DNA from: a virus
Taxonomy: Duplodnaviria > Heunggongvirae > Uroviricota > Caudoviricetes
IMG/VR virus record: IMGVR_UViG_3300012573_000004
Direction: 5' to 3' (one strand)
Length of the DNA: 64,000 nt
The notes under the pieces were generated by a model. The model made no database searches. It was not told where the DNA came from and worked only from the letters and a program-made list of their open reading frames with translations. Positions 1 through 64,000 of this stretch are shown here, one piece after another. Each line of letters opens with the position of its first letter. Within the stretch, counting starts at the first letter, position 1. A program made the position numbers and the translations under genes.

Positions 1-50
1 TAATAGTTAAAAAACATACAAAATACTACATAGGAGGTTGTATCTATCTT

Positions 51-935
51 ATGGATTTTTTACGTCACATATGGTGGGTGATAAACCACAATCCAATAAT
101 CATTGGTCTATGGTGGTTTGTCATGATCGTCATAGCAGGGGTGCTTATCACCAGAATGCTCAATATGTTGCAGAAAATATTGATTAAGTTCTATAGCATT
201 ACCATTTCTGATTCACAATGGAATATCACCCTTGTACAAGCAGTGGTGTGGCTGGCAAAAGTGATGACATGGATTATCATTATTGCCATGATTGCATCTA
301 GAGTTGGTATTCCTGCAGGACTTATTGCAGCTATGGGAACCATTATTGGTGCAGCATTAGGCTTTGGTTCTCAAGAAACAGTAAGAGATGTAGTCAAGGG
401 AAGTATCCATCTTCTAGAAAAGCAGTTTTCTGTAGGAGACTATATTGGACTTAATGTTTCAGGTGCAGAACATGAAGGTGTAGTCAAAGATGTATCTTTG
501 AGAACTTTAACTCTAGCTACAGAAGAATATGGTGTAGTTACTATTCCACAAGGAAATATCACTTTAATCCAAAACTACTCTAGAAACGTTGGCGAATTTG
601 TAGTGCGTCTTCCTTTTGACACTTCTACTCCAGTATCACCTATCATTGCACTTACAGAAGAAGTGGTAGAAGATATTCACACAGAAGAGCACAGTGTTGT
701 TGAAAAATACATCACAGAAGATGATATTAAAGATCTCACCACTATCACTAGTGCAACAGTGAGAGGAGTATCTAGTGTAGAAGATGGAAAGATTGTCATC
801 CAGGTAAAAGGAGAGTCTATTCCAGGTTCTCAGTTTGCAGCAAAAAGAGCATTACTTAAAGCTATTGCAGGACATCTAGAAGAAAATGATGTTCAGTTCT
901 ACTCTATCCACCTTCCAGCAAGACAGGAGGTATAA
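51..935 (+). CDS. mscS: Mechanosensitive channel, MscS family
   Basis: Three N-terminal TM segments, then G..GAALGFGSQE.V.D and F.VGD.I...G.V..V.LR.. motifs typical of MscS; AGGAGG upstream. Confidence 0.85.
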   Translation: MDFLRHIWWVINHNPIIIGLWWFVMIVIAGVLITRMLNMLQKILIKFYSITISDSQWNITLVQAVVWLAKVMTWIIIIAMIASRVGIPAGLIAAMGTIIGAALGFGSQETVRDVVKGSIHLLEKQFSVGDYIGLNVSGAEHEGVVKDVSLRTLTLATEEYGVVTIPQGNITLIQNYSRNVGEFVVRLPFDTSTPVSPIIALTEEVVEDIHTEEHSVVEKYITEDDIKDLTTITSATVRGVSSVEDGKIVIQVKGESIPGSQFAAKRALLKAIAGHLEENDVQFYSIHLPARQEV

Positions 936-938
936 TAT

Positions 939-1493
939 ATGTCTTACATTACAAAGATTATTGAAACATTAGGTGGATGGAAAAAAGCATGGTCATTGGT
1001 AAAACCATCTACCTCTACAACCGTTATGGCCATTGTGCTTTTCATCTTGGTGATATTTTTTCCAGAAAATCAGTGGCAATCACAAGGAGATAAAGATGAA
1101 GCATCTCATCCACTTTTCAATCAAACTCAACAGGTAGAAGAAACTGAGACCTCTTCCACACCTCAGGAAACTACCACCACTGAAGTAGAAGATGACACTA
1201 ACAATGAAGAAGACACAGATACTTCTGTGCAAGATACTCCACCTACTAGTGAAGTAGGAAATGATGACTCTTATAATGATCAAGGAAGCAATGAATCTTA
1301 CGCTCCACAACCATCACAACAGGAATCAGCACACAACACCCCTGGTAGCACACAAGGTGTAGATGATACAACAGATGGATATAGTGGTTATAACAATAGA
1401 CAGGATGCACCTTCCCAAGATCAAGAACCTGCACCTGAAGAAGATGCAGGTGTGCAAAACTATAATGGAGAAGAAAACAACATTCAGCAGTAA
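939..1493 (+). CDS. Membrane-anchored acidic low-complexity (T/S/E/D/Q) protein
   Basis: One N-terminal hydrophobic helix, then a long disordered acidic tail; AGGAGG RBS; follows mscS directly. Confidence 0.7.
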   Translation: MSYITKIIETLGGWKKAWSLVKPSTSTTVMAIVLFILVIFFPENQWQSQGDKDEASHPLFNQTQQVEETETSSTPQETTTTEVEDDTNNEEDTDTSVQDTPPTSEVGNDDSYNDQGSNESYAPQPSQQESAHNTPGSTQGVDDTTDGYSGYNNRQDAPSQDQEPAPEEDAGVQNYNGEENNIQQ

Positions 1494-1523
1494 ATAGATT
1501 CTTGTCCCTTTTTTCACACAAGA

Positions 1524-1564
1524 AAACTCCTCTTGATGACTTTTAAAAAGTCCAGGAGGAGTTT
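1524..1564 (+). terminator. Intrinsic terminator hairpin
   Basis: AAACTCCT...AGGAGTTT inverted repeat after the mscS operon. Confidence 0.6.
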
Positions 1565-1654
1565 GTTGCTTTTGGGGCGAAAACACCACTTTGCTATGAT
1601 TTTTATCAACAACAAGAAAAACTTTTTCAAACCACATACAAGGAAATATCTACC

Positions 1655-2578
1655 ATGACAGAAAACAAAGAAGTGATCTCGTCTCCTGATAACACAAACT
1701 GTCCTGATATCTATCTAGCTAGCTCTAATGAGGTCATCAGCAATCTCATTATGAATAATGATAATCAAGAAATATCCTTCTTTCCCACTACCTTTCAAGG
1801 TCTTTCCTATATTGATGATCTGGTAAGAGAGTATAAAAGAAATGGCATTTCTTTTAAAAACAAAACATCAAGAACAATGTCTATTGCTGCTTTCAAGGTT
1901 GCACGTGTTGTAGTTAGTGTGGTAGCTCTTATTCTCTTTGTAGCTGCAGTTGTGTGTGTAGAACTATTATTTTTCCATCACTTCTCCTACAGTCCTACTA
2001 GATTGGGTGAGTTTGTTATAGGTCTTAGCATTGGTTCTTTGATGATTTATCTTGCCATGAAATCAATGGGAAGTATCAATGATATAGAGATGAAAATAGA
2101 AGACAGTATCACTGGAAAGAAAAAGCTCTTTTCTACAGAAGAGAAAAAGACATTAGATTCTATTGAGGTTATTGATCTTGGTGCAACCATCAATGGTGAT
2201 GTAGGAAAGATTCACTATTCTTTTCTCAACTCTGTGAAAGATATTTTTGTCTTAGATAAAGATACTTTGCAATATATTGATCTTTTTCCTGTAGAACAAC
2301 AGTATGATAAATACATGTCCCTTTATAGTTTCCTGATTGCTAATCAACATTCCATCTCACAAGATTTGTTGGAAAAATACATAAATCAGCTAGAAGATAC
2401 AGCAGAAAAGTTTAATCTAGAAGTACAAGATGTCTTAGATTTAGCAGAAAAGTATGAAAAAGACATTGAGAAAGCACAACTAGAGAAAAAGCAGCTGAAA
2501 CAGAAGATGATTGATGAAGATGCTCAAAGAACTGTGCCTGTAGAAGAAGATGGTCTTTTTGGATTGAAAGAAAGATGA
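1655..2578 (+). CDS. Hypothetical two-TM membrane protein, family A
   Basis: Two TM helices, YDKYMSLYSFLIAN motif, C-terminal coiled coil ending DEDAQRTVPVEED; close paralog of 41114-42007. Confidence 0.8.
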   Translation: MTENKEVISSPDNTNCPDIYLASSNEVISNLIMNNDNQEISFFPTTFQGLSYIDDLVREYKRNGISFKNKTSRTMSIAAFKVARVVVSVVALILFVAAVVCVELLFFHHFSYSPTRLGEFVIGLSIGSLMIYLAMKSMGSINDIEMKIEDSITGKKKLFSTEEKKTLDSIEVIDLGATINGDVGKIHYSFLNSVKDIFVLDKDTLQYIDLFPVEQQYDKYMSLYSFLIANQHSISQDLLEKYINQLEDTAEKFNLEVQDVLDLAEKYEKDIEKAQLEKKQLKQKMIDEDAQRTVPVEEDGLFGLKER

Positions 2579-2595
2579 AATGTTAGGAGAAAAAG

Positions 2596-3498
2596 ATGAC
2601 ACTAGAAACAACACGAATTAACAACTCTCCCAGCATAGAAAACTGTGATTCTTTGATAGATTACTCTGATGATAGATTTATCTTCCAGTGGTTTTTTAAT
2701 AAGGAAAAAGAAAACCCTACTATATATCCCCGAGAGCTGAAAGATGTCATCTTCATCAATAATATATCTCGCAGGAGGGAAAAAATAGAGAAGCAGTATG
2801 GATTGTTCTCTGAGATTGAAGAAATAGAAAAATCTTTCCTATTGTGCAAAACAGTTTTATCAATAGCACTTACCCTAACAATGTTTTTGTTACTTGTTAT
2901 TGTATCTCATACTTTTATTCCAGAAGACTTTTCTCCATGGCACTGGTTAGTAGAGCACAACCTTTCTGTTAGCTTACCTTTTCTTATCTCCTTGTCTACT
3001 ACTATTTTTCTTCTTCCTATTGAACAGTGGTCTAAACACATTGATAAAAGCATTTTAATGCAATCTGGTGGGAAGGAAATGAGAAGGATAAAAAATATCA
3101 CCTTGGTGGATTTTTCTTTCACTATAAATCAAGAAGTAGATAGTATCAATCAACAGTTCTCTAGAACAATGGGAGAACTGTTGTCTTTGAAAGACAATGC
3201 ACTATCTCACTCAGGATGGGAATGTCTTTTCCCTTATTATGATAGATATATGTCCCTTTATATTTTCTTATCAGCAAACAGGAGTTCTATATCCTCTTCC
3301 CTCATGGATGAATATAGCAAGAAGTTAAATGGCAGGTACAAAGAGTTTTATCAGGCTGCACAAGATGTCATTGCTAATGGAAGAAAATATCAAAAAGACA
3401 TTGATGTAGAAAGAGACAATGCAAGACAGCTTGAGCAAAAGATGCTAGATGATGATGCATTGAGATCTATCCCATTGGAAGAAGATGGTCTTTTCTAG
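2596..3498 (+). CDS. Hypothetical two-TM membrane protein, family A
   Basis: YDRYMSLYIFLSAN and DDDALRSIPLEED shared with 1655-2578; AGGAG RBS. Confidence 0.8.
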   Translation: MTLETTRINNSPSIENCDSLIDYSDDRFIFQWFFNKEKENPTIYPRELKDVIFINNISRRREKIEKQYGLFSEIEEIEKSFLLCKTVLSIALTLTMFLLLVIVSHTFIPEDFSPWHWLVEHNLSVSLPFLISLSTTIFLLPIEQWSKHIDKSILMQSGGKEMRRIKNITLVDFSFTINQEVDSINQQFSRTMGELLSLKDNALSHSGWECLFPYYDRYMSLYIFLSANRSSISSSLMDEYSKKLNGRYKEFYQAAQDVIANGRKYQKDIDVERDNARQLEQKMLDDDALRSIPLEEDGLF

Positions 3499-3599
3499 AA
3501 GATGTCTTTTTCTTCTTGTTGTTTTATGTCCCTTTTTTTGGGATTAAAAAGAATATCCTTTCTTCCCTTGAAGCACTTAAAGGAAGAAAGGATATTTTC

Positions 3600-3920
3600 T
3601 TATGCTATTGATTCTGGGGTGCCATCCTCATTCAAGGTGATAACCAAACGCTTCTTATTAAGCATCTTGTACTGGAATTTTACCCTGTAGCTACTTAGTG
3701 GCATTTTCATAATGTTATAGTTGCCAGCAAGATCCTGAGGTGGGGTGTTGTTGCCATCCTTCTTCTTGATGCAGTACCAACGGATTCCCTGGTTATCTAC
3801 TGCATAGATATGGCCACGTCTATGGGGTGCATTGTCATTGATGCTTTGGAAGATGTTGAGGTACTTCTTTCCACTCTTGCTTAGCTGAACGGTTCCCAGT
3901 TGAATGTCCTTGTTGTTCAT
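3600..3920 (-). CDS. Hypothetical basic protein
   Basis: Start reassigned to MNNKDIQ, downstream of the AAGGA RBS and conserved promoter module. Confidence 0.7.
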   Translation of the reverse strand: MNNKDIQLGTVQLSKSGKKYLNIFQSINDNAPHRRGHIYAVDNQGIRWYCIKKKDGNNTPPQDLAGNYNIMKMPLSSYRVKFQYKMLNKKRLVITLNEDGTPESIA

Positions 3921-3925
3921 GATTT

Positions 3926-4027
3926 TTTCCTTTGATGGTGTGGTGTTTTCCTCTTGAACACCTATTACTTTAGTAGGTGTCTGGATAATGGTCAAGTTGT
4001 CTGAGGGTGAATCACCCCTATATGGGT
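3926..4027 (-). promoter_or_regulatory. Conserved promoter module
   Basis: ACCCATATAGGGGT box, TTGACC-17bp-TAAAGT, GTTCAAGAGGAAAACACCAC leader. Confidence 0.8.
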
Positions 4028-4086
4028 GTATGGAGACAAAAGGGTAGAATATTGCAGTCTTTCAACTTGTGTCCCTTTTACCCCAT

Positions 4087-4200
4087 CCCCCATTCAGGGG
4101 TACTCCTACCCCCTTCCACTTGACCTCCTACCAACAACCCTATAAAGTAATAAGTGTTCAAAGGAAAACAACAAATACATCTTTTTAGAAAGGAAAAAAC
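4087..4200 (+). promoter_or_regulatory. Conserved promoter module, divergent partner of 3926-4027
   Basis: CCCCATTCAGGGGT box, TTGACC (4120-4125)-17bp-TAAAGT (4143-4148), GTTCAAAGGAAAACA leader. Confidence 0.8.
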
Positions 4201-4201
4201 A

Positions 4202-4627
4202 ATGTACACCACTTTGGATACTAAGGAAGAATTTTGCCTGGCAGTAAGCAATGTCATGAGATGCAAGCTTGAAGATTATATGCGCATCAAGCTCACTAAG
4301 AAGGATATGTCTATTCTTTTCAGTGAAGCAAATAGTGTGTCTTTTCCAGAAAACTTCCCTCCTGTGACATCTACTAAAAATGTCATTGATGATGTTTTGT
4401 GGACGTGCCAGGATGTTGTGAGCTGGATCTCTTTTGATATCTTAGAGCACAACTACCACAACAATGACTACGAACTTTTACAGGCTAAAGAAGATGAATC
4501 TCCTCTAGAAACTGTTTTCAGGTCTATGTCTGCTGCTGTAGTAGAAGATATCTCTTCTGCTTTGCAGAAAGAGATTGAAGCCAAAACTGGCCGCAATCCA
4601 CTGAAAGATCCTTGGGTCCTGAAGTAG
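4202..4627 (+). CDS. Hypothetical protein
   Basis: Start reassigned to MYTTLD after AAAGGA RBS; followed by terminator. Confidence 0.7.
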   Translation: MYTTLDTKEEFCLAVSNVMRCKLEDYMRIKLTKKDMSILFSEANSVSFPENFPPVTSTKNVIDDVLWTCQDVVSWISFDILEHNYHNNDYELLQAKEDESPLETVFRSMSAAVVEDISSALQKEIEAKTGRNPLKDPWVLK

Positions 4628-4639
4628 AAAAACATAAAC

Positions 4640-4671
4640 ACCCTGTAGAAGGATATATTCTTCTACAGGGT
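4640..4671. terminator. Bidirectional terminator between convergent genes
   Basis: ACCCTGTAGAAG-GATATATT-CTTCTACAGGGT perfect hairpin. Confidence 0.75.
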
Positions 4672-4682
4672 ATTTTTCTTTG

Positions 4683-4982
4683 TTATAAAATAACCTTGCT
4701 GTTAGACAAAGCTACTTCTTCTTGGGTGATATCAGTAAACTCCAATCCACAATGGCGCAATACCTTATCCAACCCAGCAGATTCCTTGATATATAGGCTA
4801 TAGCTGTTGTTTTTATCTAGAGCAAAACAATACCCATGATCATCCCAGCACCGTTGTGCATCTTTGCCTTTGCACAGTTGCATAGCATGTCCATAGGAAA
4901 TATTATCTCCCAAACCTTGAATAATATAGATAGTTTTATTGTTGATAGTTTCTTCTTCTACAAAGAAGATATCTTGCATCAC
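4683..4982 (-). CDS. Hypothetical protein, family M
   Basis: W...GY...D and L..HG/CG..F pattern shared with 50410-50685. Confidence 0.65.
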   Translation of the reverse strand: MMQDIFFVEEETINNKTIYIIQGLGDNISYGHAMQLCKGKDAQRCWDDHGYCFALDKNNSYSLYIKESAGLDKVLRHCGLEFTDITQEEVALSNSKVIL

Positions 4983-5094
4983 AGTTTTCTTTCCTTCTTG
5001 AGAAATCGTCTTTTAAGTGGTGTGTTTTAACACCTAGATATCTTAGCATAGATAGATACCCAGGTGCTAAAAACCACTACAGAAGAAGCATTCA

Positions 5095-5601
5095 TTATGC
5101 AGCATTGACAGTCCAGCTTACTTCACCTGTAGAAGTGATCATCTTTTTCTGCACGAAATCATTTCGCCACATTTCACCATTGTCTGCTTGCCACTCAATA
5201 AAGGATCCAGACTTGACATAAGGTGCTAGAGCTTCCACAAATACCTCTTCATCTCCACCATGATCACTTTCAAAGGAAAGGATATGAACGTCTCCTTCTA
5301 GATCTTTCTCCACTGAAAAGTTCAACAGTTCTAGGACTTCCTCCACAGTTTCACATACCTCATCATAATTCCAAGGCATATTGATAAAACGCACAGAAGG
5401 ATCTTCTGCTAGGGAAGTGGAGTTTTCTGGCTTGATAAGCTTCCTTGAAGAAAAGATACATCCACTTTTGAGATCATCATAAGCATTAAGATTGCACAAT
5501 GCTTGAAAAGCATCCTGAGTGTTTTTAGCAGGAATGGTCAAATCAACATCCATGGTTTTTAGTGCAATGTCAGTGTCCATGAGATTTAGCTTGTTGTACA
5601 T
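5095..5601 (-). CDS. Hypothetical acidic protein, family B
   Basis: LC.LN..D.LK.G, WNYDE.C and GDE..F...LAP.V..GS.IEW motifs shared with 35671, 38039, 62100, 62731. Confidence 0.8.
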   Translation of the reverse strand: MYNKLNLMDTDIALKTMDVDLTIPAKNTQDAFQALCNLNAYDDLKSGCIFSSRKLIKPENSTSLAEDPSVRFINMPWNYDEVCETVEEVLELLNFSVEKDLEGDVHILSFESDHGGDEEVFVEALAPYVKSGSFIEWQADNGEMWRNDFVQKKMITSTGEVSWTVNAA

Positions 5602-5795
5602 GATAGTTTTCTCTCCTTTTTGATGGGGTGAAAGATATGATCTTGTGTTTGTCTTTTATTGTACTTTATCTCTAGAGGTATGTCTAGAGATAAAGTGAAA
5701 AAATGCACTCTCAACTGGAAAAACACAAAAACATGAATAAAAACTTGCTTTCTTTTTTAGATGGTGCTAAACTAGCTTGTGTCAAAGACAATAAA

Positions 5796-5867
5796 GCCCC
5801 TATAGCTTAGTTGGTAGAGCAACGGACTCTTAATCCGTGGACGCAGGCTCGATTCCTGCTGGGGGCA
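5796..5867 (+). tRNA. tRNA-Lys(CTT)
   Basis: Cloverleaf GCCCCTA/TGGGGGC, anticodon arm ACGGA-CTCTTAA-TCCGT; T-loop CTCGATT is atypical; CCA not encoded. Confidence 0.88.
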
Positions 5868-5905
5868 CTTGTTTAGATGGGGAAAACCTATCTAGATAAT
5901 CTTTT

Positions 5906-5978
5906 GCGCTTATAGCTCAGTGGATAGAGCACTTCTCTCCTAAAGAAGGTGTCGCAGGTTCAAATCCTGCTAAGCGCG
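5906..5978 (+). tRNA. tRNA-Arg(CCT)
   Basis: GCGCTTA/TAAGCGC acceptor stem, CTTCT-CTCCTAA-AGAAG anticodon arm, GGTTCAAATCC T-arm. Confidence 0.93.
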
Positions 5979-6195
5979 CAGTCATAACAACCCTCCTATA
6001 TGCTCTATATGGGCATATGAGAGGTTGTTTTTCTATTATGGTACAACTTTACCCAAAAGATCTATCATCCTCTTAGAATCAAAAATACAACTGATTATAC
6101 CATCTAAAAAAACTACCATTGCTTTGCAAATCATTTATTATCCAGTATAGTTCTTTTATGTATGTAACTACCAATCAAACTATCAAGGAAAAAGA

Positions 6196-6906
6196 ATGTC
6201 TCTTATTGAAACTGCTAAAGTAGAAAAAGCTCTTGCTCTTTGCCAAGATGCTGAATATGAAGTACAACACCTCAACAAGGCCAAAAATGAAGAAATGAAA
6301 ATCATTTCTGAAAAGTATGATCAATCTATCAATGAAGCTTTCTGCAACTACAAGGAGAAAAACTACATTCTACAAAAAGAAGTAGCTACAGTTATATCCA
6401 ACAACTCTCTTGACTGGTTTTCTGATCCTGACTTTTTCCACCTTGCAGTAGAGTTGTTTGAAAAAGAACACATAAGAGCTTTGCTTGGTAAAGATGATGA
6501 CCTTCCTATTGCACAGGCTATTGCAAAAACAGAACTGTTTTCCCATGATCTTGCTTCTGGATCTATCATTCCAAGTTTTGTTGCATTGGACACTACAAAA
6601 ATCCCTGCTCCTGCTATTGTTATCCCTTCTTGTGCTAGCGAAGATCAGTTAAATGATTTAGAAGATATGCTGGGTAAATATATTGATGCTGCACAACAGT
6701 ATGCTTATACCATTTCACAAGGAGAAAGCTATTTTGCTGAAGTCCCTGTGAAAAATAGCAAAGATGGAGACACGGTAGGCACACTATATTCTCATCATCC
6801 TAAGAAGTTTGAGATTTCCTATTCAACTGATGATAGTGATGAGGAAGAAAAAGAATACAGCCTTCTTCAGGCATTAGAGGAAATACAAAAGCATTCTCTT
6901 TGCTAA
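6196..6906 (+). CDS. Hypothetical protein, distant member of family D
   Basis: N-terminal coiled coil; ASEDQLNDLE and SLLQALEEI resemble ASESDDKLEKL and SLLEALKEV of 11694 and 12543. Confidence 0.7.
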   Translation: MSLIETAKVEKALALCQDAEYEVQHLNKAKNEEMKIISEKYDQSINEAFCNYKEKNYILQKEVATVISNNSLDWFSDPDFFHLAVELFEKEHIRALLGKDDDLPIAQAIAKTELFSHDLASGSIIPSFVALDTTKIPAPAIVIPSCASEDQLNDLEDMLGKYIDAAQQYAYTISQGESYFAEVPVKNSKDGDTVGTLYSHHPKKFEISYSTDDSDEEEKEYSLLQALEEIQKHSLC

Positions 6907-7002
6907 GGAAGATAGGAAAAAGTGCAGTTTTTAAGGTAAGATTCCTTTTCAACTGCACTTTTTGCGTGGGGTGTGATTTTGTGTCCCCTTTTTTATACTC
7001 TT

Positions 7003-8187
7003 CTACTTATTTCCTTTAACTCTATTGTGTCTCCTGCACAACATAGTACAGTTGTCTTCAGTAGAAGATCCACCTTTACTCCATGCTGTTACATGATCTG
7101 CTTCCATAGATTTAAAACTGTGGATTTTTGTCTTTTCTGATTCTTTAGAACTTAAAGCACAATCAGGACAGTTGGATACACCTTTCTCCTGTGCGGCATC
7201 AGTTTGCTCTTTGTACACCTTCCTTTTTGTAGGCTCATCAAAAAGTCTTACATCAAGAAGCTGAGTATTTGATTTACCACTTAAAATGTATTCATAGATG
7301 TTCTTTTTAGCTCTAACAGCTGGATCAGCAAAAAGTTCATCTACCTCTTCTTGTGATTTCTCACCATCATAAGGATCTTTACCCCATTGCTCATAAAATC
7401 CTCCCCAGTCAAGACCTTTCATTTGTGGTTGTGGCACTCCAGGAAAACGAGAAGACACCCAATCAATAACGGTAGAAAAATAACTCTTTAGATCATCAAT
7501 ATCATCATCTTGACGGTGAGATGACATATACCCTTCAATAGATACATCTTTGCTTTCAGCAATCCATTTCAACGCAGTTTTCAACACCTCTTGACGTGCA
7601 GGATCACCTTTAACATAACAACCCCATTTATTTTGCCTAGGATCAGAAGACTTAGAAAACTCTTCTTTTGCTTTGGTGACAAAAGAACCAGAATAAATAG
7701 CATTCCTTAACTCTTGATCATTGAGTGGAATATTAGAAATATTGATAGTTTTAAACCACTCTTTAATCTCTTTTTCCGAACCTGTACACACATACACCAA
7801 CAACTTGGTATCTAAAATAAGCTCTTGTTGATCTTGTGGAAGAGAAGAAAATGTTTGCTCTCCATAATCAGTGTGAATAGCAAAACGTCCAGTGACAAAC
7901 CTTCCAATGGAGGTAATCCTTTGTTGTCCATCTAGCACTTCAAGACGATCATCACCATTGTCATCTTGTCCTACAGAAAAATAAATAAGACCTAGAGGAT
8001 ACTGTTTAAGAATAGAATGAATAACAGCTTCATCTTTTCCACCTGAGTTATAGATATAGTTGCGTTGATATTCTGGTTGGATAACAAGCTTTCCAGAAAG
8101 ACCATAAAGACCTTTTCCTTCATACTCATTATAAGTGAAATCTTTAGTTATCTCTTTAATGGAATAGGTTTTCAACTCTGTTTTCAT
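7003..8187 (-). CDS. DUF262 (GmrSD/ParB-like) domain plus C-terminal HNH endonuclease
   Basis: [14 protein letters not shown] and F..IN motifs of DUF262; C-terminal CPDC...[12 protein letters not shown]...[13 protein letters not shown] motif. Confidence 0.88.
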
Positions 8188-8189
8188 AG

Positions 8190-9332
8190 TTATTTCTCCT
8201 TTGGGTTAGGTAGTTTGTGTTGGATGAGGATGCGAGGGTAGGTGTTGCGCGGGGTGCCATCTTTGATAATCACTGGTCCGGCGTTTAAGTCTGAATAGTT
8301 TGCATATTCTTCCTTTCTATAAACCTTGGTCTTAAGGGCTGGGTCACCTGCTCCACGTTTAGCTATCCCCACAATCTCAAACTGTTCTGGGCTGTATTTG
8401 TCCAAAAAGCTGATGGGAACTCCCATGATCCCTTCATAATCACTTGGTATCCCTGCTGTTACAGGAACTTCAATAGCATCATAGTTATCATACTTTTTAT
8501 AAGCATTAGGATTTTTCATAATCCTCTTGTTGAATCTTAGATTATCTTCCATAGACATCAAAGGAATAGGTTGATGTCTTTTACCATGTTGAATATTGGA
8601 AAACCAGCAGGTATTACCCATATTCTGATAACGCTTTCCATTTTCTTCATATTGTGATTTTAGGATTTCACCTATAAGTGGAACTTCATATTTCATTGAT
8701 TTAATACCACCAGATCCAACCCACATTTTATTATCCTTAATCAAAGGAAATATCTCTTTGTAAGTAATAGCATTCATGCTACCAATGATGGAATACTCCA
8801 CCTCACCTTCTTCCAGCCAAGCTACAAACTCTCTAAACAAAGAAAATGGTGGATTGGTAATGACCATATCAGCTTCATCTCTTAAAGCTGTGATTTCTTC
8901 ACTTCTGAAATCACCATCACCTTCTAGATACTCCCAGGTGAAATCTTCAATATTTACTCTTCCATCTTGATTGACATCTTGGCCATCAAGAACAAAGATC
9001 TTCCCCCTCTCAAAGTCTTTGTCCTTGTCAAACTTATCTTCAAAGAACAAAGACTCACGAGGAATATAAAATGCACCATTCATATTAGACTTAGGCGCAT
9101 AAGAAGTGCTGATAAGTTTCTTTATCCCGTAGTCCTGAAAACGCAATGCAAAGTATTTGGTGAAGTTACTCCATTCAGGATCATCACAGGGAAGCAAAAT
9201 AGTTTTATCCCTAAACACATCAGGGTTATAGTCAAGATAAGCATTCATCTCTTTTTCAATATCAACCCATTGGGTATAAAACTCATCTTGTTTAGCTCTT
9301 TTAGCGTTATGTAGATTGCTATTTTTTGACAT
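8190..9332 (-). CDS. Adenine-specific DNA methyltransferase, EcoRI family
   Basis: [36 protein letters not shown] and [13 protein letters not shown] motifs. Confidence 0.88.
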
Positions 9333-9546
9333 TTAAACATCTTTCCTTTTTAAGCATATAGAAACTACTCTAGTTGATTCAACTATACAGTATTTGCACA
9401 GAAATATAACAAAGTGCCTTTGCTCACTTTCATGTCCCTTTCCCACATAACACAACCTTACTTGATTCCTTTGTTATCTTCTTCTATAATGAGAACTATA
9501 AAAGAAAAACAAGTACATCACTTAAACAAAGAAAGTTATCTTACAC

Positions 9547-10452
9547 ATGTCTCATATGATTATCACTCGTGGTCTTCCAGCTTCTGGAAAAAGTACCTTT
9601 GCTGCACAATGGGTTGAACAGTCTCCTGATAACAGGGTAGAAATCAACAGGGATACAATGCGTGCTGCATGTGGATTTCCTCCCTTGGGAAGCAAAGAAC
9701 AAGAAAAGGCTATCACTGCATGCTGTGATGCTTTGATGGAAGAAGCAGCATCTCGTGGTGTTGATATCATTGTTTCTAATACTAATCTTCGCCTGCGTTA
9801 TGTAAAACAGCTCTACCGTTGGGCTTATAACCATAACTACACTGTAGAGGTGAAAGATTTTGTTGTTGATCTAGATGAACTTTTAAGGCGCAACAACAAC
9901 CGTGGAAATCCTGTTTCCAATGAGGTTGTAAAAGATCTCTACCATAGGTTCCCTTATAAGAACTGGGGTAGTATGGAAGATATTGAGCGATCTCTACGGG
10001 AAGATAAGACTTATCTACCTTATAACAATGATCCTTCCAACCCTACAGCTATCATTGTAGATATTGATGGTACTCTAGCTCACCATGATAAGGTAAGAAC
10101 TCCTTTTGAGTTTGACAAGGTAGCTTTTGATGAGGTGGATAATCCAGTAAAAGATGCTGTGTTGTCAGCTTACCAGTATGGCCATACCATTCTCGTGGTA
10201 TCAGGGCGATCTGATTCTTGCTATGAGGATACTGCACAGTGGCTAGACAAGCATGATATCCCTTATCATGATTTGTTTATGCGTTCTCGTGATGATAAGC
10301 GCAAAGACTGGATTGTCAAAGATGAGATCATTAGAACCCATATTCAAGATAACTACCATGTTGTCTATTGTCTTGATGATCGCAATCAGGTGGTAAATCA
10401 CAACCGTGCTATGGGGTATAAGGTATTTCAAGTACAACCTGGTGATTTTTAG
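9547..10452 (+). CDS. pseT: Polynucleotide 5'-kinase / 3'-phosphatase (T4 PseT-like)
   Basis: Walker A GLPASGKST kinase domain fused to a HAD phosphatase domain (DIDGTL, SGR, DDR..VV..R..G..VFQV..GDF). Confidence 0.92.
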   Translation: MSHMIITRGLPASGKSTFAAQWVEQSPDNRVEINRDTMRAACGFPPLGSKEQEKAITACCDALMEEAASRGVDIIVSNTNLRLRYVKQLYRWAYNHNYTVEVKDFVVDLDELLRRNNNRGNPVSNEVVKDLYHRFPYKNWGSMEDIERSLREDKTYLPYNNDPSNPTAIIVDIDGTLAHHDKVRTPFEFDKVAFDEVDNPVKDAVLSAYQYGHTILVVSGRSDSCYEDTAQWLDKHDIPYHDLFMRSRDDKRKDWIVKDEIIRTHIQDNYHVVYCLDDRNQVVNHNRAMGYKVFQVQPGDF

Positions 10453-10461
10453 ATCACCAAA

Positions 10462-10499
10462 GCAGCCTAAGGTTCTAGATACCCTAGGCTGCATTTTTT
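10462..10499 (+). terminator. Intrinsic terminator
   Basis: GCAGCCTAAGGT...ACCCTAGGCTGC followed by a T run. Confidence 0.7.
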
Positions 10500-10581
10500 C
10501 ATATGGGTGTTTTGTGTCCCTTTTTCTGGAAATCAAAAAAATGCATATCAACTTAAAAAGGTTAATATGCATTCTACTTTG

Positions 10582-10656
10582 TCGGGATGACAGGATTCGA
10601 ACCTGCGACCTCTTGTTCCCAAAACAAGTGCTCTACACAAACTGAGCTACATCCCG
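10582..10656 (-). tRNA. tRNA-Pro(TGG)
   Basis: Reverse complement reads CGGGATG...CTTGT-TTTGGGA-ACAAG...GGTTCGAATCC...CATCCCGA. Confidence 0.93.
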
Positions 10657-10724
10657 TTATTGTGCTTTCTTTGCACAAGGATTTTTATCCTAGCACAAAG
10701 AAAGATATTTTAGCAAATCTACTA

Positions 10725-11147
10725 CTATGTGATGTGAAGCACACCACAATCATCAATGATTTTCACCATTGCAGAAGCAACATTCAATGGGCTGTCTTCA
10801 GTGAAGTTGAAATTAAAACTATCATTGTGTTTTCCATCATGAATGAAAAGTGCAGCTTCACCAGAGTTGTAAAACTCTGCAGACCACAAGGTTTCACTAT
10901 CTTTATTAAATTTTGATATATCATCAAAGCAGGTAAGAACTACTCCTCCTGCTCCTGTGGGCACCATAATAGTATTATCAGCTGCTTTTCTTCTTATACC
11001 TTGCAAGAATATTCCTGTAGCATGCAAAGTATCACGGTTGATGGCTTCACCATAACCTCCACCAATCCAGTTGTCTTTTAACAGTGCTATTTTTCTTAGA
11101 TCTTTTCTGCTGGAATCTGAAATATCTAAACAATCAAAGAAATCCAT
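10725..11147 (-). CDS. Hypothetical protein, family E
   Basis: ALL.DNWIG.GYG..IN..TL shared with 13549-13962, which lies in the opposite orientation. Confidence 0.8.
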   Translation of the reverse strand: MDFFDCLDISDSSRKDLRKIALLKDNWIGGGYGEAINRDTLHATGIFLQGIRRKAADNTIMVPTGAGGVVLTCFDDISKFNKDSETLWSAEFYNSGEAALFIHDGKHNDSFNFNFTEDSPLNVASAMVKIIDDCGVLHIT

Positions 11148-11234
11148 TCTCTTTGTCCTCTCAATAGAGTTTTCATCTTGTATCTAGATATAAGTGTATC
11201 TAAGTCAAGTCTCAAATACAATAGCAAAGACATC

Positions 11235-11603
11235 TCACTGTGGAATGATATCTACTACCTCACCTGGAATGGTAGCTTGATGGATATAAGGAGTATCCAC
11301 TAAATCTTGTGGAATGATTGTGCAGTTATCAGGAAACTGTTGGAAAATCTCAAAAACTGTATAAAAAGTCTTTCCCTGAAAAGAATAACCCTTATCATTT
11401 CCCTGCTTTTGATAAGAAGACAGTTTTCTTACAATGTGATGGATATCTACACCAATATCGCCATCAATATCATGAGATACTTCTAGTGCAAAGTTATCTA
11501 AAACTTGGACAGTTTCACCTATATGAGGAATATCAACCTTGCATGCAATAGAACAAGGGTGATAGGTGGCATAAGAAAAGCTATTGTGTGTGATCTGTGT
11601 CAT
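11235..11603 (-). CDS. Hypothetical protein
   Basis: ORF with AAGGA RBS, same orientation as neighbours. Confidence 0.6.
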   Translation of the reverse strand: MTQITHNSFSYATYHPCSIACKVDIPHIGETVQVLDNFALEVSHDIDGDIGVDIHHIVRKLSSYQKQGNDKGYSFQGKTFYTVFEIFQQFPDNCTIIPQDLVDTPYIHQATIPGEVVDIIPQ

Positions 11604-11693
11604 AATATGTCCTTTAATAAAAAAGATATTTTCCTTTCTTGCTTAATACCAATCATAACAAAAAAGGGAAACATCTTCTACTGTTTTTTTCAC

Positions 11694-12473
11694 CTACTCT
11701 TCATGTGAAGAATGAATATCTTCATTATCACTAAACCAATGATCGCGGCGTACTTCCTTTAATGCTTCCAAAAGTGAAACACAACCATCAGTATTTCCAT
11801 TAAAGGTATAATGGCTAGTAATAACTTCAGTTTTCACCTTGTATTTTCCTGGGGCTGGGGAATAAATTCCACAGAAATCATCCTCGCAGGTTTCTTCACT
11901 TCTGTCCACTGGAATATAAATATCATAGATACCTTTCTTCCCCTCTAGTAGGCTATGAGCAACACGAAGATAATCATCTAGGTTATGTGCAAGCTTTTCT
12001 AGCTTGTCATCACTTTCAGAAGCGTCTAGATGAATAGTAGGAGTTGCAAACTTAACTTCTGACTCTTCCAGTCTTCCCTTTTCGCTATACCAAAAAAACA
12101 AGCTATGTGGCCATGTAAGATCAGCAAAAATGTCCTTAAAGCTATCATCAACAGCATTAGATACAGGGTAAAACTCATTGTGATAAAAGAAGTTCTTGGA
12201 ATCTTCCTGGTACATACAATCCATTACAATGGTAAAAAGTTCTTTATCTTTATACCACTGTGGGGTATTAGAAATAGCTTCAGCAACAACCTCATGCTTT
12301 GCTTTAAGCTTCTTGGACACTTCCTTGTTGAGAATGTCTAGTGGCTTCTCATAAAGCTTTTCAACAGCGTTGAGCTGAACTCTCCTTGCTTCAATATGAT
12401 CATGATAGATTTCCCATGCTTTGTCATGATCACTATATGCATTGTTGATATTTTCTAGATACTTGTTAGACAT
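11694..12473 (-). CDS. Hypothetical protein, family D
   Basis: Start reassigned to MSNKYLE (AAGGAG RBS); tandem paralog of 12543-13310 sharing DDKLEKLAHNLDDY. Confidence 0.8.
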   Translation of the reverse strand: MSNKYLENINNAYSDHDKAWEIYHDHIEARRVQLNAVEKLYEKPLDILNKEVSKKLKAKHEVVAEAISNTPQWYKDKELFTIVMDCMYQEDSKNFFYHNEFYPVSNAVDDSFKDIFADLTWPHSLFFWYSEKGRLEESEVKFATPTIHLDASESDDKLEKLAHNLDDYLRVAHSLLEGKKGIYDIYIPVDRSEETCEDDFCGIYSPAPGKYKVKTEVITSHYTFNGNTDGCVSLLEALKEVRRDHWFSDNEDIHSSHEE

Positions 12474-12542
12474 GGATAGGTTCTCCTTGAAAATAGATGG
12501 TGTGTGTTCTTCTTCCATCTTAGATGATAGAGAAGAGCATGT

Positions 12543-13310
12543 CTACTGAAAACTCTCCTTGTATCCATACCAATAGTTGCGGCGAACTTCCCGAAGAAGC
12601 TCTAGAAGTGAAACACAACCTACATAGTCCACACACTGCTTTTCATCATTGACAGCAACATCCATGGTGTATTGTCCAGGTTCAGGAGAAAAGACAGTGC
12701 TATAAAAGCTCTCATGATGAGGATTGAAGCAGTGATCAACCTTAAAGCGTACCTCTTCCTTAATACCTTCCTTGCTTGCTTGTGCAGAGTTAGCACGAGC
12801 AGAATGGATACTGTTGATGTAGTCATCTAGGTTGTGTGCAAGCTTTTCTAGCTTGTCATCACTATCAGAAGCATTAATGTGAACATCAGGAATAGGAGCA
12901 TTGCGTCCATCCCCCATATCATTCCAGTATACATTTGCGGTATTCCAGGTCATCTCTTCAAAAATGTCCTCAAAGCTACCATTCATAGCATTGGTAGCAT
13001 GCAACTCATTTTCTTTCTTGTAGGAATAAGGCATGACTGCTTCTTGGTGAACACAGTCCATAGCAGGAATGAAGATTTCTTCTACCTTGTACCACTGCGG
13101 GGTATTCTCAATAGCTGTAGCAATGGCCTTGCTTTTTGCTTCTAGTACTTCCCACATTTTCTCTTTGTTAGAGGAGAAAATATCATCATAGAACTTGTTG
13201 ATTTCTACAATCTTTTTCTTTTTCTCTTCCACATAGTCATAGTGGGTTTTCTCAGCATTAATATAGTCTTGCTGTGCTTTCTTGATGTCTTCTAAATACT
13301 TATTAGCCAT
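12543..13310 (-). CDS. Hypothetical protein, family D
   Basis: MANKYLE start, NTPQWYK, DDKLEKLAHNLDDY, GCVSLLE. Confidence 0.8.
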   Translation of the reverse strand: MANKYLEDIKKAQQDYINAEKTHYDYVEEKKKKIVEINKFYDDIFSSNKEKMWEVLEAKSKAIATAIENTPQWYKVEEIFIPAMDCVHQEAVMPYSYKKENELHATNAMNGSFEDIFEEMTWNTANVYWNDMGDGRNAPIPDVHINASDSDDKLEKLAHNLDDYINSIHSARANSAQASKEGIKEEVRFKVDHCFNPHHESFYSTVFSPEPGQYTMDVAVNDEKQCVDYVGCVSLLELLREVRRNYWYGYKESFQ

Positions 13311-13548
13311 GGATAAGTTCTCCTTGAAAAATAGATGGTGTGTTGTTGTGATTTATATAGTATATGCATGTATTCTTTTTGTCTAGTTTTTCACCCTATA
13401 TGGGGGTGGCACTTATTTGTGTCCCTTTTGTGTGGGTATATCAACCACGTTTTTTAATAGGTGTTTTCTAGATATAGAAGAAAGTTAATCAAATGATACA
13501 ATGATAACCACAAGAGAAAAACATTCTTAACACAGGAGGAAATACAAC

Positions 13549-13962
13549 ATGGGATTTGTTGATTCTTTCAATATTTCTAATGACAAAAAAGAAACACTTA
13601 AGGAACTAGCACTTCTAGAAGATAACTGGATTGGGGATGGCTATGGAACAACCATCAATGATGACACTTTGAAAGCTGCAGGGTTTTTCTTGCAAGAGCT
13701 AGGAGAAAAAGCAGCTGAAAATACTCTTTTGACTCCTATGAGTTCAGGTGGGGTTGTTGCTACTCATTTTGAAGACATAACAAACATCAAAGATAGTAAT
13801 GTGACATGGAGCATAGATTTCTACAATGACGGTGAGGTTATCCTCTTCTTACATGGAAGCCATGATAAAAAAATCAACTTTGATTTCACCCAAGATGATT
13901 CCCATAGCATTGCTTCAGCAATGGTGAAAGTCATTGATGATCACAATATGTTAAATGATTAA
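13549..13962 (+). CDS. Hypothetical protein, family E
   Basis: AGGAGG RBS; paralog of 10725-11147. Confidence 0.8.
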   Translation: MGFVDSFNISNDKKETLKELALLEDNWIGDGYGTTINDDTLKAAGFFLQELGEKAAENTLLTPMSSGGVVATHFEDITNIKDSNVTWSIDFYNDGEVILFLHGSHDKKINFDFTQDDSHSIASAMVKVIDDHNMLND

Positions 13963-14056
13963 ATACAAAACAGCTTTTCAAAAACCCTCCACTTGCACAT
14001 CAATATGTGTTAAGCAGTGGAGGGTTTTTGTTTTATCTTTTGGTGATTATATCCTC

Positions 14057-14524
14057 TTATGGCTGTGGTTTCTTATCAAGAAACTCCTGTGCAATATCTT
14101 GTGCATTGCACTCATCTAGGATATCTATGAGCTCTACATCATCTTCATCATGCACCTGGTAGTCATCAGAACCAGTATCCTTCAAAGTTTTGAAGGTAAT
14201 ACCATAGAAATCCTCAATAGTAGCTCCACCAAAAAGAATGGTATCTACTATGTGAGTGGAAGATACAATCTCATCATTTTCTTCAGCCTTATTCATCATC
14301 ACCTTCCAGCGGGCAATGACTTCTTCCAGCTCACCTTGTGGAGGGTTGCTATCTACATCATAATCCATAATGATGACATTATCGTCAGAAAATACTCCCC
14401 CAGTAGCTTCAATATCTTCAATGATTTGCTCTTCCCAAATATCACTTGAAGACCATACTTGCTGTGCAATGAACAGGTAAATAGCCTTGTTCTTGCTCAT
14501 GGTGAAAGCGTGGTTATAAGACAT
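14057..14524 (-). CDS. Hypothetical acidic protein, family C
   Basis: Start reassigned to MSYNHAF; SDIWE.QI.EDIEATGG shared with 14742. Confidence 0.8.
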   Translation of the reverse strand: MSYNHAFTMSKNKAIYLFIAQQVWSSSDIWEEQIIEDIEATGGVFSDDNVIIMDYDVDSNPPQGELEEVIARWKVMMNKAEENDEIVSSTHIVDTILFGGATIEDFYGITFKTLKDTGSDDYQVHDEDDVELIDILDECNAQDIAQEFLDKKPQP

Positions 14525-14529
14525 GATGT

Positions 14530-14637
14530 GTTCTCCTTGTATGTGGTGTGGTGTTTTCCTTGTGAACAACTTCTACTGTAGTGGGTGATTAGTGGGTGGT
14601 CAAGCAGAAGGGGTATGTGATACCCCATATAAGGGGT
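14530..14637 (-). promoter_or_regulatory. Conserved promoter module
   Basis: ACCCCTTATATGGGGT box, TTGACC-17-TACAGT, leader, AAGGAG. Confidence 0.8.
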
Positions 14638-14741
14638 AATCTTACCTGTGTCCCTTCCTCCACATCCTACCTTTTAATATAAAACAACCTTCCTGCATGC
14701 AACTTCATGCACACAGAAAGGTTGCTCTCCTTTGTCAATCC

Positions 14742-15203
14742 TTAGCTTTCAAGGATATTTTGCGTAATCTCCACATAATCAACAGCTTCTAGAACATCCA
14801 CAACCTCTACATCATCTTCACCATGAACCTCATAATCATAAGATCCAGTATCTTTCTCAGTGCGGAATACAACACCATGAAAATCAGTAATGCTTGCTCC
14901 ATTAAAAAGAATGTTGTCAATCATTTCAGTAGAAGTGATAATGTCATCACTGTCATTCATCTTCTCCATCATTTTCTTCCACTGGGAAACAACTTCTTCC
15001 ACACCATCTTGATCAAACTGAGCATTAACATCAAAATCAAGATAAATGTAGTTGTCATCAGAAAACTTACCACCAGTTGCTTCAATATCTTCTACAATCT
15101 GATCTTCCCAAATATCACTCATCAAGAAGATCTCTTGTGCAGCATAGAGATAAGCAATCTCATTGTGGCTAAGCTTATTGGCAATCTCTTGTGCAGTAGT
15201 CAT
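14742..15203 (-). CDS. Hypothetical acidic protein, family C
   Basis: Start reassigned to MTTAQEI after AAGGAG; tandem paralog of 14057. Confidence 0.8.
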   Translation of the reverse strand: MTTAQEIANKLSHNEIAYLYAAQEIFLMSDIWEDQIVEDIEATGGKFSDDNYIYLDFDVNAQFDQDGVEEVVSQWKKMMEKMNDSDDIITSTEMIDNILFNGASITDFHGVVFRTEKDTGSYDYEVHGEDDVEVVDVLEAVDYVEITQNILES

Positions 15204-15207
15204 GGTA

Positions 15208-15316
15208 TTTTCTCCTTGTGATGTGGTGTTTTCCTCTTGAATAACTTCTATATTAGTGGGTGGCTGAGAAGTGAGCAAGTTGTGTGGGTGTGAAAACACC
15301 CCTGAAATGGGGGGGT
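15208..15316 (-). promoter_or_regulatory. Conserved promoter module
   Basis: CCCCATTTCAGGGGT box, TTGCTC-17-TAATAT, ATTCAAGAGGAAAACACCAC leader. Confidence 0.75.
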
Positions 15317-15557
15317 GTTCAAATTGGCATAGTTTTAAAATCACTGGTAATATTAGCAGAACATAGCACTTCCATAAATACCATGTACCTTGTTTGGATA
15401 CAAATGTAGCCCCAGTCACATCACAACTGTGAGAGGTGCAGTCACATACACTATGGCAGAGGTGTACTGAAGGTTGAATACCTAAATCTAGGGCGTACAA
15501 AAATCATTATACACAGCACATGTGCTTAATGCAAGACCTCTTAATGAGGGTATAGTT

Positions 15558-16397
15558 TTAAAATCCTAAAACTACAAAAGAAGCAAACAAAACAGAAGAA
15601 GAAATAACAGCTTTCTTTACCAGCTTTTCATTGTGATACCACTTGTCTTTTCCTGTACTAGAAGACTGTGAGCTGATAGTAAAGCTTCTTAGATTATTGG
15701 AAACAATATTTTTTACTATGCTATCTTCTTCTTTATTTTCCTCAAAAGAGGTGGAAAATCCATAAAACCTCCCACCCAAAGAAGCAGTATAGACTCCTAT
15801 GAAACCCTTTCCAGGAATCCACACAGGTCCTCCAGAATCACCTTTTTCACCTTGCACATGAGAATCTCCCACAATAAGATTTCCTATAGTTGCACTTACA
15901 TGACCACAGTTGATTTTTCCTTGTCTTCTGCTGTACATGCACATTTCATCACCTTCTTCAACATCAGAAATGCTCACCCTACGATCACCAGAATACTTAT
16001 TATCACCTAGAAAAACATGCTTAGTATCAACCTTTATAACATTGAAATCTTCGCTCATTTTTTGTGGGTGAAGTGCTCCAAAAGAGTTAGGCTTGTCATA
16101 GCGTGATGTAATAGTACCAATGAAATACCCTTCACCATCATGCACTTGTGAAGTCTCCCCGGAAACAGCACAGTGCTCTGCTAGATAAGCTAGACCTTGT
16201 TCTTTGTCAATATATCCCACAGTGCAAGTTTTTCTTTTATCAATGAAAACTTTATCCCCTTGAGACAAAACAGGAATATCCTGAAATACTCCCCTGCCAT
16301 AGTTTCTTGCAGGTGTATCTTCTGCTATAGCATGAGGAGAGGTTAAAAGAGAAGCTATGGTGATAAAAGCTAAAAAGAACTTCTGCTTGATATTCAT
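15558..16397 (-). CDS. Secreted trypsin-like serine protease (S1 family)
   Basis: Signal peptide ending AIA-ED, CTVGYID, AEHC (catalytic His), GDSGGP (catalytic Ser), C-terminal hydrophobic anchor. Confidence 0.82.
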   Translation of the reverse strand: MNIKQKFFLAFITIASLLTSPHAIAEDTPARNYGRGVFQDIPVLSQGDKVFIDKRKTCTVGYIDKEQGLAYLAEHCAVSGETSQVHDGEGYFIGTITSRYDKPNSFGALHPQKMSEDFNVIKVDTKHVFLGDNKYSGDRRVSISDVEEGDEMCMYSRRQGKINCGHVSATIGNLIVGDSHVQGEKGDSGGPVWIPGKGFIGVYTASLGGRFYGFSTSFEENKEEDSIVKNIVSNNLRSFTISSQSSSTGKDKWYHNEKLVKKAVISSSVLFASFVVLGF

Positions 16398-16613
16398 GGT
16401 GATATGATTAGTTTCCTTGATTGTTTTTCTTTGAAGATGGCTGTTTTTCATCACAACACTACCACAAGGGAATATAAGAAAACAATCTTATCTGCAGGAA
16501 TCATACAGTGTGGTTATTTGTGTCCCTTTTTGAAAACCACCATCCACACAAGAAACCCCCCTTGAACTTTGCACAAAACAAAGACAAGGGGAAGTCTCAG
16601 AGCAGCAAAGATA

Positions 16614-17099
16614 CTACTTGCTGTACTTGATATCAAAGACTTCTACTACAGTGCTGTTAGTATTGTTATCAAAACGGACAACAAATAGTGGATTTCCCTT
16701 GATGCTGTCATTGGAGTAGACAACACCAATCACAGAGCTGTTTTCCAGGTTATTTACTTCATAGTAGACATTTTGTACCATGGAAAATAGTTCAGGGGTA
16801 AAGTCAAAGAACGGTGCTGGAGTCTTAGAATCATCATCAGACTGCATGAGATGGAAGATGGAGTGGAAATCCTCATTGTTCTTATAAGAATCTTCAAAAT
16901 CACCAGTAGGTTCAGCTAGTACCCAGGCACCCAACTCATTGAGGGTAGTAGCAACAACAGGATGATCTCCATTGTTCAAAGTAACAGTAGGGTCAATCTG
17001 GAAAATGTGTGCAGTCATATCAGCAACCTTGGCATTGTCAGAAGAGTTAATCTTCTCTACCTGCTGTGCAACGCTGGGAAAAAACCTGAGCGTAGTCAA
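16614..17099 (-). pseudogene. 5'-truncated hypothetical gene abutting an IS right end
   Basis: ORF begins with TTG directly at the IS right end; no RBS; its presumed promoter box lies beyond the IS at 18596-18635. Confidence 0.5.
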
Positions 17100-17100
17100 T

Positions 17101-18595
17101 ATGAACTACCAACTCACCAAAGATGAGTTGGTTTCCTGCTTCATCAAAAACCACTTACTATTCTGAGCAATGTCTATGACATTGAAATGAATAGCAGAGG
17201 TAGTCTCCTCCACAGGCGCTATCCCCAGTCCCTGGGGTGAGTCTATTTTATACCTCACATCATGTGTAGCAAAACGCACCATATTTTTAGCAGCATGAAC
17301 ATCTCTATCATCACTATATCCACAGTGAGAACAGAAATAAACCCTTTCATCTAACTGATGTTTATTTTTAGCTCCACAAACACATGTTTGGGTAGTAGCA
17401 TGATGTTTTCCAATCATGGTAGCCCAGTCTTTTTCTTTGAGCAAAGATTTTACTCTTCCCAGTATTCCATACTGAATTTTCTTTCCACCTTTGACATAGC
17501 AAGTTTTCCTCTTCCAAGAAGAAATCATTTCATCCTGGAAGAAGACATGCTCAAAGTGAGACAAATCACTAACAAGCTTATAAGCCATGTCTTTTTTCTT
17601 ATTGGTTAGATGTTGTTCTATCTTCTTTATTTCATTGAGAGTTTTAACATAGTTGTTAGATCCCTTGTGTTGTCTGCTAAGTTTTCTTCTTAGCTTTTTT
17701 AAGCGATCAGGTTCTTCAACATAGAAATCAAACTTCTCACCATCACTTAAAGTGATAGAAGTTTTCAACCCCATATCTATTCCTACATAAGTATCTTTGA
17801 CAAATACTCTTTCTGTGTCTTTAGCACTATATGCAGTAATATGAATATAATAACCATCAGATTTATGAACAAGACGAGCAGTAGAGAAATCAACAGTCTC
17901 AGGAAGCTGTTTTAAACCATTAATACGCAACCATCCCACTTTTTGAACATGAACACGGTTGTTTTTGGTATCTACACGGTAAGTATTTCCATGTTCTTTA
18001 AGACCAATAGAAGATACTTCCTTGCATGGTTTCAATCTTCCAACTTTGTGTCCATTCTTTTTTAATGCAGAAAGACCTTTAATATCATCTTTCATAGAAG
18101 AAATGATTGATTGCTTCATATGAGAACCCAATGTTTTTAGATCACGAGTTTCTATTGACTTATCTTTCATGACAACCTCAGCTTTCTTTAATGAATGAGG
18201 TTTATTACTGAAAATAAGATTGTGAGAAAGAACATGATTCTTAAACCATTTTGCTTCTAGAAAAAGACGAGTGATCTTTTCATCCAAAGTAGGATTTTTC
18301 TTCAAAAATGTAGGATCTACTTTAACAATGTAAGTAGCACAATGCATTGTAGATCTACGTTTTCTTGTTTCCTTGATTGCTTTTTTAATGCGATCTTTGG
18401 TTTCTTGAGAATGCTGTTCAATAGACATAATGGTACGTTTCACCTCCTTCCTTTTGTGAGGATAGACTGTATTTAAAGTTTTGTATTTGAAGATGTTATC
18501 TTCTTGAATATACTATATCACATGACAAAAATATATGCATAGATCACCTGTCTTGCTCACACACTCAAATATCCGTGGGTAAGACAGGTTGTTGC
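17101..18595 (-). mobile_element. IS200/IS605-family tnpB-only (IS1341-like) element
   Basis: Right end CCAACTCA-TCTTTGG-TGAGTTGG then TAGTTCAT; left-end hairpin ACCTGTCTT...AAGACAGGT (18546-18589); no tnpA; left boundary approximate. Confidence 0.8.
17106..18428 (-). CDS. tnpB: TnpB RNA-guided nuclease family protein
   Basis: RuvC-I GIDMG, RuvC-II region FQDE, zinc finger CVC...CSHC, RuvC-III DRDVHAA. Confidence 0.9.
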   Translation of the reverse strand: MSIEQHSQETKDRIKKAIKETRKRRSTMHCATYIVKVDPTFLKKNPTLDEKITRLFLEAKWFKNHVLSHNLIFSNKPHSLKKAEVVMKDKSIETRDLKTLGSHMKQSIISSMKDDIKGLSALKKNGHKVGRLKPCKEVSSIGLKEHGNTYRVDTKNNRVHVQKVGWLRINGLKQLPETVDFSTARLVHKSDGYYIHITAYSAKDTERVFVKDTYVGIDMGLKTSITLSDGEKFDFYVEEPDRLKKLRRKLSRQHKGSNNYVKTLNEIKKIEQHLTNKKKDMAYKLVSDLSHFEHVFFQDEMISSWKRKTCYVKGGKKIQYGILGRVKSLLKEKDWATMIGKHHATTQTCVCGAKNKHQLDERVYFCSHCGYSDDRDVHAAKNMVRFATHDVRYKIDSPQGLGIAPVEETTSAIHFNVIDIAQNSKWFLMKQETNSSLVSW

Positions 18596-19062
18596 TAGTC
18601 AATCTGTATGGGTGTGGGAATACCCCTATATGGGTGGGTCTTGTTTTAATAGAGGGAATGTAGTACATTTTAAACAGCTGTAAGTGGAATAGTTATTTTG
18701 TGTCCCTTTTAAATATTACTTTCCTTGCTTGAAAAAACAACATTATCAAACGTATACAGAAATATATAAAAACAAATGAACACAATCACTATCATTACAA
18801 CATAGTCAAACACATAACCACACAACCAAACATAGAAACAAACATATAACCACATTCCTCTTCCACAATGCTTTCTAAGAGGTTAAAAAAATCTTTTATG
18901 ACATATCTATCCTTGCTTCCCTTTTCTCCCTCCAGAAGCACTCAGAAGCATCAAAAACACCCCTCACTACACCTATGTTCATTGACATGATTCTATTTTT
19001 GCACTAAGATGACAATAGAAAAGAAAAAACACATTACACCATCACTTTTAAGGAGAATGACA

Positions 19063-19731
19063 ATGTATATTGAAAACTACACCACTCAACATGATGACAA
19101 AGGAGTAGAGCATATCTACACCACCCCAGAGAAAAATGATAAGAAGTCTATTGCCACACTTCTTGATGAAGATATCTATTCTCTGGCACTATTTATCAAA
19201 AATGCTCACAACCCACAAACTCTACAGTTTTACTGGAAAGAAATCCCTAAAGCTAAAATAAGTCACCTAGACTATTTTGTCTATGGATCTGTTCTTCTTA
19301 CTGCTTTTGCTGAAAATAAAAACACCCCATACAGCATTGCTGAAAAAGTGCTTGCAGGAAACCCCTCCCAATATGGAGATATATGGATGGATATTGAACC
19401 TGATATCAAGGATAAGTTTTTAAAGCTTCCTTGTGTAGATGAAAAGCTAAAGCACAAATATCATGCTAAAAAAGCTCGTTATTCTCAGCAAGACTTCAAT
19501 GATGTCTATGACAACCTAGCTAAGGCACATGTTGCTCTTGCCAATGATCCAGAACTAAAAAATAGACTACGTAGTGTAAAAGAACAGCACTATGCACGAG
19601 GTATGCGTTTAATGCAGTTTGATCCAGAAGATGTTGAAGCTGTAGGTTTGGAATACTTACATCGCTACCATATTCATCTCTTTGGAGCACAATACCGTGG
19701 AAATGGTGAAGTAGTAGGATACATTGACTAG
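19063..19731 (+). CDS. Hypothetical protein
   Basis: Start reassigned to MYIENY after AAGGAG; terminator at about 19757-19803. Confidence 0.7.
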   Translation: MYIENYTTQHDDKGVEHIYTTPEKNDKKSIATLLDEDIYSLALFIKNAHNPQTLQFYWKEIPKAKISHLDYFVYGSVLLTAFAENKNTPYSIAEKVLAGNPSQYGDIWMDIEPDIKDKFLKLPCVDEKLKHKYHAKKARYSQQDFNDVYDNLAKAHVALANDPELKNRLRSVKEQHYARGMRLMQFDPEDVEAVGLEYLHRYHIHLFGAQYRGNGEVVGYID

Positions 19732-19845
19732 ATGATTTTCCATCTTCTAGATAAAAAAGAACTTCCCTTAAGTAGCATGTAGTGCTTAGGGGAAGTTCTT
19801 TTTTATACAGGTATATTTTTATGTCCCTTTTTGGGATAAAGAAAT

Positions 19846-20040
19846 AAAAAACTCTATGACATTCCCTTGTTGAAAAAGAACATCATAGAGTTTTTCCTAT
19901 ATTCAGTTATAAGTAATAAAAGACAGCCACTAGTTATTCCTTGCCAGTAGCATATTCAGGAAAAGTAAGTGGAAGAAGTGCTGATCATAGATGATGACAC
20001 ATCTATGATGGGCAACAATCTTGACTTCTGCCTTTGCAAG
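19846..20040 (-). ncRNA. Candidate multi-hairpin sRNA
   Basis: TTGCAA-18-TGtTATAGT promoter, three hairpins, terminator AAAACTCTATGA...TCATAGAGTTTT; no RBS-led ORF. Confidence 0.4.
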
Positions 20041-20083
20041 AAACAACTATAACACATAAGAATACCACTTTGCAAAACTACTC

Positions 20084-20815
20084 TTAATCATAAAGGGAAA
20101 TACCCCTATCAGCAGCTTGTTTGATGCATTCATGCTTTAGGAATGGATAACATTCAGCAATTTGAAAATAGACATGTTTCCTTACAATATCAATAGCATC
20201 TTGCTTTCCTACAGAGTTGAAATACTCTTCCAACTCACCATCATAGGTAGTGCCATGATGTCTAAGATAGTTTACTGAAATCCTATTGAGGAAATCTTTG
20301 GAAGCATCACGTGGATCAACAGGAATGAAATCCCATTTTCCTCTCATCTCTTGCAAATCATTATAGCTATGTGCAGCTTTTCTATAGAGATTTTCCTTGG
20401 AGTAAAAACAGTATTTTTCTTTGAGAATAACCTCGTTGAGCCTTTGTTCTACTTTTTCCAATGTCTTTTTCTTCTTGGTAACTACTGCCTTTTCTGCAGC
20501 CTTTTTGCGCTTTTCATGCTGTGCTAGAGCGGTAGTAGCATCTTTTTGGAAAGTCTTATAGCCTTCTGCTTTCTTTACCCTTTTGGCCATATACCATGAA
20601 GTTAAAACTCCTCTTCTATAGGAGTTTTCAGTGGTGAAATCAGGACACCCTAGAAACTTTTCAATCCTTGTATCATTCCAACCAGCTCTTTTTCTTAGCT
20701 GGGTTTTTGTAAAAGCAACATCCCTGCTATCAGATTCAAAAACCTGCTTTTTCATCTTGCTTATCTTGTCATAATCTTGTTCTATCTCTTCCCTATAAGT
20801 TGCTAGTTTTCTCAT
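20084..20815 (-). CDS. Hypothetical basic protein, possibly nucleic-acid binding
   Basis: K/R-rich 243 aa ORF with GW....I..FL..PD and VNYLRH..T.YD motifs. Confidence 0.7.
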   Translation of the reverse strand: MRKLATYREEIEQDYDKISKMKKQVFESDSRDVAFTKTQLRKRAGWNDTRIEKFLGCPDFTTENSYRRGVLTSWYMAKRVKKAEGYKTFQKDATTALAQHEKRKKAAEKAVVTKKKKTLEKVEQRLNEVILKEKYCFYSKENLYRKAAHSYNDLQEMRGKWDFIPVDPRDASKDFLNRISVNYLRHHGTTYDGELEEYFNSVGKQDAIDIVRKHVYFQIAECYPFLKHECIKQAADRGISLYD

Positions 20816-20827
20816 AAAAATATCTTT

Positions 20828-21070
20828 CTATAGTCTATTGCTGATAGTAACTACTGGCATGCTGTAAGTAGTTTTATGTGTCATAGTTTTATCTCTCACA
20901 ACCATGATATCACCATAATCATAAATGTTTTTTGCATGGAACAATGCTTCCTGTTCTGTGGAATAAGAAGCCAAGGTTACATATTCATCCTTTTCAACAT
21001 CAAAAACTTGTACTTTGTACTCTGTTTTCATATCAGTAGTTGTGTGACTGGTAATCTTTTCTGGTGACAT
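20828..21070 (-). CDS. Hypothetical protein
   Basis: AAGGAG RBS; in an operon with 20084. Confidence 0.65.
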   Translation of the reverse strand: MSPEKITSHTTTDMKTEYKVQVFDVEKDEYVTLASYSTEQEALFHAKNIYDYGDIMVVRDKTMTHKTTYSMPVVTISNRL

Positions 21071-21142
21071 GTGATAGACATTCTCCTTTGTAATGATTTT
21101 TATTGATAGGTTTTTATCTTTTTCTCTAAATATAGTATAGCA

Positions 21143-21472
21143 TTAATCTTCAAGATGATAAGACTCAATGCGTTCAATCACATCAATATATTGCAGATTT
21201 AGATAACAATCCTCATCCAAACATTTAACCTTAAAATAATCAGGGTTTCTCATAATAATATCTTCTAGTTCTTGATAAGTGTATTCATTCCAGGAAAAGT
21301 CATCTTTCTTGCTCATATGGTCATAATCACTACATAAAGAAAGTACATGCTGATTAAAACTTTCAGGAGCTTGTGAAGTGGTTGTCACAGCAACATGAAA
21401 TGGCTGGGTAAGATCGTTATCATAGTATTCACCGATAAAGAAGTCAGCAATAAGATTGATTCTAATAGACAT
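21143..21472 (-). CDS. Hypothetical acidic protein, family H
   Basis: P..F and W....Y pattern shared with 43829, 53081, 54197, 59664; AAGGAG RBS. Confidence 0.7.
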   Translation of the reverse strand: MSIRINLIADFFIGEYYDNDLTQPFHVAVTTTSQAPESFNQHVLSLCSDYDHMSKKDDFSWNEYTYQELEDIIMRNPDYFKVKCLDEDCYLNLQYIDVIERIESYHLED

Positions 21473-21646
21473 ATAATCTCCTTGGTTTTCTACTTTGATA
21501 AAATATCATATCAGGAAGTTGCCAAGAAAAACACCCCTCCTATGTTTTTTTCGGTGTTTATTCTGTGTCCCTTTGGAACCTTGATAAAAAACACCAGGAT
21601 GTTGAAGATGATTGTTGCATCATTAGATATAGATATGATATTATTT

Positions 21647-21715
21647 ATCATGAAAACCCCGGAACGATCCCTGCACTACAAAAGTAGGAGCAAATCGCCG
21701 GGGTTATGGTTTTTT
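21647..21715 (+). ncRNA. Candidate sRNA, family R2 copy 1
   Basis: Long hairpin AACCCCGGAACGAT-CCCTGCA-CTAC-AAAA-GTAG-GAGCAA-ATCGCCGGGGTT followed by a T run; paralog at 60634-60706 shows compensatory changes. Confidence 0.55.
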
Positions 21716-21730
21716 AGCTGATTGACATTC

Positions 21731-21931
21731 TTACATACTCTGATCCTTCACCTCAGAAATCTTATCCTTGAAAAAGTACTTGTATACAACCCATGCTACA
21801 AGAGCTACTACAGCAATAGGAAGAACTGTTACAACAATCTTGATAGCAAGATCCAGCAATGTTGCAATCAACCAGCAAATGATAGCAATAGAACCAATGA
21901 ACTTGATAGCAGAAGACAATGCATGCTGCAT
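21731..21931 (-). CDS. Small two-TM membrane protein
   Basis: Start reassigned to MQHALSS after AAGGAG; two hydrophobic helices. Confidence 0.7.
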   Translation of the reverse strand: MQHALSSAIKFIGSIAIICWLIATLLDLAIKIVVTVLPIAVVALVAWVVYKYFFKDKISEVKDQSM

Positions 21932-22146
21932 GATATATACTCCTTGAAAAATAAGAGGGGAAGACCATATCCCCTTTGTGATGATGCACTTTCTATTATA
22001 AACAAGCTTCAAGAATAGATCAAGAGATAAGATAGAATACCCTCATATGGGGTTAGATCATATTTGTGTCCCTTTTTATAACTCTTACATATAAAAATCC
22101 TCCCCTGGAAAAAATCCAAGAGAGGAAGAGTTAGAAAAGATTCTAG

Positions 22147-22701
22147 CTATTTAACGTGATATCCTTCCTCAATATCTACGCTCAATGTAACCTTTGAAGA
22201 ATCCCTATCATAGCTCCATTTTGGGGTGAGGGTATAGGTATTTCCATCACGGACAGCAGCAATACTTCTTTCTTCATCTCCACCACCAAGGACAGATTTT
22301 CGTGGATTATCTATAACAGATTCTGGAATCTCATATTCTCCTAGCTTATCCTTGATGGCTTTATCAATATCTTCATGGTAAATATCAGTGACAGTATCTT
22401 TGGAATCATATTCAATTTTGCGGCTTTGATGCTCTGAATAAACAGGTTCGCTTAGCGCTTGTGCAGGAGATATATAAACAGGTGAAAATATTGTTCCAGC
22501 AAACCCTGCATATGCAATAAGTCCAAGAGAAAATATAAAAATAAAAGGATTATTTTTCATTATTCTAGGTCTTTTTTCAAAAAGAAGCATTATCAAAGCA
22601 AAGGTGATTGCATATACTACTAACATTATTAGGAGAAAACCAAGAAAAGACCATCCCATTTGCACCTGTGAAGTATCAATAGTTTGTTCAAAAATAGTCA
22701 T
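22147..22701 (-). CDS. Membrane protein, family F
   Basis: MTIFEQTIDTSQVQM start, two TM helices, soluble C-terminal domain ending SKVTLSVDIEE. Confidence 0.8.
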   Translation of the reverse strand: MTIFEQTIDTSQVQMGWSFLGFLLIMLVVYAITFALIMLLFEKRPRIMKNNPFIFIFSLGLIAYAGFAGTIFSPVYISPAQALSEPVYSEHQSRKIEYDSKDTVTDIYHEDIDKAIKDKLGEYEIPESVIDNPRKSVLGGGDEERSIAAVRDGNTYTLTPKWSYDRDSSKVTLSVDIEEGYHVK

Positions 22702-22798
22702 GATAGAAAGTTTCCTTCTGTTGTTGTCCATTGTGTTTTTATCAAAGTTTATAACATCAAAAGGAAAAGGAGAAATGCAGAAAGGATGATTTCAAAAG

Positions 22799-23335
22799 TT
22801 AGCTATTATTTTCCTCAATATCTACACTCAATGTAACTTTTGAAGCATCCCTGTCGTAATCCCAATGAGGAGAAAGAATATAAGTCTTTCCATTGTGAAC
22901 AGCTGTGATATCTCTTGTCTCATATCCTCCATTGAGAATAGATCCTTCTGCGGAAGTGTTTGAAATCTTATAATCTTCCAGCTTGTCCTCAACAGCTTTA
23001 TCAATATCTTCACGGTAGGTATCAGTAATAGACTTTTTAGAATGGTTTCTTGCAGTGTAGTTTTTAGACTCCCCATAGACAGGATGTTCTGTTGCTTTAA
23101 TAGAGGAAAGGTGAGTAGCTATAGAGACTGTAATGACAGAACCTATAATAGCAACAACAAAGGAATGAAACATATAGTGAGCAGTGTTATTTTTATATTT
23201 TTCCCTGCCTACAAGAATAAGGGAAAGGCAAAAAAGAAAAACCAAAAATCCTAGAAGAACTAGGAGAAAAACACCAAAAAGGGATAACTCCATTTGCACT
23301 TGTGAAGTATCAATGGTTTGCTCAAAAATGGTCAT
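22799..23335 (-). CDS. Membrane protein, family F
   Basis: Identical MTIFEQTIDTSQVQM N-terminus; tandem paralog. Confidence 0.8.
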   Translation of the reverse strand: MTIFEQTIDTSQVQMELSLFGVFLLVLLGFLVFLFCLSLILVGREKYKNNTAHYMFHSFVVAIIGSVITVSIATHLSSIKATEHPVYGESKNYTARNHSKKSITDTYREDIDKAVEDKLEDYKISNTSAEGSILNGGYETRDITAVHNGKTYILSPHWDYDRDASKVTLSVDIEENNS

Positions 23336-23451
23336 GATAAAAAAAGATAGTCCCCTTCTGGTGTTTTTCTATTATATCTTGTCAAGTTGTAATCTTATAA
23401 CATTAAAAGCATAGGGAAAAATCTAGAGTAGAAACATAAAAAAGTTAGCTA

Positions 23452-24003
23452 TTATTTTTCTTTAATATCAACACTCAATGTAACTTTTGAAGCATCTCCA
23501 TCATAATCCCAATGAGGGGAAAGAGAATAAGTTTTCTCATCTCGAACAGCTGTGATTTCTTTTACATTATATCCTCCATTGAGAATAGACTTTTCTGGTT
23601 TAGTGCCATCTTCAGCAGAAGTGTCTACAATATTATAATCTTTCAGTTTATCCTCAACAGATTTGTCAATGTCCTCACGGTAAGTATCAGTGAAAGATTT
23701 CTTGGAATGATTTTCTACATTATGATTTCTAGATTCTCCATAGACAGGTTGTGTTGTTTCTTTAAAAGTAGGAAGATAAATAGCCAAAGAGATGATAGTG
23801 ACAAAAGATGTAATAAGAACAATCAAAAGGTGAGATGCGAAAGTAATAGAGCTAGTGTCTTCACCTCTTTCTCTCATCACTACAATAAGAAAAAGAGTAA
23901 AAAATACAAGAAAAAATCCTATAATAGCTTGAAAAAAGATACCATAATCAGATGACATCATCTGCACTTGTGAAGTATCAATGGTTTGCTCAAAAATGGT
24001 CAT
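23452..24003 (-). CDS. Membrane protein, family F
   Basis: Identical MTIFEQTIDTSQVQM N-terminus; tandem paralog. Confidence 0.8.
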   Translation of the reverse strand: MTIFEQTIDTSQVQMMSSDYGIFFQAIIGFFLVFFTLFLIVVMRERGEDTSSITFASHLLIVLITSFVTIISLAIYLPTFKETTQPVYGESRNHNVENHSKKSFTDTYREDIDKSVEDKLKDYNIVDTSAEDGTKPEKSILNGGYNVKEITAVRDEKTYSLSPHWDYDGDASKVTLSVDIKEK

Positions 24004-24113
24004 GATAGAAAAATAGTTCCCTTCTGTATTTTCACACTGTGCTCTATCAAGCTCCAATCCTATAGCATCAAGGATAAAAGGAGAAATACAGAAGGGAAGA
24101 AAAACTTCTTATT

Positions 24114-24467
24114 TTAAGAAACAAAATCTCTCAAAACATCAGTGAAATATTGTGCAGCTTCAACAGCATGGATTATATCCTTAGCACAACGCAAAGATGA
24201 AGACTGATTGGCATCTGATCCATTGATACTATCCTCAATGAACGGGGTATTGATATCAACTTTAAATCTTTGGATAACTTCTGTGGAATCTTGTGGATTT
24301 TCCACAGCAACTAGATCAACATAGCGGCTGCTGCTTACTACTTGAACAAAACGATCATCACTGAGGTAAAAATCAAGAATAATGAGCTTAAATCCTTCAT
24401 GATCCCAATGATATTCCATTCCAGTTTTCAGTGCGTTTTCTTCTTTGTAACTAGGTGTATATTTCAT
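24114..24467 (-). CDS. Hypothetical protein, family L (weak)
   Basis: WD.E...L..; C-terminal A..A...F helix similar to 51583 and 58792. Confidence 0.65.
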   Translation of the reverse strand: MKYTPSYKEENALKTGMEYHWDHEGFKLIILDFYLSDDRFVQVVSSSRYVDLVAVENPQDSTEVIQRFKVDINTPFIEDSINGSDANQSSSLRCAKDIIHAVEAAQYFTDVLRDFVS

Positions 24468-24585
24468 GATATTTTCTATTTCCCTTTAATAGTTTTGGCG
24501 TAAAAGTAATGCTGTATCATTTTATCACAGGATGAGCATAGTGTAAATCTTTTTTCAATACTATGCTCACCCTGTGATTTTCCCC

Positions 24586-25152
24586 TTATGCAAAAAGAGG
24601 AGAGTTGCTATATTTCACCATTGATTCTACAAAGTTGTCATCTACTTCTTCAAAGTTTGAGAGATTATCCTCCACAACAGCCATAGCTCGCATAAGAAGA
24701 ACATCATTCTTATCAGCAGAAGACACCACAGCATGATATTCATCTCCATAAAAATCCATCATGTAGTTATCAGGAGAAACCCTATCCCCTCCCACTTTGT
24801 AGCGTGCTGCTTTTTCAATGTTGTGGTATAGTCCAATGAGATATCCTAGATCAAACGCTGAAGCAGACATGCAGTTGTTGAACTGTGGATGACTGTAGCA
24901 ATATGCAGAGGAAAGTGACATCTTCTTTGATACCTTGAACTTCCAGCACATATTCCCATTGAGACTGTCTCCTACTTTGATTCCATGGATCAAAGGTTGC
25001 TCAATGAGCTGGGAAAAGTATTCCTTGTTGTGAGAATTATTGTAAATAGTAGATGTAATATCTTTGATGTTCTTTCCTACAAATTTGCTTTCTGGAATAT
25101 TTTCAGCATTGAAAGATAGACTAAGAGCCTTTTCAATAACCTTACTAGACAT
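24586..25152 (-). CDS. Hypothetical protein, family K
   Basis: Start reassigned to MSSKVIE; PL..G.K.GD and LG...G shared with 28228. Confidence 0.7.
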   Translation of the reverse strand: MSSKVIEKALSLSFNAENIPESKFVGKNIKDITSTIYNNSHNKEYFSQLIEQPLIHGIKVGDSLNGNMCWKFKVSKKMSLSSAYCYSHPQFNNCMSASAFDLGYLIGLYHNIEKAARYKVGGDRVSPDNYMMDFYGDEYHAVVSSADKNDVLLMRAMAVVEDNLSNFEEVDDNFVESMVKYSNSPLFA

Positions 25153-25445
25153 GGTGTGCTTCTCCTTTGAGATAAATGTTGTTTTCCTTGGTGATTTCAA
25201 CTGTACAGTATAGAGAAGAAAAATTCAATAAAGATGCTATTTTCACCTCCAAACAGGGTTAGGTTAAAAAAAATGATCAACCTTCACAAAGAATGTGGTT
25301 TTCAACCCTGGTGGCTTTCTTTTCTTCTAGGTATAATCATCAAGCTGTCTACGAGGATATTTTTATAAGCTTTACAAAAAGAAAACCTCTTGTAATGCTG
25401 CCTTTTGATAGGCAACACATTGCAAGAGGAGGGAGGATTGTTTTT

Positions 25446-25673
25446 TTACTTCATCTTGATAGACATCACTTCTAGATCAACAATCTCATCATTAACAGAA
25501 GAGATATGTGCCCCGCGCTGAAGATCTTCATCAGCTTCTACAGATTCATGAATCCTAGAAATAGCATCTAGTGCTTCTACTGCAATATCACGGATTTCTG
25601 AAACTTGTGCATGGGAATCCTGTACCTTGTTCTTAAGTACATTAACAAACTGTTCAACATCATTGTGGTTCAT
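25446..25673 (-). CDS. Small coiled-coil hypothetical protein
   Basis: AAGGAG RBS, conserved promoter module upstream, terminator downstream. Confidence 0.75.
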   Translation of the reverse strand: MNHNDVEQFVNVLKNKVQDSHAQVSEIRDIAVEALDAISRIHESVEADEDLQRGAHISSVNDEIVDLEVMSIKMK

Positions 25674-25678
25674 TGTTT

Positions 25679-25770
25679 TTCTCCTTAGATGGTGTGTTTT
25701 CCTTTGAACACTTATTACTTTAGTGAGTAGTTAAGAAGTGATCAAGTCTTTACCCCCATTTGGGGGGGGT
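25679..25770 (-). promoter_or_regulatory. Conserved promoter module
   Basis: CCCCCCAAATGGGGG box, TTGATC-17-TAAAGT, GTTCAAAGGAAAACACACC leader. Confidence 0.75.
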
Positions 25771-26063
25771 GAACATTGAGAAAAATGTTGTGGCGAAACT
25801 GATGGGTTCTTAAGCGCAGTATAAGAATGTATTACTTGTACTAATCTACTAAAGATCTACATATCTCTGTGTCCCTTTCCATACACAAAGACTTTCTCCC
25901 TTTTTGCTTGATTTATCCAGGAAAAGTAACTAAGATAGAAGATGTATCATCATACACAACAGCAAAAAGATGTAAAAACACACAAAAAGGATATACAAAA
26001 AGAAAGGAGAAAAGTTGATTCCTTCATAGGGCTACACCTTATGGAGGTAGTCAGCTTAATACC

Positions 26064-27188
26064 ATGAAAGATAAAAAGATACGCAACTTTATCCTCTCTT
26101 CTGAGGATGATACATCTTTCTTCTTTACCTCTCTACCCTATGCTTTGGGGCTGAAAAAGATGCAAGATGTATATCAATCATCAGTGAATAAAGACACTTT
26201 ACAAGTGCAAGAAGTACCACTACTACATGTTGTTCGTGATCGTAATATAGAGTGTGTTTATCCTACTAATGAAGAGGATAAAGAATATATTGCTGCAGCA
26301 AAAAAGAAGCTAGGTTACTCTAGTGATGATTTTAATTCATTCATGGAATACGGGGCTGCTTCTCTGATTAATGCAATCCTTAACACTATCTTTGCTGTAT
26401 CAGTTTTTACGCTTCCTATTATACGCCTGATGTTCATGTGGCTTGATTATTCCCGCGCACCATTGCCTTTTGAGGAAAAGGCTTCTCTCCAAGAATATAT
26501 CCATAATAATTTAATCTCTTCTGGAAACATTGCCTTTATTGTCTTTATTCTTATATGTATCATTTTTCTTCTAAGAAGTATTTCGCTATGGAGTGAAGAA
26601 TATAGATCAGTAGAAGCATCAGCTCTAGCTTCAGAGCTGTTTCGCAGCAAGGTATCCATTATCTATGATCGCAATATGGTACTAGGAAGAACTTTTAAAT
26701 CACACTCTTGCCTGCCACAAAAGATCGTCAAAGATATATACAATGATGATTTTTCCACTTGTGCAAAACTTCTTTCCTGCAAGCCAACCTTTGATGATGT
26801 TATAGAGAAGTTTAAAGAAAAGACAGCAGAAGAAACACCTACTTATATCCCCTTTGTCTCCGATCAGCGCATTGGTGTTTTTAACGCAAATGAAAAAGTC
26901 CCTGATTCAGTCCAAAGGAATGTATATCACACAGTCATGGATATGCTGCAACACCTTGTTTCTACCACGCCATCTTTTGCACAAGATGATTATGGAAGGA
27001 AGAAACTTACCACCCTGCTTACCGTTGTAGCATTGAAAGCATTCTATGATGCAGTTCCTTTAGTGCAAGAGGATCAAAAAATGAAGAAGGAAACACACAA
27101 GATGAAAGAAGAGGATCACAAGAAGAAAAAGCAGAGAAATCATGATGAGGTAGATAGTACTTTTGATGCTTTCTTTGAGGTGTTTTAA
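26064..27188 (+). CDS. Two-TM membrane protein, possibly a distant family A member
   Basis: Two TM helices, charged C-terminal coil; GGAGG RBS. Confidence 0.7.
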   Translation: MKDKKIRNFILSSEDDTSFFFTSLPYALGLKKMQDVYQSSVNKDTLQVQEVPLLHVVRDRNIECVYPTNEEDKEYIAAAKKKLGYSSDDFNSFMEYGAASLINAILNTIFAVSVFTLPIIRLMFMWLDYSRAPLPFEEKASLQEYIHNNLISSGNIAFIVFILICIIFLLRSISLWSEEYRSVEASALASELFRSKVSIIYDRNMVLGRTFKSHSCLPQKIVKDIYNDDFSTCAKLLSCKPTFDDVIEKFKEKTAEETPTYIPFVSDQRIGVFNANEKVPDSVQRNVYHTVMDMLQHLVSTTPSFAQDDYGRKKLTTLLTVVALKAFYDAVPLVQEDQKMKKETHKMKEEDHKKKKQRNHDEVDSTFDAFFEVF

Positions 27189-27229
27189 TCACACAGGGAG
27201 TACTTCCACTTAGGTGTTATTCCTGATGC

Positions 27230-27502
27230 ATGGTAGAGTTATTTTTAATCAAATCTCACCATGCATCAGGAAGTTTTACTATGTGTATTTTTATTCAAAG
27301 CTGCAGCATTGAAGTTTATTTAGCAATTCGTGGATGGTCTTTGGCTTTTTTCCTTATTACCTTGGTTGTCTCTGCATTTTATCTGAAAGAATCTATCAAC
27401 AGTGATGACTCATTTAAAGAAAACCCTAAACTGTATAGCATTACAGCTATTTCCAGTATCATCACTGTAGCTTTTTTGTATTTGTTCTACTCCACATTCT
27501 AG
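27230..27502 (+). CDS. Small membrane protein
   Basis: Two hydrophobic segments; start uncertain. Confidence 0.45.
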   Translation: MVELFLIKSHHASGSFTMCIFIQSCSIEVYLAIRGWSLAFFLITLVVSAFYLKESINSDDSFKENPKLYSITAISSIITVAFLYLFYSTF

Positions 27503-27530
27503 ATCTAGGAAAGCAGAAGGTATAAAAACA

Positions 27531-28139
27531 ATGGTTATTCTTGATCAACCCGTTGATATAGACAACATACAAATGATGTCAAGATCTATAGCAGAGCTAG
27601 GTGTCCTAGTTATGCTGTTTTTCATTGGAATGCTTATGTTCCACATGCTTCATCCTAGTGGAGTCTTATATAGGAAAATGAAAGAAGTGACCATTGCAAC
27701 ATTTGTTAGCACATTTGTCCTTTGTGTTGTGCTTCTCCTTGTTGGAATATTCCTTATTTTTAATAGCTATAGAGTTATCGCACCATTAAAAGTTCCAGTC
27801 TATGAGAAATCATATAGTAATACTACCTCTGGAAAGCTATTCATCCAGAATGTAGAAAAACCTGTATTTAGTGACAAATACAGAGACAATATCAATGATG
27901 CAATAAATGACAAGCTAGGAAAGTACCATATTCCAGAATGCGAATTGGACAAACCAAAAGAGAACACATCTCTACTTTGTGGTGGATATTCTCTTGATGC
28001 TGTTTCTGCTATAGACCAAGAGACAAAAAAGACCTACACACTCACCCCTGAGCTTGATTATAGCCATGATTATACCCGCAAAATCTCCACAGTTCAGTTT
28101 TCTGTGAAAGAAGAAGAGGGTTATAAAGGCAATGTTTAA
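27531..28139 (+). CDS. Membrane protein, family F (divergent, inverted)
   Basis: MVILDQPVDIDNIQM, two TMs, PVY, D.YR..I..AI.DKL..Y.I, TYTLTP. Confidence 0.78.
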   Translation: MVILDQPVDIDNIQMMSRSIAELGVLVMLFFIGMLMFHMLHPSGVLYRKMKEVTIATFVSTFVLCVVLLLVGIFLIFNSYRVIAPLKVPVYEKSYSNTTSGKLFIQNVEKPVFSDKYRDNINDAINDKLGKYHIPECELDKPKENTSLLCGGYSLDAVSAIDQETKKTYTLTPELDYSHDYTRKISTVQFSVKEEEGYKGNV

Positions 28140-28227
28140 ACTTCTATAGCAGATTATATAAACCCCACAAGGAAATCTTGTGGGGTTTTGGCTATTTACA
28201 AGTCAACACCAACCTATAAAAAATCTT

Positions 28228-28692
28228 TTAAAAGGAATGTGGTTTGAAACCTAGTAGCATTCTTGTCTTCCAGGTGTAATCTGCCATGGTTCTATAAGGA
28301 TCTTTAGATTCTAGAAACTTCACCACATCTTCTGCAATGTCTTTTCCTGACATGCAACCATTGCTTTTATCAAAAAGAAGACATGCTTGTTCAACGTCTC
28401 TTTCAATCCCCAATGCAATACCTAGCTGAATGCAATAATATGCTCTTTCATTATTAAACTTATCACTGTAGACAGATACAGGATAGGCTAGTGTAGAAAT
28501 ATCATTTTTCATAGAAAACATATTTTGAGGAATGGTAGTGATTTCATCTCCTATTTTTACCCCTTCTAGCAATGGAGGAATGACAGTATTATTAAAGCTA
28601 TTTTCATCACTGGTAAGGTAAAAAAGCTCCTCTAAAATATAAATGATATCCTCATTAAGAATATCACTGTGGAAAGTGTGATTGTTAAGCAT
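28228..28692 (-). CDS. Hypothetical protein, family K
   Basis: AAGGAG RBS; PLLEGVKIGD resembles PLIHGIKVGD of 24586. Confidence 0.7.
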   Translation of the reverse strand: MLNNHTFHSDILNEDIIYILEELFYLTSDENSFNNTVIPPLLEGVKIGDEITTIPQNMFSMKNDISTLAYPVSVYSDKFNNERAYYCIQLGIALGIERDVEQACLLFDKSNGCMSGKDIAEDVVKFLESKDPYRTMADYTWKTRMLLGFKPHSF

Positions 28693-28871
28693 GGATATGT
28701 TGTCTCCTTATTAATGGTTGTTTTTAACTATTATTGTATATTCTTTTTCTCCAACATTCAAGACAATATAGTGGCACTGACACATTTGTATCCCTTTGTT
28801 GACGTATGAACAAACCCTCTTCTAGGTTTCTTTTAGAAGAGGGTTTTATCAGTTATTGGTTGTCAAAATAT

Positions 28872-30710
28872 CTAGAAAAAGATTCCTTTAACCTTATCCC
28901 AGAAACTTAGTGATACATTTCCTCCAGTGTTAACCTCTGGACCAGCCTTAGAAGTGTCACGAGAAGGTGTATCACCACTCATCTTCTGTGGTTGGTAAGG
29001 GGTGGATGAATCTGAAGGAATGAAAGGTGTTTCTTGTGTGTTTCCTGCTGGAGAAACAGGAGTAGTAGAAGGGGTTACAGGGGTTGTCTTTGCTACCTCT
29101 GTTCCTTCATGGGTATCTTCATCAACAGAAGTGGATGGAGACTTTTTGGTTTGTGATGTAGAAACATCTTCACGAGGAGACTTGGAGGTACTTGGAGTCT
29201 TGGAAGTACTTGGTGTAGCTGTGTCCCTTCTTGGTGTTGTGGAAGTACTTGGAGACTCTGACTTGCCTGGCTTATCTGGGGTGTCAGGAGTGTCAGGAGC
29301 ATCAGGCTTATCTGGGTTATCAGGAGTATTAGGCTCATCGGGAGTGTCAGACTTTTCAGGCTCATTAACTATAGCGCCCATACCAAAACTTGCTCCAGTT
29401 CTATCATGGATAACAAACTTCCTAGCAGTCTTGTCAACCTTATATCCCTCTGGAGCTTTAGATTCTGTTAGCTCATATCTTCCTTCAGGAAGAGCAACGT
29501 TAATAAGACCATCTTCTTTATAGAGATCTTCCAAAACACCTTTTTCTTCGCTTCCAGGCTTCTTGTTGTCTGTGACAGTGAATTCTTCTTTAGTACCAAG
29601 ATTCTTAATCTTCCAAGAAGAACCAGCAAGAAGTTTATTGTCCTTATCAGTCTTTCTTAGGGTTAAACCGTTGTCAGAAGGGTACATGTAATCACTCTTA
29701 CGGATAAGGAAATCTTTGGCTCCTTCAACTTGTTTGCCTGCAATGCGGGACACAGAATCAGGCTTAACAAATACCCTTGGTCCACAGGTTGCAAATGCTT
29801 GGTATTCATGGGATAATTCTTTTTCCCCAGTGTCTGGATTCTCAATATATTCTCTACTAGACATCATATATCTTCCATCTTTCCTAGTCTTCAAGGCATA
29901 AGACTTCTCATAGGAAGTATTAATAGAAAAGACATCATCATGTTTCATAAAGAAATCAAATCTTTCACTCAAAGAAAGACCCTTTTCAGGCATAAGTTCT
30001 GGCTTTAGCTTAAGCCTTTGTATGAAATCCTCTCCATAAGGAGAATATCCCTCATATGCTTCTCCTTTCATGCCATCTCCAAAAGTAAACCCCCATTGAT
30101 TATAAAGTTTAGCATTATACTTTTTCCCATTCTCAGGATCTTTCTTCCATTCTACCATCTCTTTAGGGAGATAGTTTTCTGGTTTGAACAACCTATAGAA
30201 GTATTTTTCTTCAATATTAGGATCTCTATCTTCCTTTGCTACGTTAGTAGCAATGAAATACTTATCCTTACCCTTAACTTTCATCAATTTTGGCTTTTTA
30301 TCATCAGGGTAGTTCTGTACTAGGTAGGTGTAGTCCCCTGGAGCATCCCAGCTTGACTCTTCAAGATTATTGAGCTCCTCTTCAGTGGGGTGTTCATAAC
30401 CACCATCTATTGGGGAAGCTCCATCGTAAATAGCTGTATCAACATCTCCTGCCTCTTTGAGCTTATCTTGGAAGTCTTTATCCATAACATCTTCACAATG
30501 TAGCCATTCTCCCCACTTCCAACTGTCTTTAGTATCAGTATCAGATGGGTAAATGTTATCTACATCTCTTTCTTCAGCGGTTGGGTAAGGATGATCCCAG
30601 GGGTAGTCTTCATCAGTCATTTCAGATGCAGAAGCTACTCCCCCCCCTATGACTGTGGATAATGCCAGTGACAAAGCAAACACACTACTAGTCTTCTTTT
30701 TTAGAGACAT
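28872..30710 (-). CDS. Secreted cell-surface protein with SpaA/prealbumin-like (CnaB-type) domain and P/D/T/S-rich linker
   Basis: Signal peptide ending ASA-SE; LTLRKTD...LAG..W...LPEGRYELTESKAPEGY domain; PDTPDKP repeats; C-terminal VNTGG...SFWDKVKGIFF tail. Confidence 0.8.
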   Translation of the reverse strand: MSLKKKTSSVFALSLALSTVIGGGVASASEMTDEDYPWDHPYPTAEERDVDNIYPSDTDTKDSWKWGEWLHCEDVMDKDFQDKLKEAGDVDTAIYDGASPIDGGYEHPTEEELNNLEESSWDAPGDYTYLVQNYPDDKKPKLMKVKGKDKYFIATNVAKEDRDPNIEEKYFYRLFKPENYLPKEMVEWKKDPENGKKYNAKLYNQWGFTFGDGMKGEAYEGYSPYGEDFIQRLKLKPELMPEKGLSLSERFDFFMKHDDVFSINTSYEKSYALKTRKDGRYMMSSREYIENPDTGEKELSHEYQAFATCGPRVFVKPDSVSRIAGKQVEGAKDFLIRKSDYMYPSDNGLTLRKTDKDNKLLAGSSWKIKNLGTKEEFTVTDNKKPGSEEKGVLEDLYKEDGLINVALPEGRYELTESKAPEGYKVDKTARKFVIHDRTGASFGMGAIVNEPEKSDTPDEPNTPDNPDKPDAPDTPDTPDKPGKSESPSTSTTPRRDTATPSTSKTPSTSKSPREDVSTSQTKKSPSTSVDEDTHEGTEVAKTTPVTPSTTPVSPAGNTQETPFIPSDSSTPYQPQKMSGDTPSRDTSKAGPEVNTGGNVSLSFWDKVKGIFF

Positions 30711-30919
30711 TTTTTCTTTTCCTTTCAAGTAAGAGCAAACTGCATATTCACATCAAAGCAGTTTAAAAACATTGGTTTCATATTGATTATACACCTTGCA
30801 TTAATATTTGGATTAATGTCAGCACACATATTTGTGTCCCTTTTTGATTCTCTTTCCTAGCTATAACAAAAAACACCACTAGTTATAAAAACCAGTGGTG
30901 TTTTACTCCCTGTTAGGTG

Positions 30920-31654
30920 TTAAATGTTCTTCACATCTCCTAGATCCATAGTGATATCTACAAAATCCTGTGCATCCTTATCAGGGATGATACCTACCCT
31001 ATCACCAGCCCAGGTTCCAGCAAGTTCCTTATCATAAGGATCTCCACCTCCACGAGCACCACCCTTGGTAGAGCCTGCAAGAAGGATAAATGCAGCAGTC
31101 ATAACATCTCCACTAAAGTACTGTACAATCTGACGCATAGTGCGTCCTGCACCTACATACTTCTCCTTGGTGTCATAGTTAACAAAAGCCATAACCTCAT
31201 TGTCATCTAGATGATCTAGAGCACTACCCTGTGCAATGAAATCACCATGATCATCTTCTACAAACTCCAAGCCAGCAACAGATTCGCTGTGGTAGTTATG
31301 TAGAGTGGTAATGTTTCCATCCATTCCCTGAATCTTAAAGGAGTCCTTGACAAGCTCCATGCTAGTGTTATCCTTCAAAACCTTGCGAGCAAGCCAGCCT
31401 ACATTCTTGTAGGAATCCATATCCTCTTGGTAGAACTTAACAGCGTTGTCTACACCATTGATGTCATTTTCTTCAACATAGTCTCCTACCAAAAAGACTC
31501 GCTCACCATTCCAACCGTCTGCAAGCAAAAGAGCTAGTGCTGCAGTGGAGTTGAAAGACATTGCCTGCTCTAGCAACTTGTTACCATTTCCTAAAGACTG
31601 TGGGGAATAAAAGAATCCCTTGTCCATATTCACTACCTGATGGTACTGACCCAT
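30920..31654 (-). CDS. Hypothetical phage protein with internal duplication
   Basis: MGQYH..VN.DK...GWNGERV...GDY is echoed by VNYDTKE...GTWAGDRV; promoter module upstream. Confidence 0.75.
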   Translation of the reverse strand: MGQYHQVVNMDKGFFYSPQSLGNGNKLLEQAMSFNSTAALALLLADGWNGERVFLVGDYVEENDINGVDNAVKFYQEDMDSYKNVGWLARKVLKDNTSMELVKDSFKIQGMDGNITTLHNYHSESVAGLEFVEDDHGDFIAQGSALDHLDDNEVMAFVNYDTKEKYVGAGRTMRQIVQYFSGDVMTAAFILLAGSTKGGARGGGDPYDKELAGTWAGDRVGIIPDKDAQDFVDITMDLGDVKNI

Positions 31655-31661
31655 TTTCTAC

Positions 31662-31768
31662 ATCTCCTTGTATTGATGTGTTGTTTTCCTCTTGAACACT
31701 TATTACTTTAGTGGATGGTTATCAGGTGATCAAGTTGTAGAGGGAAAGATACCCCCTATATAGGGGGT
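31662..31768 (-). promoter_or_regulatory. Conserved promoter module with perfect palindromic box
   Basis: ACCCCCTATATAGGGGGT (31751-31768), TTGATC-17-TAAAGT, GTTCAAGAGGAAAACAACAC leader. Confidence 0.82.
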
Positions 31769-31893
31769 AGAGTATATATTTGTGTCCCTTTTTATTTTAA
31801 GGTGTGCTCTTCCCAGCAAAAAACACACCTCTTTCAATGTTGCATTGCTTATACAGCATTAAAAGAGATGTGTTTTTCTGCTTTTCACACGCT

Positions 31894-32295
31894 CTATCTT
31901 CCTAGAGTCTTCCAATCTTGATTCATGATCTCCCTTAGCTCATGATCATATTTGATATTAAAAGTGATGGATAGAACATCAGACTCATTATCCCCCATCA
32001 TTGTTGTATCTAGGTATCCATCATCAATATCACAGTTTGACAAGACTACTCCTTCAAAAACCATCCTAGGATCCACATTAGTATATACATACCTATTTTC
32101 TAGGTTTTCATCTTGGTAGAGCTTGTCTTTGACAATCTTTTCAGCAATCTTTCCTGCTACCTGACCGAGAGTGCGATTATTTATAGCATCACGCTTTTTG
32201 TTAAGATTATGAATCTCTTCTCTATTTTTTAAGATTTCCTTTTCTAGTTGATCAATATTCTCATCTAGCTGATTGATATCCATATTCTCATCCAT
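31894..32295 (-). CDS. Hypothetical protein, family G
   Basis: NM.I.QLDE.I, DKLYQ...LE.RYV and LS.TFNIKYD shared with 44408. Confidence 0.8.
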   Translation of the reverse strand: MDENMDINQLDENIDQLEKEILKNREEIHNLNKKRDAINNRTLGQVAGKIAEKIVKDKLYQDENLENRYVYTNVDPRMVFEGVVLSNCDIDDGYLDTTMMGDNESDVLSITFNIKYDHELREIMNQDWKTLGR

Positions 32296-32443
32296 GATTT
32301 TCTCCTTCTTGTGATGATATTTTGCAATTTGATTGATATGTATTTAAATATACATCATAATGTGTTTTCTGTCTACCCAACAGCTGCATAAATGCTTACA
32401 TTATGCTATAATAGTATAACTAAATACTAAAAGGAGTTATACT

Positions 32444-33064
32444 ATGCCAATTAGAGTAAAAGATGCAGCTGAGATTTTACAAATTTCACCTGGAACTGTG
32501 CGTAATTGGTGTGCTGATGGCAAGTTAAACTACTCCCTTTCTGCTGCTGGTCAAAAGGTTTTTGATTATGACTATCTTATCCAATTTAAGAATGAAAGAT
32601 TAGGAATTGAACAAGAACCAGAAGTCAAAATCTTTTATGCACGGTCTAGTAATAAAAATGATGTTTCTATTGACACACAGCTAAAAAAGATGGAAAGAAA
32701 ATATGGTAAATCTGATTTTTCTTTCACAGACAATGCTTCAGGTCTTAATGAAAATAGAAAAGGGCTAAATAAGCTTATATCATTAATAAAAGAGAATGAC
32801 AAACCCAAAATACTTTATATCACCAACAAAGATAGGTTGGCTATATTTGGCTTTACATATCTTGAAAAGCTATTTGAAAAATGCAACTGCAAGATTGTAG
32901 TTTTGGATTCTGATGACACCAAAGAACCTCATGATGTTCTCATGAAAGATTTCATGAGTGTTTCAGCATCATTTTCTGGAAAGTTTTATGGGCTAAGAGG
33001 ATGGAAGCAAATAAAAAGATTTCTTAATGATGTATTACAAGAGGTGAAAAAGCATGAGAAATAG
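32444..33064 (+). CDS. tnpA: IS607 transposase (MerR-like HTH plus serine recombinase)
   Basis: N-terminal AAEIL.IS..TVRNW HTH; YARSS, D.ASG, DRL..FG and SFSGKFYG motifs. Confidence 0.9.
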   Translation: MPIRVKDAAEILQISPGTVRNWCADGKLNYSLSAAGQKVFDYDYLIQFKNERLGIEQEPEVKIFYARSSNKNDVSIDTQLKKMERKYGKSDFSFTDNASGLNENRKGLNKLISLIKENDKPKILYITNKDRLAIFGFTYLEKLFEKCNCKIVVLDSDDTKEPHDVLMKDFMSVSASFSGKFYGLRGWKQIKRFLNDVLQEVKKHEK

Positions 33065-34640
33065 CAATGAGTTATTCAGATCTATTATCACCTCACCCTT
33101 TGCTGCTTCTGATAAAAATGGACAGGTTGTTGATACAGGAGAAGTATTAAGTGATCTCAAAAGTGAAATAATACTTATTACAGATGTAGCAGAAATGAAC
33201 ATCACAATAGAAAATAAAAACTTAGTAGATAATTTCATAGAATATAGAAAGAAAAGCAAGCTACCCAATCTCAACAATGCAGAAATAGCTAGAAGGTTAG
33301 AAATAGCATACCCTAAGGATTTTTATTATCCTGGGAAATCTGGACGATCTAGGGTAAATAAGCTTTTTGGAGCTAGAGTTGTATCAGAATGCAAATCATG
33401 GATTGAAAGATGTAAAGCAGTAGAAGGGACATCAAATAAATATATCTCTCAAGGTTGGTCAAGAACTGCACAATCTTGCAAACCACGCAATCTATCACCA
33501 AAGATAAACCTAGGAGATGTAGATAAAGCATACTGCACAATGGACATAGTTGATGACACCATTGTCTTAGATTTGGTTGTGCAAGGAAAATGGTACAAGT
33601 TCTACTTTGATTATGATAAAAGATTTCATAATGCTGATGACATAGCAAAACCATCTATCTATGTAGATAATAATGGTAAAGTGAGGTTTTCCTTTCCTGT
33701 TGTGTATAAGTACAACTTCTCTCATTTTAGCAGTAGGTATGTGGTAGGAGTAGATGTAGGAATAACCAACTATGCAACTGTTGTTGTCTATGACACAAAA
33801 GAGAAAAGAATAGCTCACTCTACTACACTTTCACAAAGAGTTCATGGCTTAGCCAATAAAGTCAAAAAGTCTAATGTTCAAGTATCTTCTCTACAGAATA
33901 AGGGAAGAAAAGATGAAGCTATGCTACATAGATCTTCAAATTCCAAAAGGAAAAGAGAACTGGCAATCTTAGCTGCTCAAGAGATTGCTAAGATTTCTTA
34001 TGTTTGGGATAATGCTATTGTAGTTTTTGAAGATCTATCCTGGATTAAAAACACCATGGAAAATGGTAGGTGGAATAGAGGAGAACTGGTTAAAAGGACC
34101 ACTGAACAAGTAGAACTTAATGGTGGAAGAGTTATTAAAACTAGTTGTTATAACACTTCCCAAGTGTGTTGTAGCTGTGGAAGAAAGATAACTTTCAAAG
34201 GATATCATGTTGTAATATGCAACTTTTGTAATACCACATTAGATAGAGACATCAATGCAACTGCTAACGTTGCTAAAAGGATTACTATTTCTAGAAATGA
34301 AAATCCTTTTAGCACTTTTTCTAAGATGATAAAAACTAGAAATACTAAGAAAAATTCTAAAAATGCACACAAGAAAAGGTCTAAAAATGGTTCAGGGAAA
34401 ACATTAAAATTCCCAGGAAGAGATAGGACAAAAAATAAACCAACACCAAAAAGAAAGAAGAGAAAAGAGGTGAAACCATTAACACAATGCTCTGCGCAGA
34501 ACAACAATGATTCTAGGGTAGCGTTAGATGCATTTTGCAGCAGCGACTGTAAATGTATGACCATAAAAGGCAGCATGAAAGTAATCTATGATACAAATGA
34601 CACTTCCAAAATGGATGTTAAATGTATCATAGTGCAATAA
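33054..34640 (+). CDS. tnpB: IS607-associated TnpB
   Basis: GVDVG, VFEDL, TSQVCCSCG...CNFC and DRDINA RuvC/zinc-finger motifs; lysine-rich C-terminal extension. Confidence 0.88.
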   Translation: MRNSNELFRSIITSPFAASDKNGQVVDTGEVLSDLKSEIILITDVAEMNITIENKNLVDNFIEYRKKSKLPNLNNAEIARRLEIAYPKDFYYPGKSGRSRVNKLFGARVVSECKSWIERCKAVEGTSNKYISQGWSRTAQSCKPRNLSPKINLGDVDKAYCTMDIVDDTIVLDLVVQGKWYKFYFDYDKRFHNADDIAKPSIYVDNNGKVRFSFPVVYKYNFSHFSSRYVVGVDVGITNYATVVVYDTKEKRIAHSTTLSQRVHGLANKVKKSNVQVSSLQNKGRKDEAMLHRSSNSKRKRELAILAAQEIAKISYVWDNAIVVFEDLSWIKNTMENGRWNRGELVKRTTEQVELNGGRVIKTSCYNTSQVCCSCGRKITFKGYHVVICNFCNTTLDRDINATANVAKRITISRNENPFSTFSKMIKTRNTKKNSKNAHKKRSKNGSGKTLKFPGRDRTKNKPTPKRKKRKEVKPLTQCSAQNNNDSRVALDAFCSSDCKCMTIKGSMKVIYDTNDTSKMDVKCIIVQ

Positions 34641-34697
34641 ACTTTCTACTCTCATGTGGATAATGTTTTGTGCTTCTACTGCAGTAATACTCATGAG

Positions 34698-34907
34698 CTA
34701 TTCCTCTTCACCAAGAAAGACCTCTACAGCACTAGGTGCCCAGCCATATTCTACTTCACCATGTTGATTGACAACATCAACAAGACGATCTTCTCGCAGG
34801 TTTTTTACAATGATACCCTTGCCACGTGCTAGCCCAGGAAGACCTGCACAGTTAGCACGCTTTTCACCCAAAAGGCAATCAATCTTGTATAGCTTGTAGT
34901 TTTCCAT
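34698..34907 (-). CDS. Small hypothetical protein
   Basis: GAGGAG RBS. Confidence 0.65.
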   Translation of the reverse strand: MENYKLYKIDCLLGEKRANCAGLPGLARGKGIIVKNLREDRLVDVVNQHGEVEYGWAPSAVEVFLGEEE

Positions 34908-34986
34908 ATGTGTTTCTCCTCTTTTGTGATAGATTTTTGCTTTTTCAATACTACTTGTTAGTGATATAAGTTTTCAACTTAACAAC

Positions 34987-35472
34987 CTACATCTCAAAAA
35001 TATCCTCCCCAGCATCAAAGTATCCATAAACATCATCAACAGTGATATCTCCATCATAGATATGCTGGAAACTACCTGTCATATCTTCGCTAACATGAGG
35101 GTGGTTTACAAACCATTGTTCTCCCTCACCTGTCATAGGGTAGACAGCATATTTGTTATTTTCCCCATCTTCTACATAGTAGAAATCATCATGTACAAGA
35201 CCAGAATCTACCAGCTGTGCAATAATCTCCTCATCAAGATCTGGGTTGATTACTACATCTGTAGCTTCATTGTGTAGCTCTACATAAGGGTTATCAGTGA
35301 TAACTGCAGACATTTCAGCTTCATCCCAACCAGAGTTATAGGAATAAAAGACTAAACATGCATGTCCAGTATCACCATAGGTATCAGCGTTAACCCAGCA
35401 GTCAGTAATATCTCCTTGGGTGTTTTCTCCTTCGCATTCCCAGCCATAGGTGATGATGTCATCATTTGTCAT
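34987..35472 (-). CDS. Hypothetical acidic protein (weakly DUF4313-like)
   Basis: Start reassigned to MTNDDII; the family resemblance is only a weak pattern match. Confidence 0.65.
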   Translation of the reverse strand: MTNDDIITYGWECEGENTQGDITDCWVNADTYGDTGHACLVFYSYNSGWDEAEMSAVITDNPYVELHNEATDVVINPDLDEEIIAQLVDSGLVHDDFYYVEDGENNKYAVYPMTGEGEQWFVNHPHVSEDMTGSFQHIYDGDITVDDVYGYFDAGEDIFEM

Positions 35473-35670
35473 GATAAGTTTTCCTTTCTTTTCATACATT
35501 TCTTTATATCTACAATGATATCTTAAACATTGTTTATGATTCAACTACAGGGGGTAGCAAATGGGGGTGGGTTGTGCATTTGTGTCCCTTTTTTCATAAA
35601 TACCCCCCCTTGATACAAGAAAACACCATCTAGAAGTACCCTTTCTAGATGGTGTTTCAATGATGAGATC

Positions 35671-36060
35671 TTATCCCCAGCTTAGATAACCTTCCTCATA
35701 GTACATCTTTCCATCAACAAAATGGAATCTCCACATTTCATATTGCTCACCAATAAACTCAATATAAGAATCATTTTCAACATAGGGAGCGATAGAGTTC
35801 AAGAATATTTCTTCATCACCCATAGTGCCGTTGAAACCTATGATCTTAAGATTTCCAGATTGATCATCTATCTCAGTAGCAAGACGCAAATACTCTAGAA
35901 TCTCTTGTGCGCTCGTGCATTCTTGGGTGAAACCAATTGGTGATAGTCCAAATTCTCTTTTTTGATCAAAAGCACACATTGCTTGATAAGCATCTTCAAG
36001 ATGTTTAGCTGGAATACTAAGCTCAACCATCATATTATCCGCCCAATGGCTCATTGTCAT
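35671..36060 (-). CDS. Hypothetical acidic protein, family B (short form)
   Basis: IP..HL..AY and G.MGDE.IFL..IAPYVE..SYIE motifs. Confidence 0.78.
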   Translation of the reverse strand: MTMSHWADNMMVELSIPAKHLEDAYQAMCAFDQKREFGLSPIGFTQECTSAQEILEYLRLATEIDDQSGNLKIIGFNGTMGDEEIFLNSIAPYVENDSYIEFIGEQYEMWRFHFVDGKMYYEEGYLSWG

Positions 36061-36212
36061 TCCTCTTTTCTTAAAATAAGCAGTTCTTAGATATGTTTTC
36101 TCTTTATAATATCATTATTTACAACAAAACACCACTTGGAAAATCATCCTAAGTGGTGTTTTTAGCCATGCACAAGTGAGAATCCAGTGAGGTATTTATC
36201 CTCACCTATGAA

Positions 36213-36611
36213 TCACTTTTCTGATTCCCCATTTTGTGACTTTACATATTCTAAGATTTTATCTTGTGATACCTTTCCTACTGTATTACAGTCATATCCC
36301 CCATTCCAGAGTTTTTTCTTCTCACCCCGGTAAAAAGAAGATAAGTGTTCAGAGGAATTGTTCCAAAGATGGTATAAACTCCATCCCTTCAACCTGTTGA
36401 CAATCCCTGAAACAGAATATTGTGGTGATGATTTAATAACTAGATGAATATGATTACCATCTTCTATTCCCATGTCTAGAATCTTAAAACAAGAATGATC
36501 TTCTATCTCTCTAAAGGCTCTATAGGTTTCCTGTTCAATACCTAGTAATGCTTTTCTACGATATTTTGTGGTTAAAACCACATGATAAATCAGAGTAGTT
36601 CTTGCTCCCAT
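36213..36611 (-). CDS. tnpA: IS200-type Y1 (HUH) transposase
   Basis: YHVV.TTKYRR, HUH motif NHIHL, LKG, W..GY...TVG, catalytic Y..SQ. Confidence 0.92.
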   Translation of the reverse strand: MGARTTLIYHVVLTTKYRRKALLGIEQETYRAFREIEDHSCFKILDMGIEDGNHIHLVIKSSPQYSVSGIVNRLKGWSLYHLWNNSSEHLSSFYRGEKKKLWNGGYDCNTVGKVSQDKILEYVKSQNGESEK

Positions 36612-36689
36612 TTTTACAACTTTCTAAAATCTATGTTATCCTTATAACTACTATACCAGATAAGACAGAGAAGGTGGTGAAAAGCAAGA

Positions 36690-38024
36690 ATGGCTAGAAG
36701 AAAATCAGCTCCTAAGACTATGACTGATCAAGATCGCTTGGCAAAAAATGAGCGCATCAAAGCTACTGCTATCTCCACACGCAAACGTCGTTCTGGTATG
36801 GATTGCAAGGTTTATTCTGTTAAAGTTTCCAAATCCAGATTAACTGGAGTGCAAAAAGAAGCTTTAACTAGACTTTTCCTAGAAGCTAAATGGACTAGAA
36901 ATGCACTTTTGTCTTCTGGAGTTTTCACTAGAGAAGATCTAAAGAACTTCTCTGATGAAGTTCCAGTTCATACCCCAAACGGTACAGACATAAGAGAAAT
37001 TAGAGTTCTTGGAGGTCAAATTGCTCAAGGTGTATTAGCTGAGCTAAAGACCAATTTAAGACAGCTATCTTCATTAAAGAAGGCTGGACACAAAGTTGGT
37101 CGATTGAATTTCTGCAAAGAGATTACCTCTATTGATTTTGTGCAATATGGGGTTTCTTGGAAATTGAATGCAGAAAAACACAAGATAAAGCTGGCTAATA
37201 TACCTGGTTGGATTAAAGTACATGGTCTTAACCAGCTACCAGAAGGTGCAGAATGTGCTAATGCCAAACTAGTCAAAAAAGCTTCCGGTTACTATATCCA
37301 GATAACCACCTATATTCCCAAAGTGATTAAAGCCACAGAGTCAGGTACAGCAGTTGGCATTGACATGGGTGTTAAGACTGGATTAACCTTGTCAGATGGA
37401 ACCAAGATTAATACTGTATTTGAAGAACCAGAGCGTTTAAAGAGATTGCGCAAAAAGCTATCTCGACAACAAAAAGGCTCTAACAAATATCAGAAAACTT
37501 GGGAACTCATCAACAAAGAGCTAGAAAAGCTTACAAACAAGAAAAATGATGCTGCTAACAAAGTTATTTGCCAGCTAGCTAAAAACGAGACTGTTTATTT
37601 TCAGGATGAAAACATTTCTGGATGGAAGAATAAGAAGTCTAAAGCTAGAGGTAGCAAGAAGATTCATCATGGAATCTTAGGCAGAGTAAAGTCTAGACTA
37701 CAAAAACTAGACAACTCTGTCTGTTTGGATAGATTTTTGCCTACAACTCAACTATGTGTCTGCGGTCTTAAGAATCCACACTCTCTAGATAAACGCATCT
37801 ATTCTTGTACTAGTTGTGGATACACTGAAGATCGTGATGTTCATGCAGCATTGAATATGATAAGGATTGGGAGATTCCTAGAAGAAAACAACTCCACTGA
37901 TCTGGGCCAGATCAGAACTCCTGTGGAGTTTCCTGTAAGACCTGCGGAAATGTCATTTTATGGTATGGAAGCAGGCACTGAGACTATGAAGCAGGAAGCG
38001 GCGATGCCTTTAGCATCGCCGTAG
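36690..38024 (+). CDS. tnpB: TnpB RNA-guided nuclease family protein
   Basis: GIDMG, FQDE, TTQLCVCG...CTSCG, DRDVHAA; clear paralog of the 17106 TnpB. Confidence 0.9.
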   Translation: MARRKSAPKTMTDQDRLAKNERIKATAISTRKRRSGMDCKVYSVKVSKSRLTGVQKEALTRLFLEAKWTRNALLSSGVFTREDLKNFSDEVPVHTPNGTDIREIRVLGGQIAQGVLAELKTNLRQLSSLKKAGHKVGRLNFCKEITSIDFVQYGVSWKLNAEKHKIKLANIPGWIKVHGLNQLPEGAECANAKLVKKASGYYIQITTYIPKVIKATESGTAVGIDMGVKTGLTLSDGTKINTVFEEPERLKRLRKKLSRQQKGSNKYQKTWELINKELEKLTNKKNDAANKVICQLAKNETVYFQDENISGWKNKKSKARGSKKIHHGILGRVKSRLQKLDNSVCLDRFLPTTQLCVCGLKNPHSLDKRIYSCTSCGYTEDRDVHAALNMIRIGRFLEENNSTDLGQIRTPVEFPVRPAEMSFYGMEAGTETMKQEAAMPLASP

Positions 38025-38038
38025 GTCACATAGTAGTT

Positions 38039-38494
38039 CTACTTGTTAAACAAACATATCTCCATATCTCCTTGGAGGAAAGTATACTTCCATACCAGAT
38101 CGTCATCATTGATCCACTCAATATAGGATCCATCCTCCACAAATGGTGCTAGATCTTCAAGGAAAAAATCTTCATCGCCCATCTCACCTTTAAATCCTAC
38201 AATCTCTAGATCACCAGATTGAAGAATCTCTGTTTCAAAACCCAAAGCATGCATGATATCTTCTGTGTTCTTGCACGTTTCATCATAGTTCCACTCCATT
38301 CCATAAAACCACTTATTTGGGTTGTTGGATACAGAAGTGGAATCTTGTGGCTTCTTAGAAAGCTCACCTGAACGTACTCCACCAGACTTCAGAACATCAT
38401 GAGCGTTAAGCTCACATAGAACGTCATAAGCATTATCAAGATAATCATATGGAATAACAAAGTTGGAATCAATGATGCGAATGTTAAAACTCAT
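38039..38494 (-). CDS. Hypothetical acidic protein, family B
   Basis: Start reassigned to MSFNIRIIDSNF; close paralog of 62100 and 62731. Confidence 0.82.
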   Translation of the reverse strand: MSFNIRIIDSNFVIPYDYLDNAYDVLCELNAHDVLKSGGVRSGELSKKPQDSTSVSNNPNKWFYGMEWNYDETCKNTEDIMHALGFETEILQSGDLEIVGFKGEMGDEDFFLEDLAPFVEDGSYIEWINDDDLVWKYTFLQGDMEICLFNK

Positions 38495-38498
38495 GTGT

Positions 38499-38599
38499 TT
38501 CTCCTTGTTTTGAGTGTGGTGTTTTTTGGACACTTACTACTGTAGTGGGTAGTTGAGAAGCATTCAAGCTGTTGAGGTGTAAAATACCCCTGAATGGGT
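38499..38599 (-). promoter_or_regulatory. Conserved promoter module
   Basis: ACCCATTCAGGGGT box, TTGAAT-17-TACAGT, leader, AAGGAG. Confidence 0.72.
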
Positions 38600-38749
38600 G
38601 GGGTATATATTTGTGTCCCTTGTCTCCACACCTTCAAAATACCCTCTATATTGCCTTATAAGAAGATAAACCTCTAAAGGTGTATAAGCAATAGAAAAAC
38701 CTCCTGTATCCTCTTACAAGGAAGCACAGGAGGTGCAGAAGGCGTTATC

Positions 38750-39301
38750 TTACATCTTTGCAGTGTAGGCAACTACATTGCCAATTCTATGGCGCAAAAC
38801 ATCATCATAAATAGAAAAGGTTTTATACTTTACTACCATCTTAACCAGAGCATACATAGCTTCTGCTTGGACTTCTTTGGAAGCCAAAGAGAAATGAGAA
38901 ATGACATCTACAGCCACTTCTTCTCCTACCATCAAAGCATCAGAAATACGATCTGCAATGTTGTACATATCCTCCTTGCAATCAAGAAGATAGTTTTCTT
39001 TATCAGTGAAATTTTTCTTCTCTTCTGGAGAAATAAACTTGCACATTTCCACATTGAGATCAAGAAACTCTCCATCGTTGGATTTTCCCCAAAAGTTGGA
39101 AAAATCCATAGTTAATGTGGTGTCATCAAGCTCTTCATCCTGTGGAATGACAACTGATAAACTTTTTGCATCAGAAGGAGTAGGATTATCCTCGTAAGAG
39201 ACATAGTATTCTTGTCCTGATGGTGCTACAAGATGAAAAGAAGCCTTGCTACCATCTCTAACAAATTCCTTATCAATAGTTTTATCATCAAAAACAGTCA
39301 T
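38750..39301 (-). CDS. Hypothetical protein, family J
   Basis: D.KTIDKE.V, VAPS..EY, MDFSNF and VQAEAM.AL..M.VKYKT shared with 60760. Confidence 0.8.
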   Translation of the reverse strand: MTVFDDKTIDKEFVRDGSKASFHLVAPSGQEYYVSYEDNPTPSDAKSLSVVIPQDEELDDTTLTMDFSNFWGKSNDGEFLDLNVEMCKFISPEEKKNFTDKENYLLDCKEDMYNIADRISDALMVGEEVAVDVISHFSLASKEVQAEAMYALVKMVVKYKTFSIYDDVLRHRIGNVVAYTAKM

Positions 39302-39335
39302 GTAATATTTCCCTCTTTTTAATCAAACTGATCTT

Positions 39336-39908
39336 CTATTTTTCTTGTAGAGTTTTGGTGAATTCTTGCATGAGAAGGATATTATCTCTGATATTTTTGT
39401 CTCTTTCTTGAGATTGTGCATATTTGTTATTCATGTCCAACATAGCAAAGAATGCATCCTTTTTAGCTTCTGCAGAAGAGGTAGAAAACCAAATTAGCAC
39501 ACCTACAGTGGTAGATTCATCAATAGATAGACAGTTGGCAATGCATAGACAAGCAGTGTCTAAATCTTCAATCCTATAATCATCAGGATTGATAGAAGTA
39601 TCTTTCTGTGCATTATCTTTGGCCATAGCATAGACAGCTTCATCAAGAAGTGGAAGAGATTCATCTTCTTGATGTTTGGAAACAAACTCTTCTAGAGGAA
39701 TAGTATAGACAGAATCATATTCACTACCATCAGAGACAAATACTGTAATCTTATTCTTTTCAGCATCGCTGTTTCTAGTGAAATACACAGTGCAGTTATA
39801 ACCAAGAGAAGAAGTGCAGGTATAACCTACCTTTGTCTTGTGCGCTCCTCCATAACTCCCAAGATCATCAGGTTTGATGTAAGAGTCAGAACGGTTGAGG
39901 TCAAGCAT
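39336..39908 (-). CDS. Hypothetical protein, family J-like
   Basis: IA..L.I.E......F...S helix pattern like its neighbours; AAGGAG RBS. Confidence 0.7.
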   Translation of the reverse strand: MLDLNRSDSYIKPDDLGSYGGAHKTKVGYTCTSSLGYNCTVYFTRNSDAEKNKITVFVSDGSEYDSVYTIPLEEFVSKHQEDESLPLLDEAVYAMAKDNAQKDTSINPDDYRIEDLDTACLCIANCLSIDESTTVGVLIWFSTSSAEAKKDAFFAMLDMNNKYAQSQERDKNIRDNILLMQEFTKTLQEK

Positions 39909-39985
39909 TGATAGTTATTCTCCTTGATATGTTTTTTATACAGGTGATTCTTCATCTCTACTGTATCAGGATGCAAAGCTACTGT

Positions 39986-41032
39986 CTAGTTTTTCCCTTT
40001 GATAACATCATCTTTATATTGTTCTGTTATCTTGATGATCTCATACATAATGACTGCTTGTGTTTCAGGTGAGTAATGGGGAAACTCTCCAATAAACTCT
40101 AAAGCCTTCTCCTCATTTACTGCTAGAGCATTAGCAATATGCTGTGCAATCTGAGACAAGGAAAAACAATCATAATCTTCATCAAGAAGAGGATTAGTGA
40201 TTTCTCCTTGATGTGTTCTTACTTCTTCCACAATGTACTCATTAAGCAAAGCAAAAGTGTAGTCAGATTCAGGATCTAAAAAGTGGGAAAAATCCATAAT
40301 GAGTTCATCTTCTTTTTCACCCTCTTGTGCAGGATAAATAGCTACTGCACAATCAATACCATCTAGAACAGGATGGGTTCTTCTAGGAGATAGGAGGTAC
40401 TTCTTCCCAGAAGAAGAAACAACTTCAATGACATCTTTAACACCACTATGAGGAGAAATCAAAGTGGTGATAGTTTTTGTGATGGATGCTTCCTTACTCT
40501 TACTCATTGTTGTTTTCCTATTTTTGCTGCTTAGCTCCACATATTCCCGTGCTTTTTCAATCTCTTCATGCATATGAGATTCTTTCCCACAAGGGGGATA
40601 AATTTCTATAATGATATCATCCAAGGTACGCAGAGCTTCTTTTTTCATCTTCATGGAAGCGTTATTAAACTCAGAAATGATGCCTAAGCAAGCAATATCA
40701 TTTTTTTCCAAAGCTAGAGCAAAAGTGGTAGCAATTTCCTTTGTGTTGTTGAACTTATATCGTTTGACATCTTCTTCATTGTGATGATTCCGAGAAGTGA
40801 AACCTGATATTGCAAGATAATGTAAATACTCTCTTACGTTGATTTCAGTGATTGTGCTGAAATCTTTTAAAGTATGGCCATTTTTTGTGCTGATATGCTT
40901 CTTTGAAACTTTAACAGTACAAGAATCCTCATTATGATCTACATCATAAGAGATCACATAGGACTGTCCAGATTGCTCATTGAAGATGTCATATTCTCCA
41001 TGATTTCCCTCAGCAATAGTTTCTTGATACAT
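39986..41032 (-). CDS. Fusion of a family J2 domain and a family J domain
   Basis: N-half resembles 61352-61924 (SGQ.Y..S; DIACL.II..F..A); C-half resembles 38750 and 60760 (MDFS.F; IA.ALAV.EE); internal AGGA-ATG at MSKSKE. Confidence 0.75.
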   Translation of the reverse strand: MYQETIAEGNHGEYDIFNEQSGQSYVISYDVDHNEDSCTVKVSKKHISTKNGHTLKDFSTITEINVREYLHYLAISGFTSRNHHNEEDVKRYKFNNTKEIATTFALALEKNDIACLGIISEFNNASMKMKKEALRTLDDIIIEIYPPCGKESHMHEEIEKAREYVELSSKNRKTTMSKSKEASITKTITTLISPHSGVKDVIEVVSSSGKKYLLSPRRTHPVLDGIDCAVAIYPAQEGEKEDELIMDFSHFLDPESDYTFALLNEYIVEEVRTHQGEITNPLLDEDYDCFSLSQIAQHIANALAVNEEKALEFIGEFPHYSPETQAVIMYEIIKITEQYKDDVIKGKN

Positions 41033-41113
41033 AAGTATTTTCTCCTTGAAAATAGTTTTTTTGATGATATGGTTTTCTTTTATCCTATAGCATCAAAGAA
41101 CAATGATCAAGGG

Positions 41114-42007
41114 TTAAAAATCTTCTTCTACAGGAACAATCCTCAAAGCATCTTGATCAGCCATCTTTTGCTTGAGTTGTTTTTGTTCCAGTTGAGTTTT
41201 TTCAATGTCTTTGTCATATTTTTGTGCTAAATCCACAATCATATCTACTTCTTTTGAAAAGTTACCAAGGATAGATTCAAGCTTATCTGTATACTTTCCC
41301 ATCAACTCTTCTGAAATGACATCATGATTGGCAGCTAAAAAGCAATACAATCTCATGTATTCATCATATTTATTGGAAAAAGGAAAAAGATCAATATGTT
41401 GGATAGTTTTTTGATCTAAAATAAAAACACTTTTCACCTTGTCTAAAAATGTGTTATTGAGTGAATCTATCTTCTTATCAACGCTATGTTGTAGATCAAC
41501 AACCTCAATGGAGGATAGTTCTTTTCTTTGGCCAACAGAAAAAAGATTATCTAGATAAGAAAAATCTTTTCTGGTTAAAGCTTTTCTTTCATCTACTTTT
41601 TGCAACCAAGAAAACAAAAAACCAGAAGAGACAAAAGAGCTTACAGAAAGGATGATAAAAACAGTATCAGAAAGAAAACTTCCTTCTTCAGCAAAAACAA
41701 AAACAATAGATAAAAATCCTAAAACTACCAATGCTACAAAGATAGCCACAGCTACTAAGGTGATAAGAGTTTTGAGCAAAGTAAAAGATACAGTTTTGAA
41801 AAACCCTGATGCAACAACACTGTCATTGTTCTTTTCCCGTGCAAGGTTATCCACATAAGAAAGACCACTAAATGTGGTAGGAAGAAAAGAGATTCCTGAT
41901 GATCCCTTTTTATTAAAAAAGCTGTTTAAAACTACAGAAGAACTTGATTTTCCAATGAAATTGCAGTTGCTGCTGTTGGGGTTAGATATTACTTTCTTAT
42001 TATCCAT
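41114..42007 (-). CDS. Hypothetical two-TM membrane protein, family A
   Basis: NK.VIS.P...NC, PTTF.GLSY.D.L.RE, YD.YM.LY.FL.AN, DA.R.VPVEED. Confidence 0.82.
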   Translation of the reverse strand: MDNKKVISNPNSSNCNFIGKSSSSVVLNSFFNKKGSSGISFLPTTFSGLSYVDNLAREKNNDSVVASGFFKTVSFTLLKTLITLVAVAIFVALVVLGFLSIVFVFAEEGSFLSDTVFIILSVSSFVSSGFLFSWLQKVDERKALTRKDFSYLDNLFSVGQRKELSSIEVVDLQHSVDKKIDSLNNTFLDKVKSVFILDQKTIQHIDLFPFSNKYDEYMRLYCFLAANHDVISEELMGKYTDKLESILGNFSKEVDMIVDLAQKYDKDIEKTQLEQKQLKQKMADQDALRIVPVEEDF

Positions 42008-42092
42008 GATACTGTTTCCTTTTTCTAGTTGTGTGGCACTACCATCTTATTAAAGAAGGAAACTTATCCCAAAATCTCTTTTTAATGTTTTT

Positions 42093-42884
42093 TTAGAAGT
42101 TGGAGATGATAACTTCACTGCTTTTCTTAGAAGCATTCATTCCATAACTCCACTGTGCTTTATCAATCCTAAATCCAGAATACATTTCTCTAATATCAGA
42201 AGAATCATTGTAGGTGAGAAGAATCTTATTATCTTTTCCTACTCTATGTACTAGATCAGCAAACTCTTGATGATTGAAACCTCTATGGGTGTTTCCTTGT
42301 ACTCCATAGAGAAAACTATCATCAAGTTTATAAGGAGGATCTAGGAAAATGAGATCATAAGAAGATAGATCTTCTTGCAATATATCAAAAGCATTACCAC
42401 AAGAGACTTCAAGGTGAGGATTAGAAAAGCTTTCTACTCTATGAACACTACTTGGGGTAAACCTATCTCTAGCAGCTGAAGCAGAAAATCCTCCAGAAAG
42501 AGTTGCTCCTGAAAAAGAACACCTATTGATCACAAAGAATAAGGTAGCAAGCTCCATATCACCAGTAAAGTCTCTATCCTTGATTTTTGCTTGCAAAGAT
42601 TTAAACAGCTCTTTATCTACTTTCCCTAAGTAGGAAGAGATATTTTCAGCTAGCTTTTTAGGATGGTTGATAACTTCATGCCAAAAACATGCTACTGGAT
42701 AAAAAGCATCATATCCATCTACTTTATGTCCCTTTCCTGTAGCATAAAGCTCAAAGCTTCCACCACCAAAAAATGGGGAAAGTATCTTCTCATCCTTACT
42801 ATCAAGATAAGTAGCAAGGGTAGTTTTTGCTCTTGTTTTTCCTCCTGGATAGCGCAGGAGTCCTTTAGTTGTTATTTTGCTCAT
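42093..42884 (-). CDS. dam: DNA adenine methyltransferase, Dam/D12 family
   Basis: LRYPGGK, SPFFGGGS (motif I), DPPY (motif IV), E.II.N C-terminus; target sequence not determinable. Confidence 0.88.
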   Translation of the reverse strand: MSKITTKGLLRYPGGKTRAKTTLATYLDSKDEKILSPFFGGGSFELYATGKGHKVDGYDAFYPVACFWHEVINHPKKLAENISSYLGKVDKELFKSLQAKIKDRDFTGDMELATLFFVINRCSFSGATLSGGFSASAARDRFTPSSVHRVESFSNPHLEVSCGNAFDILQEDLSSYDLIFLDPPYKLDDSFLYGVQGNTHRGFNHQEFADLVHRVGKDNKILLTYNDSSDIREMYSGFRIDKAQWSYGMNASKKSSEVIISNF

Positions 42885-42948
42885 AGGATACTATCCTATC
42901 ATAGAAAAGAAGAAGAAATAAATGCTACATAGAAAGGTGAAAATCATT

Positions 42949-43230
42949 ATGTATAAAATCAAAATCTCCATAGATACTATCACAGGGAAAACATATACCT
43001 CTTATACCACTATTGATGACGGTGAAGGCAATCCTTGCACAGATTATGATACAGCATGGGAAGTTTATCAAGAGTTTTCTACCTTGGTAGAAGATGCTGT
43101 GAATAATGGTGAGAAGATTACCAGTGTTGTTCTAGACGATCCTTTAGAGAAAAAAGAAGGAAGCAAGTTGATTGTAAACCCACAACACATTGTGGCAGCA
43201 GAGGTTGAATTCGTGGAGGTAGAGGAATAA
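42949..43230 (+). CDS. Hypothetical acidic protein
   Basis: Start reassigned to MYKIKIS after AAGGTG. Confidence 0.65.
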   Translation: MYKIKISIDTITGKTYTSYTTIDDGEGNPCTDYDTAWEVYQEFSTLVEDAVNNGEKITSVVLDDPLEKKEGSKLIVNPQHIVAAEVEFVEVEE

Positions 43231-43295
43231 TAACGGGGGGTAGGTAGTTTGTGTCCCTTTTCCCACCTCCTCCTACAAAGAGAAGATAGGGAGAT

Positions 43296-43691
43296 TTAAC
43301 CAACAACCCCTCCTTGATACTGAGGAATACCATCAACAAGATCATCTAAAACAGAAAGAACTTCCTTAGCACAGTTATGTTCCATGCTGTCTTTTTCACT
43401 AGAAGATAGTACTTCTTTGTAGTGAGCTTTCTTCTCTTCTATCTTATCCCTCCAATACACAACCTCTTGGGCAAAATCAGGTGCATAAGAAGATAGAATG
43501 AGATCATCATTAGAAAATGGGTGCAATTCTAGTTCTGATGCATAAGAAACAGCCTTTCCATCAGAATCATAGAGAGTCTCCCCTCCCTCACAAAGGAGAT
43601 AGCCATACCTGGTATCACAATACCAAGGAATAGTATCAGCTGATTTGTCTAGCATTGTGTGGATATCTTGAGAAGTTAAGTTTTCTCGCAT
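43296..43691 (-). CDS. Hypothetical protein
   Basis: AAGGAAG RBS. Confidence 0.65.
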   Translation of the reverse strand: MRENLTSQDIHTMLDKSADTIPWYCDTRYGYLLCEGGETLYDSDGKAVSYASELELHPFSNDDLILSSYAPDFAQEVVYWRDKIEEKKAHYKEVLSSSEKDSMEHNCAKEVLSVLDDLVDGIPQYQGGVVG

Positions 43692-43828
43692 AGTAATCTT
43701 CCTTATTGATATGATGTGTTGTTTATTTGATATGCTTCTATTCTACTAGAAGAGATAGTGCGTAGCAACAAAACTTCCCCTTTGTTGAAAAAGTATCAAC
43801 AAAAAGGAAGTTTTCTATCATCTAGATA

Positions 43829-44161
43829 CTATAGATGAAAGATGTCAATGACATTAACCAGATCTTTGAGATCAAGTTCTGTATCTTTAGGGCTGGTAAT
43901 AACAAAGAACTCAGGAAAATCCATGATCACATCAATGACATCAAAGTATTCTTCTCCATCCCATGTGCGATCCACTAAAGGAATATCATGGAAAGTTTCT
44001 TCATCCTTGTGGAAAGATTTAACATCATAGAAAAAGTTAGCAAAATCAGTAGGAACATGATCAATGGATAGATCTATTGCTACTTTGTGGCTTTCAGTTG
44101 TAATCCTACCGTCATGATCTTTTGTAAGGAATACTCCCTCAAAAATGACATCGCTAAACAT
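43829..44161 (-). CDS. Hypothetical acidic protein, family H
   Basis: F.GVF, P.DF.NFF..V.SF and DRTWDG.EY shared with 54197. Confidence 0.8.
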   Translation of the reverse strand: MFSDVIFEGVFLTKDHDGRITTESHKVAIDLSIDHVPTDFANFFYDVKSFHKDEETFHDIPLVDRTWDGEEYFDVIDVIMDFPEFFVITSPKDTELDLKDLVNVIDIFHL

Positions 44162-44167
44162 GGTATT

Positions 44168-44270
44168 TTCTCCTTATATTGTGTGGTGTTTTCCTTGTTG
44201 ATACTTACTACTATAGGATTTTTGTTATAGTCAGGCAAGTTTTAACAGTGATCTGCACCCCTATATGGGT
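44168..44270 (-). promoter_or_regulatory. Conserved promoter module
   Basis: ACCCATATAGGGGT box, TTGCCT...TATAGT, AAGGAAAACACCAC leader. Confidence 0.72.
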
Positions 44271-44407
44271 GTGATGCACATGCAAAGATGTAGATCATTT
44301 CCTATATATTCTATGTCCCTTTTTCAAATGGTCCAACACAGCAAAAAAGCACCTCCTTGAAAGATACATTCTTCAAGGAGGTGTTAAAACCAGAGGTTAA
44401 TAGCCTT

Positions 44408-44794
44408 TTATCCTTCTAGTTCTTCCCAATAATACTCATCCATGATCTTTTGCACCTCTCTATCATACTTGATATTGAAGGTAACAGAAAGAATCTCAGT
44501 TTCATCGTCACCTAGATGTGTCTCCTCATATTCACCATAATCTTCTTTATAGCTTTTTAAGAACACTCCCTCATAAGGGTAGTTATCTGCATCACCTACA
44601 GTATGAACATACCTTTTTTCTAGATCTTTACTCTGATAAAGCTTATCCTGATCAATCTTTTCAAAAATCCTCCCCATAACCTCATTGAGGGTATGGTTGC
44701 GTGCAGAATCACGCTGTGAGTATAGTGCATGTATCTCATCATTTTTCTTTTTGATTTCTTCATCTAGTTGGTGGATATTCATGTTCTTATTCAT
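44408..44794 (-). CDS. Hypothetical protein, family G
   Basis: Start reassigned to MNKNMNI; paralog of 31894. Confidence 0.8.
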   Translation of the reverse strand: MNKNMNIHQLDEEIKKKNDEIHALYSQRDSARNHTLNEVMGRIFEKIDQDKLYQSKDLEKRYVHTVGDADNYPYEGVFLKSYKEDYGEYEETHLGDDETEILSVTFNIKYDREVQKIMDEYYWEELEG

Positions 44795-45016
44795 GATTTT
44801 CTCCTTGTATGATAGTAGATTTAAGATATGATAGTTTCTTTCCATTTGACATGGTATAACACAATTTCTTCTTTGTCTAATGGCGAAGTGAAAAAAACTT
44901 ACTCCCACTTATATAATGGGATGAATTCTTACCACTATAACTTAACCCTTATCAGGATTTCTCTTATGGTAATAAGTGTTAAAAACAAAGAAAAACACAC
45001 TATATAAGGAGAAAAC

Positions 45017-45292
45017 ATGTTTGTTATTGCCACTCATCTTGATGTTGATACTGCTGGATATGATATATCACTTAATGTCTCACCAATCAAGGATAATTCA
45101 GAAGAAACTGTGATGGAATTTATTCACAATGAATTCCCTGAAATGGATAAGGATTCCATTGAAATAGAATATAATGAAGATGGAACTGTAGATAGCGCTA
45201 AATTTTATGAATATGGTGAGGTTCTACATGAATATGAGTATGTGGAGTTTGAACTTTGCTGGGAAGTGAAATTGTTCAAATTGGATATTTAG
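45017..45292 (+). CDS. Small highly acidic hypothetical protein
   Basis: AAGGAG RBS; leader TAATAAGTGTTAAAAACAAAGAAAAACACAC is related to the promoter module. Confidence 0.72.
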   Translation: MFVIATHLDVDTAGYDISLNVSPIKDNSEETVMEFIHNEFPEMDKDSIEIEYNEDGTVDSAKFYEYGEVLHEYEYVEFELCWEVKLFKLDI

Positions 45293-45577
45293 TCATTTTT
45301 AAGAAGAAAATATCAATGAAAACAGGTATTTAAAATAGATAAGTTCATAAATTCAAAGGTGAGTACACCACTGGGCTTGTCCCCGTGGTGATTGATTTTT
45401 TCATGATATAAGACAATCTCTTTTTTGTCTAGAGGTGAAATCAAAAAACTTCAAAAGATATATTTGCCCTCCCTATATGAGTGTGGATAACTTTTTCTTC
45501 TAGACAACATTAAATATCAATGCTATGATTTATTTATGTATCAAGAAAACACCCCATCACAAGAAAGAAACATAATC

Positions 45578-46528
45578 ATGGATAACAAGAAAATCATTTC
45601 CCATCCCACACCTAAGACATCACCTGACCTGCTTGTTTATGGCAAGGATAAGTTTGCTAATATCTCTAACCACAATGATAAGGTTGTTGATGACTATATT
45701 ATTCTTCCTCGCAGCTTCAATGATGCAATGAAGTCTTTTCCTATCATTCAGAAGTATCAGAAAGGAAAGTATCCTAAGAAGTTCTTTTGGCGGCAAAAGA
45801 TCAGGGAATATTTCCAGAATAAGTATGGAAAAGAGCGCTATAACAAGGCTGAAGTCAACGAGGAAACTGCACTAATGGGAGCAGCACTTGTTGGTTCATT
45901 TATTGCATTTATCGCACCAATATTTGCCTATCTTAACTTTTTCTGTGAAAATCCTGAATTGGAATCATCACAAAGCAATGCTACTGGCATAGGTTTTATT
46001 GTTTTTATTCTCTACAGTTTTTTAGCAGTATGGTTTGTGGAGTTTAGTCCTTGGGGTGTTAAATATGATGAAGAAGATATGAAGAAGAAACTTCAATACA
46101 AAATCCCTGAGGAAGACAAGAGGTGCGCATATGAAGCTCAGTTCCTGTGCATAGACAAGTATGATGATAAGTTCCCATCTTTCCATAGCAAAGCTATTCT
46201 ATATCTTGCAGAAAAATCTGTATACAAGCTCTTCTTGGATACTGATCCAGACATCTTGAACTCTATGCAGATTGTTCCTCTATCCCAGTCATATGACGAA
46301 TTGATGGATATGCTAGTTTTCACCCTGGCAAATAGTGAAAATATTTCTGTAGAACTCATGGATGATTACACAGAAGAGTTGAATAAGAGGTTGAAAGTTT
46401 TCCAGGAAATGACAGAAGACATGGTTAATGCAACCAAGGATATGGAAGAATTCCAGAAGAATGCATGCCAGGACTCTCTAGATGATGAAGCAGTAATGTT
46501 CATGCCAGTTTCCAGGAAGAACAAATAA
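45578..46528 (+). CDS. Two-TM membrane protein, family A
   Basis: MDNKKIIS.P start, SYDEL..ML.F..AN..NIS..LM..Y, DDEA..FMP. Confidence 0.78.
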   Translation: MDNKKIISHPTPKTSPDLLVYGKDKFANISNHNDKVVDDYIILPRSFNDAMKSFPIIQKYQKGKYPKKFFWRQKIREYFQNKYGKERYNKAEVNEETALMGAALVGSFIAFIAPIFAYLNFFCENPELESSQSNATGIGFIVFILYSFLAVWFVEFSPWGVKYDEEDMKKKLQYKIPEEDKRCAYEAQFLCIDKYDDKFPSFHSKAILYLAEKSVYKLFLDTDPDILNSMQIVPLSQSYDELMDMLVFTLANSENISVELMDDYTEELNKRLKVFQEMTEDMVNATKDMEEFQKNACQDSLDDEAVMFMPVSRKNK

Positions 46529-46704
46529 GCAAGAAAACACACCCTCACCTGTAATAGATGAGGGTGTTTTTGTATATACCACAAAGAGCTAAATAAGAGA
46601 ATAAAAGTTTTTTGCAAGGTTGTATTTACTATTTCAGATTGATTAGTGATACTGTTATGTTTAAGCAAAAAATCACGCAAAATACAAAGGAAAAAGAAGA
46701 TATT

Positions 46705-47655
46705 ATGCCTGATAAAGATATTATCCCAGTGGTAAACTCTACTACCGCACCTCAGGTATGCCGCAAAATTGATGATAATGATGCATATAAACGCTATATT
46801 CTAAGAAACGATCAATGGATAAACCCTAGCTCTACTGATTGGAAGGTTGTTCCTACAAGTTTTTCTGATGCTAGATCTTTGTACTCTTTTATCCAATCAG
46901 GGAAAAAGCCACCAAGATTGTTTAGCTCAACTTCTTCTGCCTTGTCCCTTGTATTGGCATCTTCTGTTATTTCTGCATCTTTTATCTATTTTGCTGCTTA
47001 TGAGACTTTTGCTTCATTGGGAATAGTTTTGAAATCAATCATGGTGTTGCTGTGCTTTCTTGCTTTTTTGGTTGCTATTTCAGTTCCTGCATCCTTGATA
47101 ACTCATCAGTATTCTAAGAAAAATGGAAAGGTTATCACTCAGCTTGATTTTAAGGATTTTTCCTCCCGTTATCCTTCATCTTTAGAAATGATAGATCTTC
47201 ACTCTATAAGGAAAGAATGTACCCCACAATCTCCTAGTGCATCTTCTAGGATTTTTATTTACATTGTGCAAGAATGCACTCAATGCTTAAAAGAAGTAGG
47301 ACAAGCTATAGAGTGCATAGAAAAACTTCCATCAGAAACAGTAGATACTCAAAAATTGCAAAAATCCTATGATGATTATGTCTCTACACTTTCCTTTGCT
47401 GTTGGCAACAAAGATGCCATCTCACTTGATCTCTTAAGAGAATATAGAAATGATCTCAAAGAGATAGCACAAGAAATAACTCTGCAATCAGAAGAGATTG
47501 TAGCACTGTATTCTTCCTATAAAGAAGAAGTAGAAAAATCCAAGGAAGAATACACCTTAGAGATGGATAATATTAAAAGAGAAATGAAACAAGGAGACCT
47601 CAATAGAGCTGATGATATGGCCACATCATTTATGCCATTGAGGAGAGATGATTAA
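46705..47655 (+). CDS. Two-TM membrane protein, family A
   Basis: SYDDY...L.F...N...IS..L...Y; DD.A..FMP ending. Confidence 0.78.
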   Translation: MPDKDIIPVVNSTTAPQVCRKIDDNDAYKRYILRNDQWINPSSTDWKVVPTSFSDARSLYSFIQSGKKPPRLFSSTSSALSLVLASSVISASFIYFAAYETFASLGIVLKSIMVLLCFLAFLVAISVPASLITHQYSKKNGKVITQLDFKDFSSRYPSSLEMIDLHSIRKECTPQSPSASSRIFIYIVQECTQCLKEVGQAIECIEKLPSETVDTQKLQKSYDDYVSTLSFAVGNKDAISLDLLREYRNDLKEIAQEITLQSEEIVALYSSYKEEVEKSKEEYTLEMDNIKREMKQGDLNRADDMATSFMPLRRDD

Positions 47656-47856
47656 CCTAAAGAGAGAAAATCTTATTTTCTCTTCATGACATTATTTGTG
47701 TCCCTTTTATTTGCACTATTGGTATATCTTGTACCTTCTTTTAGGATAGGAGAAAGTACAAGACTTATATGCCATTTTTCTTTCCAAGGAGTACATGCAA
47801 TCATGAGAGTTCAGGCATAGAAAGAGAAGCTTTATCTTTGCGAAGGAAGAATATAC

Positions 47857-47872
47857 TGTGTGTTAAATCACA
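47857..47872. promoter_or_regulatory. CRP/GlxR-like palindromic site upstream of sRNA promoter
   Basis: TGTGTGTTAAATCACA against the consensus TGTGANNTANNTCACA (one mismatch); identical copy at 49187-49202. Confidence 0.55.
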
Positions 47873-47927
47873 TGAAGATATGTGTGTCTTCTCTTGACAA
47901 GAAAGCATTGTACCTATATAGTAGAAG

Positions 47928-48090
47928 ATGTACTTGAGAGAGAAAAAGCTACCGTAATCTCTCTCAAGGACAATATCGTTTCTGCTAAAAACCTACATTT
48001 TCAAAACTGCGACTGCTATTGCTATAGTGGAAACGATGACTTTTCTAGAAAAAACACCTCTTATGAATCACCTACCATAAGGGGTGTTTT
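47928..48090 (+). ncRNA. Candidate three-hairpin sRNA, family R1 copy 1
   Basis: TTGACA (47894)-17-TATAGT (47917) promoter; stems CTTGAGAGAGA/TCTCTCTCAAG and ATCGTTTCTGCTA/TAGTGGAAACGAT; terminator AAACACCTCTTAT/ATAAGGGGTGTTT. Confidence 0.65.
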
Positions 48091-48195
48091 CTTATATCTT
48101 TTTTAAAAAAGCATTGAAACTTCCTGTAGGAAGTGGTACTCTTGGGAAGAAAAAGATGCTATCATTTTTCAATTCCAAAAGGAGTATATCTCACA

Positions 48196-49164
48196 ATGCG
48201 ACAAGATATCATTGAGTTTCCCAACTCATCTAACAGCCCTGATTTTATCTATAAGATAGATAGTTTGAAGAAGTTTCAAGATAATATCTTGAAGCCATAT
48301 TTGGAAAGAGAAAACCCAGAATATCAATGGACAGATAGCACTTGTGATATCACGCCTACAAAAGCTTCTTATATCAAGAAAATGTCTCCTTTACTAAAGA
48401 AGAAAGAAGATGTACCTGCTACAGACAGTATTGTATTCAATGTAGTAAATATGACTAATCTTCTCTTATTCTTCCTTCTTCCAGCACTAGCAGTGTATCT
48501 TTTCTATTTTGGTTCTCCAGATGCAATCATGATATGGGAAGAGGGAGGGATCATAGGAAAAACTATTCATACTTTATTTATCATTTTTTCATATTTTATT
48601 CTTTTATGTTTTGTTTCTCCTATTGCGCTGTTTGTGGGAAAAGTAGCACATGAGTTTCTTGATAAATCCAAAGATCTAGCTCAATATAAAAGAGATAAAG
48701 ACTTCTACAACAAAATGGAAGTAGTAGATATTGCTAAACTACAAGACATTGGAGATACAGTAGGAAACACCCCATTTTATCATGAAATGTTAAACTGCAA
48801 GAACTGCTGTGCTCAAGTAATAAACATCTTGGAGGATATTTCCCTTCTTCCCTATGGAGACTCTGTAGATACTTCACAACTAGAAAAAGCATATGATGAC
48901 TACATTGATCTCATTCTCTTTACTACTGCTAACAGAAATGTGATGTCAGAGCGTCTTTTCAATGACTATATAGAATCTATATACCAAAAGATGAGAACAG
49001 TTCTTTTTGAAGTGGAAAAGCTTAGAGAAGTAGATGGTGATTACAAAAAGCTAATCCATAAAGCTCACAGGGAAACAGAAGAGATCAATGAAGCTATCAA
49101 GCAAGATGATCAAGATAGGGTAGATGATCTCATTATTTCTATGAAAGATCCTTCTGAGTTTTGA
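48196..49164 (+). CDS. Two-TM membrane protein, family A
   Basis: AAGGAG RBS; VDT..L.K.YDDY..L..F..AN and Q.D..R.DD shared with 46705. Confidence 0.78.
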   Translation: MRQDIIEFPNSSNSPDFIYKIDSLKKFQDNILKPYLERENPEYQWTDSTCDITPTKASYIKKMSPLLKKKEDVPATDSIVFNVVNMTNLLLFFLLPALAVYLFYFGSPDAIMIWEEGGIIGKTIHTLFIIFSYFILLCFVSPIALFVGKVAHEFLDKSKDLAQYKRDKDFYNKMEVVDIAKLQDIGDTVGNTPFYHEMLNCKNCCAQVINILEDISLLPYGDSVDTSQLEKAYDDYIDLILFTTANRNVMSERLFNDYIESIYQKMRTVLFEVEKLREVDGDYKKLIHKAHRETEEINEAIKQDDQDRVDDLIISMKDPSEF

Positions 49165-49257
49165 TTGGAGATATAATCATAAATACTGTGTGTTAAATCA
49201 CATGAAGATATGTGTGTCTTTTCTTGACAAGAAAGCATCTGCTTTATATAGTAGAAG

Positions 49258-49430
49258 ATGTACTTGAGAGAGAGACAAGTGACCATGACGATTATTTCTC
49301 AAGTGCAATATCATTTCTGCTGGAAGACCTGCCAGTCACATAAAAACAAGCAACAGCAGAAATGAAGTACCTCCTGACAGAAGAAAACACCTCTTATTGC
49401 ACTACCGCAACCGCAATAAGGGGTGTTTTT
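49258..49430 (+). ncRNA. Candidate three-hairpin sRNA, family R1 copy 2
   Basis: TTGACA (49224)-17-TATAGT (49247); stems GTACTTGAGAG/TTCTCAAGTGC and TCATTTCTGCTG/CAGCAGAAATGA; terminator AAACACCTCTTATTGC/GCAATAAGGGGTGTTT. Confidence 0.65.
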
Positions 49431-49550
49431 CTTATGTCTTTTTCTCCCTCACATTTGTGTCCCTTTCAAGGGTTTTCCTTAATAGAAAAATCCTCCCACA
49501 CCAGGTAATACCCACCTAGTGCAGGAGGATTATTTCCCCCTATATCTTCC

Positions 49551-50174
49551 TTATGCTGCTACACGAACTGTCTTAGTAGTAACATATCCATTGATATTCC
49601 ATGCTGGATACTCTCCAGTATAAGGAGAGTTATCAGGATACATTGCTGGAACACCTTCACCCTCTTCAGGGTTTCCTAGGGAAACAACGGTATGCTCTTT
49701 CCATCCATCAATACCACGCTTAAAGACAGTCATTCCTACTTCAACCTCTTCAACTGGAATAACCTTGCTTTCTAGAAACTTCTTTCCTAGTTGAGTATTT
49801 TCTGGCTGAGCGTTATCAATAGCTTCTAGCATCTCATTGAAATCATGGCCATCTTGCTCTACTGCAGGTGCATCAATGCGCTGGGTGATATCCCAGTTCT
49901 CATCTACAACATAGATACCATTGTCTCCAGGGGAGTGTGCTTCCAAGTTGCGTGGATCCAGGGAAGTGATATACACAGAACCTAGCTTAAAGAAGTTGTT
50001 AGCAATGGTGATAAGAGTAGCCAAACCTCCATCATGTGCCTTTTCACCTAGTCCTTGTGGGGTGTGGAAGGAAGCATACTTCAAAAATGGTGCTACAGAA
50101 TCCATTCCTCCATTCCAGTGAAGCTCAACTCCTACAGTGGAGTTCTTACCAGTAATCAGTGCTCGGTTTCCCAT
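49551..50174 (-). CDS. Hypothetical phage protein
   Basis: Start reassigned to MGNRALI; LHWNGG and GDNGIY motifs; canonical promoter module upstream. Confidence 0.78.
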   Translation of the reverse strand: MGNRALITGKNSTVGVELHWNGGMDSVAPFLKYASFHTPQGLGEKAHDGGLATLITIANNFFKLGSVYITSLDPRNLEAHSPGDNGIYVVDENWDITQRIDAPAVEQDGHDFNEMLEAIDNAQPENTQLGKKFLESKVIPVEEVEVGMTVFKRGIDGWKEHTVVSLGNPEEGEGVPAMYPDNSPYTGEYPAWNINGYVTTKTVRVAA

Positions 50175-50178
50175 TGTT

Positions 50179-50281
50179 TTCTCCTTAAGTGGTGTGGTGT
50201 TTTCCTCTTGAACAACTTCTATATTAGTGGGTGTGTGGTAAGTGGTCAAGTGGAGGGGGTGCAAAATACCCCTATATGGGT
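50179..50281 (-). promoter_or_regulatory. Conserved promoter module (type example)
   Basis: ACCCATATAGGGGT...TTGACC-17-TAATAT-AGAAGTTGTTCAAGAGGAAAACACCACACCAC-TTAAGGAG-ATG. Confidence 0.85.
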
Positions 50282-50409
50282 GTAGGTGGTTATGATAAGG
50301 TGATCACAGGGACTGCACCACTTGTGTCCCCTTTTTAAAGACGCTAGAAAAAATCCCCTCCTATCATCTTCTCTCAAAGACAATAAGAGGGGAAAGGGTT
50401 ATTTTCTTG

Positions 50410-50685
50410 CTACATCTTTTCTACCACAGTCTTATCCTCGTTGGCAAATTTGAAGCCATGGAATGCAAGGGCATCTTCTACATCAATGCTACCTCCTACC
50501 TTGAGAACAAGGTTGTAAAATCCCTCCTGTGGATCAACAGTGATGGTGTATCCGTTCTTTCCCCAGGAGCCAATCTCCAGGTTGTCAGCTTCCTGTTGAG
50601 TGCAAGCATTCTCAATAACTAGAGCCTTGTGGTCAAGGTCATCAATGATGTGGATGGTCTTGGTGTTGAAGGTTTGAGCTGCCAT
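50410..50685 (-). CDS. Hypothetical protein, family M
   Basis: AAGGAG RBS; similar to 4683-4982. Confidence 0.75.
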   Translation of the reverse strand: MAAQTFNTKTIHIIDDLDHKALVIENACTQQEADNLEIGSWGKNGYTITVDPQEGFYNLVLKVGGSIDVEDALAFHGFKFANEDKTVVEKM

Positions 50686-50689
50686 GATG

Positions 50690-50793
50690 TTCTCCTTGTG
50701 ATGTGGTGTGTTTTCCTCTTGAACACTTATTACTTTATAGGATGGTTTCTAGGTGGTCAAGTTGTATGAGGGTGGAATACCCCTATATGGGGT
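50690..50793 (-). promoter_or_regulatory. Conserved promoter module
   Basis: ACCCCATATAGGGGT, TTGACC-17-TAAAGT, leader. Confidence 0.82.
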
Positions 50794-50972
50794 TATTTTT
50801 GCCATCAAGTATAAACACACATAATCAAAAATAAACAAAAAAGACAATCAGACATAAAACAACATTCCTTGCTTCTATACAATCTGTGTCCCTTTTTGTG
50901 TGTTTTTATTCCTCATAAGAACAACACCCCTGTAGAATACTATGCATCCTACAGGGGTGTTGTTTTAAACTA

Positions 50973-51356
50973 TTAGATATTTCCCTTGAAACGCCATACC
51001 ATAGAGAAGTTGTTCAACTCCTCCACGCTGAGTAGGCATTCATTTCCAGTAATACGGGTGTAGATGTCAATCATCATGTCTCCCAGCTTCTTAGACTGTG
51101 CGAAGATAACCCCTCCCACAGATTCGCCTACAGACAGTGCAGCAAGCATCAGGATAGGATCGTGGGAATCATTATTGGTGTGATGGGTGATGATTTCTGC
51201 AAAAGTGGAAGAGTGTGCTCGCTTGAGTACATCTTCTACAACCACACAACCAAACTTCTCAGCCCAGGAATCAATATCTACTGTGTCATCAGTGTGGGGA
51301 ATAGAGAAGATGGAAAAGATCTCGTGGTTGGAAAGATCTGCTGCAGTGGTAGCCAT
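50973..51356 (-). CDS. Hypothetical protein
   Basis: Start reassigned to MATTAAD after AAGGAG. Confidence 0.72.
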   Translation of the reverse strand: MATTAADLSNHEIFSIFSIPHTDDTVDIDSWAEKFGCVVVEDVLKRAHSSTFAEIITHHTNNDSHDPILMLAALSVGESVGGVIFAQSKKLGDMMIDIYTRITGNECLLSVEELNNFSMVWRFKGNI

Positions 51357-51361
51357 GGTGT

Positions 51362-51467
51362 TTCTCCTTAGAAACAAGTCAGTGTGTTTTCCTTTGAACA
51401 CTTATTACTTTAGTGGGAATACAGGAGATGTTCAAGTCATATGGGTGTAAAACACCCCTATATGGGT
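51362..51467 (-). promoter_or_regulatory. Conserved promoter module
   Basis: ACCCATATAGGGGT, TTGAAC-17-TAAAGT, GTTCAAAGGAAAACAC leader. Confidence 0.8.
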
Positions 51468-51582
51468 GTAGATGATACAGAAATCATGTCATATACTTGT
51501 GTCCCTTTGCAGGGATAAAAGAATAACCTTTCTAGGAATCTTTTATTAAAATCCCCAGAAAGGTTAATCCAATATGAAGCTA

Positions 51583-51960
51583 TTAAATCTGCTCAGTGAG
51601 AACCTTAGCAAAAAGACGCTTGGCATTAGCTGCAGCTTGCAAAACTACAGACAACTCTTCTAGTTCTTCAGCAGTATCAGCCAGGTTGGAGGGAATAGAA
51701 ACCTCTACACCAGAGTAATCACTTTCCCCATCCAGGTTATCTACTGGGTAGAGATCAACACCAAACGTGCTGTCATTCTGGATGCCTACAAACTTATTAT
51801 CCTTAGTGAAGTTATCCTTATCCTGAGAGAAGTAGCGAACTACCAGCTGGTATGGCTCAACATCCCAGGTAAGCTCCTTGATGTACTTTTCAACTTCACC
51901 GTTGTCATTGTACTTAGCAAAAACTCGCTCTTCTGGTTGAATGATGTTCTGAGAAGTCAT
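51583..51960 (-). CDS. Hypothetical protein, family L (weak)
   Basis: AAGGAG RBS, promoter module upstream, terminator downstream. Confidence 0.75.
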   Translation of the reverse strand: MTSQNIIQPEERVFAKYNDNGEVEKYIKELTWDVEPYQLVVRYFSQDKDNFTKDNKFVGIQNDSTFGVDLYPVDNLDGESDYSGVEVSIPSNLADTAEELEELSVVLQAAANAKRLFAKVLTEQI

Positions 51961-51968
51961 GATATGTG

Positions 51969-52069
51969 GTCTCCTTGTGATGTGGTGTTTTCCTCTTGAA
52001 CAACTTCTACTTTAGGTAATGGTTGCTAGGTGGTCAAGTTGTCTGAAGGTGAAACACCCCTGAATGGGT
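51969..52069 (-). promoter_or_regulatory. Conserved promoter module
   Basis: ACCCATTCAGGGGT, TTGACC-17-TAAAGT, GTTCAAGAGGAAAACACCAC. Confidence 0.82.
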
Positions 52070-52228
52070 GTAAATGAGAAAAACACACATAAACACATAT
52101 GATCACAATATATCCCACAGAAAAAACCACACAATCCCACAATAAGAGATTATGTGTGTCCCTTTTTTAAAACAAACAATGAGAAAGCCACGGGGATAAT
52201 CCCCGTGATAGTTAACTATTTTCCTAAG

Positions 52229-52312
52229 TACTCCCTGTGGGGATCGAACCCACATACCATAATAAGTACCGGATTTTAAGTCCAGCGCGTCTACCAATTC
52301 CGCCAAGGGAGC
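52229..52312 (-). tRNA. tRNA-Leu(TAA)
   Basis: Reverse complement GCTCCCT...GGCGGAATTGGTAGACGCG-CTGGA-CTTAAAA-TCCGG, long variable arm, GGTTCGATCCC. Confidence 0.92.
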
Positions 52313-52713
52313 ATTAAAAAAGCAACAATAATAATACAATACTCATACTCTAAAAACAGTGAAAGGAATCAAACTGCTTTTAAAGCACAACCATATTACA
52401 TTATCATTGTTGCCTACAAATATTAATCATAACACCACTTAGCAAGTAGTGTCAAGTTTAATATTTTCCAGAAAACTAAGTTTTAACTTGTTTTCTAACC
52501 TTGTTGATTACGTTATCTATTATAGACATCAATGATTCAGCCTGTCAAGTTGAATGGGATATTTTCTTTCATTTGTGGCAAAAATATTTATTCCTAACTT
52601 TTAGTTCTTTGACGTGCAGGTAGGAGTGGTTCAAGAATAACCATTATCTAATAGCAAAACTCTCCTTGCACAATACATTTCATGCAAGGAGAGTTTTATG
52701 CTCTTTGTATCAA

Positions 52714-52836
52714 CTACACGTTGACATAAGAATAGCCCTGGCTGTCAACTCCTAGAGAAGAAAGAGAAAAAGTGGAAGGATCATCAGCAATACCAGAAAT
52801 GAGACCAGAGATAATATCAACAAAAGAAATGAGCAC
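52714..52836 (-). CDS. 40-aa small protein missing from the ORF track (MLISFVDIISGLISGIADDPSTFSLSSLGVDSQGYSYVNV)
   Basis: GTG start with AGGGAG RBS, TGGACA-17-TATAAT promoter, terminator at about 52657-52697. Confidence 0.6.
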   Translation of the reverse strand: MLISFVDIISGLISGIADDPSTFSLSSLGVDSQGYSYVNV

Positions 52837-53080
52837 AGTAATCTCCCTGTAGTAGTAAGTGGTGTGTTTTTTATCCATAGCAGTGGTGCTTTCCTGCTGT
52901 GGTATGCCTTTTATTATAGTGCTAAAAACATACCCTGTCCAGCTGTTATGCTATTATATTCAGTGATGTGCAACACTTATATTCATGTCCCTTTTATGCT
53001 ATGGAATCACACAACAAAACACCTCTTCAACTGTCCATTTTTAGACAGTCAAAGAGGTGTTATTTTAAATCATATATTCT

Positions 53081-53392
53081 TTAAAAGAGCTTTTCTTCTG
53101 TATAAGAGTTCTGCTTTATTACATCAAAATAGCAAGGGTAATCCAATGCTACCTCACTAGGATCTGCATATTCTATACCAGTCCACATACGCTGCCTTGA
53201 AGAAATAGAAGTATCTCCACTGGCATATTTCCTTACAGATAGAAAGAATGCTGCAAAATCATCTTCTGCATCATCATTAACCTCTACTGTGAGTTGTGTT
53301 TGATTGTAGCAATCCTCACTATTAGAAAAAAGCACATCAAACTCATAGGGTGAGTTCTGTGTTAAATCTTCATCATGATAGATAGTATCCAT
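53081..53392 (-). CDS. Hypothetical acidic protein, family H (divergent)
   Basis: AAGGAG RBS; DF..FF..V and R.W.G.EY pattern. Confidence 0.7.
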   Translation of the reverse strand: MDTIYHDEDLTQNSPYEFDVLFSNSEDCYNQTQLTVEVNDDAEDDFAAFFLSVRKYASGDTSISSRQRMWTGIEYADPSEVALDYPCYFDVIKQNSYTEEKLF

Positions 53393-53631
53393 TGATATTT
53401 TTTCTCCTTAGGAAACATGTGTGATGGTGTCTTTGTTGTTGATTTAATGCTACCAGTAAGGATGTATCTTGTCCATTTAACTCTAGCTTGTAGCAGAGAT
53501 AAACCAATCTTGCATATACAAAAACACCCCTTACCTTTTTCAAGATAAGAGGTGTCTGTAGTTGCTATCTATAGTATAGATACAAGCTAGTCCAGGTTAG
53601 TGAAGAACTATTTCTCCATTATTCTTGAGAT

Positions 53632-53805
53632 TTAATCCCATGATACAGAAATCTTTGCACTGTTGAGAAGCTCTACCATCTTGTTGTAGTCATTGTCATC
53701 AAGATTAAGCTCTTCATTTTCCACATCTAGTCCGTATTCCCAGTTTCCCTGTGCAGATCCAACTAGAATTTCCTGTGCAATCTTCTTAAGTTCATTGTCA
53801 TTCAT
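53632..53805 (-). CDS. 57-aa acidic protein missing from the ORF track (MNDNELKKIAQEILVGSAQG...SVSWD)
   Basis: AAGGAG RBS and conserved promoter module (53812-53912) directly upstream. Confidence 0.75.
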   Translation of the reverse strand: MNDNELKKIAQEILVGSAQGNWEYGLDVENEELNLDDNDYNKMVELLNSAKISVSWD

Positions 53806-53811
53806 GATTTT

Positions 53812-53912
53812 TTCTCCTTATATGTGGTGTGTTTTCCTTTGAACACTTATTACTGTACAAGGCAATCAACAGATAATCAAGAAGAAATATTTTCCCACCC
53901 CATTTCAGGGGT
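53812..53912 (-). promoter_or_regulatory. Conserved promoter module
   Basis: ACCCCTGAAATGGGGT, TTGATT...TACAGT, GTTCAAAGGAAAACACACCAC. Confidence 0.75.
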
Positions 53913-53927
53913 GAGATACCAGTGGTG

Positions 53928-54031
53928 AAAAATAACATGTGCTTCGAGCGTCTAGTTAAAAAACTAAACCTTCACCTTTCTAGTTGAAGTTATATGCTTT
54001 AACCAGAAAAGTTCTATCTCGAAGCTAACTT
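53928..54031 (-). ncRNA. Candidate three-way-junction sRNA
   Basis: GCTTCGAG/CTCGAAGC closing stem with two internal hairpins; TTTACA-18-TGgTATGAT promoter immediately upstream. Confidence 0.45.
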
Positions 54032-54196
54032 TAACAATCATACCATGCATTTATCACTTTTGTAAAAAAGAACTTAAAAACATGTCTCTGCACATCGTGT
54101 CCCTTTTTACCAATCCAGACATACCTACACCTGCACATACAAAACACACCTCTTACCTTTTTCAAGATAAGAGGTGTTTTTGTATAAGTAGTTGTT

Positions 54197-54508
54197 TTAT
54201 AGCACAGCTACAACCCAATCTAGGTTGTCAAGAACTACTTCTTCATCAGTATCTTCTACCCAAGCAATCTCAAAGAAATCTAGGTTGTCATCTAGAACGT
54301 CAACCTCATCTTCATACTCAACACCATTCCAGGTGCGATCTTCTGCAGTGTTATCTTCATCATCACCATCAAAAGATGCTACAGCGTGGAAAAAGTCAGA
54401 AAATCCAGCAGGTGCATGAAGAGCAATGTTTACTCCCACCTTTGCTTCAAAGGTCTTCTCTCCTTCAACATCTTCAAAAACTCCAGTGAAAACCAGTGCG
54501 TTGGACAT
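54197..54508 (-). CDS. Hypothetical acidic protein, family H
   Basis: FTGVF, P.GFSDFF..V.SF, DRTWNG.EY. Confidence 0.8.
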   Translation of the reverse strand: MSNALVFTGVFEDVEGEKTFEAKVGVNIALHAPAGFSDFFHAVASFDGDDEDNTAEDRTWNGVEYEDEVDVLDDNLDFFEIAWVEDTDEEVVLDNLDWVVAVL

Positions 54509-54516
54509 TGTATTTT

Positions 54517-54617
54517 TCTCCTTATATGTGGTGTGTTTTCCTCTTGAACAACTTCTATATTAGGGGATGGTTGAGAAGTGGTCAAGTTGTACAAGGGTGA
54601 AACACCCCTGAATGGGT
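54517..54617 (-). promoter_or_regulatory. Conserved promoter module
   Basis: ACCCATTCAGGGGT, TTGACC-17-TAATAT, leader. Confidence 0.82.
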
Positions 54618-54781
54618 GTAGTTGAAGATCTTTGTTTGTATCATCCAGAGTGATACAAGTGAAGTTATCAGCTAATGATTTCCCCGTCATATTCATGTCC
54701 CTTTTTGATAAAAATAAATCAACAATCCCTGCACAAGATGTGTGAGGGGTTACACAAGTTGAGGTGTGTACTACGAGGAAA

Positions 54782-55159
54782 TCAATGTTCTCTCCATTCT
54801 GTGATGTAGCGAGACATTGTTGTTCCGGGTGGGCTACTGAAATAGTATGGGTCAGTTGCATCACCATTCCAGCTACCACGAGGATGTGGTTCTGTGGTGA
54901 TGGTCTCAATATCCATATTGGCTATAGTTTCTAATGCACGACTGATATGATGCTGTGGAATTGGGTGATTGTCTATATCTTGCAACCAGTGCTGTGCTTC
55001 TTCAGGATCCATTGTAGTGTTTTTGGCGTTATGGCTTAGCTCAGGAAAATCTGGAGTGATAAGTCCTTTCTCATCAAGTGAATCTACCATTTCCCGTATG
55101 CTCTTATTTTGAAAGTGCCATGCGAGAAGTAGACTATTGATACGTTCTTTGTTGGTCAT
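54782..55159 (-). CDS. Hypothetical phage protein
   Basis: MTNKER...L...GLI.PD.PE N-terminus; GAAGGTG RBS; preceded by mini-ORF 55179-55211. Confidence 0.68.
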   Translation of the reverse strand: MTNKERINSLLLAWHFQNKSIREMVDSLDEKGLITPDFPELSHNAKNTTMDPEEAQHWLQDIDNHPIPQHHISRALETIANMDIETITTEPHPRGSWNGDATDPYYFSSPPGTTMSRYITEWREH

Positions 55160-55217
55160 AATGTTCACCTTCTTTTGGTTAGTATTTAGCTGCTCTTTCC
55201 TGGTTGGTCATTTTCTT

Positions 55218-55320
55218 TTCTCCTTGTGATGTAGTGTTTTCCTCTTGAACACTTATTACTGTAGCGTCTCATTGTAACAAGGGATAAACTTTATTAAGAA
55301 TCATCACCCCAGCAAAGTGG
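55218..55320 (-). promoter_or_regulatory. Degenerate promoter module
   Basis: GTTCAAGAGGAAAACACTAC leader and TACAGT -10 retained; -35 and box degenerate. Confidence 0.6.
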
Positions 55321-55502
55321 TGTTTTCTAAAAAGACACACCCTTAGCTGTAGCAACCTTCAAAGTGGAGGTGCAAATATATCTTGTGTTATAAACTGTGT
55401 CCCTCACAATACATCACGCCAGGTTGATCCATCATGTGAAAATACACCCTTGAACTATTCTCCCCCTTATCACGGTTGAGATGAGGGGTTGTGTGGTAAT
55501 GG

Positions 55503-56087
55503 CTATTCAAGAATAGAAAAGAAGCAGGCATTCATCAACGGGGATAAGACCCATGGTTTTCTATTTACCTTCTTGTCACAAAAGTTGGAAGGCATGCTGT
55601 GTTCTGGAGTTGTCATACAGAATGTATCTACTACAATCTCAATATCTTTATCAAGGAGATCTAGATCAAACATTTCTTTAGCATTTTCACAAATAATGTG
55701 CATAGGATGATTGCGAACAACATGAGAATACGCTCTATGAATACTCTCCTGTAGACTCTCACCCTCATAACTATATATTTTCACATTCTTATTTTCTACA
55801 GTGCCAGCTGCAATGTAATACTCCATATCAAGGGATTCTACCCAGGAAGCAAAGTCAGTAACAGTAACATCCCCTAGATCATCTAACTGAGAAAAACTGT
55901 TTCCCTTACACCATACTTGTCTTAACAGAGAATCAATAGCACGCTCTGTGTATTCTTGTGGATCTTCTAACTTAATCCCGTAATCCTTCCACAAGGAGAA
56001 CTCTAGATCTCCGCGTAAAACATCAATAGATTCTTCAATGATTTCTATTTGTCCGACATCAATACGCGCAAAATCCTCTATAGTCAT
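55503..56087 (-). CDS. Hypothetical acidic protein, family I
   Basis: SLW..YGIK.E.P.EY.E.A.DSLL and TDFASWVE shared with 57906. Confidence 0.8.
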   Translation of the reverse strand: MTIEDFARIDVGQIEIIEESIDVLRGDLEFSLWKDYGIKLEDPQEYTERAIDSLLRQVWCKGNSFSQLDDLGDVTVTDFASWVESLDMEYYIAAGTVENKNVKIYSYEGESLQESIHRAYSHVVRNHPMHIICENAKEMFDLDLLDKDIEIVVDTFCMTTPEHSMPSNFCDKKVNRKPWVLSPLMNACFFSILE

Positions 56088-56280
56088 GATGTTCCCCCTT
56101 TGAAGTGGTGTAGTAAAAAGTGATGTTTTCTCATGGATGACTCCACTGTACCAAAGGTTGATTTCCTAAACAAAGCAGAAACCCCACCTATCTTTGGTAA
56201 GTGGGGTCTTTGCTTTGAGGTTATTACAACTCCTGTGCTTTTTACTTTTTTCTATTTATCCACTTCATCACCCTTGAACA

Positions 56281-57684
56281 AAACCTCACCTCAAGACCTC
56301 CCCACCTCTTAGCGAACGAAAGTGAGCGTAGGTGGTGGGAGTAATGGGTTTCTTCAATCTACATATATTCACTAAAGTATGATACACTATATATCAGTGA
56401 ATAGAAGTATAGAATTGAGGTGACAATGAACACGATCACAATCACAACAAAAGTCAGGATATATCCAACTCCAGAACAAGAAGAGTCTTTAAAAAAGACA
56501 CAGAAAGGGTATGTGGATGGATGTAATCTTGTGTCACAATGGGTAAAAGACAATCAAGAGTTATCTCAGAAAAAGATCAACTCAGCATTGTATTCAACTA
56601 TTCGTGAAAACACTGGGTTGGGTGCTCAAATGAGCCAATCTGTGATCAAAACTGTCATTTCAACTTACAAAACTATTCACTCTGACAATAAGAAGTGGAG
56701 TATTTGTCCTAGATATAAAAAGCACAGAGTAGAACTTGTCAGGGGAAGAGACTATTCCCTTATCAAGGATGGAAGACTGTCTATTGGGACTATTGATGGA
56801 AGAATCAAGATTCCTTACACTGAAAACCCATCACTTCCATTGCATGATTACACTCTAGGAACAGCAACTCTTGTTTTCAAGCATGGAAAGTGGATCATGC
56901 ATATTCCTATCACTATTAATGTTGCTGAAGTATCTGACAGTGATATTGAAAACATCATGGGAATTGATGTAGGTCTTAGGTTTCTTGCCACTTCTTATGA
57001 CTCTTCTGGGAAGACAAAGTTCTACTCAGGAAAAGAAGTAAAAAGAAAAAGAGCACACTATAGTCAGCTTAGATCTCAATTGCAGAAGAAGAACACCAGA
57101 TCTTCTAGGAGACGGCTGAAATCTATTGGCAATAGAGAGAACCGCTGGATGACTGATGTAAATCATCAGGTATCTAAGGCACTCGTAGAGTCAGTAGATT
57201 CGCCAACGTTATTTGTTCTGGAAGATTTAACAGGAATTCGTTCTGCAACAGAGATTGTGTGCAAAAAGAACCGCTATTACCAGGTTTCTTGGGCTTTCTA
57301 CCAGCTAAGATCAATGGTTGAGTATAAGGCTCAAAAGAATGGTCACAAGTTCATTGCTGTTGATCCTAGGAATACCTCAAGAGCATGTCCTAAGTGTGGT
57401 TTTACTTCAAAGAAGAATAGAAACAATAAGAATCACTTATTTACTTGCCAATCTTGCAACTATTCAAGCAATGATGACAGAGTAGGTGCTATGAATATCC
57501 ATAGCAAGGGAATCAAGTACCGTATGGATACAACTGCTGAGCATGCTCAGCAGTTACAGGGTGCTAGTCAACCACCCTTAGATGTTCCGCCATTTCAAGG
57601 TGGGAGGGGTAAGCATACTTACCCCGTGAATACCACTGGGCAGGGACAAACCCCTACCTCAACCGTGAGGTAGGGGTAGTTGAT
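56281..57684 (+). mobile_element. IS200/IS605-family tnpB-only (IS1341-like) element
   Basis: Left-end hairpin CCCACCT...AGGTGGTGGG; right end ACCCCTACCTCA-ACCG-TGAGGTAGGGGT then AGTTGAT; left boundary approximate. Confidence 0.82.
56420..57673 (+). CDS. tnpB: TnpB RNA-guided nuclease family protein
   Basis: RIYPT.EQ HTH, GIDVG, VLEDL, TSRACPKCG...CQSC, NDDRVGAMNI. Confidence 0.92.
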   Translation: MTMNTITITTKVRIYPTPEQEESLKKTQKGYVDGCNLVSQWVKDNQELSQKKINSALYSTIRENTGLGAQMSQSVIKTVISTYKTIHSDNKKWSICPRYKKHRVELVRGRDYSLIKDGRLSIGTIDGRIKIPYTENPSLPLHDYTLGTATLVFKHGKWIMHIPITINVAEVSDSDIENIMGIDVGLRFLATSYDSSGKTKFYSGKEVKRKRAHYSQLRSQLQKKNTRSSRRRLKSIGNRENRWMTDVNHQVSKALVESVDSPTLFVLEDLTGIRSATEIVCKKNRYYQVSWAFYQLRSMVEYKAQKNGHKFIAVDPRNTSRACPKCGFTSKKNRNNKNHLFTCQSCNYSSNDDRVGAMNIHSKGIKYRMDTTAEHAQQLQGASQPPLDVPPFQGGRGKHTYPVNTTGQGQTPTSTVR

Positions 57685-57905
57685 TGATAATCTCCTTGAT
57701 TGTGTGCTGTTCTTGATTGTGTCAACTCTTATTATACAGAAGATGTTAATGAAGATCAAGCAGTTATCCACAGTTGATCATACAACAAACTGTGTCCCTT
57801 TGTAATAGTCCATATCAGGTTTCTCCCAATACACAAAATGCACCCCTCACCTCTCCCATTATCTAGGGAAGGGTGAAAGATGCACTATGTTCTAAACGCT
57901 GCTGC

Positions 57906-58382
57906 TTATGCCATATCCACTACAATCTCGGTATCCTCATTGAGAATATCTACACCAAACTTCTCTTCAATACCCTCACGAATAATGCGCATGGGCTGGT
58001 CTCGCACAGTAGAAGAATATGCGCGGCGAAGATTTTCCTGAGGACCTTCCCCCTCATAATCAAATACCTCTACATTTTCTCCACCTACAGTGCCAGCTGC
58101 AAGGTAGTCTTCCAGATCAAAGGTCTCTACCCAGGAAGCAAAATCAGTACGGCTGATATCTCCTAGCTCATCCAACTGGTAGAACTTATTTCCCTCAAAC
58201 CATACCTCCTCTAGCAGGGAATCAACAGCATACTCTACATACTCTTCTGGGTTTTCCATCTTGATGCCATACTCTAGCCACAGGGAAGATACTAGGTTGT
58301 CTCGCAGGATATTTACTGCTTCCTCAATGATGGCTACCTGGTTGTCCTTATCCTGTACGAAATCACTCTTAGAACCAAACAT
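57906..58382 (-). CDS. Hypothetical acidic protein, family I
   Basis: Start reassigned to MFGSKSD after AAGGAG; paralog of 55503. Confidence 0.8.
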   Translation of the reverse strand: MFGSKSDFVQDKDNQVAIIEEAVNILRDNLVSSLWLEYGIKMENPEEYVEYAVDSLLEEVWFEGNKFYQLDELGDISRTDFASWVETFDLEDYLAAGTVGGENVEVFDYEGEGPQENLRRAYSSTVRDQPMRIIREGIEEKFGVDILNEDTEIVVDMA

Positions 58383-58390
58383 GATTATTA

Positions 58391-58495
58391 TCTCCTTGTT
58401 GTATGTTGTGGTGTTTTCCTCTTGAACACTTATGACTTTACAGGGTGATTGGTGGGTGGTCAAGTGGAGGGGGTGGGAAACACCCCTATATGGGT
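58391..58495 (-). promoter_or_regulatory. Conserved promoter module
   Basis: ACCCATATAGGGGT, TTGACC-17-TAAAGT, GTTCAAGAGGAAAACACCAC. Confidence 0.82.
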
Positions 58496-58570
58496 GTAGG
58501 TGAAAACTGTTTATGCATTAAGAAAGGTATTTCTTCATTCTCCCCTTTGTTGATTGAAGCCATTATAAGA

Positions 58571-58645
58571 CGTTGAAATATCTTCGTGGTACAACTTATC
58601 CAGAATGTATTTTCAGCCCTTCTACAGCCCACGCAGGGTTGCAAA
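58571..58645 (+). repeat. Imperfect intergenic repeat of about 75 bp (second copy 59319-59393)
   Basis: CGTTGAAAT...GGT.CAACTTATCCAGAAT.TATTT...AC.CAGGG shared between both copies. Confidence 0.65.
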
Positions 58646-58791
58646 GCAGTGTATTCTACAGCATTATAGACAGCCTTGTCTGTCTATTTTCTCAAACTGT
58701 ATATTTGTGTCCCCTTTTCACACTTCATTATCCATACATACAAAAAACACCCTAGCCTATTTTGAAGGTAGGGTGTTATTTCTTTGGTGTT

Positions 58792-59070
58792 TTAGCTATT
58801 CAAGAAACGCTCAAATACTTCTGCTGCTTCCTGAGCTTCTACAATGTTTTCAGCCATCTTCTTTGCTTCACGTGCATCAAAAATCATTGCACTTGGAACG
58901 GTGATGAAGACACTGTACTTCAGCTCTTCAGGGTTAGGGTTGCGCTTATCCTTGTAATCTGCTTCCACAAAGATATCGCCCTTGAAAGAACCAGAATGCC
59001 ATACTCGGTATCCAATACCTGGGAGGTGCTCTAGTTGGAAGTTCTTGTGCTTTGCAACAATGTTAGACAT
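58792..59070 (-). CDS. Hypothetical protein, family L (weak)
   Basis: AAGGAG RBS, promoter module upstream. Confidence 0.75.
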   Translation of the reverse strand: MSNIVAKHKNFQLEHLPGIGYRVWHSGSFKGDIFVEADYKDKRNPNPEELKYSVFITVPSAMIFDAREAKKMAENIVEAQEAAEVFERFLNS

Positions 59071-59076
59071 AATATG

Positions 59077-59180
59077 TTCTCCTTAGATGATGTGGTGTTT
59101 TCCTCTTGAACACTTATTACTTTATAGGGTTGTTAATAGGTAGTCAAGTGGAAGGGGTAGCAATACCCCTATATAGGGGT
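59077..59180 (-). promoter_or_regulatory. Conserved promoter module with perfect palindromic box
   Basis: ACCCCTATATAGGGGT (59165-59180), TTGACT-17-TAAAGT, leader. Confidence 0.82.
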
Positions 59181-59663
59181 AAGTCAAGTATGCAGGCTTG
59201 AATATCTATGGTTTCAAGCAGGATCTTAGTAGCGTGAGGAGATGGGTATGGAGCTGTAGAGAAGTTTTGTTTTTTTATTACTGCAGGGAATATTTTTGCT
59301 CTATATTCCTTTTTAAGGCGTTGAAATCTTTTTAGGGTGCAACTTATCCAGAATCTATTTCTAAGCACCCTATGCCTTACACAGGGCATGAAATAGATGA
59401 GTTATGAACATAGTGATAAGAGTTTGTATTCTTATTATTATATTCCTGGTTTTTGCAGAACAAAACTGTGTCCCTACTTATATATCCTTTATACCAATAC
59501 AAAAATCTTCTGTGAACTTCTACAGAGGATTATGAGGTTTTATGCTAGGTTTCTACACATTTGATTTTTTCCTTTTTTGTTTTTTTAGCTTGACATCCCT
59601 TTTGATCTTCCCTATTGTAGAGTTGCACAACAAAAAGCACACACCTTCAAAGGAGATTAAAAA

Positions 59664-59981
59664 ATGGCTGATCCAGTAGAGATGACTGGTGTTTTTGATG
59701 TAAACGGAACCTCTGTAACAAAGAGGGCAATTGTCTCTGTGCGGAATGACGCACCAGAAGAGTTTGAGGAGTTTGCTGAAGCTGTCTTTGATTCCAATGG
59801 TTTGCAAAACAACTGCTATGGTGAATATTGCTTTCAATGGGAAGGGAAAAGCTATGACAACATCCTAGAGATGCTGCAAGATTTCCCGGAATTCTTCCAC
59901 TGTGATGACAAGGATGTTGATCTATCCACTATCAGTAATGTGGTAAGTCTCCACTTTGGAGATTTTGTCCTTGATATGTAG
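59664..59981 (+). CDS. Hypothetical acidic protein, family H (inverted)
   Basis: MTGVF, APEEF..F, W.G..Y, DFPEFF; AAGGAG RBS; TTGACA promoter upstream. Confidence 0.78.
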   Translation: MADPVEMTGVFDVNGTSVTKRAIVSVRNDAPEEFEEFAEAVFDSNGLQNNCYGEYCFQWEGKSYDNILEMLQDFPEFFHCDDKDVDLSTISNVVSLHFGDFVLDM

Positions 59982-60071
59982 GTGTTAACTCCACTAACCA
60001 GGGAAATATCTTGGTTGGTGGTTTTTTCTTTCTTTCATATTTATGTCCCTTTCCCCTAGTAAGGAGGAGGG

Positions 60072-60180
60072 CCCCCCACATAGGGGTAAAAATACCCTTC
60101 CGCTTGCCTTCCTCATGACAAGCCACTAATATAGTAAGTGTTGAAAAGGAAAACAGCACACCACCTACAAGGAGAAAACA
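60072..60180 (+). promoter_or_regulatory. Conserved promoter module (+ strand)
   Basis: CCCCCACATAGGGGT, TTGCCT-17-TAATAT, GTTGAAAAGGAAAACAGCACACCAC, AAGGAG. Confidence 0.78.
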
Positions 60181-60182
60181 TC

Positions 60183-60503
60183 ATGACCGCTAACAATATG
60201 GATGCCATCATTTCCCGCTACGTAAAGAGTCTCAATGAGATGTCTGCACAGGGAAAGATGTATGATAAGGTATTTTCTGTTTCCAATGGCCGCAAGTACG
60301 CCAAGATCATCTCTTCTTCTGGTGACATCAGCAATCAGAACTTTGCATTCTGCTTCATTGATCGCAAAACTGGTGAAGTATACAAGCCTGCATCTTGGAA
60401 GTCACCAGCAACCAAGCATGTACGCTACACCATCACCAACGAAGAGGAAGCAAAGAATCTTGCTGAGCGCTCTGACTCATGTGGTTCTTTCCTCTACCTT
60501 TAA
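60183..60503 (+). CDS. Conserved hypothetical phage protein
   Basis: GRKY.KI....AFCFID..TG.VYKPASWK.P..HVRY motif, which I recall from large-phage early proteins. Confidence 0.78.
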   Translation: MTANNMDAIISRYVKSLNEMSAQGKMYDKVFSVSNGRKYAKIISSSGDISNQNFAFCFIDRKTGEVYKPASWKSPATKHVRYTITNEEEAKNLAERSDSCGSFLYL

Positions 60504-60633
60504 AGGATGAAAATATCCCTTCTTAGGAAATGATTCCCAGGAAGGGATTTTTCTTGGATCTATTAACTTCATGTCCCTTTTGTCTATCTATAAAGAGCTT
60601 CAAAACAAACAACGCAGAAAAACCTGCATCCCT

Positions 60634-60706
60634 AAAACAATAACCCTGGTGATGTACTCCTACCTTGTTCAAGTAGTGCAGGGATCACTCCAGGGCTTTC
60701 AATGAT
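60634..60706 (-). ncRNA. Candidate sRNA, family R2 copy 2
   Basis: Reverse complement AGCCCTGGAGTGAT-CCCTGCA-CTAC-TTGAACAAG-GTAG-GAGTAC-ATCACCAGGGTT; TGtTATAGT extended -10 upstream. Confidence 0.55.
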
Positions 60707-60759
60707 TAACTATAACACATAGCTCCTGCTTGTGCTAAGTAGGTTCCCCTCTTCTTTTG

Positions 60760-61308
60760 CTACATATTTTCAATATAAGAGTTAAGGCGTGCAGTGCTAT
60801 GACGCAAAGCATCATCAGCAAGGGAAGAAGTCTTGTATTTTACAATCATCCTCAACAAAGCATGCATAGCTTCAGCTTGCACAGAACGTGATGCAGGAGA
60901 AAACTGAGAAAGAATATCTAGTGTTATTTCTTCTTCTATAGCTAGAGCATCAGCTACCTTGTCTACAACCTTATAGAGGTTGGAGCAATCTAGGATCTCT
61001 TCTTTCTTTTTGTCCAAAGAATACATATCCTGTGGAGACATAAGTTTTACTATTTCCTCATTGAGGGGAAGAAGCTCATTACCCTTGCATGGAGAGCTAT
61101 CTACAAAGTTAGAAAAGTCCATAACAATGTTGCAATGTTCTTCATTTTCTGGTGTATAGCCAATAACAATGTGCTTTTCTGCATTAGGTTTCTTGCACAA
61201 AGAAATGCAGTATTCTTTATTAGATGGTGCTACAACATCAACAACAAAAAAGTTATCATCATTAACAACAACTTCTTTATCAATGGTCTTGCTATCACAG
61301 CAGTTCAT
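60760..61308 (-). CDS. Hypothetical protein, family J
   Basis: Start reassigned to MNCCDSK; paralog of 38750. Confidence 0.8.
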   Translation of the reverse strand: MNCCDSKTIDKEVVVNDDNFFVVDVVAPSNKEYCISLCKKPNAEKHIVIGYTPENEEHCNIVMDFSNFVDSSPCKGNELLPLNEEIVKLMSPQDMYSLDKKKEEILDCSNLYKVVDKVADALAIEEEITLDILSQFSPASRSVQAEAMHALLRMIVKYKTSSLADDALRHSTARLNSYIENM

Positions 61309-61351
61309 GATATTTTTCTCCTTTTGATACTTTGTTTTCACTTACTGTTGA

Positions 61352-61924
61352 CTACACATGAAGAAGAGACAAAGAAAAGTATTCCCACATTTGGGATAGT
61401 TCCTTATTGAACTTTGACTTTTCTTCCTTCTTATCACCACTAGGGCTGTGATATACATTGTTATACACAGTGCTTAGTGCATGAAGATTATTGAGAATCA
61501 TCTTCCTTTCTTCAGTATCAGCATCCTTGAAAGAAGTAATAACATTCAAACAAGCAATATCTGAAGCTTGAAGAGAATAAACAAAAACACGTGTGATGTC
61601 TTCTGCAATGACTCCTTGAATATAAGATACACTGTCTTCATCCATTCTCTTACCATAATGAAGAGAAAAAATAGGATAAACACCCTCATGTAATGCTTCA
61701 TGTGTATAACGCACAACAAGATCATAAACATCAAATTGAGCAACAGTGCTTGAATCTACCACTTTTTCACCGTTGCTCTTACCCTCATGCTTTTGGGAGA
61801 TAGTGATAATGTACTCATCATGATCATAATTGATATTGCAAGAAACTTCATATTTTTGGCCAGAATATACATTGGGAATGCTGAACTCTCTACCGTTTTC
61901 TCCTGAGACGCTTGCTTCATACAT
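61352..61924 (-). CDS. Hypothetical protein, family J2
   Basis: Similar to the N-half of 39986-41032. Confidence 0.75.
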   Translation of the reverse strand: MYEASVSGENGREFSIPNVYSGQKYEVSCNINYDHDEYIITISQKHEGKSNGEKVVDSSTVAQFDVYDLVVRYTHEALHEGVYPIFSLHYGKRMDEDSVSYIQGVIAEDITRVFVYSLQASDIACLNVITSFKDADTEERKMILNNLHALSTVYNNVYHSPSGDKKEEKSKFNKELSQMWEYFSLSLLHV

Positions 61925-62099
61925 AGGTTTTTCTCTTTCCTTGATAGGTTATTGATGATATGTCTTGTCTCTATTATAGAAGAGAATAGAAATATGATCA
62001 AGGCATAAGAGGATATAAGTTCTCTGGGGTGCTGTGTAGATTGAAGACATTAAATCTCCTTACTGTGTGTTATATCCTAGGATAGAAAAAGCTAGTGAT

Positions 62100-62540
62100 C
62101 TAGAAAAACATCATTCCGAGTTCAAAGGTGCATTTCCATGTAAGATCATCTTCATTAATCCACTGAAGATAAGATCCATCTTCCACGAAAGGTGCTAGTG
62201 CTTCAAGAAATACATTTTCATCACCCATCTCATCCTCATAGCCTACAATCTCCAAGTCTCCAAACTGGGTAGTTTTTGTCTCAAAACCTAGAGCATTCAA
62301 AATATCTTCTGTGCTCTTACAAGTTTCATCATAGTTCCAATCTAGTTTGCAAAACCTCTTATTAGGATCTGTGGCTACAGAGGTAGAATCCTGCGGCTTT
62401 TCAACAAGATCACTTCCCCACCAGCCACCATTTTTAAATTCATCTTTGGTATTTAGATGACATAGCACCTTGTAAGCATTATCAAGGTGGTTGTGAGGAA
62501 TGGTGAAGTTGGAATCAATAATACGAATATCAAAACCCAT
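62100..62540 (-). CDS. Hypothetical acidic protein, family B
   Basis: MGFDIRIIDSNF start; WNYDETCK; MGDE. Confidence 0.82.
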   Translation of the reverse strand: MGFDIRIIDSNFTIPHNHLDNAYKVLCHLNTKDEFKNGGWWGSDLVEKPQDSTSVATDPNKRFCKLDWNYDETCKSTEDILNALGFETKTTQFGDLEIVGYEDEMGDENVFLEALAPFVEDGSYLQWINEDDLTWKCTFELGMMFF

Positions 62541-62544
62541 GGGT

Positions 62545-62648
62545 TTCTCCTTATATGTGGTGTGTTTTTTCTTGAGATATAACTTCTATGCTAGTAAATG
62601 GTTGATAGATATTCAAGCTATTTTAAAAAACACACCCTGTTCAGGGGA
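62545..62648 (-). promoter_or_regulatory. Degenerate promoter module
   Basis: CCCCTGAACAGGG box, TTGAAT...TAGCAT, AAGAAAAAACACACCAC leader. Confidence 0.6.
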
Positions 62649-62730
62649 TAAACACATGTGTCCCTCTTCTTGGAAAGATAAGAAAAACTACCTAGGAAAA
62701 ACAACCTAGGTAGTTATCTTGTTTTAACTC

Positions 62731-63198
62731 CTATTCCCAGGAAATATTGGGAAAGAAGGTTTTCATCTTTCCATTTTCAAAAATATTCTTCCATGTACAG
62801 AGATCTTCCCCAAGCCATATGATATAAGATCCATCATATTCAATGAAAGGTGCTAGGTATCCAAGGAAGATATCTTCATCGCCCATCTCACCTTTAAATC
62901 CTACAATCTCTAGATCACCAGATTGAAGGATTTCAGTCTCAAATCCCAAAGCATGCAAGATTTCTTCTGTGCTCTTATAGATTTCATCATAATTCCAATC
63001 TAGACCATTAAACCACTTATTAGGATTGGTAGCTACAGAATTGGACTCTTGTGGCTTTTCATAGAGTTTTCCTGAATGAACCCCACCCCTTTTAAGCTCA
63101 TCCTTGGTGTTGAGTTCGCATAGTGTCTTATAAGCATGATCAAGATAATCATAAGGAATAGCAAAGTTGGAATCAATAATGCGAATTTTATAACCCAC
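62731..63198 (-). CDS. Hypothetical acidic protein, family B
   Basis: GTG start after AAGGAG; near-identical segments to 38039 (LGFETEILQSGDLEIVGFKGEMGDED). Confidence 0.82.
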   Translation of the reverse strand: MGYKIRIIDSNFAIPYDYLDHAYKTLCELNTKDELKRGGVHSGKLYEKPQESNSVATNPNKWFNGLDWNYDEIYKSTEEILHALGFETEILQSGDLEIVGFKGEMGDEDIFLGYLAPFIEYDGSYIIWLGEDLCTWKNIFENGKMKTFFPNISWE

Positions 63199-63203
63199 GT
63201 GTT

Positions 63204-63280
63204 TCTCCTTGTGATGTGGTGTGTTTTCCTCTTAGATACAACTTCTATTATAGGATCTTTATTGATAAAGATCAAGTGGA
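63204..63280 (-). promoter_or_regulatory. Promoter module without clear upstream box
   Basis: TTGATC-17-TAATAG/TATAAT region, AAGAGGAAAACACACCAC leader. Confidence 0.65.
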
Positions 63281-63532
63281 ATGATGTGATCTACTCTTGT
63301 TCTGTGTTGAAGTTGTACAAAGGGGTAACTTTATGACTGTAATTTATCATGATAGTTAAAAATGTTTTTATTAACAGTTGGGTTGTTTTCTCTTGCTCTT
63401 CCAATATAGAGGTAAGGGGTATAAAAATAAAGAATGATATTTTCTTGTGTGTTTAATTTGATTTGTATTAGTGGGGTTGTTATAGTGGGAAAAGAAGACA
63501 GCACACCACAGAATGTTTTTGCTGCCTTTTTA

Positions 63533-63607
63533 GCTCCTATAGTTCAGTTTGGTTAGAGCAGCACCCTTATAAGGTGAAAGTCACTGGTTCAAGTCCAGTT
63601 GGGAGCA
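63533..63607 (+). tRNA. tRNA-Ile(TAT)
   Basis: GCTCCTA/TGGGAGC acceptor stem, CACC-CTTATAA-GGTG anticodon arm (TAT at 63568-63570), GGTTCAAGTCC T-arm, discriminator A. Confidence 0.88.
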
Positions 63608-63813
63608 CAGAATATATTTTGCAAAAATCACAACAGGAAGAAGAACATAGGATGTGGATGATCCTTTCTTGTGTTTACTCATGTCCCTTTCCCCTTATTG
63701 CAACAGAAGAGACTTGTATAGTTTTGGGTTCTTAACCATGGTATTGGTAGTATTTTTCATAACACAACAACCACACAACATAATATCTACACTCAAGGAG
63801 AGAACAACACGTC

Positions 63814-64000
63814 ATGAAAGAGATCCCAGTTTTGTATCACACCTTTGATGCTACAGGTCTATCAATGCATTTTTCTACAGTAGGTTATTTCATAGTAACT
63901 ATTATAATTGGTAATATCCTCTTACTCCTTGGCATGATTCCATATTTTGTATCTTATATCAGTAAAAAACCAGATATGGGCTTTATGAAGTGGATTGACA
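63814..64000 (+). CDS. Partial membrane protein (runs off window), possibly family F-like
   Basis: AAGGAG RBS; MKEIPVLYHTFDATGLSM then a hydrophobic helix; open to the window end. Confidence 0.6.
   Translation, partial: MKEIPVLYHTFDATGLSMHFSTVGYFIVTIIIGNILLLLGMIPYFVSYISKKPDMGFMKWID

Follow-up and report, generated by a model that had tools for sequence, protein, structure and literature searches.

Which process is served by a short word that recurs on one strand of this DNA, mostly between genes and whichever way these genes point? An earlier note on the 64,000-nucleotide window (the whole stretch of DNA analysed here) had described about 40 intergenic copies on the plus strand and had read them as a signal of genome polarity, not of transcription. 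The window is part of the accessory arm of a replicon of ~380 kb, phage-like judging from its gene content, of a giant, uncultured and probably actinobacterial phage lineage: the window holds PNK, tRNAs and PHROG families of unknown function, a virion gene was not found in it, and homologues occur on contigs of 330–383 kb. An Rfam search of the window returned tRNAs only, and Atlas searches with two candidate proteins did not assign them to a family.

The polar word and its position relative to genes

The word has the consensus ATTYRTGTCCCYTTT (12–15 letters; window and relatives) and occurs 39:0 by strand in the window, i.e., on one genome strand whatever the gene direction (Table 1). Its information content is limited to positions −5 to +9, forming a single degenerate block with no second box. 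Far from being comparable on the two strands, the counts in the window are 24 on the plus strand and 0 on the minus strand for TGTGTCCCT (shuffle mean 0.54), 39 and 2 for TGTCCCT (shuffle mean 7.7), and 43 and 3 for the core TGTCCC. Across 113 kb of non-redundant, IS-free DNA of the window and its ~90 %-identical relatives, YRTGTCCCYY is distributed 69:0, with one inversion masked. A Markov background does not explain this frequency, since 82 TGTCCC were found in the 113 kb of non-redundant DNA versus 13–20 expected. The earlier assignment of the two reverse TGTCCCT to IS elements is correct. A third reverse TGTCCC, at 29747, lies in a SpaA-domain gene and has no 3' T run. Depletion of the reverse word was considered (3 found; 11 expected under a second-order Markov model, only 5.3 under a third-order one); given the third-order value and the general avoidance of GGAC/GTCC, no such depletion is claimed.

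Table 1 Coordinates of the polar word and associated features in the window
Feature	Position	Strand	Remark
Polar-word array	1498..63691	+	One-strand copies of the consensus
Intergenic TGTCCC core starts	1503, 3527, 4070, 6982, 9433, 10515, 13420, 14649, 16521, 18701, 19822, 21566, 22067, 25870, 30835, 31783, 35583, 38614, 43252, 44314, 47699, 49458, 50325, 50887, 51500, 52157, 52986, 54098, 54696, 55398, 57793, 58708, 59469, 60044, 60572, 62659, 63682	+	
In-gene TGTCCC core starts	2316, 3251, 29222, 42727, 46943	+	
Copy flanked by a divergent pair of promoter cassettes, each inverted relative to the other	4065..4079	+	
Copy at left junction of RM cassette, convergent gap	6977..6992	+	Variant TGTGTCCCCTTTT
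RM cassette (GmrSD-HNH nuclease and EcoRI-type methylase)	7003..9332	−	Bounded by two word copies
Copy at right junction of RM cassette, divergent gap	9428..9442	+	
Reverse TGTCCCT	33425..33431	−	Inside IS607 TnpB gene (ORF 33054-34640); not a consensus copy
Reverse TGTCCCT	57642..57648	−	Inside TnpB gene of an IS element (ORF 56420-57673); not a consensus copy
One-gene module	49453..50335	+	Between copies 49458 and 50325
Reference sigma70-type promoter/leader cassette	50173..50288	−	TTGACC-17-TAATAT, upstream CCCCTATATGGG hairpin
Module	51495..52166	+	Between copies 51500 and 52157
Copy with different left neighbours in several strains	58703..58718	+	

Based on a hand-made gene list, 38 of the 43 plus-strand cores in the window are intergenic, compared with 26 % non-coding DNA (p = 1e-17). 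These are distributed over tandem-minus (19), convergent (8), divergent (6) and tandem-plus (4) gaps and the window edge (1), and one of them (45378) belongs to an IS605-type hairpin. The strand and intergenic bias described earlier stand, with the number of intergenic copies corrected to about 37. The five cores within genes comprise three in plus-strand and two in minus-strand genes, and a strict copy is present in only 35 of the 66 gaps of 60 bp or more. Where present, the word sits almost always between the terminator of one gene and the promoter of the next, whichever way the genes point. The gap types reported for 4068 (divergent) as well as 3527 and 6980 (convergent) are as claimed, and the paralogue pairs in opposite orientation are all real (51 % and 39 % identity, and a weak 34 % over 41 aa). 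Orientation of the word does not track the direction of neighbouring genes: its strand is constant across the four gap types. Promoter and RBS words, by contrast, turn with the genes and so occur on both strands. The promoter/leader cassette (11 copies in family D1) differs from the polar word in the same way, following gene orientation. Since this cassette can adjoin the word on either side, with homology in inverted orientation extending to 3–5 bp from the core, the polarity of the word is not inherited with the cassette.

Conservation in relatives and exchange of gene modules

Polarity was followed over the window and about 76 kb of a 382-kb contig. In relatives it amounts to 166:5, which upholds the reading as a genome-polarity signal. 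All five reverse copies are located either in one inversion or in one special non-coding gap. The inversion (3.2 kb) carries four intact reverse copies on a contig of 105x coverage, so that over short periods polarity is not a strict necessity. The gap is highly conserved; all three strains spanning it retain its reverse copy, which is separated by about 200 bp from a forward copy and by 170 bp from inverted DnaA boxes. The core was retained in 57 of 59 site-by-strain comparisons, compared with 56 % for other intergenic hexamers, 10/16 for the −35 word and 32/46 for the RBS word; the word is thus better conserved than the adjoining promoters.

Beyond these relatives, seven candidates (L124, L134, L137, L140, L141, L145 and L154) were dropped for having no alignment over 300 bp to the window. 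An IMG/VR scan for the motif revealed nothing similar to the element among the at least 119 loci listed, the IMG/VR promoter scan gave 0 matches, and four IMG/VR protein scans yielded no relative, their sole match (L172) being spurious (1 match in 175 kb). All seven matches of a GTDB scan were due to chance. From four 50-kb stretches of the cultured large actinophages Racecar, NiceHouse and Muntaha the word is absent (TGTCCC 3–9 versus GGGACA 11–18).

Exchange of whole gene modules between strains likewise occurs at places marked by the word. Synteny between strains switches at 11 of 44 comparable word sites versus 2 of 46 generic words (p = 0.007), with 18 distinct allele-pair switches at those 11 loci. 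An anchored junction test was used because the raw histogram of 120 alignment ends had no sharp peak at the word relative to neighbouring 20-bp bins. With the promoter hairpin as anchor, 7 of 18 loci show a switch, a share not below that of the word (p = 0.36); this anchor is about 20 bp from many word sites and hence not independent. Individual modules illustrate the exchange at the word: the RM cassette is missing from all four relatives covering the site (L120, L133, L143, L146), where the left flank of 6982 directly meets the right flank of 9433, the core being all they share; the one-gene module at 49453 is tandemly duplicated in L156 with the new junction falling in the core; and the module at 51495 is found at another position in the 382-kb contig, homology beginning at the core.

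Other repeats are used as well. According to the author's reading of 22 non-redundant simple indels, one has both ends in the word, five have one end in it, two use a longer repeat containing it and 14 are without it; most use promoter, leader, terminator or paralogue repeats, or IS ends. The promoter/leader cassette is itself a frequent exchange point, and recombination also occurs at a 21-bp promoter repeat. In Logan contigs of seven runs, which cannot reveal molecule ends, joints are mostly in promoter repeats; one raw RNA run contributed a single aligned read. The proposal that gain and loss breakpoints fall at the word is therefore borne out at the 11 loci and at the RM junction, and not for most simple indels.

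Possible functions of the word

What was observed directly is that the word is strand-polar, lies mostly between genes, is conserved copy by copy and attracts an excess of strain-to-strain junctions; it is likely that a phage protein reads the word on the DNA itself. A possible explanation, tentatively preferred by analogy with tf, T5 (nicking function sciA/sciB) and phiKMV, is that the word is the recognition site of a phage-encoded nicking enzyme producing one-strand interruptions in the packaged genome. The protein reading the site would then cut one strand, and nicks may be tolerable only in the interval from a terminator to the following promoter, because early genes driven by host promoters would use both strands as template. 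Free ends together with 8–12 bp of shared sequence could provide preferred, not exclusive, crossover points, such that the word copies would represent module borders beside the longer promoter repeats. In favour of nicking are the polarity independent of gene direction, the retention of the core, the short single-block consensus free of dyad arms and hairpin, the independence of the polarity from the promoter cassette, the likeness to the tf nicks and the junction enrichment. The mostly intergenic position counts against nicking, as tf nicks are mostly in genes, and so do the five in-gene cores on both gene strands, a density about double that in tf and the inverted copies on the 105x contig.

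All sequence facts fit a polar docking site for a non-cutting protein, too, and a docking site for replication or DNA entry is a close rival of the nick signal; nicking, priming and translocation all agree with the sequence. A somewhat unlikely alternative is that a phage replication protein docks at polar sites located outside the transcription units, serving to load a primase-helicase, to re-prime synthesis or to restart forks that have collided with strong early promoters. It would agree with the mean spacing of 1.6 kb, which is more even than random (CV 0.67, P = 0.007; gene lengths may cause this evenness), with the conserved reverse copy near the DnaA boxes, and with the GTGTC in the commonest form of the word, as in T7 primase sites. 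However, polarity does not change at the DnaA-box gap, a candidate origin: in the 7.5 kb beyond it, the two copies that follow lie on the same strand; four-fold-site skew follows the coding and not the genome strand (GC skew p = 0.35), and known primase sites are shorter and not intergenic. A protein acting in DNA entry, packaging or protection from host exonucleases, following a KOPS- or Chi-like logic on the incoming or packaged linear genome, would suit the strict genome polarity. It would also suit the dense copies along at least 94 kb of the arm, where host-type promoters abound, with few copies on the short stretch beyond the gap. Chi and KOPS, however, are shorter and free to lie in genes, which 38 of the 43 cores here avoid, and this role is considered unlikely.

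The RM empty site, the L156 duplication and the 18 allele-pair switches, as well as the need of excision and integration for equally oriented sites, would agree with the directional core of a dedicated site-specific recombination system, which would excise, duplicate and insert promoter-gene-terminator cassettes by an integron-like logic with new chemistry. Such a core, suggested in the earlier note, is nevertheless distinctly improbable, because promoter repeats are swapped at least as often, dyad arms are lacking (arm complementarity around the core 2.8/12, equal to mismatched pairs) and four inverted copies are tolerated. Moreover, most simple indels lie elsewhere, the fold-back MFE at the word is no lower than at offset controls, no recombinase besides IS607/IS200 enzymes was found among the 75 window ORFs, and near-perfect retention of each copy is unexpected for a facultative site. 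Very improbable is a site bound by a transcription insulator or repressor, its shared orientation being a historical by-product of spreading through recombination between direct repeats. A location between terminator and promoter and an asymmetric 13–15-mer like that of stoperators would fit, but gene direction has no bearing on orientation in any of the four gap types, the window retains no reverse copy although modules have inverted repeatedly, and there is no −10 element at a fixed distance. The PafBC RecA-NDp promoter, a TGTC-type box followed by TANNNT at about 10 bp, was rejected as a candidate, TANNNT occurring at PafBC spacing in 0–2 of 43 sites per spacing tried (8–12).

Returning to the nick signal, it would offer dozens of candidate sites that have a clear placement rule, are conserved beyond promoters and coincide with gene-exchange junctions, and the rule yields sharp predictions of where strand ends and module circles fall. 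One may go further and speculate on a polar border system of a kind not yet described, in which one enzyme would mark the transcription-unit boundaries of the accessory arm on one strand, the genome thus being pre-cut into promoter-gene-terminator modules exchanged, duplicated or lost via these marks, and the opposed sites by the DnaA boxes would represent the genome end or origin. This is rather doubtful; if true, it would give phage nicks an evolutionary function and represent an integron-like cassette array without integrase. The available text of PMC3517423 and bioRxiv 10.64898/2026.09.21.753257 states the purpose of programmed nicks in phage DNA to be unknown. If the word is a replication or entry signal instead, it would point to a polar DNA-reading protein of this phage lineage.

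Comparison with known systems

Literature chiefly outside subscription journals, without supplements, contained nothing pertinent on the word or the phenomenon. Chi, KOPS and SRS are octamers of host chromosomes that are polar to the genome strand, spread through genes, and switch at ori/ter. The word shares their genome-strand polarity and non-palindromic nature, but is longer and intergenic, and does not switch in the part seen. Integron attC and the att sites of tyrosine or serine recombinases are, like the word, sites of the same orientation bounding exchangeable gene modules; the word differs in having neither inverted arms nor fold-back, in the lack of an integrase in the window, and in that most exchanges use other repeats. 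Stoperators of cluster A mycobacteriophages, according to the available text of PMC9283540, comprise more than 20 asymmetric ~13-mers in intergenic spaces whose orientation follows transcription. The resemblance extends to an asymmetric intergenic site of ~13 bp present in many copies in an actinobacterial-type phage. The word follows the genome strand instead, and a stoperator was rejected because the strand is constant over tandem (plus and minus), divergent and convergent gaps.

As far as the accessible parts of PMC2839356 and PMC4122927 describe them, the PeSL promoter-stem-loop cassettes of T4-like phages are repeated intergenic elements of a hyperplastic region that act as exchange points for unrelated small genes. 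In these respects the word is alike, serving as an exchange point for gene gain and loss at 11 of 44 loci, and the promoter-plus-hairpin cassette of the window behaves like a PeSL. The polar word, however, is a separate 12–15-bp element outside the promoter cassette, contains neither a promoter nor a stem-loop, and keeps its strand whatever the direction of transcription.

Localized single-strand interruptions (sci sites) are described for Pseudomonas phage tf, phiKMV-like phages and T5/BF23 in the available text of PMC3517423 and PMC10644984. For tf, the former gives 14 mapped nicks in the degenerate 9-mer TACT/RTGMC, all on a single strand irrespective of gene direction and clustering in one genome region. 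In the tf record, 12 of the 14 nicks are within annotated CDS and two at start codons, so the intergenic rule is no feature of known nick sites. The copies described here are candidate nick sites known from sequence alone. Both sites are short, degenerate, non-palindromic words with many copies on one strand under both gene directions, unevenly distributed along the genome. The polar word differs in its letters, in its number (at least 69 copies, about one every 1.6 kb, versus 14, one every 3.3 kb, in tf) and in its coincidence with module-exchange junctions.

Strand and conservation of the polar word

The earlier note had described a word with the core TGTCCC, repeated through the window on one strand. 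Its presence well above chance holds: TGTGTCCCT occurs 24 times on the + strand and never on the − strand (0.54 expected), TGTCCCT and TGTCCC are split 39:2 and 43:3 (+:−), respectively, and no other family of 8- or 10-mers in the window is as strongly over-represented. A profile of 57 non-redundant sites yields the consensus ATTYRTGTCCCYTTT, with information limited to the stretch from 5 bases 5′ through 4 bases 3′ of the core, the core and the next two bases being fixed by the rule by which sites were chosen. Two of the three reverse TGTCCC matches lie within TnpB genes of IS elements, where reverse matches had been placed before; the third lacks the T run.

Scanning metagenomes for the repeated promoter word yielded relatives about 90 % identical to the window, among them fragments of a 382,215-nt contig. 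Alignments of at least 800 bp cover 24 sites and give 59 site-by-strain comparisons; the core is intact in 57 of these, versus 56 % (intergenic) and 62 % (coding) unchanged hexamers elsewhere, and is retained better than the −35, hairpin and RBS words; these comparisons are non-independent, the strains being related and the sites defined from the window. Some copies show decay, e.g., to TGCCCC.

Among the 24 relative sequence sets retained, YRTGTCCCYY occurs 166 times forward and 5 times reverse; a non-redundant set of 113 kb, free of IS sequence and with one inversion masked, gives a ratio of 69:0. An inverted 3.2-kb segment of the 382-kb contig (L135, about 7200–10500), with endpoints inside a 21-bp inverted promoter repeat, accounts for four of the five reverse copies, all intact; parts of this segment have normal orientation in L129, L130, L142 and L152. 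The fifth, which matches the full consensus in L122 only, is present in 3/3 covering strains; it occupies a conserved non-coding gap some 15 kb to the left of the window, with a forward copy 200 bp away and inverted DnaA boxes alongside. Two further copies on the same strand follow past this DnaA-box gap, at lower density (7.5 kb seen). In L144, a highly conserved non-coding gap (11800–13200) combines an AT-rich palindrome with inverted DnaA boxes and two opposed copies of the word; it may represent an origin or the end of the genome.

In contrast to the polar word, the RBS word is split 30:10 and the promoter cassette is present on both strands. Paralogues occur in both orientations while the word keeps its strand, as first noticed, and either face of the word can adjoin the same promoter cassette, with inverted homology ending 3–5 bp from the core; this last arrangement may reflect only one or few ancestral events. 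Thus, word orientation has not moved along with genes. The proposal that it follows genome polarity rather than transcription is supported by the 69:0 ratio and by occurrence in all four gap types.

Gene borders and exchange junctions

According to a hand-made gene list of the window, 38 of the 43 cores fall between genes (p = 1e-17); they occur in tandem-plus, tandem-minus, divergent and convergent gaps, usually 85–100 bp after a stop codon and 110–150 bp ahead of a start. In the stretch scanned, the word sits between a terminator-like hairpin and the following promoter; about half of the gaps of at least 60 bp (35/66) contain a strict copy. Two + paralogues (2316 and 3251) encode the word within a conserved MSLY stretch; the − paralogue (41114–42007), a single case, reads MRLY and hence has no reverse copy.

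A cassette of GmrSD-HNH nuclease and EcoRI-type methylase (7003–9332) is missing in the four relatives covering its site, where the left flank of copy 6982 and the right flank of copy 9433 meet in the core. A tandem duplication in the relative L156 likewise has its junction within the core. In an anchored test, synteny changes at 11 of 44 comparable copies, versus 2/46 for two generic A/T words (p = 0.007); other anchors gave 2/18 (−35), 1/21 (RBS), 2/21 (terminator arms) and 7/18 loci (adjacent promoter hairpin). When alignment ends were binned without anchoring, the word did not stand out as a sharp peak. By our classification, 22 simple indels comprise one with the word at both ends, five with it at one end, two in a longer repeat that includes the word, and 14 that do not involve it. 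The expectation that gain and loss breakpoints fall at the word thus holds in part, for the switches and the two joints but not for most indels; the word is therefore, as judged from these alignments, a preferred but not the sole module border, within a genome recombining readily at short repeats. The PeSL-like promoter/leader cassette is a main between-strain exchange point.

Replicon and repeated elements

The window (37 % GC) encodes five tRNAs, many paralogous small genes, the restriction-modification pair, a Dam-type methylase and a SpaA-domain protein. Contigs of 330–383 kb carry homologues, and the nearest matches of its polynucleotide kinase are large actinophages. The replicon appears phage-like; its putative actinobacterial host is judged from best hits only. 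The SpaA-domain secreted protein (28872–30728) has a GPEVNTGG tail at its end; the protein at 15558–16454 has a serine-protease-like GDSGGP motif and no Pfam match. In the whole window and the relatives AATT is strongly avoided (173 vs 539 expected), as are words containing GGCC, TCGA, GCCTC/GAGGC and GTGCAC, which suggests several host restriction systems. An IS607 element changes locus among relatives, and the 17106 IS element has another place and orientation in L152.

Repeated elements in the window
Feature	Coordinates	Remarks
IS200/605/607-type elements	17106–18443, 32444–34640, 36213–38024, 56420–57673	n = 4; with TnpB
IS hairpin remnants	near 45370 and 52188	
Promoter/leader cassettes	3919–4034, 14527–14642, 15202–15317, 31657–31772, 50173–50288, 50684–50799, 51359–51474, 51961–52076, 54509–54624, 58387–58502, 59071–59186	about 115 bp; sigma70-type; upstream CCCCTATATGGG hairpin
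Inverted cassette copies	4077–4180, 60095–60194	

Candidate functions and known systems

That the word is a polar DNA-level signal, all such readings taken jointly, is held with high confidence. A word that keeps to one strand, is conserved at each copy and stays outside transcription units is most simply explained by a protein that reads it on the DNA and would interfere with transcription there. Our tentative preference is a one-strand nick site resembling the localized single-strand interruptions of other phages: a protein would nick one strand at the word, nicks would be restricted to gaps as both strands serve as template here, and they would take part in crossover. Docking for replication, for which the opposed pair beside the DnaA boxes and the spacing of copies speak, is somewhat less likely, since polarity does not switch in the 7.5 kb seen past the DnaA-box gap and no strand skew was found. 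A DNA entry or packaging signal is unlikely. Dyad arms or a hairpin around the word were not found, nor was a recombinase other than the IS enzymes among the genes in the window; the core of a dedicated recombinase system is a decidedly improbable reading. A transcriptional insulator is very improbable, as stoperators are described as tracking transcription (PMC9283540), whereas the word follows the genome strand.

A literature search covering few subscription journals found no published description of the word or phenomenon. A different phage-like element from the promoter scan (L145, L154) carries near-palindromic ACATACTATGT/ACATAGTATGT, about 25 copies per 20 kb on both strands. In Arthrobacter phage Racecar, each 50-kb stretch has 15–16 copies of TAGTTACAAAA on one strand versus a single copy on the other, a bias that is probably transcription-linked because most genes there run the same way.

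Exchange at short repeats is likewise described for the T4 PeSL cassettes (PMC2839356; PMC4122927). The closest documented kind to the preferred nick-site reading is the degenerate 9-mer nick consensus of phage tf, reported in 14 copies on one strand with genes in both directions (PMC3517423); common to both is one strand irrespective of gene direction. One-strand nicks are also reported for T5 and BF23 (PMC10644984). The function of such nicks is stated as unknown in the tf account and still termed unclear in a 2026 preprint (bioRxiv 10.64898/2026.09.21.753257). The tf sites lie mostly within genes, on the non-template strand of the early and middle genes, whereas the word is mostly between genes. 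Placement between transcription units and the link to junctions would thus set it apart within the known polar nick-site kind, of which it is a putative member.

Follow-up and report, generated by a model that had tools for sequence, protein, structure and literature searches.

A pair of conserved, structured units predicted as sibling small RNAs of a jumbo phage

What is the role of two stretches of phage DNA that each carry a promoter and a terminator, and no gene with a ribosome-binding site (RBS) between the two? We analysed a stretch of 64,000 nt from a tailed phage (Caudoviricetes; hereafter, the window), for which the original prediction had proposed a duplicated three-hairpin RNA whose constant scaffold presents variable loops, acting as an antisense regulator, a protein sponge or a guide-like RNA. 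The window has a GC content of 37% and encodes five tRNAs, four TnpB-family genes, methylases, a polynucleotide kinase and many small orphan genes.

The phage, its relatives and the layout of the units

An exact pattern search recovered seven related metagenome contigs (L001 to L007), which share long blocks of 82-93% identity with the window. Since one of them (L006) spans 382 kb, we take the window to derive from a jumbo phage. Contig L001 repeats L006, and L003 repeats L002, so these repeats add no independent support. The best protein hits were to Streptomyces and Arthrobacter phages, and the plasmid hits were actinobacterial in 8 of the best 10 listed and also included Bifidobacterium plasmids; on these similarities, the host is probably actinobacterial. 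Phage DNA was present at a partial share in 20 sequencing runs from 16 studies of unrelated habitats, a spread that suggests a human-associated contaminant; jumbo phages have been reported from skin (bioRxiv 2025.05.01.651599).

The features of the locus are as follows.

46705..47655, plus strand: gene for a family A membrane protein of 316 aa, preceding unit 1
47857..47872, no strand assigned: putative CRP/GlxR-like site (TGTGT-N6-TCACA) of unit 1, centred about -63.5 from the predicted start
47894..47922, plus strand: sigma-A/70-type promoter of unit 1, TTGACA-17-TATAGT, score 11/12
47928..48092, plus strand: unit 1, predicted as a type A sRNA of about 165 nt, both ends predicted
47929..47972, plus strand: unit 1 hairpin 1, with a 14-nt loop (47944-47957) and an unpaired ACC at 47951
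47974..48036, plus strand: unit 1 hairpin 2, with a 35-nt loop (47988-48022) and an unpaired ACCU at 47991
48049..48092, plus strand: terminator hairpin of unit 1, one of the generic bidirectional terminators of the phage
48196..49164, plus strand: gene for a family A membrane protein of 322 aa, between units 1 and 2
49187..49202, no strand assigned: putative CRP/GlxR-like site of unit 2
49224..49252, plus strand: unit 2 promoter, TTGACA-17-TATAGT, score 11/12
49258..49430, plus strand: unit 2, predicted as a type B sRNA of about 173 nt
49259..49307, plus strand: unit 2 hairpin 1, with a loop at about 49272-49294 and an unpaired ACC at 49282
49311..49365, plus strand: unit 2 hairpin 2, with a 31-nt loop (49323-49353)
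49369..49375, plus strand: anti-Shine-Dalgarno 7-mer ACCUCCU of unit 2, in an unpaired linker (unpaired probability 0.77-0.91)
49383..49430, plus strand: unit 2 terminator hairpin
49489-49531, minus strand: terminator of a convergent unit, separate from the unit 2 terminator

The near-identical block described upstream of both units was recovered as 91 nt of 92% identity (47853 versus 49183), and in the alignment the similarity between units runs on past it as far as the terminators. The promoters of the original prediction were confirmed at 47894 and 49224, and they were the top two (11/12) among 21 promoter-like sites between 45 and 51 kb. Shuffled sequences yielded about as many such sites (18.8), so it is the rank of the two promoters that counts rather than the number of sites. 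Both hexamers were retained in the relatives while the spacer drifted (for unit 2, 10/17 spacer positions were identical in L006 and in L004). This promoter is unlike the phage's common TTGACC promoter and leader family.

A CRP/GlxR-like site, which resembles the GlxR consensus given in PMC4254451, preceded 11/11 units with upstream DNA, centred at -62.5 or -63.5; 13 units were found in all, and two lie at contig ends that hold no upstream DNA. Allowing one mismatch, the window contains seven such sites, compared with 0-6 in 20 shuffles. From this sequence resemblance, we infer that a CRP/GlxR factor may bind upstream of the units.

Each unit was said to follow a family A membrane-protein gene. 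This holds for both copies in the window, but only two of the six family A genes there have a unit, and other genes precede the units in relatives. As four family A genes lack a unit, gene and unit most likely came to be paired when a cassette was duplicated, not through a functional link. The two flanking genes are paralogs (23% identity, E 2e-19); the upstream one (46705..47655) matched no Pfam, PHROG or NCBIfam family. Family A membrane proteins form 66 clusters among 1.84 billion proteins, and the fold yielded only a single Atlas lead of 0.77.

A conserved RNA family in three types

The predicted transcripts fold into three hairpins, with minimum free energies of -53.6 (unit 1) and -64.3 kcal/mol (unit 2). 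Fold z scores were -7.2 and -6.8, respectively, and 0/200 shuffles folded equally well. Hairpin 1 has a 12-14-bp stem and a loop of about 14-21 nt, and hairpin 2 has a 12-14-bp stem and a 31-35-nt loop; all stem and loop sequences quoted in the original prediction were present where it had placed them. A third conserved stem is indeed present in both units, but it is the phage's generic terminator and no specific part of the scaffold. Since this terminator type (AAAACACC...GGTGTTTT) occurs five times in the window, the unit-specific part consists of two hairpins.

A covariance model of the units detected 13 copies (91-129 bits) in eight sequences, namely the window and the seven contigs; these scores are not independent, as the model was built from the same sequences. 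Twelve copies are complete and seven are distinct, and they fall into three types. Type A corresponds to unit 1 and type B to unit 2, and type A', in which A-like loops are joined to a B-like base of hairpin 2, occurs in single-copy contigs (L002/L003 and L007). The A and B pair was found in the window, L001, L004, L005, L006 and run X5, and A' alone in L002/L003 and L007; one contig from run X18 joins the upstream gene directly to the start of type B. At least one unit was kept in every related contig examined, with varying copy number and neighbours. The gene content between units also varies, marking a mosaic region, and in L005 a duplicated promoter block lies next to an IS605 element.

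Beyond these sequences, the covariance model search found no other credible copy among 16 sources. The window holds no further paralog, its best other model hits being antisense echoes of hairpin 1 or having E > 1. IMG/VR gave no match for three DNA patterns or two protein queries (one weak 28-aa hit), INPHARED phages included no relative at E 0.01, and blastn against plasmids found nothing better than E 0.5. Pattern hits in GTDB (L009-L015) were rejected as chance, since they had no downstream hairpins and no model hit. A 29-nt match (90%, E 0.6) between loop 2 of type B and a stretch of intergenic DNA in Arthrobacter phage Talia1610 was likewise treated as chance: the model found no homolog there or elsewhere in that genome, the stretch is unique to Talia1610, and a 16-mer of the match had eight unrelated IMG/VR hits.

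All three stems had been described as carrying compensatory changes. Counting two-sided changes by anchored pairing on the seven distinct complete units, we confirmed this for hairpin 2 (3/15 pair positions), but hairpin 1 had none (0/15) and the terminator hairpin had two (2/18), at its loop end only. Hairpin 2 also shows several G-U wobbles among its stem changes, and together with the two-sided changes these fit an RNA rather than a DNA cruciform. In a MAFFT alignment that misplaces the 3' arm of type B, 95.9% of stem cells were paired, compared with 37-59% for slid registers. Across the three types, the pattern of stem changes is supportive, short of a formal covariation result.

Unit 2 is identical between the window and L006 at 173/173 positions, compared with 182/213 in the flanks (Fisher p 7e-9) and 276/322 at third codon positions of the adjacent gene; it matches L004 at 170/173. 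As this identity persists despite drifted flanks and third codon positions, the loops too appear to be under selection. In unit 1, hairpins 1 and 2 are identical at 108/112 positions, compared with 153/177 in the flanks (p 0.004) and 276/322 third codon positions (p 0.002), and the remaining differences lie mostly in the linker and the terminator loop. The window's unit 1 is unchanged in runs X3 and X5. Conservation begins at the -10 box and ends at the terminator, and such sharp edges point to selection on the transcript and on its loops as well. The high identity of the units could owe something to mosaic recombination, and the family so far numbers only seven distinct sequences in three types.

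The loops are long and predicted to be single-stranded, and they are rich in A (43 of 102 nt) and C (24 of 102). They had been described as replaced between the units; we found them diverged instead, with an ACC core retained unpaired in both. This motif, chosen after the fact, is invariant and predicted unpaired in loop 1 and loop 2 of all seven distinct units. Further unpaired copies lie in the type B linker and in several terminator loops, although the terminator-loop copy is missing from type A of L001, L004, L005 and L006. In register, types A and B share 8/12 nt of loop 1 (shuffle p 0.023) and 7/9 of loop 2 (p 0.040); with free sliding the likeness is not significant (278/2000 and 1037/2000). 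Regarding the reported anti-Shine-Dalgarno-like motifs, type B carries the full ACCUCCU and A' carries CUCCU, but type A has neither.

Within one type the loops are nearly invariant, and they differ between types, which fits fixed specificities. The notion of a constant scaffold with variable loops thus stands in part: the loops do vary by type, but there are only three types, and homologous cores are kept. Substitutions in the loop cores of types A and A' are all C/U or A/G (3/3) and so compatible with pairing to a fixed target, a weak argument because transitions make up 51/67 changes in the neighbouring gene. Loops 1 and 2 of the same unit are predicted to pair at -6.9 and -7.3 kcal/mol, compared with -3.4 and -3.0 for cross pairs. 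The cognate pairings are modestly above shuffles (21/500 and 39/500) and the cross pairs are not; such pairing could give a compact fold in place of free seeds.

Coding, decoy, cassette and guide readings

We weighed these observations against several alternative explanations, beginning with a coding role. The absence of an RBS-led ORF from both units was confirmed. An ATG that had been overlooked coincides with the predicted start, 6 nt past the -10 box, and is invariant, so a leaderless peptide (35 aa in type B, 9 aa in type A) needed testing; leaderless mRNAs are common in Corynebacterium, accounting for about 33% of mRNAs in C. glutamicum (PMC3890552). However, type B of L004 and type A' of L007 have deletions of 2 nt that shift the frame, although these indels, in simple repeats of low-coverage contigs, may be assembly errors. 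The products, of 9, 27, 31 and 35 aa, have only their first five residues in common, type B shows no synonymous variation, and the start of the ORF is buried in a 12-14-bp stem. The unit encodes no conserved peptide, and we regard a leaderless mRNA as highly improbable. On the opposite strand, a partly hydrophobic frame of 17-32 aa spans the linker and hairpin 2 in 9/10 units examined and opens at the same GTG after an in-frame TAA. The units could accordingly be type I or orphan antitoxins resembling Sib/Ibs, antisense to a small hydrophobic toxin mRNA that is encoded either on their own opposite strand or by the host, the latter silenced by mimicry during infection. Sib RNAs are also paralogous and have two variable recognition domains (PMC2943612), second codon positions of the frame take only 6/34 substitutions, and AGGAG(G) occurs on the minus strand of types B and A'. 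Yet the frame is shifted by 1 nt in the window's unit 1, an allele that is identical in X3 and X5 and shows no differences in the nearly fully covered X6, and L002/L003 carry shifts near its end. The GTG lies inside a terminator arm with neither a spaced RBS nor a conserved minus-strand promoter, so an intact toxin ORF with an RBS, as in Sib/Ibs, is absent. Peptide hydrophobicity does not exceed that of shuffles (34 to 349 of 500), a control region has a similar codon-position bias (5/18), and three minus-strand peptides matched no Pfam or NCBIfam family. The minus-strand frame is therefore a minor rival, quite unlikely and most plausible as an orphan antitoxin.

A somewhat unlikely alternative is a protein decoy, in which the repeated unpaired ACC or a kissing loop-loop fold would titrate a host RNA-binding protein or an anti-phage RNase. 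The invariant ACC in both loops, its extra copies and the stronger pairing of cognate loops all agree with this reading, as do the A-rich loops, which are typical of protein decoys. CsrB and RsmZ similarly repeat a short motif in loops and linkers, but that motif is GGA (PMC4211561), whereas the units carry ACC, with two invariant copies only and no known partner protein. A motif alone would suffice for a decoy, yet all 173 nt of type B are invariant, types A and B are far apart outside the cores, and the terminator-loop ACC is absent from type A of four relatives. The loop-loop pairings represent two of six tests (p 0.04 and 0.08), and since they involve non-homologous positions in A and B, they provide no covariation. 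That the units have no RNA function and are instead a DNA hairpin, or a cassette of promoter and terminator, which travelled with duplicated family A genes and was homogenised by recombination, is very unlikely. The mosaic region, with its varying gene content and the duplicated promoter block beside the IS605 element of L005, would allow it, and the plus and minus strands fold nearly alike (-52.0/-49.6 and -57.8/-56.7). Against this, identity leaps between the promoter spacer (10/17) and the transcript (173/173) and declines past the terminator, hairpin 2 shows two-sided and G-U-keeping changes, and a strong promoter aims into a terminator with no gene in between. That the units guide or scaffold a phage effector (like TnpB omegaRNA, TIGR or IS110 bridge RNA) or are packaging-type RNAs is highly improbable. 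The window does encode four TnpB-family genes, and the size and two-loop layout of the units recall bridge RNAs. The suggestion of a guide-like RNA nevertheless failed within the 64-kb window, where omegaRNA similarity was lacking (the longest exact match to the four TnpB 3' ends was 11 nt), as was the TIGR architecture described in PMC12045711 (no CCA/UG-flanked 8-12-nt spacers or arrays). None of the 71 window proteins scanned, from a genome of which about 83% lies outside the window, had a Nop or IS110 domain, and the loops are terminal and fixed per type, not diversified as guides are. A tRNA or tRNA mimic was also rejected: there is no cloverleaf, and elbow and anticodon mimicry was not beyond shuffles (best 6/60 in ten comparisons of likeness or complementarity with 39 mostly phage tRNAs, host tRNAs not among them).

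Proposed trans-acting small RNAs that may pair through their loops

With moderate confidence, we propose that the units encode sibling sRNAs of a probably actinobacterial jumbo phage that would act in trans, their loops pairing with host (or distant phage) RNAs. As in known trans-acting phage sRNAs, each unit has its own promoter and intrinsic terminator and lacks a conserved ORF, and both structure and sequence are conserved (seven distinct sequences, three types). Trans base-pairing is favoured by the units' own promoter, by the lack of a protein partner in view and by long exposed loops that are fixed per type and differ between types. Against it stand the A/C-rich loops, the restriction of the full anti-Shine-Dalgarno to type B and the lack of a target that beats shuffles: within the 64 kb, the best duplexes of four loops were no better than those of shuffled loops. 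Only one of the six tests gave a low value (3/100), which traced to sites that overlap each other in intergenic DNA near 6111, and units 1 and 2 paired with each other no better than shuffles did. RNA-library contig sets (X17-X20, shares 0.05-0.10) gave scattered low cover of genes and spacers alike, typical of carried-over DNA.

The claim of an undescribed, structured phage RNA family under selection, predicted to be independently transcribed, held up, with 13 copies and conservation bounded by the -10 box and the terminator. No unit matched Rfam 15 at the gathering threshold, the window's sole hits being its five tRNAs; by E-value, 19 weak hits fell in 47700-49600, all far below threshold. 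We found no description of this RNA in Rfam or the literature searched. Its motifs were absent from seven supplementary files of a survey of phage structured RNAs (PMC10690425), whose files 1 and 2, outside the search, may hold alignments.

Several known RNAs come close to the units. The 6C/B11 sRNA of Actinobacteria (RF01066), probably from the same phylum as the host, carries two hairpins whose unstructured loops base-pair with ribosome-binding sites (PMC10470900), and 6C acts without RNA chaperones (PMC6486639). Unlike it, the units are phage-encoded and duplicated, with longer, A/C-rich, type-specific loops, no C-run and no match to its Rfam model. In the C4 RNA of phages P1 and P7, loop sequences on a common fold set target specificity (PMC12197685), but C4 is 77 nt long compared with 165-173 nt here, the units do not match it in Rfam, and the window contains no C4-type complementary target or antirepressor gene. 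Stand-alone phage sRNA genes that act in trans on host RNAs include PreS, VpdS and misc_4 of the lytic cycle (misc_4 by prediction) and the prophage sponge SprY (PMC12197685). We saw no sequence match to these, and none is presented there as a sibling pair from a jumbo phage.

In the proposed mechanism, the host sigma-A polymerase would transcribe the units early in infection, possibly tuned by a host CRP/GlxR factor. Pairing would start from the loops without a chaperone, as in 6C/B11, C4 or Sib RNAs; to our knowledge, PreS and VpdS depend on Hfq, which Actinobacteria lack. The unpaired ACC(U) cores may nucleate on GGU or AGGU sites, for example in ribosome-binding or start regions, and the flanking loop letters would set specificity. 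A further idea is that ACCU might spare the phage's own RBSs; AGGT occurs in 11/82 predicted RBS regions of the window, including those of all four TnpB genes, a count over phage regions only. After duplication of the membrane-gene and sRNA cassette, types A and B would cover different targets. A more specific version, which we consider unlikely, casts the units as modular counter-defence RNAs of jumbo phages: the two-hairpin chassis would stay fixed, driven by a promoter under the control of host sigma-A and CRP/GlxR, and the loop pairs (A, A' and B) would be exchangeable. Acting as orphan type I antitoxins, these loop pairs would shut off host mRNAs for toxins or defence, and their variants would follow the alleles of the host.

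Overall, the pair belongs to a genuine RNA gene family that is specific to this lineage and falls among the phage trans-sRNAs, its function being inferred. Actinobacterial phages are missing from the table of phage sRNAs in PMC12197685, as are sibling pairs. Loops that stay nearly invariant across phage strains of about 85-90% identity indicate a strong selective target in the host, and the three natural types lend themselves directly to experiments in which loops are swapped. Should the units act on host mRNAs for defence or toxins, they would represent an RNA-based route of counter-defence; should the target be a protein, they would represent a new decoy motif.

Protein-coding features of the window

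Several genes of this jumbo phage stand out beyond the two predicted sRNA units:

1655-3498, 41114-42007 and 45536-49164: membrane-protein family genes
7003-9332 (-): GmrSD-N/HNH nuclease adjoining an EcoRI-family methylase
28872-30728 (-): phage-encoded SpaA-domain surface protein
42093-42884 (-): D12-class adenine methylase, apart from the EcoRI-family methylase

The membrane-protein family, which carries a YDDY motif at its C-terminal end, is expanded and lineage-specific, and searches of it against Pfam, PHROG and NCBIfam returned no match. The SpaA-domain protein has a tail rich in repeats, and relatives of it were found on large contigs.

Repeated and regulatory elements

An early-type promoter and leader recurs on the - strand of the window, in which TTGACC-17-TAAAGT/TAATAT is followed by GAGGAAAACAC and then by an AAGGAG RBS:

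3943, 15226, 50197, 50708, 51985, 54533, 55234, 58411, 59095, 63221 (-): early-type promoter/leader

Hairpins of the phage's generic terminator family have a 5' arm that this leader motif matches and a 3' arm with which it could pair. Another motif, TTTGTGTCCC, is confined to one strand of the window, with 14 copies on + and none on -, and is possibly a polarised motif with a role in replication, packaging or as an operator:

6978, 10511, 13416, 16517, 18697, 22063, 30831, 31779, 35579, 38610, 43248, 47695, 49454, 58704 (+): TTTGTGTCCC

A further (second) putative CRP/GlxR-like site lies at 10728-10743, upstream of tRNA-Pro. Elsewhere, Arthrobacter phage Talia1610 harbors an unannotated intergenic element (2503-2605) with a tRNA-like T-arm and a short acceptor-like stem, which received no ARAGORN or Rfam call and is unique to that phage.

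TnpB-family genes and an IS605 element beside the RNA

The window contains four TnpB-family genes, one adjoining a resolvase and another adjoining TnpA:

17106-18443, 33054-34640, 36690-38024 and 56420-57673: TnpB-family genes

All four have AGGT in their RBS regions, whereas most native genes differ. On L005, a related metagenome contig carrying sRNA units, an IS605/TnpB element (~6300-7840) is flanked by two ~270 bp copies, each corresponding to the end of the membrane-protein gene at 48196 together with the promoter block of unit 2 (49258..49430). As a result of this duplication, the RNA is still preceded by a full promoter.
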